Assembly (NCBI GenBank): GCA_030390025.1
Contig: JASTWF010000034.1
Location: 5,890,001 to 5,954,000 of the forward strand
Reading direction: 5' to 3'
DNA length: 64,000 bases
DNA from: Squalus acanthias
Taxonomy: Eukaryota
Shown here: one piece after another, positions 1 to 64,000 of the stretch
Layout: every line of letters starts with the position of its first letter
Numbering within the stretch: position 1 is the first letter of the stretch
Notes under the pieces: generated by a model
The model's input: the letters and a program-made list of their open reading frames with translations, nothing else
Told to the model about the DNA's origin: nothing
The model's database searches: none
Position numbers and translations under genes: made by a program

Positions 1-280
1 CTCTAAGGTGGAGGTGAAAGATCCCATGGAATTATATTGAAGAGCAGCAGAGTTAACCCCGGTGTTCTGGCCAATATTTATCTCAATCAACATCACTAAA
101 GCAGATTATGTGGTCATTATCACATTGCTGTTTGTGGGAGCTTGCTGTGCGCAAATTGGCTGCCGCGTTTCATACATTACAACAGTGACTACACTTCAAA
201 AGTACTTCATTGGCTGTAAAGCGCTTTGGTACATCCCAGGGTTGTGAAAAGCGCTATATCAATGCAATTCTTTCTTTCTT
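1..280 (+). mobile_element. 3' part of a Deu-domain SINE (SacSINE1/AmnSINE1-like)
   Basis: AAAGATCCCATGG...GCTGTTTGTGGGAGCTTGCTGTGCGCAAATTGGCTGCCGCG...(CTTT)n tail; closely matches the copy at 1923-2360. Confidence 0.75.
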
Positions 281-439
281 AACGTAAACTTCCAAAAGGT
301 AATTGGATATCTGCTTGAAAAGGAGAAATTTTCAGGGGTATGTGGAAACTGTTTAAATGTTCATTACCATTCACGACAGAATATGACAGCTTTGAAATAA
401 TTTGATCTGTTGGTTGTGGGATCGCTTGTCTCTGTCTAA

Positions 440-1035
440 TTTCATTCCATTGATCACCATGGTAGATGCACATGATATGATGGAGGGTGGCCTCAGGGTG
501 AAGGCGAGACTTATTCTCCACAAATATTGTGCAGTGGTCAGTCCTACCAATATAGACAGATGCATATGCGATAAGTAGGTTGGTGAGGACGAGGTCAAGC
601 AGGCTAATCTCTCATCTTGGTTCACCCACCACCTGCTGCAATCCCAGTCTGGCAGCTGTGTTCTTCAGCGCTCGGTTAATGATGGTACTTCCGAGTCACT
701 CTTGGTGATGAACATTGAAGTTTCCCCCTCCCGACCCAGAGTATAATTTGCGCCCTTTCTGCTCTCGGTGCTCCCATCAGCTGGTGTTCAGCATGAAGAT
801 GTGCCGATTCAACAGCTGAGGGAGGGCGGTAGGTGGTAATCAGCAGGAAGTTACCTTGCCCATGTCTGACTGGAAGCCATCAGACTTCATTAAATCCTCA
901 GGCAATGTTGAGGACTCACAGGTTTTCTCCCTCCCGACTGTGTCCCCACCTCTGGTGGGTCTGTGCAGACCCTGGGATGGTGATGGAGGATTCGGGAATG
1001 TTGACTGATAGTTATGATTCTGTGAGTATGAATAT
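440..1035 (-). mobile_element. Decayed LINE (CR1/L2 group) AP-endonuclease fragment
   Basis: Minus strand gives ILTES..., LITTYRPPS and G.FNVHHQE motifs with indels. Confidence 0.65.
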
Positions 1036-1271
1036 CCGAGAATACAATGTTTCCAGCGTGTTTATGGAGTATTAAGGTGGTTACAGGGTATTTATCTCAG
1101 CGGTTAATATTTTAAGCGTTTTCCTTTGATTCCTTGGTGTCAACCCTTTGCTCCTTTTAATTATTCTTCCCCTCGGTCAAACACCATGACATGTTTGTCT
1201 GGGTAAGCTCAACCTTTAGAAACATGTTGTTCTTGTTCTTGTTCTAGTTTCAGGCAATTGAGAAATGAAGT

Positions 1272-1617
1272 GGGAATCAAATTCCTGGATTGAGTCGGGA
1301 GCAGTGTAATGTAGGCAACCCTGGGAATGAAATTCCTGGATTGAGGCGGGAGCAGTTTAATCTAGGCAGCCCTGGGAATCACATTCCTGGATTGAGGTGG
1401 GAGCAGTGTAATCTAGGCAGCCCTGGGAATGACATTCCTGGATTGAGGCGGGAGCAGTGTAATCTAGGCTGTGCCTGGGAATGACATTCCTGGATTGAGG
1501 TGGGAGCAGTGTAATCTAGGCAGCCCTGGGAATCACATTCCTGGATTGAGGTGGGAGCAGTGTAATCTAGGCAGCCCTGGGAATCACATTCCTGGATTGA
1601 GGTGGGAGCAGTGTAAT
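1272..1617. repeat. 51-bp minisatellite, about 6.5 units
   Basis: Unit ATTCCTGGATTGAGGTGGGAGCAGTGTAATCTAGGCAGCCCTGGGAATCAC. Confidence 0.95.
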
Positions 1618-1915
1618 GGTACCTCTATTGTTTGTTAACTCTAACCAAATAGATTCTGTCCTTGACCCCTCGAAGACATCCTCTTTCTCCAGCACTAATA
1701 TTCTCCTTAATCAATACTGCTAATCCACCTCCTTTCTTTCCTTCCCTATCTTTCCCGAACATCTTATATCCAGGAATATTTAGTACCCAATCCTGCCCTT
1801 TTTGAGCCAGGTCTCTGTTATCGTCACGACATCATTTTCCTATGTGGCTATTTGCGCCTGCAGCTCACCCACCTTATTGACCACGCTTCGTGCGTTTACA
1901 CACATGCTCTGTAAA
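1612..1915 (-). mobile_element. CR1 LINE ORF2 start (endonuclease), inverted
   Basis: Minus strand reads CVNARSVVNKVGELQ...VTITETWL...ESIWLELTNNRGTITL. Confidence 0.8.
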
Positions 1916-1922
1916 CCCATCT

Positions 1923-2360
1923 GACAGTGTCAGCTGTGGCTCAGTAGGTAGCACACTCGCCTCTCAGTCAGAGGTTGTGGGTTCCAAGCTCCAGGGACTT
2001 GAGCCCATAAATCTAGGCTGACACTCCCGTGCAGTACTGAGGGAGTGCTGCACTGTTGGAGGTGCCGTCTTTCAGATGAGATGTTAAACTGCTCTCTCAG
2101 GTGGACGTAAAAGATCCCGTTGCACTAGTTCGATGAAGAGTAGTGAAGTTATCCCCGGTGTCCTGGCCAATAATTATCGCTCAATCAACATAACAAAAAC
2201 TATTAATCTGGGCATTATCACATTGCTGTTTGTGGGAGCTTGCTGTGCGCAAATTGGCTGCCGCGTTTCTCACCTGACAACAGTGACTACACTTCAAAAG
2301 TATTCATTGGCTGCAAAACGCTTCGAGACGTCCGGTGGTCGTGAAAGTCTTTCTTTCTCT
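1923..2360 (+). mobile_element. tRNA-derived Deu-domain SINE (SacSINE1-like)
   Basis: A-box TGGCTCAGTAGG, B-box-like GTTCCAAGC, Deu core GCAGTACTGAGGGAGTGCTGCACTG...GGAGGTGCCGTCTTTC. Confidence 0.8.
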
Positions 2361-2377
2361 TTTATCTTCGACCTTGC

Positions 2378-2640
2378 AATAGCAAAATACTGCAGATGCT
2401 GGAAATCTGAAATAACAACAAAAAATGCTGGAAACACTCAGCAGGTCAGGCAGCATCCGTGGAGAGAGAAACAGAGTTAACGTTTCAGGTCTGTGACCCT
2501 TCGGCAGAACTGGAAAAAGTTAGAGATGTAACAGATTGTAAGCAGGTGTAGGGACAGGGAAAGGGGGGAGGAATGAACAAAAGAGATGGTCTGTGATAGG
2601 GTGGAAGGCAGGAGAGGTTAAATGTTCCAAATGGGAATGG
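2378..2640 (-). mobile_element. Penelope-like terminal repeat fragment with a decayed hammerhead core
   Basis: Matches 47920-48130; minus strand reads AGTT-CTGCCGA-AGGGTCACAGACCT-GAAAC-GTTAACT. Confidence 0.7.
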
Positions 2641-2664
2641 CAGAATCATTGGCTGTAAAACGCT

Positions 2665-3598
2665 TCTATAGGCCACCAACTAGTGGGAAGGAAATAGAGG
2701 AGCAAATTTGCAGGGAAATTGCAGAGAGGTGGAAGAAATATAGAGTGGTAATAATGGGGGACTTCAGTTATCCTAATATAGACTGAGATAGTAATCGTAT
2801 AAAGGGAAGAGAGGGGAAGAATTTCCTTAGTGAGTTCAAGAGAACTTTCTTGATTGGTGCATTTCTGGCCCAAAGAGGAAGGAGGCATTGCTGGATCTGG
2901 TTCTGGGGAATGAGGTAGGTGAAGTGGAGAAGATTTCAGTAAGGGAGCATTCAGGGAACGGTGATCGTAGTATCATGAGGTTTATATTAGCTATGGAAAA
3001 GGACGAGGAGCAATCTAGAGTAAAAATACTTAATTGGGGGAGGGCCAATTTCAGTGGGTTGAGAACCGAGCTGGCTTGGGTAAAAGGAATCAAAGATTGG
3101 CAGGCAAAACTGTCATTGAACAATGGGCTGCCTTTAAAGAAGAGATGATTCAGGTACAATCGAGGTACATTCCCACGAGGGGGAAAGGTAGGGCAACCAA
3201 AGCCAGAGCTCCCTGGATGACGAAAGAGATAGTGGAAGATAGAGAGTAAGAGGAAGCAGAGAAAAGGGGCGTATGACAGATGTCAAGTTCAGAATACAAG
3301 TGAGAACCAGGCTGAATATAGGAAGTTCAGGGAGGAAGTGAAAAAGGAAATAAGAGGGGCAAAGAGAGAGTATTAGAATAGATTGGCAGCTAACATAAAA
3401 TGGAATCCAAAAGTCTTCTTTTGGCATATAAATACTAAACGGGCAGTAAGAGGAGGGGTGGGGCCGATTAAGGGCCAAAAAGGAGACCTACGAATGGAGG
3501 CAGAGGGCATGGCTGAGATAGTAAATGAATACTTTGCATCTGTCTTTAGCAAGGAAGAATCTGCTGCCAAAGTCATAGTGAAAGAGGAGGTAGTTGAG
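2665..3598 (+). mobile_element. CR1 LINE ORF2 fragment (endonuclease to linker)
   Basis: YRPPTSG, MGDFSYP, LDLVL, IKWNPKVFF, NEYFASVF with stops and frameshifts. Confidence 0.9.
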
Positions 3599-3669
3599 TA
3601 AAGTGTTGTGATGACAATGGTTCAATGAGTCTGTTTGTTCAATGACTGTAATTAATGCCAGTTACAGTG

Positions 3670-3720
3670 AGGCCTAATGATGTCACTCGGGGATTTCCCT
3701 CTGCTCTAAATAAGGAGCTC
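3670..3720 (+). promoter_or_regulatory. Possible GPCR core promoter
   Basis: CRE-like TGATGTCA and TATA-like TAAATA about 100-140 bp upstream of the ATG at 3813. Confidence 0.3.
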
Positions 3721-3812
3721 CCTTCACTGTGTCACCTCACACAGTCAGCGCGCTGCCCCCAGCACAAAGACCACCAGACACTCACAGAAGGGAAGGCATA
3801 GATTGGGGTGAA

Positions 3813-3888
3813 ATGCTTAGGATATTAGGAATATGGTATGATATACAAAGTATGTACTATCCCCTCCTCACTGCTGTCGGCGTTCCTA
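3813..3888 (+). CDS. Exon 1 of the GPR139/GPR142-like GPCR (N-terminus and start of TM1)
   Basis: MLRILGIWYDIQSMYYPLLTAVGVP, then A|GTAAGG donor in phase 1, which matches the phase-1 acceptor at 9413. Confidence 0.8.
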
Positions 3889-3922
3889 GTAAGGATCTAT
3901 GTCCAGTTATTAATTCTAAGTA

Positions 3923-4159
3923 ATGGAGAGGCCCAGAGAAAGAGCTAGGGGCTTGAGCGACGAGGCTTTGGTGGCTCTGGTTGGCGCTGTGGAACGGCGA
4001 TGGGCAGTGTTGTTCCCTGTGAGGTGCAGGAGGCCATTGCCCCGGGAGTTTAGAAGAGTGTGGAGGGAGGTGGCTCAGCACATCTCCCCGAGGGGCCTGG
4101 TGCCCAGGACCCACACCCAATGTCAGAAGAAGTTCAACGAGCTCACTCGGGTGGTCAGG
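3923..4159 (+). mobile_element. Harbinger Myb/SANT-like DNA-binding gene, first exon
   Basis: RARGLSDEALVALV...LFP...WREVA...RTHTQCQKKFNEL (NAIF1/MSANTD-type); donor AGG|GTGAGT at 4160. Confidence 0.8.
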
Positions 4160-4329
4160 GTGAGTACCTGCTTTTCCAAACCTCTACATCCCTCCATCTC
4201 AACTTCACTCTTTGCCCAGAGGATTTACAAACCCAAATGCCCAGCACTCATTCAAACCTATGGCCATTTCATAAAACACACATCCACATCCCACACCTTG
4301 CACACATTAACCGCTATTCAACAAGATAC

Positions 4330-4668
4330 ACTACAGCAACTCACCAAGGCTTCTTCGGCAGCACCTCCCAAACCAGCGACCTCTTCCACCTAGAAGGACA
4401 AGGGCAGGCGCATGGGAACACCACCACCTCCAAGTTCCCCTCCAAGTCACACACCATCCTGACTTAGAAGTATATCGCCGATCCTTCATCATCGCTGGGT
4501 GAAAATCCTGTAACTCCCTACTTAACAGCAATGTGGGAGTACCTTCACCACACGGACTGCAGCGGTTCAAGAAGGCAGCTCACCACCACCTTCTCAAGGG
4601 CAACGAGGGATGGGCAATAAATGCTAGCCATGCCAGCGAAGCCCACATCCCATAAACGAATAAAAATA
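4330..4668 (+). mobile_element. 3' end of an abundant LINE family
   Basis: GGACTGCAGCGGTTCAAGAAGGCAGCTCACCACCACCTTCTCAAGGGC...AATAAA; the same tail occurs five times in the window. Confidence 0.8.
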
Positions 4669-4672
4669 TACA

Positions 4673-6345
4673 ATGGGAGGCACATCTGCCAAACACATGG
4701 CTGCACATAACGGCTATTCAGCTGTGGTAGGCACATCTGCCAAACACATGTCTGCACACAGTAATGGCTATTCAACTGTGATAGGCACATCTGCCAAACA
4801 CATGTCTGCACACAGTAATGGCTATTCAACTATGATAGGCACATCTGCCAAACACATGTCTGCACACAGTAATGGCTATTCAACTATGATAGCCACATCT
4901 GCCAAACACATGTCTGCATACAGTAATGGCTATTCAACTATGATAGGCACATCTGCCAAACACTGGCTGCACACAGTAATGGCTATTCAACTATGATAGG
5001 CACATCTGCCAAACACATGTCTGCACACAGTAATGGCTATTCAACTATAATAGGCACATCTGCCAAACACATGTCTGCACACAGTAATGGCTATTCAACT
5101 ATAATAGGCACATCTGCCAAACACATGTCTGCATACAGTAATGGCTATTCAACTATGATAGGCACATCTGCCAAACAATTTTTGCACATAGTAATGGCTA
5201 TTCAACTATAATAGGCACATCTGCCAAACACATGTCTGCACACAGTAATGGCTATTCAACTATGATAGGCATATCTGCCAAACACCTGCCTGCACACAGT
5301 AATGGCTATTCAACTGTGGTAGGCACACCTGCCAAATACATGGCTGCACACATTAATGGCTATTCAACTAAGATAGGCACCTCTGCCAAACACATGTCTG
5401 CACACAGTAATGGCTATTCAACTATGATAGGCACATCTGCCAAACACATGGCTGCACACAGTAATGGCTATTCAACTATGATAGGCACCTCTGCCAAACA
5501 CATGTCTGCACACAGTAATGGCAATTCAACTATGAAAGCACCTCTGCCAAACACATGTCTGCACACAGTAATGGCTATTCAACTAGGATAGACACATCTG
5601 CCAAACGCATGTCTGCACACAGTAATGGCTATTCAACTATGATAGGCACATCTGCCAAACACATGTCTGCACACAGTAATGGCTATTCAACTAGGATAGG
5701 CACTTCTGCCAAACACATGTCTGCACACATTAATGGCTATTCAACTATGGTAGGCACCTCTGCCAAACACATGGCTGCACACAGTAATGGTTGTTCAACT
5801 ATGATAGGCACCTCTGCCAAACACATGGCTGCACACAGTAATGGCTCTTCAACTATGATAGGCACCTCTGCCAAACACATGTCTGCACACAGTAATGGCT
5901 ATTCAACTATGATAGGCACCTCTGCCAAACACATGTCTGCACACAGTAATGGCTCTTCAACTATGATAGGCACCTCTGCCAAACACATGTCTGCACACAG
6001 TAATGGCTCTTCAACTGTGTAAGGCACATCTGCCAAACACATGGCTGCACAGAGTAATGGCTATTCAACTATGGTAGGCACCTCTGCCAAACACATGTCT
6101 GCACACAGTAATGGCTATTCAACTATGGTAGGCACCTCTGCCAAACACATGTCTGCACACAGTAATGGCTATTCAACTATGGTAGGCACCTCTGCCAAAC
6201 ACATGTCTGCACACAGTAATGGCTATTCAACTATGGTAGGCACCTCTGCCAAACACATGTCTGCACACAGTAATGGCTATTCAACTATGGTAGGCACCTC
6301 TGCCAAACACATGGCTGCACACAGTAATGGCAATTCAACTATTTG
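4673..6345. repeat. 54-bp minisatellite, about 31 units
   Basis: Unit GGCACATCTGCCAAACACATGTCTGCACACAGTAATGGCTATTCAACTATGATA. Confidence 0.97.
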
Positions 6346-6696
6346 TTGACAGTTTTCCGGCTCATCTCCATGTTGTGAGAACGAGTTCTGTTAGTTCATG
6401 AATTGTTGTGTTTGTTTCAATTTGTTTGTCCTGAATAAATGACACAGAGTTGGTAACACAACTAATTTTTTTAATTGTTACTTTACATCTTTTCTGATTT
6501 GACTCATTGCAGCTTTGTCCAGCAACAGTGTGTGCGGGATGCTTTCAATGATGTGCTTCTTCATCACAGAAGCCATCTTCTCATTAAGGGGTTAGAATCG
6601 GTGTCTTATGAGCTGTTCACGGACGGCCCTTGCAGTGGCAACATTGTGCGCCTCCCTCCCACTTTGGTGCTGCTGATTCTCCTCTTCATCCTCCTG

Positions 6697-7251
6697 CTAC
6701 TCGTCCTCCTCCTCCTCTCCCTCTTGCTCCTCCTCCTCAGGTGGTGCACCAATCCCTGGTGGCAATGGTTGGGTCCTCATGATTGCAATGTTATAAAGCA
6801 TGCAGCACACAACAATCAAGAGGGAGACTCGCTCGGGAGAGTATTGCAGGGCTCCTCCTGAGTGATCTAGAAAGCGGAACCGTTGTTTCAAGACACCGAA
6901 CGCCTGCTCTATCATGTTCCTGGTGGCGCTATGGCTCTTATTGTATTGCAGTTCGACAGGGGTGTTGGGGTTATGGATCGGTGTCATCAGCCAGGTGCAG
7001 AGTGGATAACCCTTGTCCCCGAGGAGCCATCCACTATGTTGACACGGTGGTTGGAAGATGTGTGCAACACCGGACTGGCGCAGAATAAAAGCATTGTGGC
7101 TGCTCCCAGGATAGCGGGCATTAATGGCGAGTATGAGCTGTCTGTGGTCACACACCCTCTGGTCGCGTTTGCCACTCTCTCTCTCTCTGCGCCTCTGCTG
7201 CCTCCGAAGGTGAAGCTGGACGATGACGCCTCAAGTTAGTGCAGCCCCCAT
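6697..7251 (-). mobile_element. Harbinger (HARBI1-like) DDE transposase remnant, internally deleted
   Basis: CDH...ARYPGSSHNAFIL...WLLGDKGYP...LMTP...YNKSHSATRNMIEQAFGVLKQRFR...CCMLYN and an acidic tail; a possible N-terminus (ATG 7251, MGAAL) abuts it directly. Confidence 0.9.
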
Positions 7252-7962
7252 CGAAGCTTCTTAATATCGTTAGAAGGAAGGTGAAATAAAAATGAACCTC
7301 CAAATTGGTGCTCAGGACCCAAAACTCCTTCGGTGAGCGTCGAATCTCTCCAGACGTCTCTCAACCTGCATGTAACAAAAATTTCGCCGACAAGAAACGG
7401 CAGGAGGCAACCGCCTTTAAATAGCGCTCCCCCAGCCCCTTCCCGACTTGAAAACATTCCCCATCTACGTGTCGTTCCTAGCGGCAGGGGCTGAGGCAGG
7501 GCACGCGACTCAATTTTCAGTCCGGGGCGCTACCAGGGCATTGCACGCTCGACTGATGTCACGATCTGCAGGCGCAGGAGATCGTGGCGGCAGTGTTTAG
7601 TGCCAGCGCAAAATGACTGGTCAATTTCATGAGCGGCGCTAAAATAGCCGCGCTCGGGCGCTAAGCTCCTATCGCCCCGTTACCCCTCCCCCCCCCCGAA
7701 GGTGCTCAGGGGAGGTGCTAACCAACCGACGTTTCCCCCCATGATTATCTGTGTTTCTCTCTCTGTCGTTCCCCATCCCATCCGCGCTGCTGTCAGCTAT
7801 TGATTCTGAAGGTGATTTCGTGTTACCAAGATTCAAATGTTCAACTCAAGTAAATTTATTGGTGGTGACTCTTTATTTAACGAATTTCAGTCTGCTACCG
7901 ACACTGAACATTTGTATCAGGTCAGAAGAATGCTGTCTTGGTTTAGGAGACTTTTCACCTAA

Positions 7963-8098
7963 TGGCGAAAGGCCATCGACCTGAAACGTTAACTCTGTTT
8001 CTCTCTCTCTCCACAGATGCTGTCTGACCCGCTGAGTATTTCCATCATTTTCTGTTTTCATTTCAGATTTCCAGTATCGGGCAGTATTTTGCTTTTGA
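7963..8098 (+). mobile_element. Penelope-like terminal repeat fragment
   Basis: GACCTGAAACGTTAACTCTGTTTCTCTC...GATGCTG...CAGATTTCCAG, the same family as 2378 and 47920. Confidence 0.7.
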
Positions 8099-9412
8099 TT
8101 TCACCTAATGCTCGGTATGGTTACTTACAGAGTCACAGGAACAAATCCTGGCAGATCACATCCACATCTTTAAATGTCTGAAATATCCGCCAATCATTCA
8201 GTTCCAGTCAGTGTCTCCTTTCCCACCCTCTCCAGTTCTGCATTATTGGCACTGCTTCTGATGGTTAAAGTAGGATTACAAGGATAATTTACATTCTCAC
8301 AAAACGTTCATTCAGCCAGATTTCAATACATTTCTTTCTGATCATTGTTTTGAATTTGCAATTGGATCCCATGCCCGTCTGTCACAGTTCAGTGGATCTG
8401 TCAGTGAGACCCAGAGTGATTCTCTATTGCCTCCTGCTGTACTTCAGGATAAACAATCCCAGCTGATTGTAACTGAAGTACTGAGGATAAGAACATCCTT
8501 TGATATCTTCTCGTCTAATATTCTCTCCACAAGTTGGAAACAACAGGTTTAAAAGTTCAAGGATAAATCTCTTCCACTTGTGTTCAGATACTTTACAACA
8601 GCATTCGGCGGCACTTTGCCTGTGGATAAATTGTCTGATTTCGATACTGATACATGCATTTAGTGGGACATTACCTGGTCAATCATCACTATTTACTTTA
8701 ATTCAGAGTCCATTATTTGCAATGTTACTTGGCAAATCTTCCTTTCAATTAGCTAGAATTTGTGTATTTCAACAAAAATGCAGTAAACTCAATCTTCAAA
8801 ACATATCTGACAGCCCAGTTATCTTTATAACTGCAGTGCACTTGTATTTATTATCTTAGCATTGTCGTATTACATCCGTACATTTTACATACAATTGCCT
8901 GTAATTATTGCATGCCAAGGTTGCAGTTTCTGTATTTTGCTGTTGCATTCATTTTCAGTTCTAAATAGAATGGATATTCTGACCAGGAGCAGGAATCCAA
9001 GCGGGATTTCCCCCTCCCTAACACAGGGGCACAGAAGCGAACTGCACCGCTCCAAATGCTGACTGATCCCGGGACACGAAGGCTTCCTGAGAGGGTCTGG
9101 TCCTTTGTGTCCCTGGTACCTCGGGCGGTGCTTTTGTCTGCTGGGCTAAATGTAGATCGATCATTTAATCTCTCCTTGATCAAACATCTGTTACTTTCAT
9201 ATTGTATTTATTCCCATTTCAGTTATTGATTCCACAATGTATTCCCGATTATTCTTACAATAAGCCCTGTATTCAGCTCCACAGGTAATAGGATTATATT
9301 ATATCATTCAATGTCGGTAATGAGTTGCAGATTTCACCCCGAATTCCCTCAAACTGCTGCTTTTGCTCCCAGCCTGATGAATAATTTCCCTGTTTATTTC
9401 CCTTCCTCACAG

Positions 9413-10313
9413 TGAACTTAGTGACGATTGTGATCCTGTCTCGGGGAAAGTGCGGTCTCTCCAAATGTGTCACTCGCTACCTGGTGGCCATGGCAGCGGC
9501 GGATCTACTGGTCGTTATCCTCGACCTGATATTGAGGCACATTCCGATTGTTTATTGGGAACAGTTTGATTTCGTGCGGTCCATCCCGTGTGTAATATCC
9601 ACGCCGTCCTGCTGTTCGCAGCCACAGACTGTTCTGTCTGGTTCACCGTCACTTTCACCTTTGATCGATTTGTGGCCATTTGTTGCCAGAAGCTGAAAAC
9701 TAAATATTGCACCGAGAAAACGGCGGCTGTGGTTCTGGGAACAGTGACTGTGCTGAGCGGTTTAAAGAACATCTTCTGGTATTTTATGTTGACAGATCAG
9801 TATGTGCTTTGGAACAACCCCTGGTTTTGTGATGTCACAATCGATCTTGAGAATTCACGGGTCTGGGGAACAATCGAGCTCCTTCATTATATTCTCACCC
9901 CGTGTGTCCCATTTGTGGTGATTCTGCTGCTCAATGCTGTCACCGTCAGACACATTTTAGTGGCCAGCAGAGCCCGCAGGAGACTCCGGGGTCCCAGCAG
10001 TGGGGAGAGTCCCAGAGACCCAGAGATGGAGAGCCGCAGGAAATCCATCATTTTACTGCTTGTTATCTCCGGCAATTTCATCCTGTTATGGGCAGTGTTT
10101 ATGGTGTATTCTATATGGAGCCGGATGTGGTATTTGGGGTATCAGTCTGTATTTCTACCATATTATGTACTGGAACTGGGTTTCATGCTGCAGCTGCTGA
10201 GTTGCTGCACAAACACTGGGATTTACGCCGTGACCCAGACTAAGTTCAGACAGCAGTTGAAGAATGTGGGGAAATATCCCTTTACTCTGATTGCAAAATT
10301 CATTAAAGGATGA
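9413..10313 (+). pseudogene. Exon 2 of the GPR139-like GPCR (TM1 end to TM7 and stop)
   Basis: Acceptor TTTATTTCCCTTCCTCACAG|; ORFs 9412 and 9588 join through a single -1 frameshift; TGA at 10311-10313. Confidence 0.9.
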
Positions 10314-10374
10314 GAAGAAGCGGAGACTTTGCAGCCTGAGAGTTGGCAGTTCCCTGGGCCGAATATTGTGGCCC

Positions 10375-10885
10375 CCCGCACAAAGATGGCGGCTCCGGGG
10401 CCCAGCACAAAGATGGCGGATCCTGGGCCCAGCACAAAGATGGCGGGTCCGGGGCCCCACACAAAGATGGCGGATCCTGGGCCCAGCACAAAGATGGCGG
10501 CTCCGGGGCCCCGCACAAAGATGGCGGTTCCGCGGCCCCGCACAAAGACGCCGGCTCTTGGGGCCCGCACAATGATGGCAGTTCTGGTGACCCGCACAAT
10601 GCTGTCGGCTCTGGGGCTCCGCACAAAGATGGCGGCTCCGGGTCCCCGCACAAAGATGGCGGATCCGGGGCCCTGCATAATGATGGCAGCTCTCGGGCCC
10701 TGCACAAAGATGGCAGCTCTGTGGCTCCACACAAAGATTGCGGCTCTGGGCCTGCGAACAAAGATTGCGGCTCTGTGGCTCCACACAAAGATTGCGGCTC
10801 TGGGCCTGCGAACAAAGATTGCGGCCCTGGGGCCCTGCACAAAGATGGCGGTTCTGCTGCCCGGCACAAAGATGGCGGCTCTTCA
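10375..10885. repeat. 27-bp GC-rich minisatellite, 19 units, carrying YY1-type motifs
   Basis: Unit GCACAAAGATGGCGGCTCCGGGGCCCA; 10 units keep AAGATGGCGG exactly. Confidence 0.95.
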
Positions 10886-10887
10886 AA

Positions 10888-11035
10888 TTTATCGCTGTTC
10901 TTTCATCGTCACTAGGTCAAAAGCTTGAAAATCCTTCCACAACAGTATTGTGGGAGCACCTTCACCACACGGACTGCAGCGGCTCAAGATGAAGGCCCAC
11001 CATTTTCTCATGGGGAACTAGGGATGGGCAAGTGA
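10888..11035 (+). mobile_element. Decayed LINE 3' end
   Basis: CACCACACGGACTGCAGCGGCTCAAG, as at 4330-4668. Confidence 0.65.
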
Positions 11036-11299
11036 TACCACCCTTGATAGTGTCAACCCTAGCCTGATAACAAATACACCGAAATAATAAAATAGGATTC
11101 AAATCAATGATTTTCTAATTCATTGATTGAAACCAGATGAGGCCTGTGATCAGAGCGGGGCGTCAAGTACGATAAACAAATTGTCAACACCACTTGGATC
11201 TCCAATTCTATCGTTGTATGAATGATATTACTCACACTTTCCCAATTTCCCAATCATTAAAAAAGGTGCTTGTAGCCCATGGGATTAAAGTGGCAGTGA

Positions 11300-11975
11300 C
11301 AACAGTGAGTGGCGTGGGGTGTATCAGTATGTAAGAGAGAATTACATTGAGGGGTGTATCAGAGTGTTACAATGAGGGGTGCGGGGTTTATCAGAGTGTT
11401 GTACGGAGGTGTGTGGGGTATATCAGAGAGTTACAGTGAGTCGTGTGGGGTATATCCGAGTGTTACAGTGAGGTGTGTGGGGTATATCAGAGAGTTACAG
11501 TGAGTCGTGTGGGGTTTATCAGCCTGTTCTAGTGAGGTATGTGGGGTACATCACAGTGTTACAGTGAGGGGTGTGGGGTTTATCAGTATGTTACAGTGAG
11601 GGGTGTGGGGTTTATCAGTGATACAGTGAGGGGTGTGGGGTATATCATAGTGTTACAGTGAGGGGTGTGGGGTATATCAGTGTTACAGTGAGGGGTGTGG
11701 GGTATATCAGTGTTGCAGTGAGGGGTGTGGGGTATATCAGTGTGTTACAGTGAGGGGTGTGGGGTATATCAGTGTTACAGTGAGGGGTGTGGGGTATATC
11801 AGTGTTACAGTGAGGGGTGTGGGGAATATCAACATGTTGCAGTGAGGTGTTTGGGGTATATCATCGTGTTACCGTGAGCGGTGTGGGGTATATCATAGTG
11901 TTACATAGATGGTTTTTGCGTATATCAAAGTGTTACAGCGAGATGTGTGCGGTATATTAGAGCATTACAGGGAGA
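11300..11975. repeat. About 28-30-bp GT-rich minisatellite (resumes at 14835-15255 and 16090-16355)
   Basis: Unit GTGTTACAGTGAGGGGTGTGGGGTATATCA(GA). Confidence 0.9.
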
Positions 11976-12012
11976 GGATTGGAATATCTAAGAGATGATT
12001 AAAGTAAGAAGA

Positions 12013-14832
12013 TAAGAACATAAGAAATAGGAGCAGGAGTAGGCCAATTGGCCCCTCGAGCCTGCTCCTCCATTCAATAAGATCATGGCTGATCTGATCC
12101 TAACCGCCAATCTACTATCACAGAACCATCGCCTGAACCTAACAGAATTGTACACACGAAACAGGAGCAGGATCAGGCTACACGGCCCCTGGGCCCGCTA
12201 CGCTGCCCACAGGGCCATGACCAATCCGAACCTAGACTCATGTCCAAATTCCTGCCCGCTCCCCGTAACCCTTAACTTCTAGGAAACTGCCTATTTCTGT
12301 TTTAAATTTATGTAATGATGTAGCTTCTACAGCTTTTTGGGGCAGCATATTCCATGGACCTACCACCTTCTGAGTGAAGCAGTTCCTTCTCATCTCAGTT
12401 TTGAAAGAGCAGCCCCTTATTCTAAGACTATGCGCCCTAGTTCTAGTTTCACCCATCATCGGGAACATCCTCCCCGCATCCACCCGATCCAAACCTTTCA
12501 CAATCTTATATGTTTCAATAAGATCGCCTCTAATTCTTCTGAACTCCAATGAGTAGAGTCCCAATCTACCCAACCTCTCCTCATATGTCCATCCCCTCAT
12601 CCCCGGGATAAACCGAGTGAACCTCCTTTGTACTGACTCGAGAGCAAGTATGTATTTTCTTAAGTAGGGACACCAAAACTGTATGCAGTATTCCAGATGC
12701 GGTCTCACCAATACCTTGTACAACTGAAGCAATACCTCCCTATTTTTATATTCTATCCCCCTAGCAATGAATGTGAACATTCCATTGGCCTTCTTAATCA
12801 CTTGCTGCAACTGCATACTAACCTTTTGAGTTTCGTGCACCAGGACCCCCAGATCCCTTTGCACTTCAGTACTTTCCAGTTTCTTGCCATTAAGATAATA
12901 ACTTGCTCGACTATTTTTCCTGCCAAAGTGCATAACCTCACACTTTCCAGTATTGTATTCCATCTGCCAAATCTCTGCCCACTTACTTACCCTGTCGATG
13001 TCCCCTTGCAGATTTTTTATGTCCTCCTCACTCACTACTTTCCCTCCCATCTTAGTATCATCTGCAAACGTTGATATGTTACACTCGGCCCCTCCTCCAA
13101 ATCGTTAATATAGATTGTAAAGAGTTGGGGACCCAGCACTGACCCCTGTGGAACACCACTAGTTACTGATTGCCAGTCTGAGAATGAACCATTTATCCCA
13201 ACTCTCTGCCTTCTGTTAGATAGCCAATCCTCTATCCATGCCAGATTACCCCCTCCCCCAATCCTGTGATTTGTTACCTTAAGCAATAATCTTTTGTGTG
13301 GCACTTTGTCAAATGCCTTTTGGAAGTCTAAATCCACTGGTTCCCCTTTATTCACCCTGTATGTTAAATACTCAAAGAACTCCAGCAAATTTGTCAAACA
13401 TGACTTCCCCTTCATAAAACCATACTGACTTTGTCCTATTAAATTATGATTATCCAAATGTCCCGTTACTGTCTCCTTAATAATGGACACCAACATTTTA
13501 CCTACCACAGATGTTAGGCTAACCGGTCTATAGTTTCCAGCCTTCTGTCTACTGCCGTTTTTAAATAAGGGTGTTACATTAGCATGTTTCCAGTCTGCTG
13601 GGATCTTTACTGCATCCAGGGAGTTTTGGAAAATAATTACCAATGCATCCACAATCCCTACCGTCACTTCCCTCAAGACCCTAGGATGTAAGCCATCAGG
13701 CCCAGGTTATTTATCCGCCTTGAGTCCCATTATTTTACCGAGTACCACTTCCTTAGTGATTTTGATCGTGTTTAGCTCCTCCCCCCCATAGCCCCCTGTT
13801 TGTCCAGTGTTGGGATATTCTTAGTATCCTCTACTGTAAAGACTGATACAAAATATTAAATCAGTGTATTTGCCATCTCCATATTTCCCACCATTAATTT
13901 CCCGGTCTCATCCTCTAAGGGACCAACATTTACTTTAGCCACCCTTTTTCATTTTATATAACTATAAAACTCTTACTTTCTGTTTTTATATTTTTTGCTA
14001 ATTTACTTTCATAATCTATCTTCCCTTTCTTAATCAATCTTTTTGTTATTTTTTGCTGTCTTTTAAAGTTTTCCCAATCCTCTATCCTCCCACTAGATTT
14101 GGCGACCCTACAAACCCTTGTTTTTAGTCGAATACTATCCTTAATTTCTTTACTTCGGCACGGATGACTGTCTTTTCTTTTACACCCTTTTCTTCTCAGT
14201 GGAATATATTTTTTTGGAAGTTGTAAAATAACTCCTTAAATGTACACCACTGATCATGTATCATCTTACCCTTTAATCTATTTTCCCAATCCACTCTCCT
14301 CAATTCCGCTCGCATACCTTCATAGTCTCCTTTATTCAAGCTTAGCACGCTTGTTTGAGATCCAACCTTCTCACCCTCTAAGTGAATATGGAATTGAACC
14401 ATGTTATGGTCACTCATTCCAAGGGGATTCTTTACTCGGACATTTTTAATTAATCCTGTCTCGTTACACAGGACCAGATCTAAGGTTGCTTGCCCCCTGG
14501 TCGGTTCAGTTACATACTGCTCAAGAAACCCATCCCTAATACACTCAATGAACTCATCTTCAAGACAACGCTGCCCAATTTGATTTGTCCAATTAATATG
14601 ATAGTTAAAATCCCCCATAATTATACATGTTCCCTTATTACAAGCCTCAACTATTTCTTGATTGATACTCCGTCCAACAGAGTTGCAACTGTTCGGAGGC
14701 CTATAGACGATGCCCACTAGTGCTTTTTCCCCTTATTATTCCTTATCTCCACCCAAACAGTTTCATTATCCTGATCTTTTGACCCAGCATCAATTCTCTG
14801 TATTACAGTGATTCCTTCCTTTATTAACATAG
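12013..14832 (-). mobile_element. 5'-truncated CR1 LINE (endonuclease and RT), decayed
   Basis: YRPPNS, MGDFN, NYRPVSLTS, DFQKAFDKVPH, GVPQGSVLGP, RPHLEYC and a (TTCTTATG)-type tail. Confidence 0.95.
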
Positions 14833-14834
14833 AG

Positions 14835-15255
14835 GGAAGGGGTATATCAGAGTGGTACAGAGAGGTGTGTGATGTATATCAGTGTGCTACAGTAAGGGAT
14901 GTGTGGGGTATATCAGAGTGTTATAGTCAGGGGAGTGGGTTTACATCAAAGTGCTACAGTGAGGGGTGTGGGGTACATCAGGTTTATACAATGAGGGGTG
15001 TGGTGTATAACAGAGTGCTATAGTGAGGGGTGCTTGGTACATCACAGTAATACAATGAGCGGTGTCGGGTATAACAGAGTGTTACAGTGAGAGATGTGGT
15101 GTATAACAGTGTTACAATCAGGGGTGTGGGTTTATATGAGTGTTTTACATTGATGGGTGTCGGGTATATCAGAGCGTTACAGCGAGGGGTATGGAGTTAT
15201 CAGAGAGTGTTACAGTGAGGGGCGTGGGGTAAAACGGTGTGTTACAGTGAGAGGT
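14835..15255. repeat. GT-rich 30-bp minisatellite, second block
   Basis: Same unit as 11300-11975. Confidence 0.85.
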
Positions 15256-15257
15256 TT

Positions 15258-16090
15258 AAGAACATAAGAATGTAAGAAATAGGAGCAGGAGTAGGCCATT
15301 CGACCCCTTGAGCCTGCTCCGCCATTCAATGAGATCATGGCTGATTTTCTCCCTCAATTCCTTTCACCGGCCTTATCTCGATATCCCTTGATGCCCTTAG
15401 TAGTCAAAAAACTATCGACCTCTGTTTTGAATATAACCAATGACTGAATCTCCACAGCCCTCTGGGGTAGAGAATTCGAAAGATTCACCACCCTCTGTGT
15501 GAAGAAATGTCTTTATTAGAGTTAGATATATTTCTTAAGGCTAAGGGGATCAAGGGATATGGGGAGAAAGCAGGGACAGGGTACTGAATTTGGATGATCA
15601 GCCATGATCGCATTGAATGGCGGAGCAGGCTCGAGGGGCCGAATGGCCTACTCCTGCTCCTATCTTCGATGTTTCTATGCTTCTCATCTCAGTCCTGAAT
15701 GGCCTACCCTTTATCATGAGGCTTTGGCCCCTGGTTCGAGACGCCCCAGCCAAGGGAAACATTCTCCCAGCATCCAACCTATCAAGCCCTGTAATATTTT
15801 TTTATGCTTCAATGAGATCCCCTCTCATTCTTCTGATTTGAAGAGAATACAGGCCTAGTTTACTCAATCTCTTCTCATATGACAGTCCCGCCTTCCCAGG
15901 AATCAATCTCGTGAACCTTCGTTGCACTCCCTCTATGGCAAGTATATCCTTCCTTAGGTAAGGAGACCAAAATTGTACACAGCACTCCAGATGTGGTATC
16001 ACCAAGGCCTATATAAAGGGAGCAAGACTTCTTTACTCCTGTACTCAAATCCTCTTGTAATGAAGGCCAGCACACCATTTGCCTTCCTTG
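15258..16090 (-). mobile_element. CR1 3' fragment with an opposite-strand CR1 tail nested at about 15515-15680
   Basis: PHLECCVQFWSPYLRKD...RRMRGDLIE; nested plus-strand GGCCGAATGGCCTACTCCTGCTCC tail. Confidence 0.85.
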
Positions 16091-16439
16091 GTGTATGTAA
16101 GAGAGTGTTATAATCAGGAGTGTGGGTTATATCAGAGTGTTACAGTGAGGGGTGTGGTTTATATCAGAGTTTTATAGTGAGGGGTGTGGGGTATATCAGA
16201 TTATTATAGTGATGGGTGTGGAGTACATCAGAGTGTTACAGTGAGTGGTGTGGGGTATATCAGCGCATTGCAGTGAGTTTTGTGAGTTATTTCAGTGTGT
16301 CACAGGTAGGGGTGTGAGGTATATCAGTGGGTTACAGTGAGGGGTGTGGGGTACAGCCCCACCAAACATTCCAAGGGCAGGGACAGTGGGTAAGATACAG
16401 AGTAAAGCTCCCTCGACACTGCCCCACCAAACAGTCCCA

Positions 16440-16770
16440 TAAAGATTATGAGAAGGTTCTAAAGGGTGGTCGTGGAGAAAATGTTTCCACTTGTGGGAGT
16501 GCAAAACTGGAGATCATCAATATAAGATAGTCACTAATAAATCCAATGGAGAATTCAGGAGAAATTCTTCACCCAAAGAGAGGTGAGAATGTGGAACTCG
16601 CTACCACAGGGAGTAGTGGAGGCGGATAGTACAGATGCATTTAAGGAGAAGCTCGATAAACACATGAGGGAGAAAGGAATATAAGGTTATGCTAATAGAA
16701 TTAGATGAAGAGGGGTGAGAGGAGGCTTGTGTGGGGAATAAACACCGGCACAAACCAATTGGGCAGAATA
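16440..16770 (+). mobile_element. CR1 3' fragment
   Basis: GAGAATGTGGAACTCGCTACCACAG; near-identical to 49893-50220. Confidence 0.8.
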
Positions 16771-18655
16771 GGTCAGAGGCAGAGTAAATCTACCCCAACA
16801 CTGCCCCATCAAACTCCCCCAGGGCAGGCACAACACGACTTAGACACAGTGTAAATCTCCCTCAGCATTGTCCCATCAAACACTCCCAGGGCAGTTTCAG
16901 CAAAGGTTAGATACAGAGTAAAGGTCCCTCTACACTGGCCCAACAAACTCTCACAGGGCAGGTACAGCACAGGTTAGATACAGAGTAAAGCTCTCTCTAC
17001 ACTGTCCCATCAAACACTCTCAGGGCAGATACAGCACGGGTGAGATACAGAGTAAAGCTCCCTCTATGCTGTCCCATCAAACTATCTCAGGGCAGGTACT
17101 GCAAGGAGTAGAAACAGAATAAAGCTCCCTCTACCATGTCCCATCAAACTCACCCGGGGCAGTTTCAGCAGGTTAGATACAAAGTAATTCTCACTCTACA
17201 CAGTCCCATCAAACACTCCCAGGGCATGTTCAGAACATGTTTGACAGAGAGTAAGGTTCCCTCTCAACTGTGCCGCCAAACACTCCCAGGGCAGGTGCAG
17301 CACGGGTTAGATACAGAGTAAAGCTCCCTCTAAACTGTCTCATCAAATTCTCCCAGGGCAGGAACAGCATGTGTTCGATGCAGAGTGAAGCTCCCTCTTC
17401 AATGTCCCATCAAACATTTAAAGGGCATGTACAGCAGGGGTTAGAAACAGAGTAAAGCCCCCTCAACACTGTCCCATCAAACTCCCCCATGGCAGGTACA
17501 GCACGGTTAAGATACAGAGTAAAGCTCCCTTTACACTGTCCCATCAAACACTCCCAGGGCAGGTACAGTACGGGTTAGATCCAGAGTAAAGCTCCTTCTA
17601 CACTGTCCCATTGAACAATCCCAGGGCAGGTACAGCACGGTGTAGATACAGAGTGAAGCTTCCTCTTAACTGTCCCAGCAAACACTCCTAGGGCAGTTTC
17701 AGACCACGTTTGATACAGAGTGAAGCTCCCTCTTCACTGTTTTATGGCAGGTACAGCACGGTTAAGATACAGAGTAAAGCTCCCTTTCCACTATCCCATC
17801 AAACCCGTCCAGGACAGGCAGAGCACGAGTTAGACACAGAGTAAAGCTGCATCAACACTGTCCAATTTATCACTACCAGGGCAGGTACAGCATGGAGTAG
17901 ATACAGAGTAAAGCTTCCTCTACACTGTCCCATCAAACACCCGCAGGGCAGGAACAGCAGCGGTTAGATACAGAGTAAAGCTCCCTCTGCACTGTCCCAT
18001 CAAACACTCCCATGGCAGGTTCAGATCACGTTTGATACAGATTAAAGCTCCCCCTACACTGTCACGTTAAACACTGCCTAGGGGAAGGTTCAGAACAGGT
18101 TAGATAGAGTAAATCTCCGTCTGAACTGTCCCAGCAAAACACCCCCAGGGCAGGTTCAGACCACGTTTGATAGAGTAAAGCTCTCTCTACACTGTTCCAT
18201 TAAACCCATCCAGGTCAGGCAGAACAAGAGTAAGACAGATTAAAACTCCCTCGACACTATCCCATCAAACTCTCCCAGAGCAGGTACAGCATGTGTTAGA
18301 TACAGACAAAAGCTGCCTCTACAGTGTCCCATCAAACCCTTCCAAGACAGGCACAACACGATTTAGACACAAAGTAAAGCTGCAACAACACTGGCCCATC
18401 AAACACTCCCAAAGCAGGTGCAGAATGGATTAGATACAGATTAAAGCTCCGTTTACACTGTCCCATCAAATTCTCCCAGGGCAGGTAAAGCACAGGGTAG
18501 ATACAGAGTGAACCTCCCTCTACAATGTAACATCAAACACTCTCAGGGCAGGTACAGCACAGGTTAGATACAGAGAAAAACTCTCTCTACACTGTCCCAT
18601 CAAATACTCCCAGGGCAGGTTCAGACAATGTCTGGAACATAGTAAAGCTCTGAAA
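16770..18655 (+). repeat. 67-bp satellite array
   Basis: Unit CACTCCCAGGGCAGGTACAGCACGGGTTAGATACAGAGTAAAGCTCCCTCTACACTGTCCCATCAAA. Confidence 0.95.
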
Positions 18656-20150
18656 TGAATATTTCATAGAAATCAGGCAGGGGAATTGTGATATACTTGA
18701 ACAAATTAGTATTGAGAGGGAGGAGGTACTAGCGGTTTTAGCGGGTTTAAAAGTGGATAAAACCCCAGGCCCTGACGGGATGTGTCCCAGGCTGCTGTGT
18801 GAGGCAAGGGAGGAGACTGCAGGGGCTCGGACTCAAATTTTCAGAACCTCTCTGACCACAGGGGAGGTGCCAGAGGACTGGAGAACAGCTAACGTAGTAC
18901 CATTGTTCAAGAAGGGTAGTAGGGATAAACCAGGGAATTACAGGCCAGTGAGCCTCACATCAGTGATAGGGAAATTATTGGGAAAAATTCTGAGGGTCAG
19001 AATTAGTCTCCACTTGGAGAGGCAAGGATTAATCAGGGATAGTCAGCATGGCTTTGTCAGGGGGAGATCATATCTAACCAATTTGATTGAATTTTTTGAG
19101 GGGGTGACTAGGTGTGTGGATGACGATAGTGCAGTTGATGTCGTCTACATGCTCTTCAGTAAGGCTTTTGATAAAGTCCCACATGGGAGACTGGTCAAGA
19201 AGGTAAGAGGCCATGGGATCCAGGGCAATTTGGCACAGTGGATTCAAAATTGGATTAGTGGCAGGAGACAGATGGCGATGGTCGAAGGTTGTTTTTGTGA
19301 CTGGAAGCCTGTGTACAGTGGTGTAACGCAGGGATCGGTGTTGGGTCCTTTGCTGTTTGTAGTGTACATTAATGATTTAGATATGAATGTAAGTTCGCAG
19401 ATGACACGAAAATTGGTGGAGTGGTAAATAGCGAGAAGGGAAGCCTCAGACTACAGGACGATATAGGCGGGATGGTTAGATTGGCAGAACAGTGGCAAAT
19501 GGAATTTAACTCTGAAAAGTGTGAGGGGATGCATTTTGGGAGGACAAACAAGGCAAGGGAATACACAATGAACGGTAGGACCCTAGGAAGGACAGCGGAC
19601 CCTTGGCGTGCATGTACATAGATCCCTGAAGGCAGCAGGACAGGTAGATAAGGTGGTTAAAAAGGCATATTGGATACTTGCCTTCATTAGCCGAGGCATA
19701 GAATATACGAACAGGGAGGTTATGATGGAGCTGTACAAGACGCTGGTTAGGCCACAGCTGGAATACTGTGTGCAGTTCTGGTCGCCACACTATAGGAGGG
19801 ATGTGATTGCATTGGAGAGGGTGCAGAGGAGATTCACCACGATGTTACCTGGGCTGGAGCGTTTCAGCTGTGAAGAGAGACTGGACAGGATGGGGTTGTT
19901 TTCCTTGGAGCAGAGAAGGCTGAGACGGGACCTGATTGAGGTGTACAAAATTATGAGGGGCATAGCTAGGGTGGTAAAAAAGAAATTCTTCCCTTCGTAG
20001 AGGGGTCAATAACCAGGGAGCAACGTTTCAAGGTAAGGGGCAGGAGGTTTAGAGGGTATTTGTGGAAAAACTTTTTCACCCAGAGGGTGGTTGAAACCTG
20101 AAGCTCACTCCCTTAAAGGGTGGTAGAGGCAGGAACGCTCACAACATTCA
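18655..20150 (+). mobile_element. CR1 RT fragment
   Basis: TPGPDG, NYRPVSLTS, FSKAFDKVPH, QGSVLGP, RPQLEYC. Confidence 0.95.
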
Positions 20151-20640
20151 AATCACTCCCAGGACAGGTACAGCACGGGTTAGATACAGATTAAAGCTCC
20201 CTCTACAATGTCCCATCAAACACTCCCAGGGCAGGTACAGCTCGCGTTAGATAGAGTAAAGCTATCTCGACACGGTCGCATCAAATACTCCCAATGCAGG
20301 TACAGCACAGTTTAGACACAGAGCAAAGCTCCCTCTACAATGCCCCATCAAATGCTCCCAGGGCAAGTACAGCTTCTATTAGATGCAAATTAAAGCTGCT
20401 TCTACACTGTCCCATCAAATGCTCCCAGGGCAGGTACAGCTTGTATTAGATGCAGAGTAAAGCTGCCTCTACACTGTCCCATCAAACACTCCCAGGGCAG
20501 ATTCAGACCACGTTTGATACAGTGTAAAGCTGCTTCTGCACTGTCCCATCAAACACTCCTAGGGCAGGTAAAGCACGGGTTAGATAAAGAGTAAAGCTCC
20601 CTCTACAATATCCCATCAAACATTCCTCGGGCAGGTAGAT
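20150..20640 (+). repeat. 67-bp satellite array
   Basis: Same unit as 16770. Confidence 0.9.
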
Positions 20641-21340
20641 CAGTAGTTGGGAAAATGCAGGAATCTATTATAAAGGATGCAATAACTGGGCACTTAGAAA
20701 CTAATAGTAAGATTGGGCAGAGTCAACATGGATTTATGAAAGGGAAATCCTGTTTGACAAACATATTGGAGTTCTTTGAGGATGTAACTAGTGGAGTAGA
20801 CAAAGGGGAACCGGTAGATGTGGTGTATCTGGATTTTCATAAGACCTTCGATAAGGTCCCACACAAGAGGTTGGTGAACAAAATGAGGGCACATTGAATT
20901 GGGGGTAATATACTTGCATGGTTTGAGAATTGGTTAACAGACAGAAAACAAAGAGTAGGGAGAAACGGATCTTTTTCAGGATGGCAGGCTGCAACTAGTG
21001 GTGTACCGCAAGGATCGGTGCTTGGGCCCCAGCTATTCACAATCTATACCAAGGATTCGGATGAGGGGACTAAATGTAACATTTCCAAATTTGCTGATGA
21101 CACAAAGCTAGGTGGCAGTGTCAGTTGTGAAGAAGATGTGAAGAGACTTCAAGGGGATCTCAAAGGGCTCAGTGAGGGGCGTGAACATGGCAGATGGAAT
21201 ATAGTGTCGATAAATGTGAAGTTATCCAGTTTGGTAGACAAAACAGAAAGGCAGATTATTTCCTAAATGGTGAAAGATTGGGGAATGTAGATGCACAAAG
21301 GGACCTGGGTGTCCATGTACTTGAGTCATTGAAAGTGAAT
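20640..21340 (+). mobile_element. CR1 RT fragment
   Basis: SQHGFMKGKSCLTN, YLDFHKTFDKVPH, KFADDTK. Confidence 0.9.
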
Positions 21341-22160
21341 GTGCAGAGTAAAGCTTCCTCTACACTGTCCCATCAAACACTCCCAGGGCAGGTGCAGACC
21401 ACGTCTGATACAGAGTAAAGCTTCCTCCACACTGTCCCATCAAACTTTCCCAGGGCAGGTACAGCAGGAGTTAGAAACAGAGCAAAGCTCCCTCTACACT
21501 ATCCCATCAAACACTTCCAGGACGCATTCAGACCATGTGTGATACAGAGTAAAACTCCCTTTACACTGTCCCATCAAACCCGTCCAGGACAGGGAGAACA
21601 CGAGTTAGACAGAGTAAAGCTCCCTCTATACTGTCCAATCAAACACTCCCAGGCCAGGTGCAGCACGGATTAGATACAGATTAAAGCTCCCTTTACACTG
21701 TCCCATCAAACCCATCCAGGACAGGGAGAACACGAGTTAGACAGAGTAAAGCTCCCTCTGTGCATTCCAATCAAACACTCCCAGGGCAGGTGCAGCACGG
21801 ATTAGATACAGATTAAAGCTCCCTCTACTCTGTCCCATCAAACACTCCCAGGGCAGGTGCAGCACGGATTAGATACAGATTAAAGCTCCCTCTACTCTGT
21901 CCCATCAAACAATCCCAGGGCAGGTGCAGCACGGATTAGATACAGATGAAAGCTGCCTCTACACTGTCCCATCAAATCACTCCCAGGACACGTATAATAC
22001 GGGTTAAATGCAGAGTAAAGCTGCCTGTATACTGTCCCATCAAACCCTTCCAGGACAGGCACAACAAGAGTTAGATACAGAGTTAAGCTCCCTCTACAGT
22101 TTCCCATCAACACTCGCAGGGCAGGTACAGTACACGTTAGATACAGCATAAAGCTCACTC
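21340..22160 (+). repeat. 67-bp satellite array
   Basis: Same unit as 16770. Confidence 0.9.
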
Positions 22161-22295
22161 ACTAGAAGGACACACACCGCGGGACACACTCAATGGAAGT
22201 AGACACCGCGGGACACACTCACTGGAAGGAGACACACCGCGGGACACACTCACTGGAAGGAGACACACCGCGGGACACACTCACTGGAAGGAGTC
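22160..22295. repeat. 30-bp tandem repeat, about 4 units
   Basis: GGACACACTCACTGGAAGGAGACACACCGC. Confidence 0.85.
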
Positions 22296-22469
22296 ACACG
22301 ATGAGAAGGGCTGGGCCCAGGGGCGAGGGAGGGGCCCAGGGGCGAGGTCGATGCCCAGGGGTGGCGCAGCGGGGTCGGGAGGACCACACTGCAGCCTATG
22401 AAACCCAGGCAGAGAGGACCTGCGGGAAGAGGGAGGAGGACAGTAGGAGTGGGTTTGTGTGTGTGTGCT

Positions 22470-25400
22470 CGGCCGATGTAGCAGAGCCTGGTCTCCAATC
22501 GTCTTGGATCCCCTTGCCATTGGACCAAGACCTTGCTCTGTCAAGCCTGTGTGGTAGCTGGTGTGCAACGGCCACCCCACGTTAAAATAATTCACGCACA
22601 GGCATCTTCCACCCTTTAAAATGATGTTCGGGACCTGGAACATCAGGACCCTCATGGACAAGCCCAACAGCGACAGACCGGAACGCCATTGTGCTATCGT
22701 TGCCCGGGAGCTCAGACGTTTCGACATAGACATCACCGCCCTAAGCGAGAGCCAGTGGCCAGAGGAAGGCCAGCTCAAGGAGCAAGGCTGTGGTTACACC
22801 TTCTTCTGGAAAGGCAAACCTGAAGAAGAACACCGCCTCCATGGGGTAGGTGTCGCCATAAAAAATGAGCTAGTTAAACGTCTCAGAGACTCCCCTTGTG
22901 GAATAAACGAACGCCTCCTCACTCATGGATCAACCTAGCCCGGAACCAGTGCGCTACGGTCATCAGTGCATCCGCCCCAACACTGGAAGCCACAGACAAG
23001 ACCAAAGAGGAATTCTGCTCCAGCCTCGAACAATCCCTGTCCCGAGTCCCAATGGTTGACAAACTGATCCCCCTTGGCGACTTCAACACCAGAGGTGGAA
23101 AGGACACAGACCTCTGGGGAGGTGTGATCAGCAGAGAGGGGGTAGGGAAAGCCAACTCCAATGGTACCCGCCTCCTGACGAAATGCTAAGAACATGGCCT
23201 TGTCATAACCAACACCTTGTTCCGTCAGAGAGACAAGTACAAGGCTTCATGGCAACACCCTCGCTCCAAGCACTGGTATCTGTTGGACTACGTCATCGCC
23301 CGAGCGAGGGACCGCAAGGACGTCCGCATCACCTGTGCCATGACAGGAGCTGACGACTGCTGGACAGCCCACTGCCTAATCAGCTCTGTCATCTCCATCA
23401 ACGTAGCCCCAAAACAGCGGCGGCAACAGATGCAATGCCGCAGGAAAATCAACGCTGGAGCACTCAAAGACCCTGCTAAGAAAGCCCTATTCAGCCTGTG
23501 CCTCACAACCAACATGACGACTCCCAGTGATTCAGAGACACAGAGTGTCCACGGCGCCTGGTCTGCACTCAAGGCCTCCATAATCAGCACCTGCGAAGAG
23601 ACGCTCGGTCACTCGACCAGGAAAAATCAAGACTGGTTCAACAAGAATGACCAGGAGATCCAGGAGCTAATAAGTCGTGAGGGCAAGGCATTGCTGATCT
23701 GGAAACAGTAACAGAACTCGAGAGCCAGAAAGCAGCTCTACAGACATTGAAGGCCGAGGTCCAACAAAAAACTCGCGACCTAAGAACAGATGGTGGGTTG
23801 AGAAAGCGCAGGAGATCCAGCAGCTGGCCGACAACCACGACGTGCGTGGATTCTTTAGCGCATTCAAGACCACCTACAGCCCAAGCACCCATGGTCCTAC
23901 CCCACTGCGGGCTAAGAATGGAGAGGTACTCATCAAGGACAGAGAGGCAGACAGTGCCCGCTGGAAGGAGCACTTCGAAGATCTCCTTAACCAAAACTCT
24001 GTCTTCGATGCGAGTGTCCTCAACTCCATCCCGCAGCATGCTGCCCGCAATCACCTCCGCACAACCTCAGTCCGGCATGAGGTTGAAAAGGTCATCCGAC
24101 AACTGAAGAACAACAAGGCCTCAGGAGCAGATGGAATCCCCGCCGAGGCGCTAAAACATGGTGAAGAAGTACTATTGGCGCGAATACATGAACACATTTC
24201 TCTTATTTGGAAGGAGGAGAGCATGCCAGGGGATCACAGAGACGCCGTAATCGTGACCATCTTCAAGAAAGGTGACACAGGGAAAGTCATCGCAAGAATC
24301 CTCCTCAATCGCCTTCTCCCAGTGGCTGAAGAGCTCCTCCCAGAGACGCAATGCGGATTACGCCCACTAAGGGGCACAATGAACATGATCTTTACCGCTC
24401 GTCAACTACAAGAGAAATGCAGGGAACAGCACCAACCGCTGTACACGGTCTTCTTTGACCTCATAAAGGCCTTCGACACCATCAACCGTGAGGGATTATG
24501 GAGTATCCTCCTCAAATTCAGCTGCCCTCAAAAGTTTGTCACCATCCTCCGCCTCCTTCACGACAACATTCAAGCTGTAATCCTGACAAACAGATCCACC
24601 AGAGACCCAATTCATGTATGGACCGCGGTCAAGCAAGGCTGTGTCATCGTAACAACGCTCTTCTCGTTCTTCCTGGTTGCAATGCTCCATCTCACCCGCA
24701 GTAAGCTCCCCGCCGGAGTGGAGCTGATCTACAGAACAAATGGGAAATTGTTCAAACTCCATCGCCTCCAGTCCAGATTCAAGGTCGTTCCATCCTCTGT
24801 CATCGAATTACAGTATGCAGACGACGCTTGCATCTGTGCTCACTCAGCAGTCGAACTCTAAACCATCGTCAACATCTTCACCGAAGCGTACGAGAGCATG
24901 GGCCTTACGCTAAACATCCGTAAGACAAAGGTCCTCCACCAACCCGCCACAACTACTGCTCCCCCATTATCAAAATCCATGACGAGGCCTTGGACAACGT
25001 GGACCACTTTCCATATCTCGCGAGCCTACCGTCAACAAGGGGAAACGTCGAAGACAAAGTCCAACACCGCCTTCAGTTTGCCAGTGCAGCCTTCGGTCGC
25101 CTGAGGAAGAGAATGTTTAAAGTCCAGGACCTCAAACCCAGCACCAAGCTCATGGTCTACAGAGCAGTAGTGATACCCAACCTCCTGTATGCTTCAGAGA
25201 CATGGACCATGTACAGCAGGTACCTCAATGCACTGGAGACGCACCACCAATGCTGCCTCCGCAAGATCCTGCAAATCCATTGGCAGGATAGGCGCACCAA
25301 CCTCAGCGTTCTCGCTCAGGCCAACATCCCAGCTTCGAAGCTTTGACCACGCTCGATCAGCTCCGATAGCCGGGCCACATCATCCGCATGCCCGATAAGA

Positions 25401-25806
25401 GACTTCCAAAATTAGCGCACTACTCGGAGCTCCGGCACGGCAAGAGAGCCCCAGGTGGGCAGAGGAAACGCTTCAAGGACACTCTCAAAGCCTTCTTGAA
25501 AAAGTGCAACATCCCCAGCGACACCTGGGAATCCCCGGACCAAGACCGCACAAAGTGGAGGAAAAGCATCCCGGAAGGCGCCGAATACTTCGAGTCCCTT
25601 CGCCAGGAGCAAGCGGAAGCCAAGCGCAAACAGCGTAAGGAGCGCACTTCAACCCAGCACCCCACACACCCGTCCCTTCAACCAACGTCTGCCCCACCTG
25701 TGACAGAGACTGTAGGTCCCGCATTGGACTCATCAGTCACCTGAGAACTCATTTTTACTGTGGAAGCAAGTCATCCTTATTTCCGAGGGATTGCCTAAGA
25801 AGAAGA
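22470..25806 (+). mobile_element. Near full-length RTE-clade LINE, inactivated
   Basis: GTWNIRTL, LGDFN, WQHPRSKHWYLLDYV, KASGADGIPAE, FDLIKAFD, KQGC, YADD, LLYASETW, KRAPGGQRKRFKD and an (AAG)n tail; several stops, frameshifts and an in-frame deletion after IFKKGD. Confidence 0.95.
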
Positions 25807-28800
25807 CTCTGTGACTCCATCTGTGGAGTCCCTAAGTATAGACCCACTCTGTGACACCCTCTGTGGAGTCCCTAAGTATAGATCCACTCTGTAACTCCAT
25901 CTGTGGAGTCCCTAAGTATAGACCCACTCTGTGACACCCTCTGTGGAGTCCCTAAGTATAGATCCACTCTGTAACTCCATCTGTGGAGTCCCTAAGTATA
26001 CACCCACTCTGTGACACCCTCTGTGGAGTCCCTAAGTATAGATCCACTCTGTGACTCCATCTGTGGAGTCCCTAAGTTTAGACTCACTCTGTGACGCCAT
26101 CTGTGGAGTCCCTAAGTTTAGACCCACTCTGTGACTCCATCTGTGGAGTCCCTAAGTATACACCCACTCTGTGACTCCATCTGTGGAGTCCCTAAGTTTA
26201 GACCCACTCTGTGACTCCATCTGTGGAGTCCCTAAGTATAGACCCACTCTGTGACTCCATCTGTGGAGTCCCTAAGTATACACCCACTCTGTGACTCCAT
26301 CTGTGGAGTCCCCAAGTATAGATCCACTCTGTGCAGTCCCTAAGTATTGACCCACTCTTGACTCCCTCTGTGGAGTCCCTAAGTATAGAGCCACTCTGTG
26401 ACTCCATCTGTGGAGTCCCTAAGTATACACCCACTCTGTGACTCCATCTGTGCAGTCCCTAAGTATAGTCCCACTCTGTGACACCATCTGTGGAGTCCCC
26501 AAGTATAGGTCCACTCTGTGGAGTCCCGAAGGAAAGACCCACTCTTGACTCCCTCTGTGGAGTCCCTAAGTATAGACCCACTCTTGACTCCCTCTGTGGA
26601 GTCCCTAAGTATAGACCCACTCTGTGACTCCCTCTGTGGAGTCCCCAAGTATAGACCCACTCTGTGGAGTCCCTAAGTATAGACCCACTCTTGACTCCCT
26701 CTGTGGAGTCCCTAAGTATAGACCCACTCTGTGACTCCCTCTGTGGAGTCCCCAAGTATAGACCCACTCTGTGGAGTCCCTAAGTATAGACCCACTCTGT
26801 GACTCCCTCTGTGGAGTCCCCAAGTATAGACCCACTCTGTGGAGTCCCTAAGTACAGACCCACTCTGTGACACCATCTGTGGAGTCCCTAAGTATAGATC
26901 CACTCTGTGACACCATCTGTGGAGTCCCTAAGTATAGACCCACTCGGTGACACCCTCTGTGGAGTCCCTAAGTATAGACCCACTCTGTGACACCATCTGA
27001 GATGTCCCTAAGTATAGACCCACTCTGTGACTCCATCTGTGCATCCCTAAGTATAGACACACTCTGTGACACCATATGTGGTGTCCCTAAGTATACACCC
27101 ACTCTGTGACTCCATCTGTGGAGTCCCTAAGTATTGACCCACTCTTGACTCCATCTGTGGAGTCCCTAAGTATAGAGCCACTCTGTGACTCCATCTGTGG
27201 ATCCCTAAGTATAGACACACTCTGTGACACCATATGTGGTGTCCCTAAGTATAGACCCACTCTGTGACTCCGCCTGTGGAGTCCCTAAGTATAGACCCAC
27301 TCTATGACACCCTCTGTGGAGTCCCTAAGTATAGACCCACTCTGTGACTCCATCTGTGGAGTCCCTAAGTATAGATCCACTCTGTGACTCCATCTGTGGA
27401 GTCCCTAAGTATAGACCCACTCTGTGGAGTCCCTAAGTATAGACCCACTCTGTGACACCATCTGTGGAGTCCCTAAGTATAGATCCACTCTGTGACACCA
27501 TCTGTGGAGTCCCTAATTATAGACCCACTCTGTCACACCATCTGTGGAGTCCCTAAGTATAGACCCACTCGGTGACACCCTCTGTGGAGTCCCTAAGTAT
27601 AGACCCACTCTGTGACACCATCTGTGATGTCCCTAAGTATAGACCCACTCTGTGACTCCATTTGTGCATCCCTAAGTATAGACACACTCTGTGACACCAT
27701 ATGTGGTGTCCCTAAGTATAGATCCACTCTGTGACTCCATCTGTGGAGTCCCTAAGTATACACCCACTCTGTGACTCCATCTGTGGAGTCCCTAAGTATA
27801 GACCCACTCTGTGACACCATCTGTGGAGTCCCTAAGTATAGACCCACTCTGTGACTCCATCTGTGGAGTCCCTAAGTATAGACCCACTCTATGACACCCT
27901 CTGTGGAGTCCCTAAGTATAGACCCACATTGTGACACCATCTGTGGAGTCCCTAAGTATAGACCCACTCTGTGACTCCATCTGTGGAGTCCCTAAGTATA
28001 GACCCACTCTGTGACTCCATCTGTGGAGTCCCTAAGTATACACCCACTCTGTGACTCCATCTGTGGAGTCCCTAAGTATACACCCACTCTGTGACTCCAT
28101 CTGTGGAGTCCCCAAGTATAGATCCACTCTGTGCAGTCCCTAAGTATTGACCCACTCTTGACTCCCTCTGTGGAGTCCCTAAGTATAGAGCCACTCTGTG
28201 ACTCCATCTGTGGAGTCCCTAAGTATAGACCCACTCTGTGACTCCCTCTGTGGAGTCCCCAAGTATAGACCCACTCTGTGACTCCCTCTGTGGAGTCCCC
28301 AAGTATAGACCCACTCTGTGGAGTCCCTAAGTATAGACCCACTCTGTGACACCATCTGTGGAGTCCCTAAGTATAGATCCACTCTGTGACTCCATCTGTG
28401 GAGTCCCGAAGTATAGATCCACTCTGTGACACCATCTGTGGAGTCCCCAAGTATAGATCCACTCTGTGACTCCATCTGTGGAGTCCCTAAGTATAGACCC
28501 ACTCTGTGACACCATCTGTGGAGTCCCCAAGTATAGGTCCACTCTGTGGAGTCCCGAAGGAAAGACCCACTCTTGACTCCCTCTGTGGAGTCCCTAAGTA
28601 TAGACCCACTCTTGACTCCCTCTGTGGAGTCCCTAAGTATAGACCCACTCTGTGACTCCCTCTGTGGAGTCCCCAAGTATAGACCCACTCTGTGGAGTCC
28701 CTAAGTATAGACCCACTCTGTGACACCATCTGTGGAGTCCCTAAGTATAGAGCCACTCTGTGACTCCATCTGTGGATCCCTAAGTATAGACCCACTCTGT

Positions 28801-30447
28801 GACACCATCTGTGGAGTCCCTAATTATAGACCCACTCTGTGACACCATCTGTGGAGTCCCTAAGTATAGACCCACTCGGTGACACCCTCTGTGGAGTCCC
28901 TAAGTATAGACCCACTCTGTGACACCATCTGAGATGTCCCTAAGTATAGACCCACTCTGTGACTCCATCTGTGCATCCCTAAGTATAGACACACTCTGTG
29001 ACACCATATGTGGTGTCCCTAAGTATACACCCACTCTGTGACTCCCTCTGTGGAGTCCCCAAGTATAGATCCACTCTGTGGAGTCCCTAAGTATTGACCC
29101 ACTCTTGACTCCATCTGTGGAGTCCCTAAGTATAGAGCCACTCTGTGACTCCATCTGTGGATCCCTAAGTATAGACACACTCTGTGACACCATATGTGGT
29201 GTCCCTAAGTATAGACCCACTCTGTGACTCCGCCTGTGGAGTCCCTAAGTATAGACCCACTCTATGACACCCTCTGCGGAGTCCCTAAGTATAGACCCAC
29301 TCTGTGACTCCATCTGTGGAGTCCCTAAGTATAGACCCACTCTGTGACTCCATCTGTGGAGTCCCTAAGTATAGACCCACTCTGTGACTCCGCCTGTGGA
29401 GTCCCTAAGTATAGACCCACTCTATGACACCCTCTGTGGAGTCCCTAAGTATAGACCCACTCTGTGACTCCATCTGTGGAGTCCCTAAGTATAGACCCAC
29501 TCTGTGACTCCATCTGTGGAGTCCCTAAGTATAGATCCACTCTGTGACTCCATCTGTGGAGTCCCTAAGTATAGACCCACTCTGTGGAGTCCCGAAGGAA
29601 AGACCCACTCTTGACTCCCTCTGTGGAGTCCCTAAGTATAGACCCACTCTGTGACTCCCTCTGTGGAGTCCCCAAGTATAGACCCACTCTGTGGAGTCCC
29701 TAAGTATAGACCCACTCTGTGACACCATCTGTGGAGTCCCTAAGTATAGATCCACTCTGTGACACCATCTGTGGAGTCCCTAATTATAGACCCACTCTGT
29801 GACTCCATCTGTGATGTCCCTAAGTATAGACCCACTCTGTGACTCCATCTGTGCATCCCTAAGTATAGACACACTCTGTGACACCATATGTGGTGTCCCT
29901 AAGTATAGACCCACTCTGTGACTCCATCTGTGGAGTCCCTAAGTATAGACCCACTCTGTGACACCATCTGTGGAGTCCCTAAGTATAGACCCACTCTGTG
30001 ACTCCATCTGTGGAGTCGCTAAGTATAGACCCACTCTGTGACTCCCCTGTGGAGTCCCTAAGTATAGACCCACTCTGTGATACCCCCGGTGGAGTCCCTA
30101 AGTATAGACCCACTCTGTGACTCCCTCTGTGGAGTCCTTAAGTATAGACCCACTCTGTGACTCCCCCTGTGGAGTCCCTAAGTGTAGACCCACTCTATGA
30201 CACCCTCTGTGGAGTCCCTAAGTATAGACCCACATTGTGACACCATCTGTGGAGTCCCTAAGTATAGACCCACTCTGTCACACCATCTGTGGAGTCCCTA
30301 AGTATAGACCCACTCTGTGACTCCATCTGTGGAGTCCCTAAGTATAGATCCACTCTGTGACACCAGCTGTGGAGTCCCTAAGAAGAAGACTCTGTGACAC
30401 CATCTGTGGAGTCCCTAAGTATAGACCCACTCTGTGACTCCATCTGT
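25807..30447. repeat. 40-bp minisatellite, about 4.6 kb, with higher-order structure
   Basis: Unit GACTCCATCTGTGGAGTCCCTAAGTATAGACCCACTCTGT. Confidence 0.97.
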
Positions 30448-30534
30448 GTGAGTGTGCGATTCATTCTGTTTCTGTCAGTCTCTGGTGCAGTGTATGAGTG
30501 TGCGATTCATTCTGTATCTGACAATCTCTGATAC

Positions 30535-30640
30535 TGTGGGATCCCTTGTCTTGTGAGTCCTTCCGAAACGCATAACCTCACAATTCTCCAGATTGAATTC
30601 CATTTGCCTCTTTTCTGCACAACTGACCAGTCCAGTGATT
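30535..30640 (-). mobile_element. Short CR1 RT fragment
   Basis: GGCAAATGGAATTCAAT...TGTGAGGTTATGCGTTTCGG; paralogous to 45272-45350. Confidence 0.6.
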
Positions 30641-30911
30641 TCTTCCTGCATATATCATGCGTTATACACAGTCTAAAGCTCCCATTAGACTGCCCAATCA
30701 GACAGTAAAAGGGCAGGTAAAGCACGGGTAAGATAGAGAGAAGCAAAGTAAAGCTTCCTCTACAATGGACACCCAAAACACTCTCTGGGCAGCTCCCACT
30801 AATTTGGTTCAGAAGAGCCTGATGCGAGATGTTGACCAGCTCCCAGTATCTGGTTAGACTCTCACATTGGAAAAATCCTGGACTGATGGGATTCTCAGTA
30901 ACGTTCCTCAC

Positions 30912-31340
30912 CTTTCCAATCATTGTTGAAGCTTCCTGTTTTATCCCTTTTCCGAAAATGGGGATCTCGGTCCCGCCGGATCTGCTCTGTGAACCCAGCG
31001 ACCTTTCTCCAGTCCCAGTCAGTGAGGCGATGATTCGACTTCTCTCTCCCCACCTTCCTGAAATATTGCTCACTCCCAGAGACTGTCAATAGAAAAATGA
31101 TTAATATTAATCCCAGAATCTGTAACTGGAATACAGTGGGACTGTTTTTGTGACTGATTATATTTAATTTGACTAAACTCACTGCCAGTGTCAGCTGTCA
31201 CTCCAGCTCCTCCCACACCGACATCCCACTGATGGGCCGTAACCGGGGCGGAAACCTGACTCCAGGTGACATCACAAAGGAACCGGGAGCCAATCACACA
31301 ACAGCCGGGAATAATGACACAAAGCGGCCATAAACCCTCC
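30912..31340 (-). other. Promoter/exon cassette copy A (171-bp exon 30912-31082; ATG changed to AGG)
   Basis: Acceptor TTTTTCTATTGACAG, donor AAG|GTGAGG; upstream donor CA|GTGAGT; GC box, TGACATCA and CCAAT. Confidence 0.6.
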
Positions 31341-31342
31341 AA

Positions 31343-31661
31343 AGTCAACATGGATTTACAAAAGTTAAATCGTGCTTGACTAATCTATTGGAATTTTTGG
31401 AGGATGTAACTGGTAAAATAGATAAGGGAGAACCAGTGGATGTGGTGTATTTGGACTTTCAAAAGGCTTTCGATAAGGTCCCGCATAAGAGATTAGCGTG
31501 TAAAGTTAAGGCACATGGGATTGGGGGGCATGGTATTGACTTGGATAGAGAACTGGTTGGCAGACAGAAAGCAAAGAGTTGGAATAAACGTGTCTTTTTC
31601 CGAGTGGCAGGCAGTGACTAGTGGGGTACCGCAGGGATTGGTCCTTGGACCCCAGCTATTC

Positions 31662-31710
<49 letters not shown>

Positions 31711-32665
31711 GATCTAGACGAGGGACCTAGATGTAATATCTCCAAGTTTGCAGACGACACAAAGCTGGGTGGGCGTGTGTGCTGTGAGGAGGATGCCGAG
31801 AAACTCCAGGATGATTTGGACAGGTTGGGCGATTGGGGAGAAGCATGGCAGATGCAATTTAACGTGGATAAATGCGAGGTTATCCACTTTGGTGTCAAAA
31901 ACAGAAAGGCAGATTATTATCTGAATGGCAATAGATTGGGAGAAGGGGAAGTGCAACGAGAACTGGGTGTCCTTGTGCACCAGTCGCTGCAGGTAAGCAT
32001 GCAGGCGGTTAAGAAGGCAAATGGATGTTGGCCTTCGGAGCGAGAGGGTTTGAGTGCAGGAACAAGGATGTCTTGCTGCAGTTGTACAGGGCCTTGGTGA
32101 AACCACATCTTGAGTATTGTGAGCAGTTTTGATCGCCTGATCTGAGGAAGGAGGTTCTTGCCATGGAAGGAGTTCAGCGAAGATTCACCACGCGGATACC
32201 TGGGATGGCAGGAATGATGTATGATGAGAGATTGGATCGATTGGGATTATACTCGCTGGAGTTTAGAAGAATGAGAGGGGATCTCATTGAAACTTATAAA
32301 TTTCTGACAGGACTGGACAGACTAGATGCAGGAAGGATGTTCCCGATGGTCGGGGAGTCCAGAACCAGGGGTCACAGTCTAAGGATAAGGGGTAAGACAT
32401 TTAGGACAGAAATGAGGAGGAATTTCTTCAACCAGAGAGTGGTGAACCTGTGGAATTCTCTACCACAGAAGGCAGTAGAGGCCAATTCATTAAATATATT
32501 CAAGAAGGAGTTGGATATATTTCTTAAGCCGAAAGGGATCAAGGGATATGGGGAGCAAGCAGGGACACGGTTCTAAATTTGGATGATCAGCCATGATCGC
32601 ATTGAATGGCGGAGCAGGATCGAGGGGCCGAATGGCCTACTCCTGCTCCTATCTTCTATGTTTCT
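31343..32665 (+). mobile_element. CR1 RT and 3' end
   Basis: YLDFQKAFDKVPH, GVPQG, KFADDTK, RRMRGDLIE and tail. Confidence 0.95.
31665..31706. repeat. (AT)21 microsatellite expanded inside the CR1 FTIYIND codons
   Basis: Read directly. Confidence 0.95.
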
Positions 32666-32669
32666 CCCA

Positions 32670-32960
32670 CTCTACAATACAGAGCTCCCTCTACATTACT
32701 CCGAAAGTGTACCCCCACTTTATACCCAGTGTCAGCATGGAATGCTCCCAGGGCAGATACAATGCAGAGCTCCCTCTACATTACCCTGACAGTTTACCCC
32801 CACTTTATACCCCGTGTCAGCATCGTGCACTCCCAGGGCAGGTACATTACAGAGATCCCTCTACATTACCCTGAGAGTGTACCCCAACTTAATACCCAGT
32901 GTCAGCATCGTGCACACCCTGGGCAGGTATAATACAGAGCTCCCTCAACATTACCCTGAC
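32670..32960 (+). repeat. 85-bp tandem repeat
   Basis: CAGGTACAATACAGAGCTCCCTCTACATTAC...CCCACTTTATACCCAGTGTCAGCATC. Confidence 0.9.
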
Positions 32961-33184
32961 ATTACCACTGTTGCTCCCTCCCGCTCCATACCATTCCTGT
33001 TCCTCACTCTGCTCCAGCTCGGGTTCCCCAGCCACAGTTCCTCTGCCGTTTGTTCCAGGTAGTCCAGGGTCCACTTTGCTGGACAGGTCACAGCGGGGTC
33101 TAAGAGTAGAGGAAGATTCAGAAGTCAAACACCATTTAAAGTGAAAACGGTCAGAGCGGCCGTAATCACCCTCAGGACCTTAAC

Positions 33185-34752
33185 CACAATGTCCAGTGTC
33201 AGTGACCCTGTGTCCACAATGCCCAGGGTCAGTGACCCTGTACACACAATGCCCAGGGTCAGTGGCCCTGTACCCACAATGCCCAGTGTCAGTGACGCTG
33301 TACCCACAATGCCCAGGGTCAGTGACCCTGTGTCCAAAATGCCCGGGGTCAGTGACTCTGTACCCACAATGCCCAGGGTCAGTGGCCCTGTACCCGCAAT
33401 GCCCAGGGCGAGTGACTCTGTACCCACAATGCCCAGTGTCAGTGACTCTGTACCCACAATGCCCAGTGTCAATGACCCTGTACCCACAATGCCCAGTGTC
33501 AATGATCCTCTGCCCACTGTGCCCAGTGTCAGTGACTCTGTACCCACAATGCCCAGGGTCAGTGACTCTGTACCCACAATGCCCAGTGTCAATGACCCTG
33601 TACCCACAATGTCCAGTGTCAATGACTCTGTACTCACAATGCCCAGTGTCAATGACCCTGTATCTACAATGCCCAGTGTCAATGACCCTGTACCCACAAT
33701 GCCCGGGGTCAGTGACTCAGTATCTACAATGCCCAGTGTCAATGACCCTGTACCCACAATGTCCAGTGTCAGTGACCCTGTACCCACAATGTCCAGTGTC
33801 AGTGACCCTGTACCCACAATGCCCGGGGTCAGTGACTCAGTATCTACAATGCCCAGTGTCAATGACCCTGTACCCACAATGCCCAGTGTCAATGACACTG
33901 TACCCACCATTGCCCGGGGTCAGTGACCCTGTACCCACAATGCCCGGGCTCAGTGACGCTGTACCCACAATGCCCAGTGTTAGTGACTGTACCCACAATG
34001 CCCGGGGTCAGTGGCCATGTACCCACAATGCCCAGTGTCAATTATCCTGTGCCCACAATGCCCGGGCTCAGTGACGCTGTACCCACAATGCTCAGTGTCA
34101 ATGACCCTGTACCCAAATTGCCCGGGGTCAGTGGCCCTGCACCCACAATGCCCAGTTTCAATGTTCCTGTGCCCACAATGCCCAGGGTCAGTGGCCCTGT
34201 ACCCACAATGCCCATTGTCAGTGACTCTGTACCCACAATGCCCGGGGTCACTGGCCCTGTACCCACAATGCCCAGTGTCAATGATCCTGTACCCACAATG
34301 CCCGGGGTCAGTGGCCCTGTACCCACAATGCCCAGTGTCAATGATCCTGTACCCACAATGCCCATTGTCAGTGACTCTGTACCCACAATGCCCGGGGTCA
34401 GTGGCCCTGTACCCACAATGCCCAGTGTTAATGATCCTGTGCCCACAATGCCCGGGCTCAGTGACGCTGTACCCACAATGCCCAGTGTTATTGACTCTGT
34501 ACCCACAATGCCCAGTGTCAGTGACCCTGTACCCACAATGCCCGGGGTCAGTGACTCTGTACCCACAATGCCCAGTGTCAATGATCCTGTGCCCACAATG
34601 CCCATTGTCAGTGACTCTGTACCCACAATGCCCGGGCTCAGTGACGCTGTACCCACAATGCCCGGGGTCAGTGACCCTGTACCCACAATGCCCAGTGTCA
34701 ATGATCCTGTGCCCACAATGCCCGGGGTCAGTGACGCTGTACCCACAATGCT
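33185..34752. repeat. 30-bp intronic minisatellite, about 52 units
   Basis: Unit CAGTGACCCTGTACCCACAATGCCCAGGGT. Confidence 0.97.
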
Positions 34753-35214
34753 GAGTGGCCCGTCCACATACCGGTCACCTGGGCGATGAACTCCATTGAC
34801 CAATCGGCTTCACTGTCGGCCTGCGATGTGTCTGCCGTCGGCTCGGTGGCCAGAAACTCCTCGACCCAGGTCCCCGACATCGCCAGGTCTGCCACAACGG
34901 GGGCTTGGGGTGTGAAAACAGGGCCCGAATCTGGGCAGGAAACACCCAGGCTCCATCTCCGGCCTGTGCTGATTTGACCCTCTGCTCCCAGGGGTGATCT
35001 TACCTCACTGCTGAGCCTGTCAAAGCCTCAGTTCTCAACCTCCTGCATCTCCGCCAGCAGGTCGTCCATCTTGAACGTGTGGGGTGCGCGGGGCAGCAGC
35101 GGGCCATTCTGATCAGTCACGAACTCCGAGACTAACTGCAAGAGAGAGAGGCGGCAATTAGACCCACACAATGATGGGTGCCCACCCCTGAAATGTCCCC
35201 TCCCGGAGTGGTTA

Positions 35215-35470
35215 CTGAGATCCCCCACACAAACAGTGCAGGAAAGTCCCAAACTCCATCCCCGGCCTGTGCTGAGTTAGCCTGATCTCCTCCGGTGAGG
35301 GACTGTGACCCCCACACACAGAGCAGGAAAGGCCCAGGCTCCATCCCCGGCCTGTGCTGAGTTAGCCTGATCTCCCCCGGTGAGGGTCTGTGACCCCCAC
35401 ACACAGAGCAGGAAAGGCCCAGGCTCCATCCCCGGCCTGTGCTGAGTTAGCCTGATTCTCGCCCGGTGAA
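35215..35470. repeat. About 86-bp intronic repeat, 3 units (paralog at 63800-63980)
   Basis: GGAAAGGCCCAGGCTCCATCCCCGGCCTGTGCTGAGTTA. Confidence 0.85.
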
Positions 35471-35714
35471 TGGAGCCTGGATTACAGGCTGACACAATAA
35501 CCATCTTTGTCCTCTCAGGCAGATCCCAGTGGCTTGGAGACCTGGAATATGGCATGGACTGGTTGGGCCGAATGGCCTGTTATCGTCAAAGAGACATTTT
35601 ATAATTCTGAGGGAGAGGGATTGAGAGAGAGAGGCACAGGAGGCGTAAATATTATAGTTATAGTCATAGATTTGCATTACTGATTGATATTATTTATTAT
35701 CTATTTCTAATAGC

Positions 35715-36745
35715 TCTTTAATGGGCATATAATTGGCAAATGAAATTTAACACACATGAACCTGAGGTGTTACATTTTGGTAAGAAATGTAGAGAGGTCA
35801 CATATTACTTGGAAAATAAGAATCTAAATGGGGTAGAGGATCAAAGGAATCTCGGAGTACAAATACACAAATCACTGAAAGTAGCACAACAGGTTAATAA
35901 GGCTATAAAAAGCAAACCAATCACTCGGGTTTATATCTGGAAAGGTAGAATTGAAAAGTAGTGAATTTATGCTAAACTTGTATCGAACCTTGTTTAGACC
36001 ACACTTGGAAAACTGTGTACAGTTCTGGTCGCTGTATTCTAAAAAGGATAGAGGCACTGGAGAGGGTGCAGAGAAGATTTACATGGATAATACCAGAAAA
36101 GCTAGGGTGACTTAGAAGTATATCGCCGATTCTTCATCGTCGCTGGGTTAAAATCCTGGAACTCCCTACCTAACAGCACTGTGGGAGCACCATCACCACA
36201 CGGACTGCAGCGGTTCAAGAAGGCGGCTCACCACCACCTTCTCAAGGGCAACTCGGAATGGGCAATAAATGCTGGCCTTGCCAGCGGTGCCCAGATCCCT
36301 TAAACGAATAAAACAAAATACATATCAGGAACGGATGAAAACGTTGGGTCTCCTTTCTCTTGAAGGCTGAGGGGTGACCTGATAAAGCTCTTTAAAATGA
36401 GGAAAGGTTTTGATGGAGTGGATACAGAGAGAATGTTTCCACTTGTGGGGAACAGCAAAATTAGAGGCCATCAATATAAGGCAGTCACCAAGAAATCAAA
36501 TAGGGAATTCAGAAGAAACCTCTTTACCCAGAGAGTGGTGAGAATGTGGAACTCGCTACCACAGGGAGTGGTTGAAGCGAATAGTATTGATGCATTTAAG
36601 GGGCAGTTAGATTAGCATATGTGGGAGAAGGGAATAGAGGTTTACGCTGATAGAATTAGATGAGGTAAGACGGGAGGAGGCTCGAGTGGAGCATAAACGC
36701 TGGCATGGACTGTATGGGTCGAATGGCCTGGTTCTGTGCTGTATA
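35715..36745 (+). mobile_element. CR1 3' fragment interrupted by another LINE's 3' end (36107-36315)
   Basis: WQMKFN, RPHLENCVQFW, FTQRVVRMWNSLP; the nested tail matches 4330-4668. Confidence 0.85.
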
Positions 36746-36764
36746 CCCCATATAATCCCCTGTT

Positions 36765-37630
36765 ACAGAGTAAAGCTCTCATCAAATACCTCCAGGGCAG
36801 GTACAGTGGGTTAGATACAAAGTTCAGCTCCCTCTACACTGTCCCATCAAACACTCCAAGGGCAGGGACAGCACGGGTGAGATACAGAGTAAAGCTCCCT
36901 CTACACTGCCCCACCAAACACTCCCAGGGCAGGTACACCACGGGATAGATACAAAGTAAAGGTCCCTCTAAACTGTCCCATCAAACATTCCCAGGGCAGG
37001 TACAGCACGGAATAGATACAGAGTAAAGCTCCCTCTACATTGTCCCATCAAACACTCCCAGGGCAAGTACAGCACGGGTTAGATACAGAGTAAAGCTCCC
37101 TCTACACTGCCCACCAAACATTCCCAGGGCAGGTACAGTGGGTTAGATACAGAGTAAAGCTCCCTCTACACTGCCCACCAAACATTCCCAGGGAAGGTAC
37201 AGTGGGTTAGATACAGAGTAAAGCTCCCTCTACACTGTCCCATCAAACATTCCCAGGGCAGGTACAGCACGGGTTAGATACAGAGTAAAACACCCTCTAC
37301 ACTGTCCCATCAAACATTCCCAGGGCAGGAACAGCACGGGTTAGATACAGAGTAAAGCTCCCTCTACACTGCCCCACCAAACATTCCAAGGGCAGGTACA
37401 GTGGGTTAGATGCAGAGTAAAGCTCCCTCTGCACTGTCCCATCAAACATTCCCAGGGAAGGTACAGTGAGTTAGATACAGAGTAAAGTTCCCTCTACACT
37501 GTCCCATCAAACACTCCCAGGGCAGGTACAGCACAGGTTAGATAGAGAGTAATGCTCCCTCTACACTGTCCCACCAAACATTCCAAGGGCAGGTACAGCA
37601 CGGATTAGATACAGAGTAAAGTTCCCTCCA
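36765..37630 (+). repeat. 67-bp satellite array
   Basis: Same unit as 16770. Confidence 0.95.
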
Positions 37631-37946
37631 ATTTGGTTCATCAACACAACCAACTCTGATTCATCATGTGTTCAATGCAGCGTACAGCTCCCTTGACACT
37701 ACCCAATGAAGCACAACCAGCTCGGGTACAGCATGGGGTGAATACAGAATAAAGATCCCTCTACATGTAAGTGTCAAACACTCCCGGGTGAGGTACGGGC
37801 AAGGTTTATCTCCGAGTTAAGCTCCGCTCAACTTGCCACATCAAAGGCCGAGCCTGACGGCAGATGTTGAACGGCTCCCAGTATCTGGTTAGACTCTCAT
37901 CTCAGCAAAATGCTGGACTGATGGGATTCTCAGTAAAGTTCCTCAC

Positions 37947-38460
37947 CTTTCCAATCATTGTTGAAGCTTCCCGTTTTATCCCGTCGCCGACACTGGGGGT
38001 CTCGATCCCACCAGATCTGCTCTGTGAAACCAGAGACATTTCTCCAGTCCCAGTCAGTGAGGCGATGATTCGACTTCTCTCTCTCCACCTTCCTGAGATA
38101 TTGCTCACTCCCAGAGACTGTCAATAGAAACATGATTCATATTAATCCCAGATCCAGTCCCTGGAATACAGTGGGGCTGTTTTTGTGACTGGGATTGTAT
38201 CTAATTTCATTATCTTTGCAATTAATGTGTATTTCAATTACTTACATTAATATTAAATTGTTCCATTCAGCCCTTTGCCCTGTTTATTGGGACTAAACTC
38301 ACTGCCAGTGTCAGCTGTCACTCCAGCTCCTCCCACACTGACGGGCCGTAACCAGGGGCGGGGCCCTGTTTCCAAGTGACATCACACAGGAGCAGGGAGC
38401 CAATCAGTCAAAGAGCAGCCTGGAAAACTATTAAAGCGGCCAAGCCCCTCCCAATCCCCC
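37947..38460 (-). other. Promoter/exon cassette copy B (exon 37947-38117, ATG 38039, splice sites intact)
   Basis: MSLVSQSRSGGIETPSVGDGIKREASTMIGK|GTGAGG; upstream donor at 38302; GGGGCGGGG, TGACATCA and CCAAT. Confidence 0.65.
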
Positions 38461-38471
38461 CGGGGCAGGTA

Positions 38472-41400
38472 CATAACGAACATACGAATTAGGAGCAGGA
38501 GTCGGCCATTCGGCCCCTCAAGCCTGTTCCGCCATTCAATAAGATCATGGCTGATCTGGTTACTCCACAGTCCCGTCCAACCCCCGATAACCTTTCACCC
38601 CCTTGCTTATCAAGAATCTATCTACGTCCGCCTTAAAAATATTCAGACTCTGCTTCCACCGCCCTCTGAGGAAGAGAGTTCCAAAGACTCACGACCCTCT
38701 GAGAAAAAACATTCTCCTCATCTCTGTCTAAAATGGGCGCTCCATTATTTTTAAACAGTGACACCTAGTTCTAGATTCTCCCACAAGAGGAAACATCCTC
38801 TCCGCATCCACCCTGTCAAGACCACTCAGGATCTTATAGGTTTCAATCAAGTCACCTCTTACTCTTCTAAACTCCAGTGGATAAAAGCCTAGCCTGCCCA
38901 ACCTTTCCTCATCAGACAACCCGCCCATTCCAGGTATTAGTCTAGTAAACCTTCTCTGAACTGCTTTCAAAGCATTTACATCCTTCCTTAAATAAGGAGA
39001 CTAATACTGTACTCAGTACTCCAGATGTGGTCTCACCAATGCCCTGTATAACTGAAGCATAAACTCCCTACTTTTGTATTCAATTCCCCTCGCAATAAAC
39101 GTTAACATTCGATTAGCTTTCCTAATTACTTGCTTTACCTGCAGATTAACCTTTTGCGATTCTTGCACTCGGACACCCAGAACCCTCTGCATTTCAAAGC
39201 ACTGCAATCTCTCACCATTTAGATAATATGCTTATTTTTTATTTTTCCTGCCAAAATGCACAATTGCACATTTTCACACATTATACTCTATTTGCCAGAT
39301 CTTTGCCCACTCACTTATCCTATTTATATACCTTTGTAGCCTCCATATGTCCTCTTCACAATTTACTTTCCTACCTATCTTTTTGTCATCAGCAAATTTA
39401 GCAACCATCCCTTCGGTCCCTTCATCCAAGTCATTTATATAAATTGTAAAAAGTTGAGGCCCCAGCATTATCCCTGTGGCACACTACACGTTACATCTTG
39501 CCAAACAGAAAATGACCCATTTATGCCTACTCTCTGTTTCCTGTTAGCTAGCCAATCTTCTATCCATGCCAATATGTTAACCCCGACACCATGAGCTTCT
39601 ATTTTCCGAAATAACCTTTGATGTGGCACCTTATCAAATGCCTTCTGGAAATCTAAGTACAGTACATCCACCGGTTCCCCTTTATCCACAGCACATGTTA
39701 CTTCCTCAAAGAACTCCCTTAAATTGGTTAAACATGATTTCCCTTTCACAAAGCCATGCTGACTCTGCCTGATTACCTTGAACTTTTACAAGTGCCCTGC
39801 TATAACGTCTTTAATAATAGTTTCTAGCATCTTCCCTAAGACAGGTGTTAAGCTAACTGGCCTGTAGTTTCCTGCTTTCTGTCTCCCTCCCTTTTTGAAT
39901 AAAGGAGTTACAATCGCTATTTTCTAATCTAATGGAACCTTCCCTGAATCTAGGGAATTTTGGAAAATTAAAACCAACGCATCAACTATCTCACTAGCTA
40001 CTTCTTTTAAGACCCTAGGATGAAGTCCATCAGGACCCGGGGACTTGTCAGCCCGCATCTCCAACAATTTCCTCAGTACTACTTCCCTGGTGATTGTAAT
40101 TTTCTTGACTTCCTCCCTCCCTTCCATTTCCTGATTTACAGCTGTTTCTGGGATGTTACTTGTATCCTCTATAGTGAAGACCGATGAAAAATACCTGTTC
40201 AATTCAACTGCCATCTCCTTATTTTCCATTATTAATTCCCCAGACTCACTTTTTATAGCACCAACGCTCCCTTTGTTAACTCTTTTCTTTTTAGAATATC
40301 TATAGAAACTCTTACTATCTGTTTTTATATTTCTAGCTAGCTTTCTCTCGTACTCTCATTTTTCTCTCCTTATTAATCTTTTAGTAATTCTTTGCTGTTT
40401 GTTTATATTCTGTCCAATCTTCTGACCTGCCACCCATCTTTTCACAATTATATGCTTTTTCTTTAAGTTTGATACTATCTTTAACTTTTTTAGTTAACCA
40501 CGGATGGTGGGTCCTCCCCTTGGAATTTTTCTTTCTCGTTGGAATGGATCTATTCTGTGTATTCTGAAATATCCCATTAAATGTCTGCCACTGCAGCTCT
40601 ATTGACCTATCGCTTACTCTAGTTTGCCAGTTCACTTTAGCTAGCTCTGCTATCATGCCCTCATAATTGCCCTTATTTAAGTTAAAAAAACTAGTCTTGG
40701 ACCAAATCTTCTCTCCCTCAAACTGAATGTAAAATTCAATCATATTATGATCGCTGCGACCTAGGGGCACCTTCACTATGTGGTCATTAATTAATCTTAT
40801 CTTGTTTCACAATACCAGGTCTACTATAGCCTGCTCTCTGGTTGGCTCCAGAACGTGCTGTTCTAAGAAACTGTCCCAAAAACATTCTATGAACTCCTCA
40901 TCTAGGCTACCTTTGCCCATCTGATTTTTCATTCTATATGTAGATTAAAATCCCCATGATTATTGCCGTACCTTTCTGACAAGCTCCCATTATTTCTTCC
41001 TTGATACTCCATCCTAACGTGTGGTTACTGTTAGGGGGCCTGTACATCACTTCCACAAGTGACTTCTTGCCTTCATCATTTCTCATCTCTACCCAAACCG
41101 CTTCTACATCCTGGTTTCCTGAACTTAAGTCATCCCTCTATTGCGCTAATACCATTATTAATTTACAGAGCCACCCCTCCACTTTTTCCTAAATATCATG
41201 TACCCTTCAATATTCAGGTCCCAATGTTTGTCATCCTGCAGCCATGTCTCTGTAATGGCTATCAGATTGTACTTATTTAATTCTATTTGCGCCATCAGTT
41301 CATCTGTTTTGTTTCGAATGCTACGTGCATTCAGATACAGAGCCTTTAGTTTTGTCCTTTTATTATTTTTGTAACCTTTAGCCTTATCTGTTGATTTACT

Positions 41401-41720
41401 CTTAGATTTGTACTCTCTATCCCTTCCCGTCACGGTCTGTTTATCATTTCCCATATTAATACCTTTCTCTCTTGTCTTGTTTCTACTCTTTGAATTACCA
41501 CATCTTCCCAGATTTGATCCCTGGCCCCCAATATTTAGTTGAAAGCCCTCTCTACCGCCCTAGTTATAGGACTCGCCAGAACACTGGTCCCAGCACGGTT
41601 CAGGTGAAGACCAACCCAACGGTACAGATCGCACATTCCCCAGTACTGGTGCTAGTGCCCCAGGAAGCGAAACCAATTTCTCCCATACCAGTCTTTGAGC
41701 TACGCATTCATCTCTCTAAT
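38472..41720 (-). mobile_element. CR1 LINE with almost complete ORF2 and the end of ORF1, decayed
   Basis: ORF1 esterase-like GLHLNRAG; ORF2 YLNARSI, ITETWL, SDHNMIEF, SPGPDG, DFQKAFD, KFADD and tail. Confidence 0.95.
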
Positions 41721-43890
41721 TTGATGGAACAGGGTAGAGAGAGCTTTACTCTGTATCTAAACCGTGCTGTATCTGCCCTGGGAGTGTTTGATGGGTATTT
41801 GTAGAGGGAGCTTTACTCTGTATCTAACCCGTGCTGTACCTGCCCTGGGAGTGTTTGATGGGTCTTTGTCGAGGGAGCTTTACTCTGTATCTAACCCGTG
41901 CTGTACCTGCCCAAGGAGTGTTTGATGGGTCTTTGTAGAGGGAGCTTTACTCTGTATCTAACCCGGGCTGTATCTTCCTGGGAATATTTGAAGGGACAGT
42001 GTGGAGGAAGCTTTACTTTGCATCAATTCCTGTGCTGTACCAGCCCTGGGAGTGTTCGATAGGTCTTTGTAGAGGGAGTTTTACTCTGTACCTAACCCGT
42101 GCACTACCTGCCCTGCGAGTATTTAACGCTACAGTGATGAGGGAGCTTTACTCTTTCAAAACAGTGCTGTACCTGCCCTGGGAGCGTTTGATGGGACGGT
42201 GTAGATGCAGCTTTACTCTGTATCTAACCCCATGCACTACTTGCCCTGAGAGTGTTTGAGGGGACAGTGTAGAGGGAGCTTTATTCGGTATCTAACGCGG
42301 GCTGTACCTGCCTGAGAAAGTTTGATGCGACAGTGTAGAGGAAGCTTTACTCTGTATCTAACCCGTGCTGTATCTGCCCTGGGAGTGTTTGATGGGCCAG
42401 TGTAGAGGGAGCTTTACTCTGTATCTAACCCCGTGCTGTACCTGCCATGGGGCTGTTTGATGGGACAGTGTAGAGGGAGCTTTACTCTGTATCTAACCCC
42501 GTGCACGACCTGCCCTGCGAGTGCTTGCTGGGGCAGTGTAGAGGGAGCTTTACTCTGCATTTAACCTGTGCTGTACCTGCCCTGGGAGTGTATGATGGGA
42601 CTCTGTAGAGTGATCTTTACTCTGCATCTTACCTGTGCTGCACCTGTCCTGGGAGTGTTTGATGGGACAGTGTATAGGTAGCTTTACTCTGCATCTTACC
42701 TGTGCTGTACCTAAACTGGGAGTGTTTGATGGGAAAGTGTAGCGGGAACTTTACTCTGTAACTAACCTGTGCTGTCCCTGCCCTGGGAGTGTTTGATGCA
42801 ACAGTGTAGAGGGAGCTTCATTCCATATCTAATCCATGCTGCACCTGCCCAGGGACTGTTTGTTGGGACAGTGTCGATGGAGCTCTACTCTGTATCTAAC
42901 CATTGTTCTATCTGCCCTTGGTGTGTTTGATAGCACAATGTATAGTGAGCTATACTCTGTATCTAACCCGTGCAGTACCTGGCTTGGGAGTGTTTGTTGG
43001 AACTGGATAGAGGGGTCTTTACTCTGTATCTAACCCGTGCTGTTCCAGACCTGGGAGTGTTTGATGGGGCAGTGTAGAAGCAGCTTTACTCTGTATCCAA
43101 CCCGTGCAGTACCTGGCCTGGGAGTGTTCGATGTGACAGTATACAGGGAGCTATAGTCAGTATCTAACACGGGCTGTACACGCCTGGGAATATGTGATGG
43201 GACAGTGTAGAGGAAGCTTTACTCTGCATCCAACCCAGTGCTGTACCTGCCCTGCGAGTGTTTGATGGGACAGTGTAGCGGGAGCTTTACTCTGTACCGA
43301 ACCGATGCACTAACTGCCCTGCGAGTGTTTGATGGGGCAGTGTAGTGGGAGCTTTACTCTGTATCTAACCCGTGCTGTACCTGCCGTGGGAGTGTTTGAT
43401 GGGACAAAGTAGAGGGATCTTTAATCTGTATCTAAACCGTACTGTTCCTGCCCTGGGAGTGTTTGATGGGACAGTGTAGAGAGAGCTTTACTCTGTATCT
43501 AAACCTTGCTGTACCTGCCCTGGGAGTGTTTGATGGGATTGTGTAGAGAGAGCTTTACTCTGTATCTAAACCTTGCTGTACCTGCCCTGGGAGTGTGTGT
43601 TGGGACAGTGTAAAGAGAGCTTTACTCTGTATCTAAACCTTGCTGTACCTGCCCTGGGAGTGTTTGATGGGATTGTGTAGAGGGAGCTTTACTCTGTATC
43701 TAAACCTTGCTGCACCTGCCCTGGGAGTGTTTGATGGGATTGGTAGAGGGCTCTTTACTCTGTATCTAAACCTTGCTGTACGTGCACTGGGAGTGCTTGA
43801 CAGCCAGTGTATTGTGCGCTTTACTCTATATCTAACAAATGCTGTACCTGCACTGGGACTGTTTGATGGGACAGTGTAGTGGGAGCCTTA
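41720..43890 (-). repeat. 67-bp satellite array in inverted orientation
   Basis: Reverse complement of the 16770 unit. Confidence 0.95.
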
Positions 43891-44200
43891 TAACTCTTTA
43901 TAACGTTAGAATCCTTAATAAACATTTACAAAAGGTGTATAACGGGTTATTAAGGATTATAATGATTTATAAAGGGTCATGTCCCTTTATCATATAATGC
44001 ATCACTTTGTACCCCATTCAAATCCCTTTATAATCCTTTGTCAATCATTATAACACTTTATAAGCCTTTGTCGATCACTACAAGCCTTTATATTCCTTAA
44101 CAATTCATATTCCAATATCAACATTTATATATCATTATAATACTTTATATTCATTTATAATAATTTATAACCCAGCATAATCCTTTATAACCCTTTATAA
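43890..44200. repeat. AT-rich low-complexity tract
   Basis: Recurrent TTATAA/CTTTAT words. Confidence 0.6.
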
Positions 44201-44204
44201 AGCG

Positions 44205-45268
44205 TCAGGATAAAGCGTAGGGATAATGGGTAGGTACTCAAATTGGCAGGATGTGACTCCAGGTGTCCGGCAGGGCTGTGTTTTGGGGCCTCAGCTATTC
44301 ACAATATTTATTCATGACTTAGGTGATGTCATAGAAAGTCATATACCCAAATTTGCCGATGACACAAAGATAGGCAGCATTGCAGGCAGTGTAGGTGAAA
44401 CCATAAAATTACAAAGGGATATTGACAGATTAAGGGAATGGGCAAAACTATGGCAAATGGATTTCAATGTTAGCAAATGTGAGGTCAATCACTTTGGACC
44501 CTAAAAGGATAGAACAGGTTACTTTCTAAATGGTGAAAAGCTAAAAAGAGTGGATGTCCAAAGAGACTTGGCATGTCCAGGTACATAGATCATTAAAATG
44601 TCATGGACAGGTACAGAAAATAATCAACAAGGCTCATGGAAAGCTGGCCTTTATATCTAAAGGACTAGATTACAAGGGGGTAGAAGTTATTCTGCAGCTA
44701 TACAAAACCCTGGTTAGACCACACCTGGAGTGCTGTGAGCAGTTCTGGGCACCACATCTTAGGAAGAATATATTGGCCTTGGAGGGAGTGCAGCGCAGGT
44801 TTACCAGAATGATACCCAGCCTTCAAGGGTTAAGTTACGAGGAGAGATTACACAAATTAGGGTTCTATTCCCTAGAATTTAGAAGGTTAAGGGGTGATCT
44901 GAGCGGATTTTTCAGGATATTAAGGGGAACAGATAGAGTAGATAGCGAGAAACTATTTCCATTGGTGGGGATACTAGGACTGGAGGCACAGTCTAAGAAT
45001 TAGACGCCGTCCTTTCAGGAGTGAAATTAGGAAACACTTCGACACACAAAGTGGTAGAAAGTTGGAACTCTCTTCCACAAACGGAAGTGGATGCTAGATA
45101 AATTGTTAATTTTAAATCGGAGATTTATTGCTTTTTGCTAACCAAAGGTATGAAGGGATATGGGCTAAAGTGGGTTTATGGAGTTAGATCGCAGATCAGT
45201 CAATGATCTCATTGAATGGGGCAACAGGCTCGAGGGGCTGAATGGCCGACTCCTCTTCCTATGTTCCT
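44205..45268 (+). mobile_element. CR1 RT 3' fragment
   Basis: GVRQGCVLGP, KFADDTK, RPHLECC and tail. Confidence 0.9.
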
Positions 45269-45964
45269 CAGTGTAGGATCCGTTGACTTGTTAGCCCTCC
45301 CCAAATGCATTACCTCACACTTCTCCGGATTGAATTCCATTTGCCACAATCTTCCTGCATGCAGCATGAGTTATACACAGAGTAAAGCTCCCTTTACACT
45401 GCCCAATCAAACAGTCTAATGGCAGGTACAGTACGGGTTAGAGAGAGAGATACAGAGTAAAGCTCCCTTTACAATGCCCAATCAAACAGTCCAAGGGCAG
45501 GTACAACACGGGTTAGATAGAGAGATACAGAGCAAAGCTCCCTTTACAATGCCCAATCAAACAGTCCAAGAGCAGGTACAGCACGGGTTAGATACAGAGA
45601 TACAGACTAAAGCTTCCTCTACACTGTCCACTCAAACACTCGCAGCGCAGGTACAGCGCGGGTGACTTGCAAAGTCCCCTCTAATACAGCATGTGCAGCG
45701 TACAGCTCCCTTGACACTACCCAATGAAGCACAACCAGCTCGGGTACAGCATGGGATGAACACAGAATAAAGATCTCACTACATGCAAGTGTCAAACACT
45801 CCCGGGTGAGGTACGGGCAAGGTTTATCTCCGAGTTAAGCTCCGCTCAACTTGCCACATCAAAGGCCGAGCCTGATGGCAGATGTTGAACAGCTCCCAGT
45901 ATCTGGTTAGACTCTCACCTCAGCAAAATCCTGGACTGATGGGATTCTCAGTAAAGTTCCTCAC

Positions 45965-46450
45965 CTTTCCAATCATTGTTGAAGCTTGCCGTTTTATCCC
46001 GTCTCCGACAGTGGGGGTCTCGATCCCACCAGATCTGCTCTGTGAACACAGCGACATATCTCCAGTCCCAGTCAGTGTGGCGATGATTCGACTTCTCTCT
46101 CTCCACCTTCCTGAGATATTGCTCACTCCCAGAGACTGTCAATAGAAAAATTATTCATGTTAATTCCGGAATACAGGGGGAGCATTTTTGTGTCCATAAA
46201 TATATTCAATTTGATTATTTTTGCAATTAATCAGTGTGTTTGAATTACTTACTTTAATATTGAATAGTTCTTTTCTGTCCATTGCCCTGTTTATTGGGAC
46301 TAAACTCACCCCCAGTGTCAGCTGTCACTCCAGCTCCTCCCACACTGACATTCCACTGATGGGCCGTAACCAGGGGCGGGGCCCTGTCTCCAGGTGACAT
46401 CACACAGCAGCCAGGAACGATGTCACAAAGCGGCCGGAGCCACTCCCACT
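45965..46450 (-). other. Promoter/exon cassette copy C (exon 45965-46135 intact; CCAAT segment deleted)
   Basis: MSLCSQSRSGGIETPTVGDGIKRQASTMIGK with AG/GT intact. Confidence 0.6.
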
Positions 46451-46759
46451 CGAGGTGGCACAGGGTCACATTGACCAGGGTCTGCTCCTGGTGTGCAGTC
46501 TCACTGGGCATGAACACAGGGTGTACAATCAGCCCCGTCTCCGGGAATGAACCGGGATCCTGCCCTACATCTCTCCCGAGTTTTATTTCCATCGGTGTAA
46601 AATGGATGGCTGATTCACAATTACCCGTTTTGTACTATAGCACCTACTAAACGTCAAACTCTACCCCAGTATTTCTTTCCTTCTCTACGTATCTGCTCCA
46701 TCGCTGTCTCTGCCTCTCTCCACAGTGAGGGATCCGTCTGGGGCTGGGATCATACTGTG

Positions 46760-47042
46760 CGGAAAAGACCAGAATATCAGTCAGTCTCTCTTCCCGCTCC
46801 CACATCGTTACCTCTGGTGTCCCCCAAGGATCTCTCCTTGCCTCCCCTCCTATTTCTCATCTACATGTTGCCCCTTGGTGACATCATCCAGAAACACAGT
46901 CAGTTTCCACATGTACGCTGACGACACCCAGCTCTACCTCACTACCTCTTCTCTCGACCCCTCCACGGTGTCTAAATTGTCAGACTGCTTGACTGACATG
47001 AGCAAAAGTTTCTCCAAGTAAATATTGGGAAGACCGAAGCCA
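46760..47042 (+). mobile_element. L2-type LINE RT fragment
   Basis: SGVPQGS..., FHMYADDTQLYL. Confidence 0.8.
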
Positions 47043-47420
47043 TTAATCCCAGAATACAGGGGGGGCATTTTTGTGACCAAATTTATATTCAATGTGATTA
47101 TTTTTGCAATTAATGAGTGTTTGAATTACTAACTTTAATATTAAATTGTTCTTTTCTGTCCATTGCCCTGTTTATTGGGACGAAACTCACCCCCAGTGTC
47201 AGCTGTCACTCCAGCTCCTCCCACACTGACATCCCACTGATGGGCCATAACCAGGGGCGGGGCACTGTCTCCAGGTGACATCACACAGCAGCAAGGAGCG
47301 ATGTCACAAAGCGGCCGGAGCCCCTCCCACTCGAGGTGTCACAGGGTCACATTGACCAGGCTCTGCTCCTGGTGTGCAGTCTCACTGGGCATGAACACAT
47401 GGTGTACAATCAGCCCCGTC
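47043..47420 (-). other. Partial cassette copy C' (promoter, first exon and intron only)
   Basis: Direct duplicate of about 46160-46540, sharing the CCAAT deletion. Confidence 0.7.
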
Positions 47421-47439
47421 TACGACCCCGCTCCCCTCA

Positions 47440-47908
47440 GATGATGCGTACTGCTCCAACAACACTCAAGAAGCTCGACACCATCCAGGACAAAGCAGCC
47501 CGCTTGATTGACAACCCATCCACATACCTTACACATTCGCTCCCTCCACCACTGTGTACCGTGGCTGCAGTGTGTACCATCTACAAGATGCACTGCAGCA
47601 ACTCGCCAAGACATCTTCGCCAGCACCACCCAAACCCGCAATCTCTTCCACCAAGAAGGACAAGGGCAGCAGACGCATGGGAACCCAACCAGCTCCAGGT
47701 TCCCCTCGAAGTCACACACCATCCTCACTTGGAAGGATATCGCCAATCCTTCCTCGTTGCTGCTTGAAAATCCTAGAACTCCGTACCTACGGACTGCAGC
47801 GGTTCAAGAAGGCAGCTCACCACCACCTTCTCAAGGGCAGTTAGGGATGGGCAATAAATGCTGGCCTTGCCAGCGACCCTCACATCCCATAAAGGAATAA
47901 TAAAAAAA
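47440..47908 (+). mobile_element. LINE 3' end
   Basis: APTTLKKLDTIQDKAARLI followed by the tail seen at 4330-4668. Confidence 0.85.
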
Positions 47909-47919
47909 GTGCAAATACG

Positions 47920-48583
47920 ATAGCAAAATACTGCGGATGCTGGAAATCTGAAATAACAACAGAAAACGCTGGAAAAACTCAGCAGGCCAGGCAGCATCCG
48001 TGGAGAGAGAAAGAGAGTTAACGTTTCAGGTCGATGACCTTTCATCAGAACTGTGAAGAGCCGGAAATCAAATAGATTTAAGGCCAGAGTAAAGCTGGGA
48101 AAAGGGGGAGGGGATAAAAGAACAAAGGGGAAGATGAAGAGACATTAAGAGACATTGAGAGATATGCAAGGCTAGAGGTGGTGTAAATGTGACAGATTAA
48201 GGCTGAAAGAAGTGTGAAATCCACTGGCAGAATGAAGGACAGCTGCCAGCTTCTAGGAGGAAAAAAAAAGGTGGGGGAGGGGCAAATAAAAGGGTGGAAA
48301 AAATAAAATATAAATGTGATTGCAGCTGAGGTAATGATCTAAAATTGTTGAACTCGATATTGAGTCCAGAGGGCTGTAGCGTGCCTAAACGAAAGATGAG
48401 GTGCTGTTCCTCGAGCTTACGCTGCGCTTCCGTGGAACAGTGTAATAGGCCGAGGACGGTGAGGTCAGAGTGGGAGTGAAGCGGTGAATTAAAGTGACAG
48501 GCCACCGGGAGCTCGGGGTCCCCCTTACGGACTGAACGGAGGTGTTCCGCAAAGCGGTCACCCAATCTGCGTTTGGTCTCCCC
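47920..48583 (-). mobile_element. Penelope-like element 3' part (GIY-YIG endonuclease C-terminus and terminal repeat)
   Basis: GETKRRLGDRFAEH...PVACHFN...RKLEEQHLIFRLGTLQPSGLNIEF. Confidence 0.9.
48016..48052 (-). ncRNA. Minimal type I hammerhead ribozyme motif
   Basis: AGTT-CTGATGA-A-AGGTC(ATC)GACCT-GAA-ACGT-T-AACT: stem I, catalytic core, stem II and a palindromic rudimentary stem III. Confidence 0.75.
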
Positions 48584-48599
48584 CAAAAAAGTGCTTCTG

Positions 48600-49150
48600 C
48601 TGCAGTTGCAGAGGGCCGCGCATGCGCCCTGACCCCGCCCTGTCCAAGATGGCGGCGCGGGGAAAAGTCCCGCCTTCCTTCACCAATATGGCGGCCGGTT
48701 GCCGGGGTAACCCGGGCCTGTTGCCGGGGAGAAAGCCTTCAGCAAGTTGGTGGCCAGTCGCCCCGCTTACCCGGGCGGCCGGGCCTGGCGCTGCGGCGCA
48801 AACACGAGGCCCCGCGGGGTCTTATTCGGGGCCTGAGGCCCAGCCCGGGTGTTTGTGAAGCTTCCCAGACCCCGCGTGCCACCTGTTCCTCCCCGGCCCC
48901 CAGAATCTCCTGCCGCCTCTTGAATCGTTTGTTCGGCCATTAGTACAACAGGAAATGCTCTGACAAAGTTATCGACCTGAAACGTTGTCAATTTTTCTCT
49001 CCCGCGATGTTCCTGCTGCCGCCATTGCCTCGTCTGCACCACTCGTACTGCGCATGCTCGGAGCACTCCCCGTCCCCGCGCCTGCGCACTGGACTCCTGT
49101 AGTCATTGATTGGGCACTTTCTGCCGCGCGGGGGATCGTGGGTAAAAACA
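48600..49150. promoter_or_regulatory. CpG-island-like promoter with a possible minus-strand first exon (48940-48771)
   Basis: GCGCATGCGC (NRF1) 48618, CAAGATGGCGGC (YY1) 48645, AATATGGCGGC 48685, GTTGCCGGGGTAAC (RFX) 48698, GC boxes, CCAAT; donor CGG|GTAAGC at 48770. Confidence 0.65.
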
Positions 49151-49174
49151 CCGCCATTGAATGCCACAAACAAG

Positions 49175-50220
49175 AGAGCAGCTTTTCATACTGGCTAAAG
49201 GTGGAAAGTGGTGTTCCACAGGGATCGGTGTTGGGACCGCTGCTGTTCACAATTTACATAAACAATTTCGACTCGGGAATCTGAAGTACAATTTCAAAAT
49301 TTGTCATTGATACCAAATTGGGAGGTATATTTACTATTGATGAAGACTGTGACATAATGCAAGAAGACATTAATAAACTTGCAGAATGGAAGTGTAATTG
49401 GCGAATGAATTTCAATATAGATAAGTGTGAGGTGGCGCCTTTTGGTAGGAAGAATAAGGAGGCCAGATACTGTTTGAAAATAAGAGTATAAATGGGGAAG
49501 AGGAGCAATGCGATTTCGGGGTACAGATACACAGAACACTAAAAGTAGCAATGGAGGTTAATAGGGCCATACAAAACAAACAAGGCACTGGGGTTAATTT
49601 CCAGAGGGATAGAATTGCAAAGCAGGGAGGTTATGTTAAACTTGTACTGACCCTGGGTTAGATCATACTTGGAGTACTGTGAAAAGCTCTGGTCTCCATA
49701 TTATTACGAGGGGCCCAATGGCCTACTCCTGCTCGTATTTCTTATGTTCTTAATATAGAGGCACTGGAGAAGGAGATTTGTAAGGATGATCCTAGAACTG
49801 AGAGGATATACTTATCAGGAAAGGCTGAACAGGCAGGGTCTTTTTTCTCTTGAAGAAAGAGAATGCTGATGGAAGACCGGATAGAGGTCTTTAAGATTAT
49901 GAGAAGGTTATAAAGGGTGGTCGTGGAGAAAATGTTTCCACTTGTGGGAGTCCAAAACTGGAGATCATCAATATAAGGTAGTCACTAATAAATCCAATGG
50001 AGAATTCAGGAGAAATTCTTCACCCAAAGAGAGGTGAGAATGTGGAACTCGCTACCACAGGGAGTAGTGGAGGCGGATAGTACAGATGCATTTAAGGAGA
50101 AGTTAGATAAACACATGAGGGAGAAAGGAATATAAGGTTATGCTAATAGAAATAGATGAAGAGGGGTGGGAGGAGGCTTGCGTGGGGAATAAACACCGGC
50201 ACAAACCAATTGGGCAGAAT
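49175..50220 (+). mobile_element. CR1 RT 3' fragment
   Basis: SGVPQGSVLGPLLFTIYIN, decayed downstream. Confidence 0.9.
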
Positions 50221-52245
50221 AGTTCAGAGGCAGAGTAAATCTACCCCAACACTGCCCCATCAAACTCTCCCAGGACAGGCACAACACGACTTAGACACAG
50301 TGTAAATCTCCCCCAGCACTGTCCCATCAAACACTCCCAGGGCAGATTCAGCAAAGGTTAGATACAGAGTAAAGGTCGCTCCACACTGGCCCAGCAAACT
50401 CTCACAGGGCAGGTACAGCACGGGTTCGATACAGAGTAAAGGTCCCTCCACACTGTCCCATCAAACACTCCCAGGACAGGCACAACACGACTTAGACACA
50501 GTGTAAATCTCCCTCAGCACTGTCCCATCAAACATTCCCAGGACAGGTACAGCATGGGTTAGATACAGAGTAAAGCTCATCTCTGCACGGTACCATCAAA
50601 CACTCCCATGGCTAGTTCATGTTTGATACAGGGTCGAGCTCCCCCTAACTGTCCCAACAAACCCGTCCAGGACAGGCAGACCACGAGTTGGACACAGAAT
50701 AAAGCTGCATCAACACTGTCCCATCAAACACTCCCAGGGCAGGTACAGCACTGGTTAGATACAGAGTAAAGCTCCCTCTGCACTGTCCCATCAAACTCTC
50801 CCAGGGCAGGTACAGCATGGGTAAGATACAGAGTAAAGCTCCCTCTACACTATCACATCAAACACTCGTCGGGCAAGTACTGCAAGGATTAGAAACAGAA
50901 TAAAGCTCCCTCTACCATGTCCCATCAAACACACCCAGGGCAGTTTCAGCACAGGTTAGATACAAAGTAATTCTCACTCTACACTGTCCCATCAAACACT
51001 CCCAGGGTATGTTCAGAACATGTTTGACAGAGAGTAAAGTTCCCTCTCAACTGTCCCGCCAAACACTCCCAGGGCAGGTGCAGCACGGGTTAGATACAGA
51101 GTAAAGCTCCCTCTAAACTGTCTCATCAAATTCTCCCAGGGCAGAAACAGCATGTGTTAGATACAGAGTAAAGCTCCCTCTTCAATGTCCCATCAAACAT
51201 TTAAAGGGCATGTACAGCAGGGGTTAGAAACAGAGTAAAGCCCCCTCGACACTGTCCCATCAAACTCCCCCATGACAGGTACAGCACGGTTAAGATACAG
51301 AGTAAAGCTCCCTTTACACTGTCCCAGCAAACACTCCTAGGGCAGGTTCAGACCACGTTTGATACAGAGTAAAGCTCCCTCTACACTGTCCCATCAAACT
51401 CCCCCATGGCAGGTACAGCACGGTTAAGATACAGAGTAAAGCTCCCTTTCCACTATCCCATCAAAACTGTCCAGGACAGGCAGAACACGAGTTAGACACA
51501 GAGTAAAGCTGCATCAACACTGTCCAATTTATCACTACCAGGGCAGGTACAGCATGGGTTAGAAACAGAGTAAAGCTTCCTCTACACTGTCCCATCAAAC
51601 ACCCGCAGGGCATGTACAGCACCGGTTAGATACAGAGTAAAGCTCCCTCTACACTGTCCCATCAAACACTGCCTGGGCAGGTTCAGAACAGGTTAGATAG
51701 AGTAAATCTCCCTCTGAACTGTCCCAGCAAACCACTCCCAGGGCAGGTTCAGACCACGTTTGATAGAGTAAAGCTCTCTCTACACTGTCCCATTAAACCC
51801 ATCCAGGACATGCAGAACACGAGTAAGACAGATTAAAACTCCCTCGACACTATCCCATCAAACTCTCCCAGAGCAGGTACAGCATGTGTTAGATACAGAC
51901 TAAAGCTGCCTCTACAGTGTCCCATCAAACCCTTCCAAGACAGGCACAACACGAGTTAGAGACAAAGTAAAGTTGCATCAAAACTGGCCCATCAAACACT
52001 CCCAAAGCAGGTGCAGAATGGATTAGATACAGATTAAAGATCCGTTTACACTGTCCCATCAAACTCTCCCAGGGCAGGTAAAGCACAGGGTAGATACAGA
52101 GTGAACCTCCCTCTACAATGTAACATCAAACACTCTCAGGGCAGGTACAGCACGGGTTAGATACAGAGAAACACTCTCTACACTGTCCCATCAAAAAATC
52201 CCAGGGCAGGTTCAGACAATGTTTGGTCCAGAGTAAAGCTCTGAA
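50220..52245 (+). repeat. 67-bp satellite array
   Basis: Same unit and variant order as 16770-18655. Confidence 0.95.
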
Positions 52246-53920
52246 ATTAATATTTTGCATCTGTGTTCACTATGGAGAAGGACGATGGAGGCATAGAAAT
52301 CAGGCAGGGGGATTGTGATATACTTGAACAAATTAGTATTGAGAGGGAGGAGGTACTCGCGGTTTTAGCGGGCTTAAAAGTGGATAAATCCCCACACCCT
52401 GACGGAATGTATCCCAGGCTGCTGTGTGAGGCAAGGGAGGAGACTGCAGGGGCTCGGACACAAATTTTCAGAACCTCTCTGACCACAGGGGAGGTGCCAG
52501 AGGACTGGAGAACAGCTAACGTGGTACCATTGTTCAAGAAGGGTAGTAGGGATAAACCAGGGAATTACAGGCCAGTGAGCCTAACATCAGTGATAGGGAA
52601 ATTATTGGAAAAAATTCTGAGGGACAGAATTAGTCTCCACTTGGAGAGGCAAGGATTAATCAGGGATAGTCAGCATGGCTTTGTCAGTGGGAGATCATAT
52701 CTAACCAATGTGATTGAATTTTTTGAGGGGGTGACTAGGTGTGTGGATGACGATAGTGCAGTTGATGTCGTCTACATGGTCTTCAGTAAGGCTTTTGATA
52801 AAGTCCCACATGGGAGACTGGTCACGAAGGTAAGAGGCCATGGGATCCAGGGCAATTTGGCACATTGGATTCAAAATTGGCTTAGTGGCAGGAGGCAGAT
52901 GGTGATGGTCGAAGGTTGTTTTTGTGACTGGAAGCCTGTGTCCAGTGGTGTAACGCAGGGAAAGGTCTGTGTCCTTTGCTGTTTGTAGTGTACATTAATG
53001 ATTTAGATATGAATGTAATTTCGCAGATGACACGAAAATTGGTGGAGTGGTAAATAGCGAGGAGGGAAGCCTCAGGCTACAGGACGATATAGACGGGATG
53101 GTTAGATGGGCAGAACAGTGGCAAATGGAATTTAACCCTGAAAAGTGTGAGTGATGCATTTTGGGAGGACAAACAAGGCAAGGGAATACACAATGAATGG
53201 TAGGACCCTAGGAAGGACAGAGGATCAGCGGGACCTTGGCGTGCATGTACATAGATCCCTGAAGGCAGCAGGGCAGGTAGATAAGGTGGTTAAAAAGGCA
53301 TATTGGATATTAGCCGAGGCATACAATATAAGAGCAGGGAGGTTATGATGGAGCTGTACAAAACGCTAGTTTGGCCACAGTTGGAATACTGTGTGCAGTT
53401 CTGGTCACCACACTATAGCAGGGATGTGATTGCATTGGAGAGGGTGCAGAGGAGATTCACCAGGTTGTTACCTGGGCTGGAGCGTTTCAGCTGTGAAGAG
53501 AGACTGGACAGGCTGGGGTTGTTTTCCTTAGAGCAGAGAAGGCTGAGGGGGGACCTGATTGAGGTGTACAAAAGTATGAGGGGCATAGCTAGGGTGGATA
53601 AAAAAGAAATTCTTCCCTTCGTAGAGGGGTCAATAACCAGGGGGCATAGTTTCAAGGTAAGGGGCAGGAGGTTTAGAGGGGATTTGAGGCAAATCTTTTT
53701 CACCCAGAGGGTGGTTGGAATCTGGAGCTCACTCCCTTAAAGGTGGTAGAGGCAGCAACGCTCACAACATTGAAGCAGCATTTAGATGAGCACTTGAAAC
53801 GCCATAGCATACAAGGCTAGGGACCAAGTGCTGGAAAATGGGTTTGGAATAGACAGGGCTTGATGGCCGGTGCAGACACGATGGGCCGAAGGGCCTCTTT
53901 CTGTGCTGTATAACTCTATA
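52245..53920 (+). mobile_element. CR1 RT and 3' end (duplicate of 18655-20150)
   Basis: Near-identical translation, including the same internal deletion. Confidence 0.95.
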
Positions 53921-54780
53921 AACACTTCAGGGCAGGAGCAGCACGGTTTAGATACAGAGTAAAGCCCCCTCAATAACGTCCCATCAAACATTCCCAGGAC
54001 ACGAACAGCAGGGGTTAGAAAAAGAGTCAAGCTCCCTCTACACTGTCCCATCAAACATTCCCAGGACAGGAACAGCAGGGGTTAGATACAGAGTAAAGCT
54101 CCCTCTACACTGTCCCATCAAACATTCCCAGGGCAGGCACAGCATGTTTCAGATTCAGAGTAAAGCTGTCACTAAACTGTCCCATCAAACACTCCCAGGG
54201 CAGGTTCAGACCAAGTTTGATACAGATTAAAGCTCCCTCTACACTGTCCCATCAAACACTCCCAGGGCAGGCACAGCAGGGTTTAGAAACAGAGTAAAGC
54301 TCCCTCTACAATGTCCCATCAAACACTCCCAGGGCAGGTACAGCATGTGTTAGATTCAGAGTAAAGCTCCATCTTAAATGTCCCATCAAACACTCCCAGG
54401 GCAGGTACAGCACGGGTTAGATACAGAGTAAAGCTCCCTCTACAATGTCCCATCAAACACTCCCAGGGCAGGTACAGCACGGGTTAGATACAGAGTAAAG
54501 CTCCCTCTGCACTGTCCCATCAAACTCTCCCAGGGCCTGTACAGCACGGGTTAGATACAGAGTAAAATTCCATCTACACTATCCCATCAACTCAATCCCA
54601 GGACACGTGTAATACGGGTTAGATGCAGAGTAAAGCACCCTCTACACTATCTCATCAAATACTCCCAGAGCAGGTACAGCACGGGTTAGATACAGAGTAA
54701 AGCTCCCTCTGCACTGTCCCATCAAACACTCCCAGGGCAGGTACAGCACGGGTTAGATACAGAGTAAAGCTCCCTCCTAT
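53920..54780 (+). repeat. 67-bp satellite array
   Basis: Same unit as 16770. Confidence 0.95.
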
Positions 54781-54825
54781 TTGGTTCATCAACACAACTA
54801 ACTCAGGTGTAGCACGACATGAATC

Positions 54826-55035
54826 TGTCATTCATGACTTATGAAATTATACTGAGTGGCCTGTGGGTGGCGCTGTCCAAGGAGAGTATAAATACTCGGG
54901 CACGGGTCCAGCTTGCGCGGGACATACTTAACCGGAACTAGTGAAGGACACAACTAGTTCTCCATGTTGTAAAACAGTTGATTAAAGCGTTGTTTAACGA
55001 TTAGACCAGGTGCCTAGTAGTTATCTGACGTAACA
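54826..55035 (+). mobile_element. Candidate 210-bp solo LTR
   Basis: TGTCA...TAACA ends, TATAAATA, ATTAAA; absent from the paralogous flank at 37630-37680; no clean target-site duplication. Confidence 0.45.
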
Positions 55036-55318
55036 GCATGTGTTCAATGCAGCGTACAGCTGCCTTGACACTGCCCAATGAAGCACAACCAGCTCAGGTA
55101 CAGCACGGGGTCAATACAGAATAAAGATCCCTATACATGTAAATGTCAAACACTCCCGGGTGAGGTACGGGCAAGGTTTATCTCCGAGTTAAGCTCCGCT
55201 CAACTTGCCACATCAAAGGCCGAGCCTGATGGCAGATGTTGAACAGCTCCCCGTATCTGGTTAGACTCTCACCTCAGCAAATTCCTGGACTGATGGGATT
55301 CTCAGTAAAGTTCCTCAC

Positions 55319-55840
55319 CTTTCCAATCATTGTTGAAGCTTCCCGTTTTATCCCGTCTCCGACACGGGGGGGTCTCGGTCCCACCAGATCTGCTCTGTGA
55401 AACCAGAGACATTTCTCCAGTCCCAGTCAGTGTGGCGATGATTCGACTTCTCTCTCTCCACCTTCCTGAGATATTGCTCACTCCCAGAGACTGTCAATAG
55501 AAAAATGAGACATATTAATCCCAGAATCTCTACCTGTAATACAGCGGGACTGTTTTTGTGTCTGTGATTGTATCTATTATGAAGATATTTGCAATTAATG
55601 AGTGTTTGAATTACTGTAGATAATATTAAATAGTTCTTTTCGGCCCTTTGCCCTGTTTATTGGGACTGAACACTCCCAGTGTCAGCTGTCACTCCAGCTC
55701 CTCCCACAATGACACCCCACTGATGGGCCGTAACCAGGGGCGGGGCCCTGTCTCCAGGTGACATCACAACGGAACCGGGAGCCAATCACACAGCAGCTTG
55801 GAACAATGTCACAAAGTAGCCGTAGCCCCTCCCACTCGCG
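55319..55840 (-). other. Promoter/exon cassette copy D (exon 55319-55490, 172 bp, +1 insertion)
   Basis: Aligns with copies A-C; extra base in the C run. Confidence 0.6.
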
Positions 55841-55849
55841 GGGCAGGTA

Positions 55850-56730
55850 CATAAGAACATAAGAATTAAGAGCAGGAGTAGGCTATTCAGCCCTTCGAGC
55901 CTGCTCTGCCACTCAATAAGATCATGGCTGATCTTTGACCTCAACTCCACTTTCTCGCCTGATCCCCATATCCCTTGATTCCCCTAGAGTCTAAAATTCT
56001 ATCTGTGTCAGCCTTGAATATACTCAAAGACTCAGTCTTCACAGTCCTTTCGTGCAGAGAATTCCAACCCTCTGAGTGAAGAAATTCCTTCTCATCTCAG
56101 TCTTAAATGGCCGACCCCTTATCCTGAGTCTATGCCCCCTAGTTCTAGACTCTCCAGCCAGGGGAAACAATCTCTCAGCGTTTACCCTGTCAATCCCCCT
56201 CAGAATCTTATATGTTTTAATGAGATCACCTTTCATTCTTCTAAACTCCAGAGAGGAGAGGCCCAATCTACTCAATCTCTCCTCATAGGACAATCCTCTC
56301 AACCCAGGGATCAATCTAGGGGACCCTTTGTTGCACCGCTTCTAAGGCATGTATGTCCTTTCTCAGATAAGGAGACTAAAACTGTGCACAACACTCCAGG
56401 TGTGGTTTCACCTAAGCCCTATATAATTGTAGCAAGACTTCCTTACTCTTGTACTCCAACCCCCTTGCAATAAAGGCCAACATGCCATTTGTCTTTCTAA
56501 TTGCTTGCTGTACCTGCATGCTAACTTTCTATGTTTCCTTTAAGAGGACACCTATATCTCTCTGAACAGCAACATTTAACAGTTTCTCACCATTTAAAAA
56601 TATTGTTTTTCTATTCTTCCGACCAAAGTGAACAGCCTCACATTTCCCCACATTATACTCCATCTGCCACCTTATTGCCCACTCACTTAACAGGTCTATA
56701 TCTCTTCGCAGGCTCTTTGTGTCCTCTTCA
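55850..56730 (-). mobile_element. CR1 3' fragment
   Basis: IPGLRGLSYEERL...RRNFFTQRV and tail. Confidence 0.9.
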
Positions 56731-57344
56731 CACTGGACCCTGAATTAGTTCAAGATGTCCACTCTGACATTCCACCAACATAGTAAGGAGTTTAATCAGA
56801 AAGGAGGACAAGATTTGGTCAACACCAGTGCCATATCAGCTTGGTGCTGGGATGCAGAGATGATGCCTTCCCAGTTTATGTACTTCACTCTGGTAATGTC
56901 CATACAGAATGTTACCAGTTTGGTAAAGACCCAATCCTTGGATGGCCCTGGAGTGGTCAACTGCTATCTAGCCTATGCTCTGAATTGTCTATAGCTGGAT
57001 GTGCACAAATACAAGTGCTTTATTTACTGGATTTTCTTGAGTTGTAAGGAAGTACAACACGTCCAATAAGTAGGATCTGCTGGACTGATCTATGCAACAT
57101 CTTTGACAATCTAGTCACTTGGATCTGGAGCATACAAAATTTGTTTACATAATGCACTTAGTTCTATATCATGGAGCTGTGTGAGCTACATATGAACAAT
57201 TATAATGCAAGGCACCAATCCAGCTTTGCTAATTTAAAAACTACCTTCGTGTGAGAAAATTCACATAAAAGCACTTAACCCAAGGTAAGTTACAGATGCA
57301 TTTAAAATGTTTCCACCGATATGTGGGAGCAGTGCAGAGAATTT

Positions 57345-57715
57345 TATTTTTTTATTTGTTCATGGGATGTGGGCGTCGTTGGCAAGGCCAGCATTTATTA
57401 TCCATCCCAAATTGCCCTCAAGAGAGTGGTGGTGAGCTGCCTTCTTGAACCGTTGCAGTCCATGTGGGGAAGACACTCCCACAGTGCTGTTAGGGAGGGA
57501 GTTCCAGGATTTTGATTCAGCGACGATGAAGGAACGGCGATATTTTTCCAAGTCAGGATGGTGTGTGACTTGGAGGGGGAAAGTGGAGGTGGTGGTGTTC
57601 CCAAGCAACTGCTGCCATTGTCTTTCTAAGCGGTAGAGGTCACAGGTTTTGGAGGTGCTGTTGAAGAAGCCTTGGCGAGTTGTTGCTGTGCATCTTGTTG
57701 ATGGTACACACTGTC
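57345..57715 (-). mobile_element. LINE 3' end
   Basis: Reverse complement of the 4330-4668 tail. Confidence 0.85.
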
Positions 57716-59177
57716 TAGATTGCAGTATTAGGTTTCCTACATGGATTAACACCTGATCTCCATTGCTGCTTTTCTACCAATCTAGTTGAGATTTGCATTT
57801 GGATTGTAAGGAATTGCCAGACTAAACTGTACCCTTGTCTCTATGGTGCAGTGCAGTGTGTTACGACGCCTTAATTTAATAATGTTAGAATGTGAATTGC
57901 TGCCTATCCAGCAGCCAGATAACATTTTTTAAATTAGTTAATATTCTTAATAACTAGGACCTTTAAAGATTACATCAGATTTGTCATCTGAAGAAAGGGT
58001 TCAATACAGCAACAGGTGGAAATTATGCAAAAGAAGTCCAAATGTTTTTCACCAGTTAAGTCAGAAGACAGTATGATAGCCCAAGATTTGCTGTTTGCCT
58101 CCTTTAACATACTGCTATTAATCACCTATTTTCGATAAAAACACACTGTATGAGCATTGGGAAGATAAATGGTAATTTCTTGGTTGGATGCCCAAGTCCA
58201 ATAAATACAAAAATATCTTTCTACTGCCAATCCTAGTCTGTGTCAAGCTATTTTTAACCACTGCTTAGATGAGATTTTTATAACATGATCGAAATTACCA
58301 TTTTCTGCTGGCTATTTCAACTGATGACAGACAAGCATAGCTGTGTGTCCTCCACTGCACCAGGGTATACAGGCAATAATTATGTTACTTTAACCATCAT
58401 GATGCTGGCTCATAAAACATATAATTATTTGAAATTACTAGAAATTTAAGAGACAACAAAGCAGCTTCTCAAACTTGAATTAACAGCGGACCATTAAGGA
58501 TAAATTGCAACCTCAGAAACTCCCTCTACAGCTGGCAAAAAGCCAAAGGAGATCGGAACATATAAAAAGAGTAAATCGATGGATGCCTCAAGGATCAAGT
58601 AATTTTAGCTAAGTTATCCCCAAAGTAACTCTAAACACAGAGTGCAATGGGGTGGGACTTGAATTTTGCAATATAGGATTATTAGCGATAAGCACATGTT
58701 GTCAACTACACAAATAAATTGTCTTTCAATGATACCCCCGTCAAGAGAAATACTATTCAGAACCATGGCTATGAGTAACTCTGAAACAATCAGAAGGACA
58801 GGACAAGACCAAAACATATGCATGAATGCAGCTTCAGCAGATCTTTGTCTTATGGCACTTAATCTGCTATTACCCATAGTACCACATTCTTAACAGTTAA
58901 CGAGGGTTATTCAAGGTGAAAAGTTAGTGCTATTTTGTCTTGGTTTGATTTCCTAAGTGTTTTAAAAAGTTAGTAGTATAAATTATTCTATCTGAATACT
59001 CCTTTAAGTGAATAAACTAACTGATTTGTCCTACACTATTTTTATCTGCTTTGGCAATCATGGTAGGACACCTTAAAAATAAATAATAATGGCGTACAGT
59101 TTCTTTCAATTATTCAGTCTACTGTGACCAAGAAAACAGTACAAAGCCAAAATGAAATGAGAGAAATCAGGTAAAAC

Positions 59178-60235
59178 AGGTACAATACAGAGCTCTCTCT
59201 GCATTACTCCGACAGTGTACCCCCACTTTATACCCAGTGTCAGCATCGAGTGCTCCCAGGGCAGGTACAATACAGAGCTCTCTCTGCATTACTCCGACAG
59301 TGTACCCCCACTTTATACCCAGTGTCAGCATCGAGTGCTCCCAGGGCAGGTACAATACAGAGCTCCCTCTACATTACTCCGACAGTGTACCCCCACTTTA
59401 TACCCAGTGTCAGCATCGAGTGCTCCCAGGGCAGGTACAATACAGAGCTCCCTCTACATTACTCCGACAGTGTACCCCCACTTTATACCCAGTGTCAGCA
59501 TCGAGTGCTCCCAGGGCAGGTACAATACAGAGCTCCATGAACATTACTCCGACAGTGTACCCCCACTTTATACCCAGTGTCAGGATCGAGTGCTCCCAGG
59601 GCAGGTACAATACAGAGCTCCCTCTACATTACCCTGACAGTGTACCCCCACTTTATACCCAGGGTCAGCATCGAGCACTCCCAGGGCAGGTACAATACAG
59701 AGCTCCCTCTACATTACCCTGAGAGTGTACCCCCACTTTATACCCAGTGTCAGCATCGAGTGCTCCCAGGGCAGGTACAATACAGAGCTCCCTCTACATT
59801 ACTCCGACAGTGTACCCCCACTTTATACCCAGTGTCAGCATCGAGTGCTCCCAGGGCAGGTACAATACAGAGCTCCATGAACATTACTCCGACAGTGTAC
59901 CCCCACTTTATACCCAGTGTCAGGATCGAGTGCTCCCAGGGCAGGTACAATACAGAGCTCCCTCTACATTACCCTGACAGTGTACCCCCACTTTATACCC
60001 AGGGTCAGCATCGAGCACTCCCAGGGCAGGTACAATACAGAGCTCCCTCTACATTACCCTGAGAGTGTATCCCCACTTTATACCCAGTATAAGCAGCAAG
60101 CACTCCCGGGGCAGGTACAATAAGGAGCACCCTGTACAATACCCTAACAGTGTCCCCCCACTTTATACCCAGTGTCAGCATGGAGCGCTCCCGGGGTAGG
60201 TACAATAAAGAGCTCCATCTATATTACACTGACAT
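59178..60235 (+). repeat. 85-bp tandem repeat, about 12 units
   Basis: Same unit as 32670; a 340-bp four-unit block is duplicated. Confidence 0.95.
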
Positions 60236-60271
60236 TAACATTATTACTACCTCCCTCTCCCCGCTCCGTAC

Positions 60272-60380
60272 CAATTCTGTTCCTGACTGTGCTCCAGCTC
60301 GTGTTCCCCCAGCTAAAGTTTCTCTTCTGTATGTTGCAGGTATTCCTGGGCCCACTTCGCTGGGCAGGACACAGCAGGCT
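60272..60380 (-). pseudogene. PEX5: PEX5 copy 2: single exon of 109 bp with an in-frame TAG
   Basis: CAG|EPAVSCPAKWAQEYLQHTEEKL*LGEHELEHSQEQNW|GTACGG. Confidence 0.88.
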
Positions 60381-60464
60381 CTGCGGGGGGACAGGAAGTG
60401 TCAGAGGTCAAACACCATTTAAAGTTATACACCCACAGGCCGCTTTAATCACCCTCAGGACCTT

Positions 60465-61110
60465 TCCCACAATGCCCAGTGTCAGTGACGCTGTATCCAC
60501 AATTCCCAGGGGCAATGACCCTGTACCCACAATGCCCAGGGGCAGTGACCATTTACCGACAATATCCAGGGTCATTGAGCTTACCCACAATGCCCAGTGT
60601 CAGTCCCTTGTTCCCACAATGCCCAGGGTCAGTGACGCTGCATCCACAATGCCCAAGGTCAGTGACCCTGTACCCACAATGCCCAGGGTCAGTGACGCTG
60701 CATCCACAATGCCCAAGGGCAGTGACCCTGTACCCACAATGCCCAGGGGCAGTGATAATTTACCGAAAATGTCCAGGGTCATTGAGCTTACACAAACTGC
60801 CCAGTGTCAGTCCCCTGTACCCACAATGCCCAGAGTCAGTGACATTCTACTCACTATTCCTGAGGGTCAGTTACCTTACCCACAATACCCAAGGTCATGA
60901 CCCGTTCCCACAAGGCCCAGGGTCAGTGACCCAGTACCCACAAGATTCAGGATCAGTGATCTGTACCCACAATGCCCAGGATCAGTCACCCAGTACCCAC
61001 AAGGCCCACGTTCAGTGATCTGTACCCACAATGCCCAGGATCAGTCACCCAGTACCCACAAGGCCCAGGGTCAGTGATCTGTATCCACAATGCCCGAGTT
61101 CAGTGACCCA
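60465..61110. repeat. Degenerate 30-bp minisatellite
   Basis: Same unit as 33185. Confidence 0.9.
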
Positions 61111-61406
61111 CAAACAGAACCAACTCTGATACATCATGTGTTCAATGCAGCATACAGTTCCCCTGTCACTGCCCAATGAAGCACAACCAGCTCAGGTACA
61201 GCATGGGGTGAATAAAGATCCCATTACCTGTAAGTGTCAAACACTCCCAGGTGAGGTACGGGCAATGTTTATCTCTGAGTTAAGCTCCGCTCAACTTGCC
61301 GCTTGAGGTGAGCCTGACAACAGATGTTGAACAGCTCCCAGTATCTGGTTAGATTCGCACCTCGGAAAATTCCTGGACTGGTGGGATTCTGAGTAAAGTT
61401 CCTCCC

Positions 61407-61845
61407 CTTTCCAATCATTGTTGAAGCTTCCCGTTTTTTCCCATCTCTGACACTGGGGGTCTCGATCCCACCAGATCTGCTCTGTGAAACCAGAGACATT
61501 TCTCCAGTCCCAGTCAGTGAGGCGATGATTCGACTTCTCTCTCTCCACCTTCCTGAGATATTGCTCACTCCCAGAGACTGTCAATAGAAAAATGATTCAT
61601 ATTAATCCCAGAATCTGTAACTGGAATACAGTGGGACTGTTTTTGTGACTGATTATATTTAATTTGATTAAACTCACTGCCAGTGTCAGCTGTCACTCCA
61701 GCTCCTCCCACACTGACATCCTACTGATGGGCTGTAACCAGGGGCGGGGCCCTGACTCCAGGTGACATCACAAAGGAACCGGGAGCCAATCACATGGCAG
61801 CCTGGAACAATGTCACAAAGTGGCCATCGCCCCTCCCACTACCGG
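61407..61845 (-). other. Promoter/exon cassette copy E (exon 61407-61577; donor GT changed to GG)
   Basis: MSLVSQSRSGGIETPSVRDGKKREASTMIGK then GGGAGG; all promoter motifs present. Confidence 0.6.
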
Positions 61846-62560
61846 AGCAGGTACAATACAGAGCTCCCTCTACATTACCCTGACAGTGTCCCCCCACTTT
61901 ATACCCAGTGTCAGCATCGAGCACTCCCAGGGCAGGTACAATACAGAGCTCCCTCGACATTACCCTGAGAGTGTCCCCCCACTTTATACCCAGTGTCAGC
62001 ATCCAGCACTCCCAGGGCAGGTACAATACAGAGCTCCCTCTACATTACCCTGAGAGTGTACCCCCACTTTATACCCAGTGTCAGCATCCAGCACTCCCAG
62101 GGCAGGTACAATACAGAGCTCCCTCTACATTACCCTGAGAGTGTACCCCCACTTTATACCCAGTATCAGCATCCAGCACTCCCAGGGCAGGTATAATACA
62201 GAGCTCCCTCTACATTACCCTGACAGTGTCCCCCCACTTTATCCAAATGTCAGCATCCAGCACTCCCAGGGCAGGTATAATACAGAGCTCCCTCTACACG
62301 ACCCTGACAGTGTCCCCCCACTTTATCCAAATGTCAGCATCCAGCACTCCCAGGGCAGGTATAATACAGAGCTCCCTCTACATTACCCTGACAGTGTCCC
62401 CCCACTTTATACCCAGTGTCAGCATCCAGCACTCCCAGGGCAGGTATAATACAGAGCTCCCTCTACATTACCCTGACAGTGTCCCCCCACTTTATACCCA
62501 GTGTCAGCATCGTGCACTCCCAGGGCAGGTACAGTACCGAGCTCCCTCTACATTACCCTG
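61845..62560 (+). repeat. 85-bp tandem repeat, about 8 units
   Basis: Same unit as 32670. Confidence 0.95.
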
Positions 62561-62593
62561 ACATTACCACTGTTACTCCCTCCCGCTCCATAG

Positions 62594-63716
62594 CATTTCT
62601 GTTCCTCACTCTGCTCCAGCTCGGGTTCCCCAGCTACAGTTCCTCTGCCGTTTGTTCCAGGTATTCCAGGGTCCACTTTGCTGGACAGGCCACAGCGGGG
62701 TCTAAGGGTAGAGGAAGGTTCAGAAGTCAAACACCATTTAAAGTGAAACAGTCAGAGCGGCCGTAATCACCCTCAGGACCTTAACCACAATGCCCAGGGT
62801 CAGTGACCCTTTACCAACAATGCCATGGGGCAGTGACCCTGTACCCACAATGCTCGGGGTCAGTGGCCCTGTACCAACAATGCCCGGGGTCAGTGTCCCT
62901 GTACCCACAATGCCCGGGTTCAGTGAACCTATACCCACAATGCCCGGGGTCAGTGTCCCTGTACCCACAATGCCCGGGGTCAGTGAACCTATACCCACAA
63001 TGCCCAGGGTCAGTGTCCCTGTATCCACAATGCCCGGGGTCAGTGACCCTGTACCCACAATGCCCGTGGTCAGTGACCCTGTACCCACAATGCCATGGGG
63101 CAGTGGCCCTGTACCCACAATGCCCGGGGTCAGTGTCCCTGTACCCACAATGCCCGGGGTCAGTGAACCTATACCCACAATGCCCGTGGTCCGTGACCAT
63201 GTACCCACAATGCCCGTGGTCAGTGACCCTGTACCCACAATGCCATGGGGCAGTGGCCCTGTACCCACAATGCCCAGTGTCAGTGTCCCTGTACCTACAA
63301 TGCCCGGGGTCAGTGTCCCTGTACCCACAATGCCCTGGGTCAGTGAACCTATACCCACAATGCCCGGGGCTGTGACCCTGTACCACAATGCCCGGGGTCA
63401 GTGACCCTGTACCCACAATGCCCGGGGTCAGTGTCTCTGTACCCACAATGCCCGGGGTCAGTGACCCTGTACCCACAAAGCCCGTGGTCAGTCACACACA
63501 TACACGGAAAGGCCCAGGCTCCATCCCCGGACTGTGCTGAGTTGTTTCCCTGCTCCACCCTCTACTCCCAGGGGTGATCTTACCTTGCTGCGGAGCGTGG
63601 CGAAGTCTCGAGTTCTCAATCTGCTGCATCTCCGCCAGCAGGTCGTCCATTTTGAATGTTTGAGGTGCCCGGGGCAGCAGCGGCCCATTCTGCTCAGTCA
63701 CAAACTCCGAAACTAA
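62594..63716 (-). pseudogene. PEX5: Partial PEX5 copy 3 (may continue past the window end)
   Basis: Intact 133-bp exon 63716-63584 [44 protein letters not shown]; exon 62701-62594 with TAG, a 1-bp deletion and a dead donor; the exon between them is missing. Confidence 0.92.
62785..63490. repeat. 30-bp minisatellite, about 23 units
   Basis: Same unit as 33185. Confidence 0.95.
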
Positions 63717-64000
63717 CTGCGAGAGGGAGGGAGAGAGAGGCGGCAATTAGACCCACATAATGATATGTGCCCCAATCCTCAAATGTCCCCACCCGGAGTG
63801 GGTACTGAGAGCCCCACACACTCGGAGCAGAAAAGGCCGAGGCTCCATCCCCGGCCTGTGCTGAGTTACCCTGATCCTCGCCTGGTGTGGTGCTGAGAGC
63901 CCCCACACACTCAGAGCAGGAAAGGCCCAGGCTTCATTCCCGGCCTGTGCTGAGTTACCCTGACCCTCACACGGTGAATGGAGCCTGGATTACAGGCTGA

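Follow-up and report, generated by a model that had tools for sequence, protein, structure and literature searches.

A repeated promoter-like exon cassette interleaved with PEX5 remnants in Squalus acanthias: a probable transcribed pseudogene family in satellite-rich DNA

Introduction

Most known cases of promoter capture, and of fusion transcripts arising in duplicated DNA, come from primates. Here we ask what is produced by a short repeated unit in a 64,000-nucleotide stretch of the Squalus acanthias genome (the whole stretch is referred to as the window). An earlier note had described this unit as a promoter plus two exons, repeated six times, and had proposed that it is a portable 5' gene end, carried within segmental duplicons and able to drive transcription of whatever lies downstream. 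We therefore examined the copies of this cassette, its occurrence in public sequencing runs, its coding potential, and the sequences to which it is joined.

Results

Six cassette copies on one strand

A BLAST search of 37800-38500 within the window detected six cassette copies, all on the minus strand and 77-91% identical to copy B (E-values from 0 to 3e-34), in agreement with the earlier count and orientation.

30815..31343, minus strand: cassette copy A; exon 31082-30912, AGG in place of ATG, intron of 100 nt
37800..38473, minus strand: cassette copy B; promoter-like part, short first exon, 185-nt intron, 171-nt exon, conserved start of the downstream intron
37947..38117, minus strand: 171-nt exon in copy B; carries the ATG (38039-38037) and is spliced in public RNA
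45810..46460, minus strand: cassette copy C; exon 46135-45965, CCAAT segment deleted
47052..47340, minus strand: cassette copy C'; front part alone, without the 171-nt exon
55172..55845, minus strand: cassette copy D; exon 55490-55319 (172 nt) with a +1 insertion, first donor damaged
61263..61855, minus strand: cassette copy E; exon 61577-61407, donor GG, 100-nt intron

The promoter-like part of copy B contains ATTGG at ~38404, TGATGTCA at 38384, and a GC box at 38366, and its short first exon ends at 38303. The CCAAT and TGACATCA previously assigned to the minus strand are plus-strand readings of ATTGG and TGATGTCA; a conceivable reading of these motifs is as MHC S-X-Y or RFX elements. The acceptor and second exon were present in five copies (A, B, C, D, and E). 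Copy C' is a local duplicate of copy C (93% identity across 384 nt) in which the 171-nt exon is absent altogether. All of the damage listed earlier was found, namely the lost ATG in A, the insertion in D, the lost donor in E, and the missing CCAAT segment (22 nt) in C and C'. The first donor of copy D carries an additional 2-nt deletion, and copy B is without an 11-nt stretch present in the other five copies. An 85-nt intron deletion is common to copies A and E (introns of 100 nt vs 174-185 nt), and these two copies differ at 1/59 intron sites but at 14/93 exon sites, indicating mosaic similarity.

Two of the three frames of the 171-nt exon are open, as was the case in 58 of 5000 dinucleotide shuffles. 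Among copies, the exon was less variable than the introns (22/171 vs 41/150 columns; Fisher p = 0.001, the columns not being independent), and this sequence comparison hints at constraint.

The cassette ends coincide with satellite sequence at the 5' side in B, D, and E and at the 3' side in B, C, D, and E, and copy E directly adjoins an 85-bp satellite array.

36777..37830, strand not assigned: 67-bp satellite array on the downstream side of copy B; runs opposite to 41720-43890, with 80% identity over 1070 nt
41720..43890, strand not assigned: 67-bp satellite array between copies C and B; the sole array in the opposite orientation

Inverted 67-bp arrays flank copy B (80% over 1070 nt) and copy C (78% over 1941 nt). 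Within 6 kb, no inverted flanks were found for copies A and E, and only a 46-nt one for copy D. LINE fragments (RVT_1 matches) also lie around the cassettes. The cassette matches span 0.2-0.7 kb at 77-92% identity, and a nearby block (18665-20147/52292-53770) is 94% identical over 1.5 kb; segmental duplications are defined as at least 1 kb long and at least 90% identical.

The 171-nt exon is transcribed and spliced

Of 17 public runs listed, four were examined: X1 and X2 (probable RNA), X8 (RNA on record), and X13 (control). These runs stem from related organisms, and expression of the six copies themselves does not follow from them. In X1 and X2, depth was 775-1931 over 37962-38115 vs 0-127 in flanking intron bins, with steps at both exon edges, while control X13 showed a flat depth of 18-29 across exon and flanks. 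The exon was covered by 67 contigs in X1 and 91 in X2, comprising many variants with high summed depth; X13 yielded only 6 contigs from 33 million records. The sole X8 contig covered exactly 37947-38118, with foreign sequence of 68 and 233 letters on either side. These data establish the 171-nt exon as a true transcribed and spliced exon, and the depth steps in X1 and X2 and the contig edges in X8 fall exactly at the splice sites that had been predicted.

Joints of the exon end to the exon start were also detected, at a depth of 284 in X1 and 47 in X2 (2 contigs each), and none was found in X8 or X13.

Upstream partners of the exon

At least four kinds of upstream partner were joined to the 171-nt exon, including the exon itself and an exon whose relative lies in a CpG island of the window.

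48550..49150, minus strand: CpG island (o/e 0.87); holds a relative (~48680) of an alternative first exon that is spliced to the 171-nt exon in X1

In the window copy of this CpG-island exon, the expected donor after 48678 is GA, not GT. In X8, the last 13 letters upstream of the 171-nt exon agree with the terminal letters of the third PEX5 exon (3 matches, 0.15 expected), and the 17 letters further upstream do not match that exon. Allowing up to 3 mismatches, three upstream loose ends of run contigs could not be placed in the window. Among the 4 joints listed across the four runs, the predicted 38303-to-38117 junction did not occur, although absence from contigs is not proof of absence. Contigs from X1 and X2 cover the short first exon and end at ~38331-38406, not at one place, while X13 runs on; contigs cannot show starts, and these ends near the GC and CCAAT boxes give a weak hint of promoter use at the cassette front end. 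As the upstream partners seen are other exons, the role of the 171-nt exon is largely that of an internal exon, and the cassette promoter is only its putative driver. The unit does move by duplication, and its 171-nt exon is joined to foreign downstream sequence.

PEX5 remnants alternate with the cassettes

The downstream end of the X8 contig matches the window at 35135 and 63716 (0 expected in 100 shuffles). Its best match was shark PEX5, the peroxisomal targeting signal 1 receptor, with 82% identity to the white shark protein. This junction was seen in one contig from one of the four runs, among the loose ends and pieces listed. Within the window, the cassettes alternate with six PEX5 exon remnants.

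32992..33099, minus strand: third PEX5 exon (~residues 150-186); frameshifted
34772..34903, minus strand: PEX5 exon with two WxxxF motifs (~residues 106-149); open
35004..35135, minus strand: PEX5 exon with LVxEF motif (~residues 62-105); 1-nt deletion, stop after 35 codons
60272..60380, minus strand: third PEX5 exon; in-frame stop
62594..62701, minus strand: third PEX5 exon; stop, frameshift, and lost donor
63584..63716, minus strand: PEX5 exon with LVxEF motif; open, good splice sites, next PEX5 exon missing behind it

The exon type at 35004..35135 is the one found spliced to the 171-nt exon, and all three copies of the third exon are broken. Compared with PEX5 from Carcharodon (P0004), Scyliorhinus (P0006), and Heptranchias (P0009), the window shares three consecutive internal segments with LVxEF and WxxxF/Y motifs (68-83% identity over ungapped matches). 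It contains only ~residues 61-186; residues 1-60 are missing, as is the whole part beyond residue 186 with the TPR domain. No PEX5 start, TPR domain, or intact PEX5 chain was found in the window, nor was an N-terminal segment together with a C-terminal TPR domain in one open frame. The 171-nt exon is itself unrelated to PEX5 (E = 2.4). In the literature covered, which includes few subscription papers, we found no description of PEX5 duplication in sharks.

At a position where all three shark PEX5 proteins carry L, V is found in the X8 end and in both window copies; therefore, the X8 RNA belongs with these fragments. At the first motif position of the PEX5 exon, X8 carries F. The join keeps the ATG frame, since the 171-nt exon ends in phase 0 and the PEX5 exon is phase 0 as well. 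Between the two copies of the LVxEF exon, 7 synonymous vs 4 non-synonymous codon differences were counted in 35 codons, a sequence pattern that gives a hint of past coding selection. Both a spliced link from a foreign upstream exon to a PEX5 fragment and a partial copy of the ancestral gene without its 5' exons were present. The downstream sequence that the earlier note had left unnamed can be identified as PEX5 exon remnants of the same repeated unit.

Coding potential of the 171-nt exon

Pooled pN/pS among copies was 1.00 in frame 0 and 0.94 from the ATG, with no sign of purifying selection in the ATG frame; it was 0.63 in frame 2, a value based on few changes. The pairs compared are not independent. 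Frameshifting deletions behind the ATG (37994 and 38005) made up 8-34% of contig depth, and 1-nt and 2-nt indels in expressed variants 3-34%. In the copy B unit, the ATG frame through the PEX5 exon stops after 66 codons. Neither open frame matched an annotated protein or family, Pfam included. Searches were likewise negative with the frame-0 peptide (28 candidates at protein lengths of 101-2000 aa, none scoring) and with the frame-2 alignment (595 candidates at 234-2000 aa, none scoring), which is weak evidence. Protein coding by the 171-nt exon is therefore unlikely, because pN/pS is ~1.0 in the ATG frame, expressed variants are frameshifted, and there is no annotated homologue.

An exhaustive frame-2 search returned three matches. 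One of these, the predicted protein P0002, is a true but diverged relative of the exon (at least 18/138 nucleotide differences). On reading, P0001 and P0003 proved to be repetitive proteins whose scores were repeat artefacts. The tail of P0002 was considered as a different downstream exon or as intron read-through, but neither reading gained support, as 38/100 and 40/100 shuffles reached the score (26/200 in another test). Cysteine-protease-like atlas leads (0.78-0.83) were within the range given by shuffled sequences. Exact-pattern scans of metagenome and viral contigs gave 0 matches, as did Rfam, and no tRNA was found.

Discussion

We consider it fairly likely (probability roughly 0.6) that this locus is a satellite-bounded duplicon yielding a transcribed family of chimeric PEX5-fragment pseudogenes or lncRNAs, of the CHRFAM7A/GTF2IP kind. 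The cassette would be one module of this tandem duplicon, and the other a PEX5 piece truncated at both its 5' and 3' ends and comprising three internal exons. Unequal exchange between the related 67-bp and 85-bp satellite arrays may have multiplied and shuffled the modules. Transcription would start at the cassette front end and/or the CpG island and run through the array, and the transcripts would be spliced from module to module to give an abundant, many-variant RNA family without a selected protein. The cassette may have originated as a gene end or as exapted sequence older than this expansion; shark NLR, TRIM, and zinc-finger 5' exons are conceivable candidates for its parent.

The joint of exon end to exon start could instead mean that the main product is a circular RNA, consisting of the 171-nt exon or of a loop of several exons that closes with the third PEX5 exon, back-spliced with the help of inverted satellites. 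The canonical sites and depth of this joint in X1 and X2, the inverted arrays around copies B and C, and the 13 letters of third-exon sequence in X8 would all suit such a circle. We nevertheless regard it as rather unlikely, since same-strand tandem copies (C before B; the third PEX5 exon before A, D, and E) give the same joints by forward splicing, and five such copies within 31 kb of the window's own genome could explain the joint. Copies A, D, and E lack comparable inverted flanks, and the 17 letters further upstream in X8 are unlike the third exon. Moreover, tandem duplication and exon repetition are known to cause false back-splice calls (PMC8822704). A similarly doubtful proposal is that the exon is an ordinary second exon (5' UTR or first coding) of an expanded shark gene family, with the PEX5-joined copies as a minor by-product. 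The high summed depth, the many variant contigs, the variety of upstream partners, the conservation of the exon above the introns, and the relative in P0002 fit this proposal, but neither frame occurs in a named protein within the size ranges searched (weak evidence), the joints listed show no downstream partner besides the PEX5 exon and the exon itself, and the control X13 gives only 6 contigs.

Somewhat less probable still is a shark 'core duplicon', in which an old module of promoter and exon, under constraint, would seed satellite-mediated duplications and capture housekeeping-gene exons, with a functional abundant RNA (partly a 171-nt circle aided by inverted satellite arrays) or a PEX14-binding PEX5 decoy peptide. 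Taken alone, such a decoy, in which a copy outside the window would encode a short chimeric protein of 31 cassette residues followed by PEX14-binding PEX5 motifs, lacking the cargo-binding TPR domain and interfering with docking, seems improbable. The phase-0 ends do meet, the exons at 63716 and 34903 are open, the LVxEF exons show the synonymous excess, and motifs of this type bind the PEX14 N-terminal domain (PMC8086558). Against this stand the stop after 66 codons in the copy B unit, the broken chain throughout the window, neutral pN/pS behind the ATG, frameshifted expressed variants, F at the first motif position in X8, and the absence of the cassette N-terminus from all 8 PEX5-match proteins examined of 120 listed. 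The least credible proposal makes the cassette a piece of a transposable element. Its repetition, its promoter-like front, and the LINE fragments around it would suit this; however, neither terminal repeats, nor a target duplication, nor a poly(A) tail was found at the cassette in the window, it has no coding domain, and Rfam and Pfam were blank. Its six copies lie on one strand and keep the intron, their ends are set by satellite rather than by target duplications, and only 6 contigs came from the 33 million records of X13. The earlier note had named membership in a known transposon as evidence against its proposal, and no transposon hallmarks were seen.

We return to the chimeric pseudogene family as the preferred reading. 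As it stands, the locus probably represents a family of transcribed pseudogenes whose importance is modest. A case from slowly evolving shark genomes, common to several organisms and with modules decaying differently, would extend the route to new transcripts known from primates to satellite-rich DNA of sharks. Abundant joints of exon end to exon start in shark RNA may also reflect splicing across tandem arrays and not circles.

Several known systems are close to this arrangement. Duplicates truncated at the 5' end that acquired a foreign 5' end include GTF2IP1/GTF2IP4 (promoter and first exon from GATSL2), ROCK1P1, and HYDIN2, and most such fusions lose the reading frame (PMC6169893). As in GTF2IP1/GTF2IP4, promoterless duplicated internal exons are spliced here to upstream exons from unrelated duplicated sequence. 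In contrast to those primate cases, the shark modules are 0.1-0.7 kb and 77-92% identical, and so older and smaller, and they are interleaved in tandem among satellites, behind a promoter that is putative. In CHRFAM7A, one of four FAM7A cassette copies forms an in-frame fusion with a partly duplicated conserved gene (PMC8998457), and a multi-copy exon cassette fused to a partial conserved-gene duplicate is likewise seen here. CHRFAM7A keeps the 3' end and makes a dominant-negative protein, whereas here PEX5 has lost its 3' end as well and the chain is broken. In another difference from the shark cassette, FAM7A has named parents (ULK4 and GOLGA8B). Single-exon circular RNAs and 'tandem RNAs' (PMC8822704) resemble our joints in that an exon end meets its start at canonical sites, but with tandem copies present in this genome the joint is no proof of a circle.

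Cassette copies and transcription of the second exon

All six cassette copies (promoter-like front, short first exon, intron, second exon) that the earlier note had placed on the minus strand were recovered in the window, and each lesion it had listed in individual copies was present; in addition, the first donor of copy D is damaged. The second exon and its acceptor were found in five copies, at 171 nt in A, B, C and E and 172 nt in D, while C' consists of the front part alone. Copy B lacks 11 nt common to the other copies. The same 85 nt of intron are deleted in A and in E. Two exon frames are open, frame 0 (that of the ATG) and frame 2, as was also the case in 58 of 5000 shuffles.

Part of 37900-38440, which lies within copy B, was found in 17 public sequencing runs from seven studies. 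Four runs were examined: X8, recorded as RNA, X1 and X2, taken by guess to be RNA, and X13, a control. In X1 and X2, summed contig depth was 775-1931 within 37962-38115, dropping to 38-127 in the adjacent downstream bins and to 0-18 at 38138-38225. X13 depth was flat (18-29), and one X13 contig spanned the whole stretch with 25 other letters. The single X8 contig examined covered precisely 37947-38118, flanked on each side by foreign sequence. The 171-nt exon is real and is transcribed in the related organisms that these runs represent; contig depth is a poor guide to level.

The predicted junction from 38303 to 38117 was absent from the four joints listed for these four runs. Over the short first exon, X2 depth was 84-108, against 12 midway through the intron. 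Contigs of X1 and X2 stopped between about 38331 and 38406, past which X13 continued. Together, these observations hint weakly at a start; the 11 nt missing in B blur the signal in part.

Junctions with PEX5 remnants and the CpG island

The downstream loose end of the X8 contig, where it continues past the exon, maps to 35135 and 63716 (0 expected by chance), a junction represented by this one contig. Each position starts an exon with good acceptor and donor. White shark PEX5 and the 63716 exon share 82% identity, and the exon following 35135, at 34903-34772, is similar to the PEX5 peptide in PDB entry 2W84 (E=0.076). TBLASTN with three shark PEX5 proteins located six exon remnants covering about residues 61-186, and the rest of PEX5 was not found in the window by this search. 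The X8 end (read by eye) and both window remnants carry V where the three true PEX5 proteins have L, indicating that the X8 end belongs to the PEX5-fragment family. Decay is evident: the third PEX5 exon is broken in all three copies, the 35135 exon carries a frameshift and a stop, and no middle exon lies behind 63716. None of the three true shark PEX5 proteins has the cassette-derived N-terminus, and the 171-nt exon is unrelated to PEX5.

Order of modules on the minus strand
63.7 kb, PEX5 exon
third PEX5 exon
cassette E
third PEX5 exon
cassette D
CpG island
C' (cassette front)
cassette C
cassette B
35.1-33.0 kb, three PEX5 exons
cassette A

This order shows cassettes and PEX5 remnants in alternation, both belonging to a single repeated unit. 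In X8, the 13 letters immediately before the 171-nt exon match the final letters of the third PEX5 exon; 17 letters further upstream do not match that exon. One upstream loose end of X1 aligns to 48680-48709 within the CpG island (one mismatch), where the window copy of the exon has GA at the expected donor. One X2 upstream end and one X1 loose end had no match within the window. The island has an o/e of 0.87, against 0.27-0.45 for the front parts of cassettes B, D and E. It contains motifs at 49040-49110 that we take to be NRF1- and ZNF143-type sites, which suggests a captured housekeeping-type promoter. Directly behind the CpG-island exon lies a frame (48197-48679, minus strand) presumably like a Penelope-type GIY-YIG endonuclease end; it gave no Pfam match.

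A further joint, from exon end to exon start, reached depth 284 in X1 and 47 in X2 (two contigs each) and was found in neither X8 nor X13. It would be expected if the exon were back-spliced into a circle, which the inverted 67-bp arrays on either side of B and C make plausible. However, A and E lack such flanks, and tandem exon copies yield an identical joint, so the contigs are compatible with either origin. Tandem copies are a known source of false back-splice calls (PMC8822704, in part). Every joint seen can be obtained by forward splicing through the array.

Coding potential

Over the four gap-free copies, frame 0 gave a pooled pN/pS of 1.00, or 0.94 when counted from the ATG, and frame 2 gave 0.63; these values are based on few changes and non-independent pairs. 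Among expressed variants, single nucleotides are deleted downstream of the ATG, at 37994 (12% of X1 depth, 8% of X2) and 38005 (34% of X2 depth), and the GA run shows 2-nt changes. The ATG frame of the B unit would stop after 66 codons. Neither frame matched a named protein or family; P0002, an unnamed predicted protein, is a diverged relative. Variable columns number 22/171 in the exon and 41/150 in the introns, and the 78 nt before the ATG vary least (4/78 vs 18/93, p=0.006). This low exon variation goes against a purely neutral view and fits nucleotide-level constraint or conversion. The two exons with the LVxEF motif differ by seven synonymous and four non-synonymous codons, perhaps reflecting past coding selection on the PEX5 piece.

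Repeat setting and spread

Our genomic statements cover the 64 kb of the window, which is repeat-rich vertebrate DNA with satellites of 67, 85, 30 and 40 bp. Short shark chromosomes have high tandem-repeat content (PMC10620051, in part). RVT_1 was detected in three of eight scanned frames, marking LINE fragments, and sharks supplied the top protein matches to window exons.

Other features of the window
3920-7230: Harbinger-type remnants, with a Myb/SANT-like frame (plus) and a DDE_Tnp_4 frame (minus); a 54-bp tandem array (4678-6342) lies between them
9385-10313, plus: receptor gene of the rhodopsin family (7tm_1, E=2e-16), frameshifted and apparently divided between two frames
10374-10882: CpG-rich 27-bp unit, about 19 tandem copies, containing AAGATGGCGGC, presumably a YY1-type motif; two motifs of this type also occur in the island at 48.6-48.7 kb
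16442-20151 and 49893-53774: younger duplicated block (LINE, 67-bp array, LINE), 94-97% identical in unique parts
25806-30453: array of a 40-bp unit (4.6 kb, very low CpG), directly downstream of copy A
38471-39360 and 55849-56732: LINE 3' ends that directly adjoin cassette B and cassette D, respectively, at one and the same satellite-core point
41720-43890: sole reversed segment among ten of the 67-bp family, possibly a local inversion

The LINEs next to B and D are 74% identical, compared with 91% between the cassettes; either they inserted separately at one motif or the cassette was converted later. Cassettes B, D and E start within satellite-core sequence, B, C, D and E end in a decayed 67-bp unit, and no terminal repeats of the cassette were found. 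Similarity between copies is mosaic, with 1/59 intron sites but 14/93 sites in the second half of the exon differing between A and E. The modules may have spread as satellite arrays underwent unequal exchange and conversion with one another.

Comparison with known systems

The cassette is real, transcribed and tied to a PEX5-fragment duplicon. We consider it probable, at about 0.6, that cassette and PEX5 fragments constitute a chimeric pseudogene or lncRNA family. Our search of article main texts and listings found no account of this family. Motifs in the captured PEX5 part bind PEX14 (PMC8086558, in part), which is the basis for the idea of a decoy. In humans, GTF2IP1/4, ROCK1P1 and HYDIN2 are 5'-truncated duplicates that acquired a foreign promoter and first exons (PMC6169893, in part). 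The shark family resembles them in two defining features, a partial gene and a spliced foreign exon, and the cassette is also like the FAM7A cassette of CHRFAM7A (PMC8998457, in part).

What the first reader, a model, noticed from the sequence alone, without database searches (positions are those of the whole stretch)
32992..63716. Amplified, truncated PEX5 N-terminal exons (three copies) that the ORF track does not resolve
Seen: spliceable minus-strand exons at 35541-35506, 35135-35004, 34903-34772, 33099-32992, 60380-60272, 62701-62594 and 63716-63584. They have canonical AG acceptors, consistent phases and WxxxF/Y motifs (WVEEF, WSMEF, WAQEY). Known: PEX5, the peroxisomal PTS1 receptor, is normally single-copy; its N-terminal WxxxF/Y motifs bind PEX14/PEX13 and its C-terminal TPRs bind cargo. 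Inference: the docking half, without TPR exons, was repeatedly duplicated at the DNA level (introns are retained) and each copy stops after the same exon.
Basis: partly seen in the sequence, partly recalled or inferred. Interest (0 to 1): 0.75.

Follow-up and report, generated by a model that had tools for sequence, protein, structure and literature searches.

The report
Dead PEX5 fragments amplified in shark
Three broken partial copies of the peroxisome import-receptor gene PEX5 lie here, and all end at the same junction with a promoter-like module; they are likely dead passengers of a repeat copied tens of times in a shark genome, not a new family of short PEX5 proteins.

Summary
The seven exons are real PEX5 exons at the stated coordinates, closest to shark PEX5, with introns retained. 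They are not a spliceable set: 5 of 7 carry stops, 1-nt deletions or lost donors, and no copy has an open frame. They cover only about residues 50-186. The start/Cys11 exon and all TPR exons are absent from the window, though copy B runs off its edge. All three copies stop after the same exon because they share one junction: intron-6 satellite joined to a promoter-like module with a 171-nt, probably non-coding exon. That is one breakage copied on, not repeated truncation. Public contigs show an intact, spliced PEX5 elsewhere, two high-depth fragment subfamilies (roughly tens of copies), and only unspliced paralog pieces in RNA-type runs. Copy A differs from the intact gene as a dead copy would (dN/dS about 0.67). 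One loose end: copy B's exon 4 is open and rich in synonymous changes, which hints at past or present constraint in one subfamily. This scan already noted PEX5 fragments and the module 1.9 and 4.2 Mb away in this genome. Verdict: an amplified unprocessed pseudogene fragment, modest interest.

The parts
35506..35541 (-). Copy A, PEX5 exon 3 (numbering recalled from human, start codon in exon 2); TGA at 35517, donor lost (GA)
35004..35135 (-). Copy A, PEX5 exon 4 with LVSEF (W0-type) motif; 1 nt short, TGA at 35030
34772..34903 (-). Copy A, PEX5 exon 5, open, WVEEF and WSMEF; 11 differences from the intact spliced gene
33184..34751 (.). 30-bp satellite of PEX5 intron 5 (copy A, 52 units)
32992..33099 (-). 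Copy A, PEX5 exon 6; 1-nt deletion near 33025, motif changed to WTLDY
32673..32961 (.). 85-bp satellite of intron 6 (copy A), ending at the shared junction
31341..32662 (+). LINE fragment (CR1-like; label recalled) inserted just inside the junction of copy A
30815..31343 (-). Promoter-like module after copy A; 171-nt exon at 31082-30912; shares an 85-column intron deletion with the module after copy B
37643..38454 (-). Module upstream of copy A; 171-nt exon at 38117-37947 with AG and GT; 5' end keeps a remnant of the 85-bp satellite
45679..47331 (-). One whole (exon 46135-45965) and one partial module with a different, non-PEX5 upstream sequence
55033..55849 (-). Module belonging to copy C (exon 55490-55319, 1-nt insertion)
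55850..59176 (-). 3.3-kb insertion splitting copy C's junction, the same 8 letters on both sides, LINE 3' end next to the module
59177..60234 (.). 85-bp satellite of intron 6 (copy C, 12 units)
60272..60380 (-). Copy C, PEX5 exon 6, full 109 nt, WAQEY, in-frame TAG
60466..61109 (.). 30-bp intron-5 satellite in which copy C begins
61110..61846 (-). Module directly joined to copy B; 171-nt exon at 61577-61407, donor lost (GG)
61847..62563 (.). 85-bp satellite of intron 6 (copy B, 8.5 units)
62594..62701 (-). Copy B, PEX5 exon 6; same 1-nt deletion as copy A, TAG, donor lost (CT); 96% identical to copy A
62785..63495 (.). 30-bp intron-5 satellite of copy B; exon 5 deleted at its 5' edge
63584..63716 (-). 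Copy B, PEX5 exon 4, full 133 nt, open, AG and GT intact; 86% identical to copy A, rich in synonymous differences
63717..64000 (-). Copy B intron 3, running off the window about 14 nt before where exon 3 would end

Best explanation
These are broken, intron-containing pieces of PEX5 (exons 3-6) that share one junction with a promoter-like, 171-nt-exon module, and they were likely spread as dead passengers when that cassette was copied many times. Shown: the lesions; the shared junction; an intact spliced PEX5 in public contigs; high-depth contigs of two fragment types. Inferred step 1: one rearrangement joined the 85-bp satellite of PEX5 intron 6 to the module over a few shared letters, which cut off exon 7 onward. 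Inferred step 2: the cassette was amplified into at least two subfamilies, by unequal exchange in the 30-, 67- and 85-bp satellites. Copy A is one type, copy C the other, and copy B is a mosaic joined where exon 5 was lost. Inferred step 3: most copying of the A type came after its exon-6 frameshift, so it spread a dead sequence. Inferred step 4: if the module's promoter reads into the fragments, the RNAs would meet early stops and be non-coding or degraded.
For: Lesions in 5 of 7 exons; no copy is open. No start-codon exon and no exon after exon 6 scores clearly above the reversed control (one 9-residue match at 7636 is discussed under noticed). Same junction in 3 of 3 copies: direct in B, split by a LINE in A, split by a 3.3-kb insert with matching 8-letter ends in C. 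The modules at 46450 and 47330 have a different upstream. The modules after A and B share an intron deletion. RNA-type contigs of two studies (X15 record 10, X19 record 16) join exons 4-5-6 and go on into the next PEX5 exon, and the X19 contig also joins exon 3. They supply the base missing in A and B. Against them copy A has 20 amino-acid-changing and 9 synonymous differences (hand tally of 29 of 32; dN/dS 0.67), and copy C about 7 and 2 (0.9; approximate). In DNA run X1 the frame-restoring base at 33025 is seen in depth 38.7 of 1626, plus 19.2 of 1656 for an insertion at 33030. The intact-gene letters at 33066 and 33070 are seen in 86 and 56 of 1529. Contigs at depth 475, 290, 281 and 239 stand beside many at 17-44. 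All 3 of 3 paralog-type exon pieces shown in RNA-type runs run into introns. B is 96% like A in exon 6 but 86-90% in exon 4 and its flanks.
Against: Copy B's exon 4 is open, has both splice sites, and differs from the intact gene at 9 synonymous and 6 amino-acid sites (hand tally; 2 differences unlisted). That gives p 0.001 against no selection, but only p 0.06 against a dead copy compared with a constrained gene. Its synonymous divergence from A (9 of 29) exceeds the intron flanks (14 of 139; p 0.006). Copy B's 5' end is outside the window, and the whole genome was not available, so open copies elsewhere are not excluded. Losing the 132-nt exon 5 keeps the frame, as in the annotated isoform P0001. 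Contig depth is not a copy number, contigs drop rare variants, and the tables were cut (290 and 20 rows not shown). The recombination mechanism is inferred from where the breaks lie.
Confidence: 0.85

Rival explanations
1. One subfamily (B-type exon 4, C-type exon 6) was for a long time, or still is, a translated short PEX5 paralog driven by the captured module; the window holds only its decayed members. The product would carry W0-W3 but no TPRs and no Cys11, so it would bind PEX14 without cargo and could not recycle.
For: Open exon 4 with a synonymous excess. The B-type exon 4, a diverged exon 5 and a C-type exon 6 acceptor occur at similar depth in X1 (281, 290, 239), as one cassette would. 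The module's exon has an ATG in the frame that meets exon 4 in phase. A homologous exon is part of spliced gene models in horn shark. W0 and the N-terminal WxxxF/Y motifs are the ones needed for import, and Cys11 for recycling (bioRxiv 10.1101/2022.05.31.494222, passages).
Against: Copy C's exon 6 has TAG and diverged from the intact gene at dN/dS about 0.9. The depth-290 exon-5 contig leaves the exon before its donor and runs into satellite-like letters (loose end at 34788). The only B-type piece in an RNA-type run is unspliced on both sides (X19 record 21). The module's exon shows no coding constraint in either open plus-sense frame (dN/dS 0.97 and 0.66), and the horn-shark model switches frame inside it. 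The synonymous excess rests on 15 differences.
Confidence: 0.07
2. The cassette is kept as a non-coding transcription unit: the module's promoter makes spliced RNAs that include PEX5 exons, and these RNAs, not a protein, have a role such as tuning PEX5.
For: Every PEX5 piece lies in sense with a module. The first 81 nt of the module's exon differ by only 2.7% between copies, against 9-18% for the rest and the flanks. A homolog is annotated as spliced in horn shark.
Against: No joint from a PEX5 exon to the module was seen in the two RNA-type runs laid on exons 4-6. Splice sites are lost in several copies. The low divergence can come from gene conversion. Nothing shows a function.
Confidence: 0.05
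3. The PEX5 piece was captured and spread by a transposable element rather than by satellite-mediated segmental duplication.
For: PEX5 fragments are noted megabases apart on this sequence piece (earlier notes), and the cassette has a fixed 3' junction.
Against: The copies begin at different places inside satellites or LINE debris. The masked self-comparison shows no inverted ends around the cassette. The copies lie head to tail on one strand.
Confidence: 0.02
4. The copies are an assembly artefact.
For: The region is rich in satellites, and some single letters of copy A are not shared by most contigs (32996, 33062).
Against: The copies differ by 4-19% with their own insertions. A-type and B-type sequences occur in independent contigs of two DNA samples and of a second organism label.
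Confidence: 0.01

Closest known systems
Vertebrate PEX5 (shark proteins P0121/P0001/P0002 Carcharodon, P0003 Scyliorhinus, P0006 Heptranchias)
   Same: Exon sequence (for example 36 of 43 residues identical to P0006 in exon 5, 36 of 44 to P0121 in exon 4), exon order, and motifs W0-W3 (PMC8086558, passages).
   Different: No start/Cys11 exon, no W4-W7 and no TPRs in the window; stops, frameshifts, lost donors; many copies.
Unprocessed partial pseudogenes carried in segmental duplications (class recalled; human cases in PMC6169893, passages)
   Same: Introns kept, truncated at both ends, lies beside foreign exons and a foreign promoter, parent gene intact elsewhere.
   Different: Copy number looks like tens, in two subfamilies with mosaics, and the breaks fall in intronic satellites.
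HYDIN2 (PMC5345166, abstract and outline) and SRGAP2C/CHRFAM7A-type truncated duplicates (PMC6169893, passages)
   Same: An internal block of exons without its own promoter or last exons, placed behind a new promoter-like sequence; a truncated product could act against the parent.
   Different: Those are shown to be transcribed and spliced, some with function; here no spliced paralog RNA was seen and no copy in the window is open.
Horn-shark 'uncharacterized protein' models XP_067865009-13 (P0132, P0134-P0136)
   Same: They contain a homolog of the 171-nt module exon over its whole length (E down to 1e-19).
   Different: They change reading frame inside the exon and continue into unrelated sequence, not PEX5.

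Membership tests
Functional PEX5 (PTS1 receptor) | N-terminal exon with start codon and Cys11 | tested here: not met
   No such exon in the window; copy B's 5' end lies outside the window, so this is shown only for A and C.
Functional PEX5 (PTS1 receptor) | LVxEF and WxxxF/Y motifs | tested here: met
   W0-W3 present across the copies; W4-W7 absent (definition).
Functional PEX5 (PTS1 receptor) | C-terminal TPR domain | tested here: not met
   No profile segment after residue about 186 scores above 6.2 bits in the window; reversed control up to 7.8.
Functional PEX5 (PTS1 receptor) | Open frame and intact splice sites | tested here: not met
   5 of 7 exons carry lesions; 0 of 3 copies open.
Unprocessed partial pseudogene in a segmental duplication | Parent introns retained | tested here: met
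   Introns 3-6 and their satellites are shared between copies.
Unprocessed partial pseudogene in a segmental duplication | Disabling mutations | tested here: met
   Four stops, three 1-nt deletions, two lost donors, one deleted exon.
Unprocessed partial pseudogene in a segmental duplication | Intact parent gene elsewhere | tested here: met
   Spliced contigs in X15 and X19 continue past exon 6; the locus itself was not located (no genome).
Unprocessed partial pseudogene in a segmental duplication | Neutral divergence | tested here: inconclusive
   Fits for A (dN/dS 0.67) and C (about 0.9); B exon 4 is about 0.2 (hand tallies).
Unprocessed partial pseudogene in a segmental duplication | Flanking non-parent sequence copied along | tested here: met
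   The module and its junction follow 3 of 3 copies.
Expressed truncated or fusion duplicate gene (HYDIN2/SRGAP2C type) | Active promoter upstream | not testable with these tools
   CCAAT-, CRE- and GC-box-like words are visible (labels recalled); activity not measured.
Expressed truncated or fusion duplicate gene (HYDIN2/SRGAP2C type) | Spliced paralog or fusion transcript | tested here: inconclusive
Expressed truncated or fusion duplicate gene (HYDIN2/SRGAP2C type) | Retained open frame | tested here: not met
   None of the three window copies; other copies not seen.
Processed (retro)pseudogene | Introns removed | tested here: not met
   Exons are separated by introns.

The most novel reading that the evidence does not exclude
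A shark lineage fused the PEX14-binding segment of PEX5 (W0-W3) to an old promoter-exon module and amplified it. One subfamily, of which copy B's open, synonymous-rich exon 4 is a piece, still encodes a short receptor decoy with no cargo domain and no Cys11. Such a protein would occupy the peroxisomal docking complex and tune matrix-protein import: a multi-copy natural inhibitor of peroxisome import.
Probability: 0.06. Interest if true: 0.78.

Novelty: new member of a known kind. Interest (0 to 1): 0.27.

Why it matters
As read here it matters modestly. It shows a piece of a normally single-copy housekeeping gene turned into a repeat family of probably tens of copies. It also gives a clean example of how one junction in an intronic satellite makes many copies 'stop after the same exon'. 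In practice these fragments can mislead PEX5 annotation and read mapping in sharks; the four named shark PEX5 models found all lie on contigs of 14-531 kb and two are partial. If the constrained-subfamily reading held, it would be a natural inhibitor of peroxisomal import, which would be new to peroxisome biology.

Tried and rejected
Whole-genome count and location of the intact locus: not possible, no genome held. PDB sequence search: exon 4 found no PEX5 chain; exon 5 found the human PEX5 peptide 2w84_B weakly (E 0.076). Pfam gave 0 families for the three PEX5 peptides and three module frames. Rfam: 0 matches in the window. Module exon as protein: frame 0 no hit; both frames only chance-level Atlas hits; the second frame found 3 proteins, of which P0131 and P0133 are repeat-driven noise and P0132 is the horn-shark model. 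A coding role for it was rejected on dN/dS and frame switching. No RNA holder was listed for 34752-35980; this is no evidence either way. Run X12 (organism G) laid 0 contigs on exon 6; this can be false, so the age of the amplification is open. Runs with small shares that I did not lay were not used. Short PEX5-like proteins: 8 hits, one from a shark (P0123, Mustelus, partial, exons 4-6 on a 13.9-kb contig); whether it is a paralog or a cut-off parent could not be told. Gene conversion as the source of the TAG shared by B and C was rejected: the diagnostic site 2 nt upstream differs, so a recurrent change is likelier. Whether the LINEs upstream of the modules at 55849 and 38454 are one insertion is unresolved (72% identity over 904 columns). 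Literature: four searches (listings only) showed no paper on amplified PEX5 fragments. Most subscription papers are not in the library. Look-ups of earlier findings by sequence or place found nothing.
Full report
Setting. The window has no N, 47.7% G+C, and is full of LINE fragments and 30- to 85-bp satellites. The best named protein matches are from sharks, so I take it as shark DNA (inferred). No whole genome was held.

The observation. The peptide of 63716-63584 finds PEX5, shark proteins first (82%, E 9e-15; 400 of 402 candidates pass). TBLASTN with three shark PEX5 proteins places the exons on residues about 50-186. I call them exons 3-6 after the human numbering, which is recalled. A sliding profile of 15 of the fetched PEX5 proteins scores them at 23-81 bits (10.8 for the 36-nt exon), against at most 7.8 on the reversed window. 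Nothing downstream of exon 6 scores above 6.2. For the start-codon exon there is only a 9-residue match at 7636-7610 (11.3 bits, TBLASTN E 2-3) beside a transposon, with no flanking likeness; I take it as probable chance.

The exons are broken. Copy A (35541-32992): exon 3 has TGA and GA in place of GT; exon 4 is one base short and has TGA; exon 5 is open; exon 6 is one base short. Copy B (63716-62594): exon 4 is open; exon 5 is deleted; exon 6 has the same deletion as A, a TAG, and CT in place of GT. Copy C (60380-60272) is exon 6 alone, with TAG. So 5 of 7 exons carry lesions and 0 of 3 copies are open. Copy B runs off the window about 14 nt before exon 3 would end, so its 5' part is unknown. 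The motifs kept are W0-W3 of the eight in human PEX5 (PMC8086558, passages). The window lacks Cys11, which recycling needs (bioRxiv 10.1101/2022.05.31.494222, passages).

Why all copies stop after exon 6. A module of about 0.5-0.8 kb occurs five times whole and once in part, always on the minus strand. It has promoter-like words (labels recalled), a short first exon and a 171-nt second exon. After exon 6 each copy enters the 85-bp satellite of intron 6 and then this module at the same point. In B the join is direct. In A a LINE sits just inside it. In C a 3.3-kb insert splits it, with the same 8 letters on both sides. The module upstream of A keeps a stub of the satellite, while the modules at 46450 and 47330 have a different upstream. 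The modules after A and B also share an 85-column deletion. One junction, copied on, explains the common end. The 85-bp satellite resembles the 67-bp satellite that follows the module (score 107, 200 shuffles at most 88), which offers a substrate for unequal exchange (inferred). B is a mosaic: exon 6 and its flank are 96% like A, exon 4 and its flanks 86-90%.

What the module is. Its exon shows no coding constraint among four indel-free copies (23 changes; dN/dS 0.97 and 0.66 in the two open sense frames). One word-based search found nothing. A full search with the second frame found horn-shark gene models that hold the whole exon but change frame inside it. I read it as an older, spliced, probably non-coding shark exon.

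Public runs. The search listed 21 runs; 20 hold the stretch or part of it, and none is on record as RNA. I laid 5 of the 21. Two RNA-type runs from two studies hold a spliced contig (1762 and 749 nt). It joins exons 4-5-6 (and exon 3 in X19), has the base that A and B lack, and continues into a next exon reading AEEYRPEDEL (my translation of the loose end). This is the intact gene, and 1384 nt lie beyond exon 6 in the longer contig. All three paralog-type exon pieces shown in these runs run into introns: X15 record 9 and X19 record 21, X19 record 10 (depths 4-9 against 58-77). They may be DNA or unspliced RNA. In one search, 7 of 9 laid X15 records and 6 of 6 X19 records were shown; the rest of those shown are short hits to a common repeat in intron 4.

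Copy number. In DNA run X1 a contig identical to copy A over 206 nt has depth 475. A B-type exon 4, a diverged exon 5 and a C-type exon-6 acceptor have 281, 290 and 239. Eight other contigs lie at 17-44. If about 39 is one locus, this means some 20-30 copies; if about 19, twice that. The tool warns that depth is no copy number, so 'tens' is the claim. At 33025 the frame-restoring base is seen in 38.7 of 1626 depth, so the amplified A type carries the frameshift (short contigs can hide a gap). In exon 4 an extra base near 35027 is seen in 467 of 807; it restores the length but by my reading leaves the TGA. Copy A's own deletion there may be private or an assembly slip.

Selection. By hand tally from the tables on the codon map, copy A differs from the intact gene at 20 amino-acid-changing and 9 synonymous sites (29 of 32 differences placed; dN/dS 0.67). 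Copy C differs at about 7 and 2 (0.9). Both fit a dead copy set against a constrained gene. Against my reading: B's exon 4 gives 6 and 9 (about 0.2; p 0.001 against neutrality, p 0.06 against dead-versus-constrained). Its synonymous distance from A exceeds that of the flanking introns (9 of 29 against 14 of 139; p 0.006). Some of its replacements match the human protein P0037. This is the hint that note e1-9166065 also raised. It may record an old functional duplicate that later broke up, or chance in 15 changes. The same subfamily's exon 6 in the window has TAG, and its exon-5 contig leaves the exon before the donor, which speaks against a living gene.

Comparison and verdict. It works like an unprocessed partial pseudogene in a segmental duplication and meets the tested features of that class, except that neutrality is unclear for one exon. 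It fails membership of functional PEX5. It resembles HYDIN2 in layout, internal exons behind a foreign promoter (PMC5345166, abstract; PMC6169893, passages), but no spliced paralog RNA or open frame is shown. Zebrafish is described with one Pex5 and two Pex5-related proteins (PMC8919083, passages). Four literature searches (listings only) showed no report of amplified PEX5 fragments. The Squalomix preprint (passages) describes more tandem duplication in larger elasmobranch genomes but does not name PEX5 in its main text. The scan itself had already noted such fragments and the module elsewhere in this genome. New member of a known kind; interest 0.27; decoy reading 0.06.

Noticed in passing
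window 7610-7636 (-): Nine codons read PLMKLTSHF, 8 of 9 identical to the start of shark PEX5; 11.3 bits against a control maximum of 7.8, but TBLASTN E 2-3 and no flanking likeness; lies beside a transposon. Probably chance.
   Followed up: partly
window 9385-10313 (+): Class A GPCR open frame (7tm_1, E 1.8e-16) whose N-terminal part lies in another frame (9385-9696), so probably frameshifted; looks like the expanded shark GPR139-like family (label recalled and in earlier notes).
   Followed up: partly
window 3920-7230: Harbinger-type transposon remains (label recalled): Myb/SANT frame on +, DDE_Tnp_4 frame on - (E 3.9e-26), with a 54-bp, 31-unit tandem array between them.
   Followed up: partly
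window 48450-49150: CpG island (62% G+C, CpG observed/expected 0.86 against 0.36 for the window) with housekeeping-promoter-like words; no gene attached was looked for.
   Followed up: no
window 38117-38037 and the four other module exons: The first 81 nt of the 171-nt exon differ by 2.7% between copies against 8.8% for the rest and 13-18% for the flanks: constraint on a non-coding element, or gene conversion.
   Followed up: partly
window 32662, 38479, 55856: LINE 3' ends sit at or beside the satellite-module junction in three of the four junction-bearing copies, in both orientations; this may be a preferred insertion site.
   Followed up: partly
window 34935-34975: A 40-nt stretch of PEX5 intron 4, related to the 85-bp repeat of intron 3, reaches depth about 30,000 in DNA runs: a genome-wide repeat, also seen in RNA-type runs.
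   Followed up: no
window 18665-20147 and 52292-53770: A 1.5-kb LINE segment occurs twice at 94% identity beside 67-bp satellite, a recent local duplication.
   Followed up: no
window 25806-30453: A 4.6-kb array of a 40-bp unit (121 copies) with 28-bp variants, just past the module after copy A.
   Followed up: no
P0123 (Mustelus asterias, XP_078065033.1): A partial PEX5-like model that covers exons 4-6 and ends after exon 6, on a 13.9-kb contig; it could be the same kind of fragment in another shark or just a cut-off parent.
   Followed up: partly
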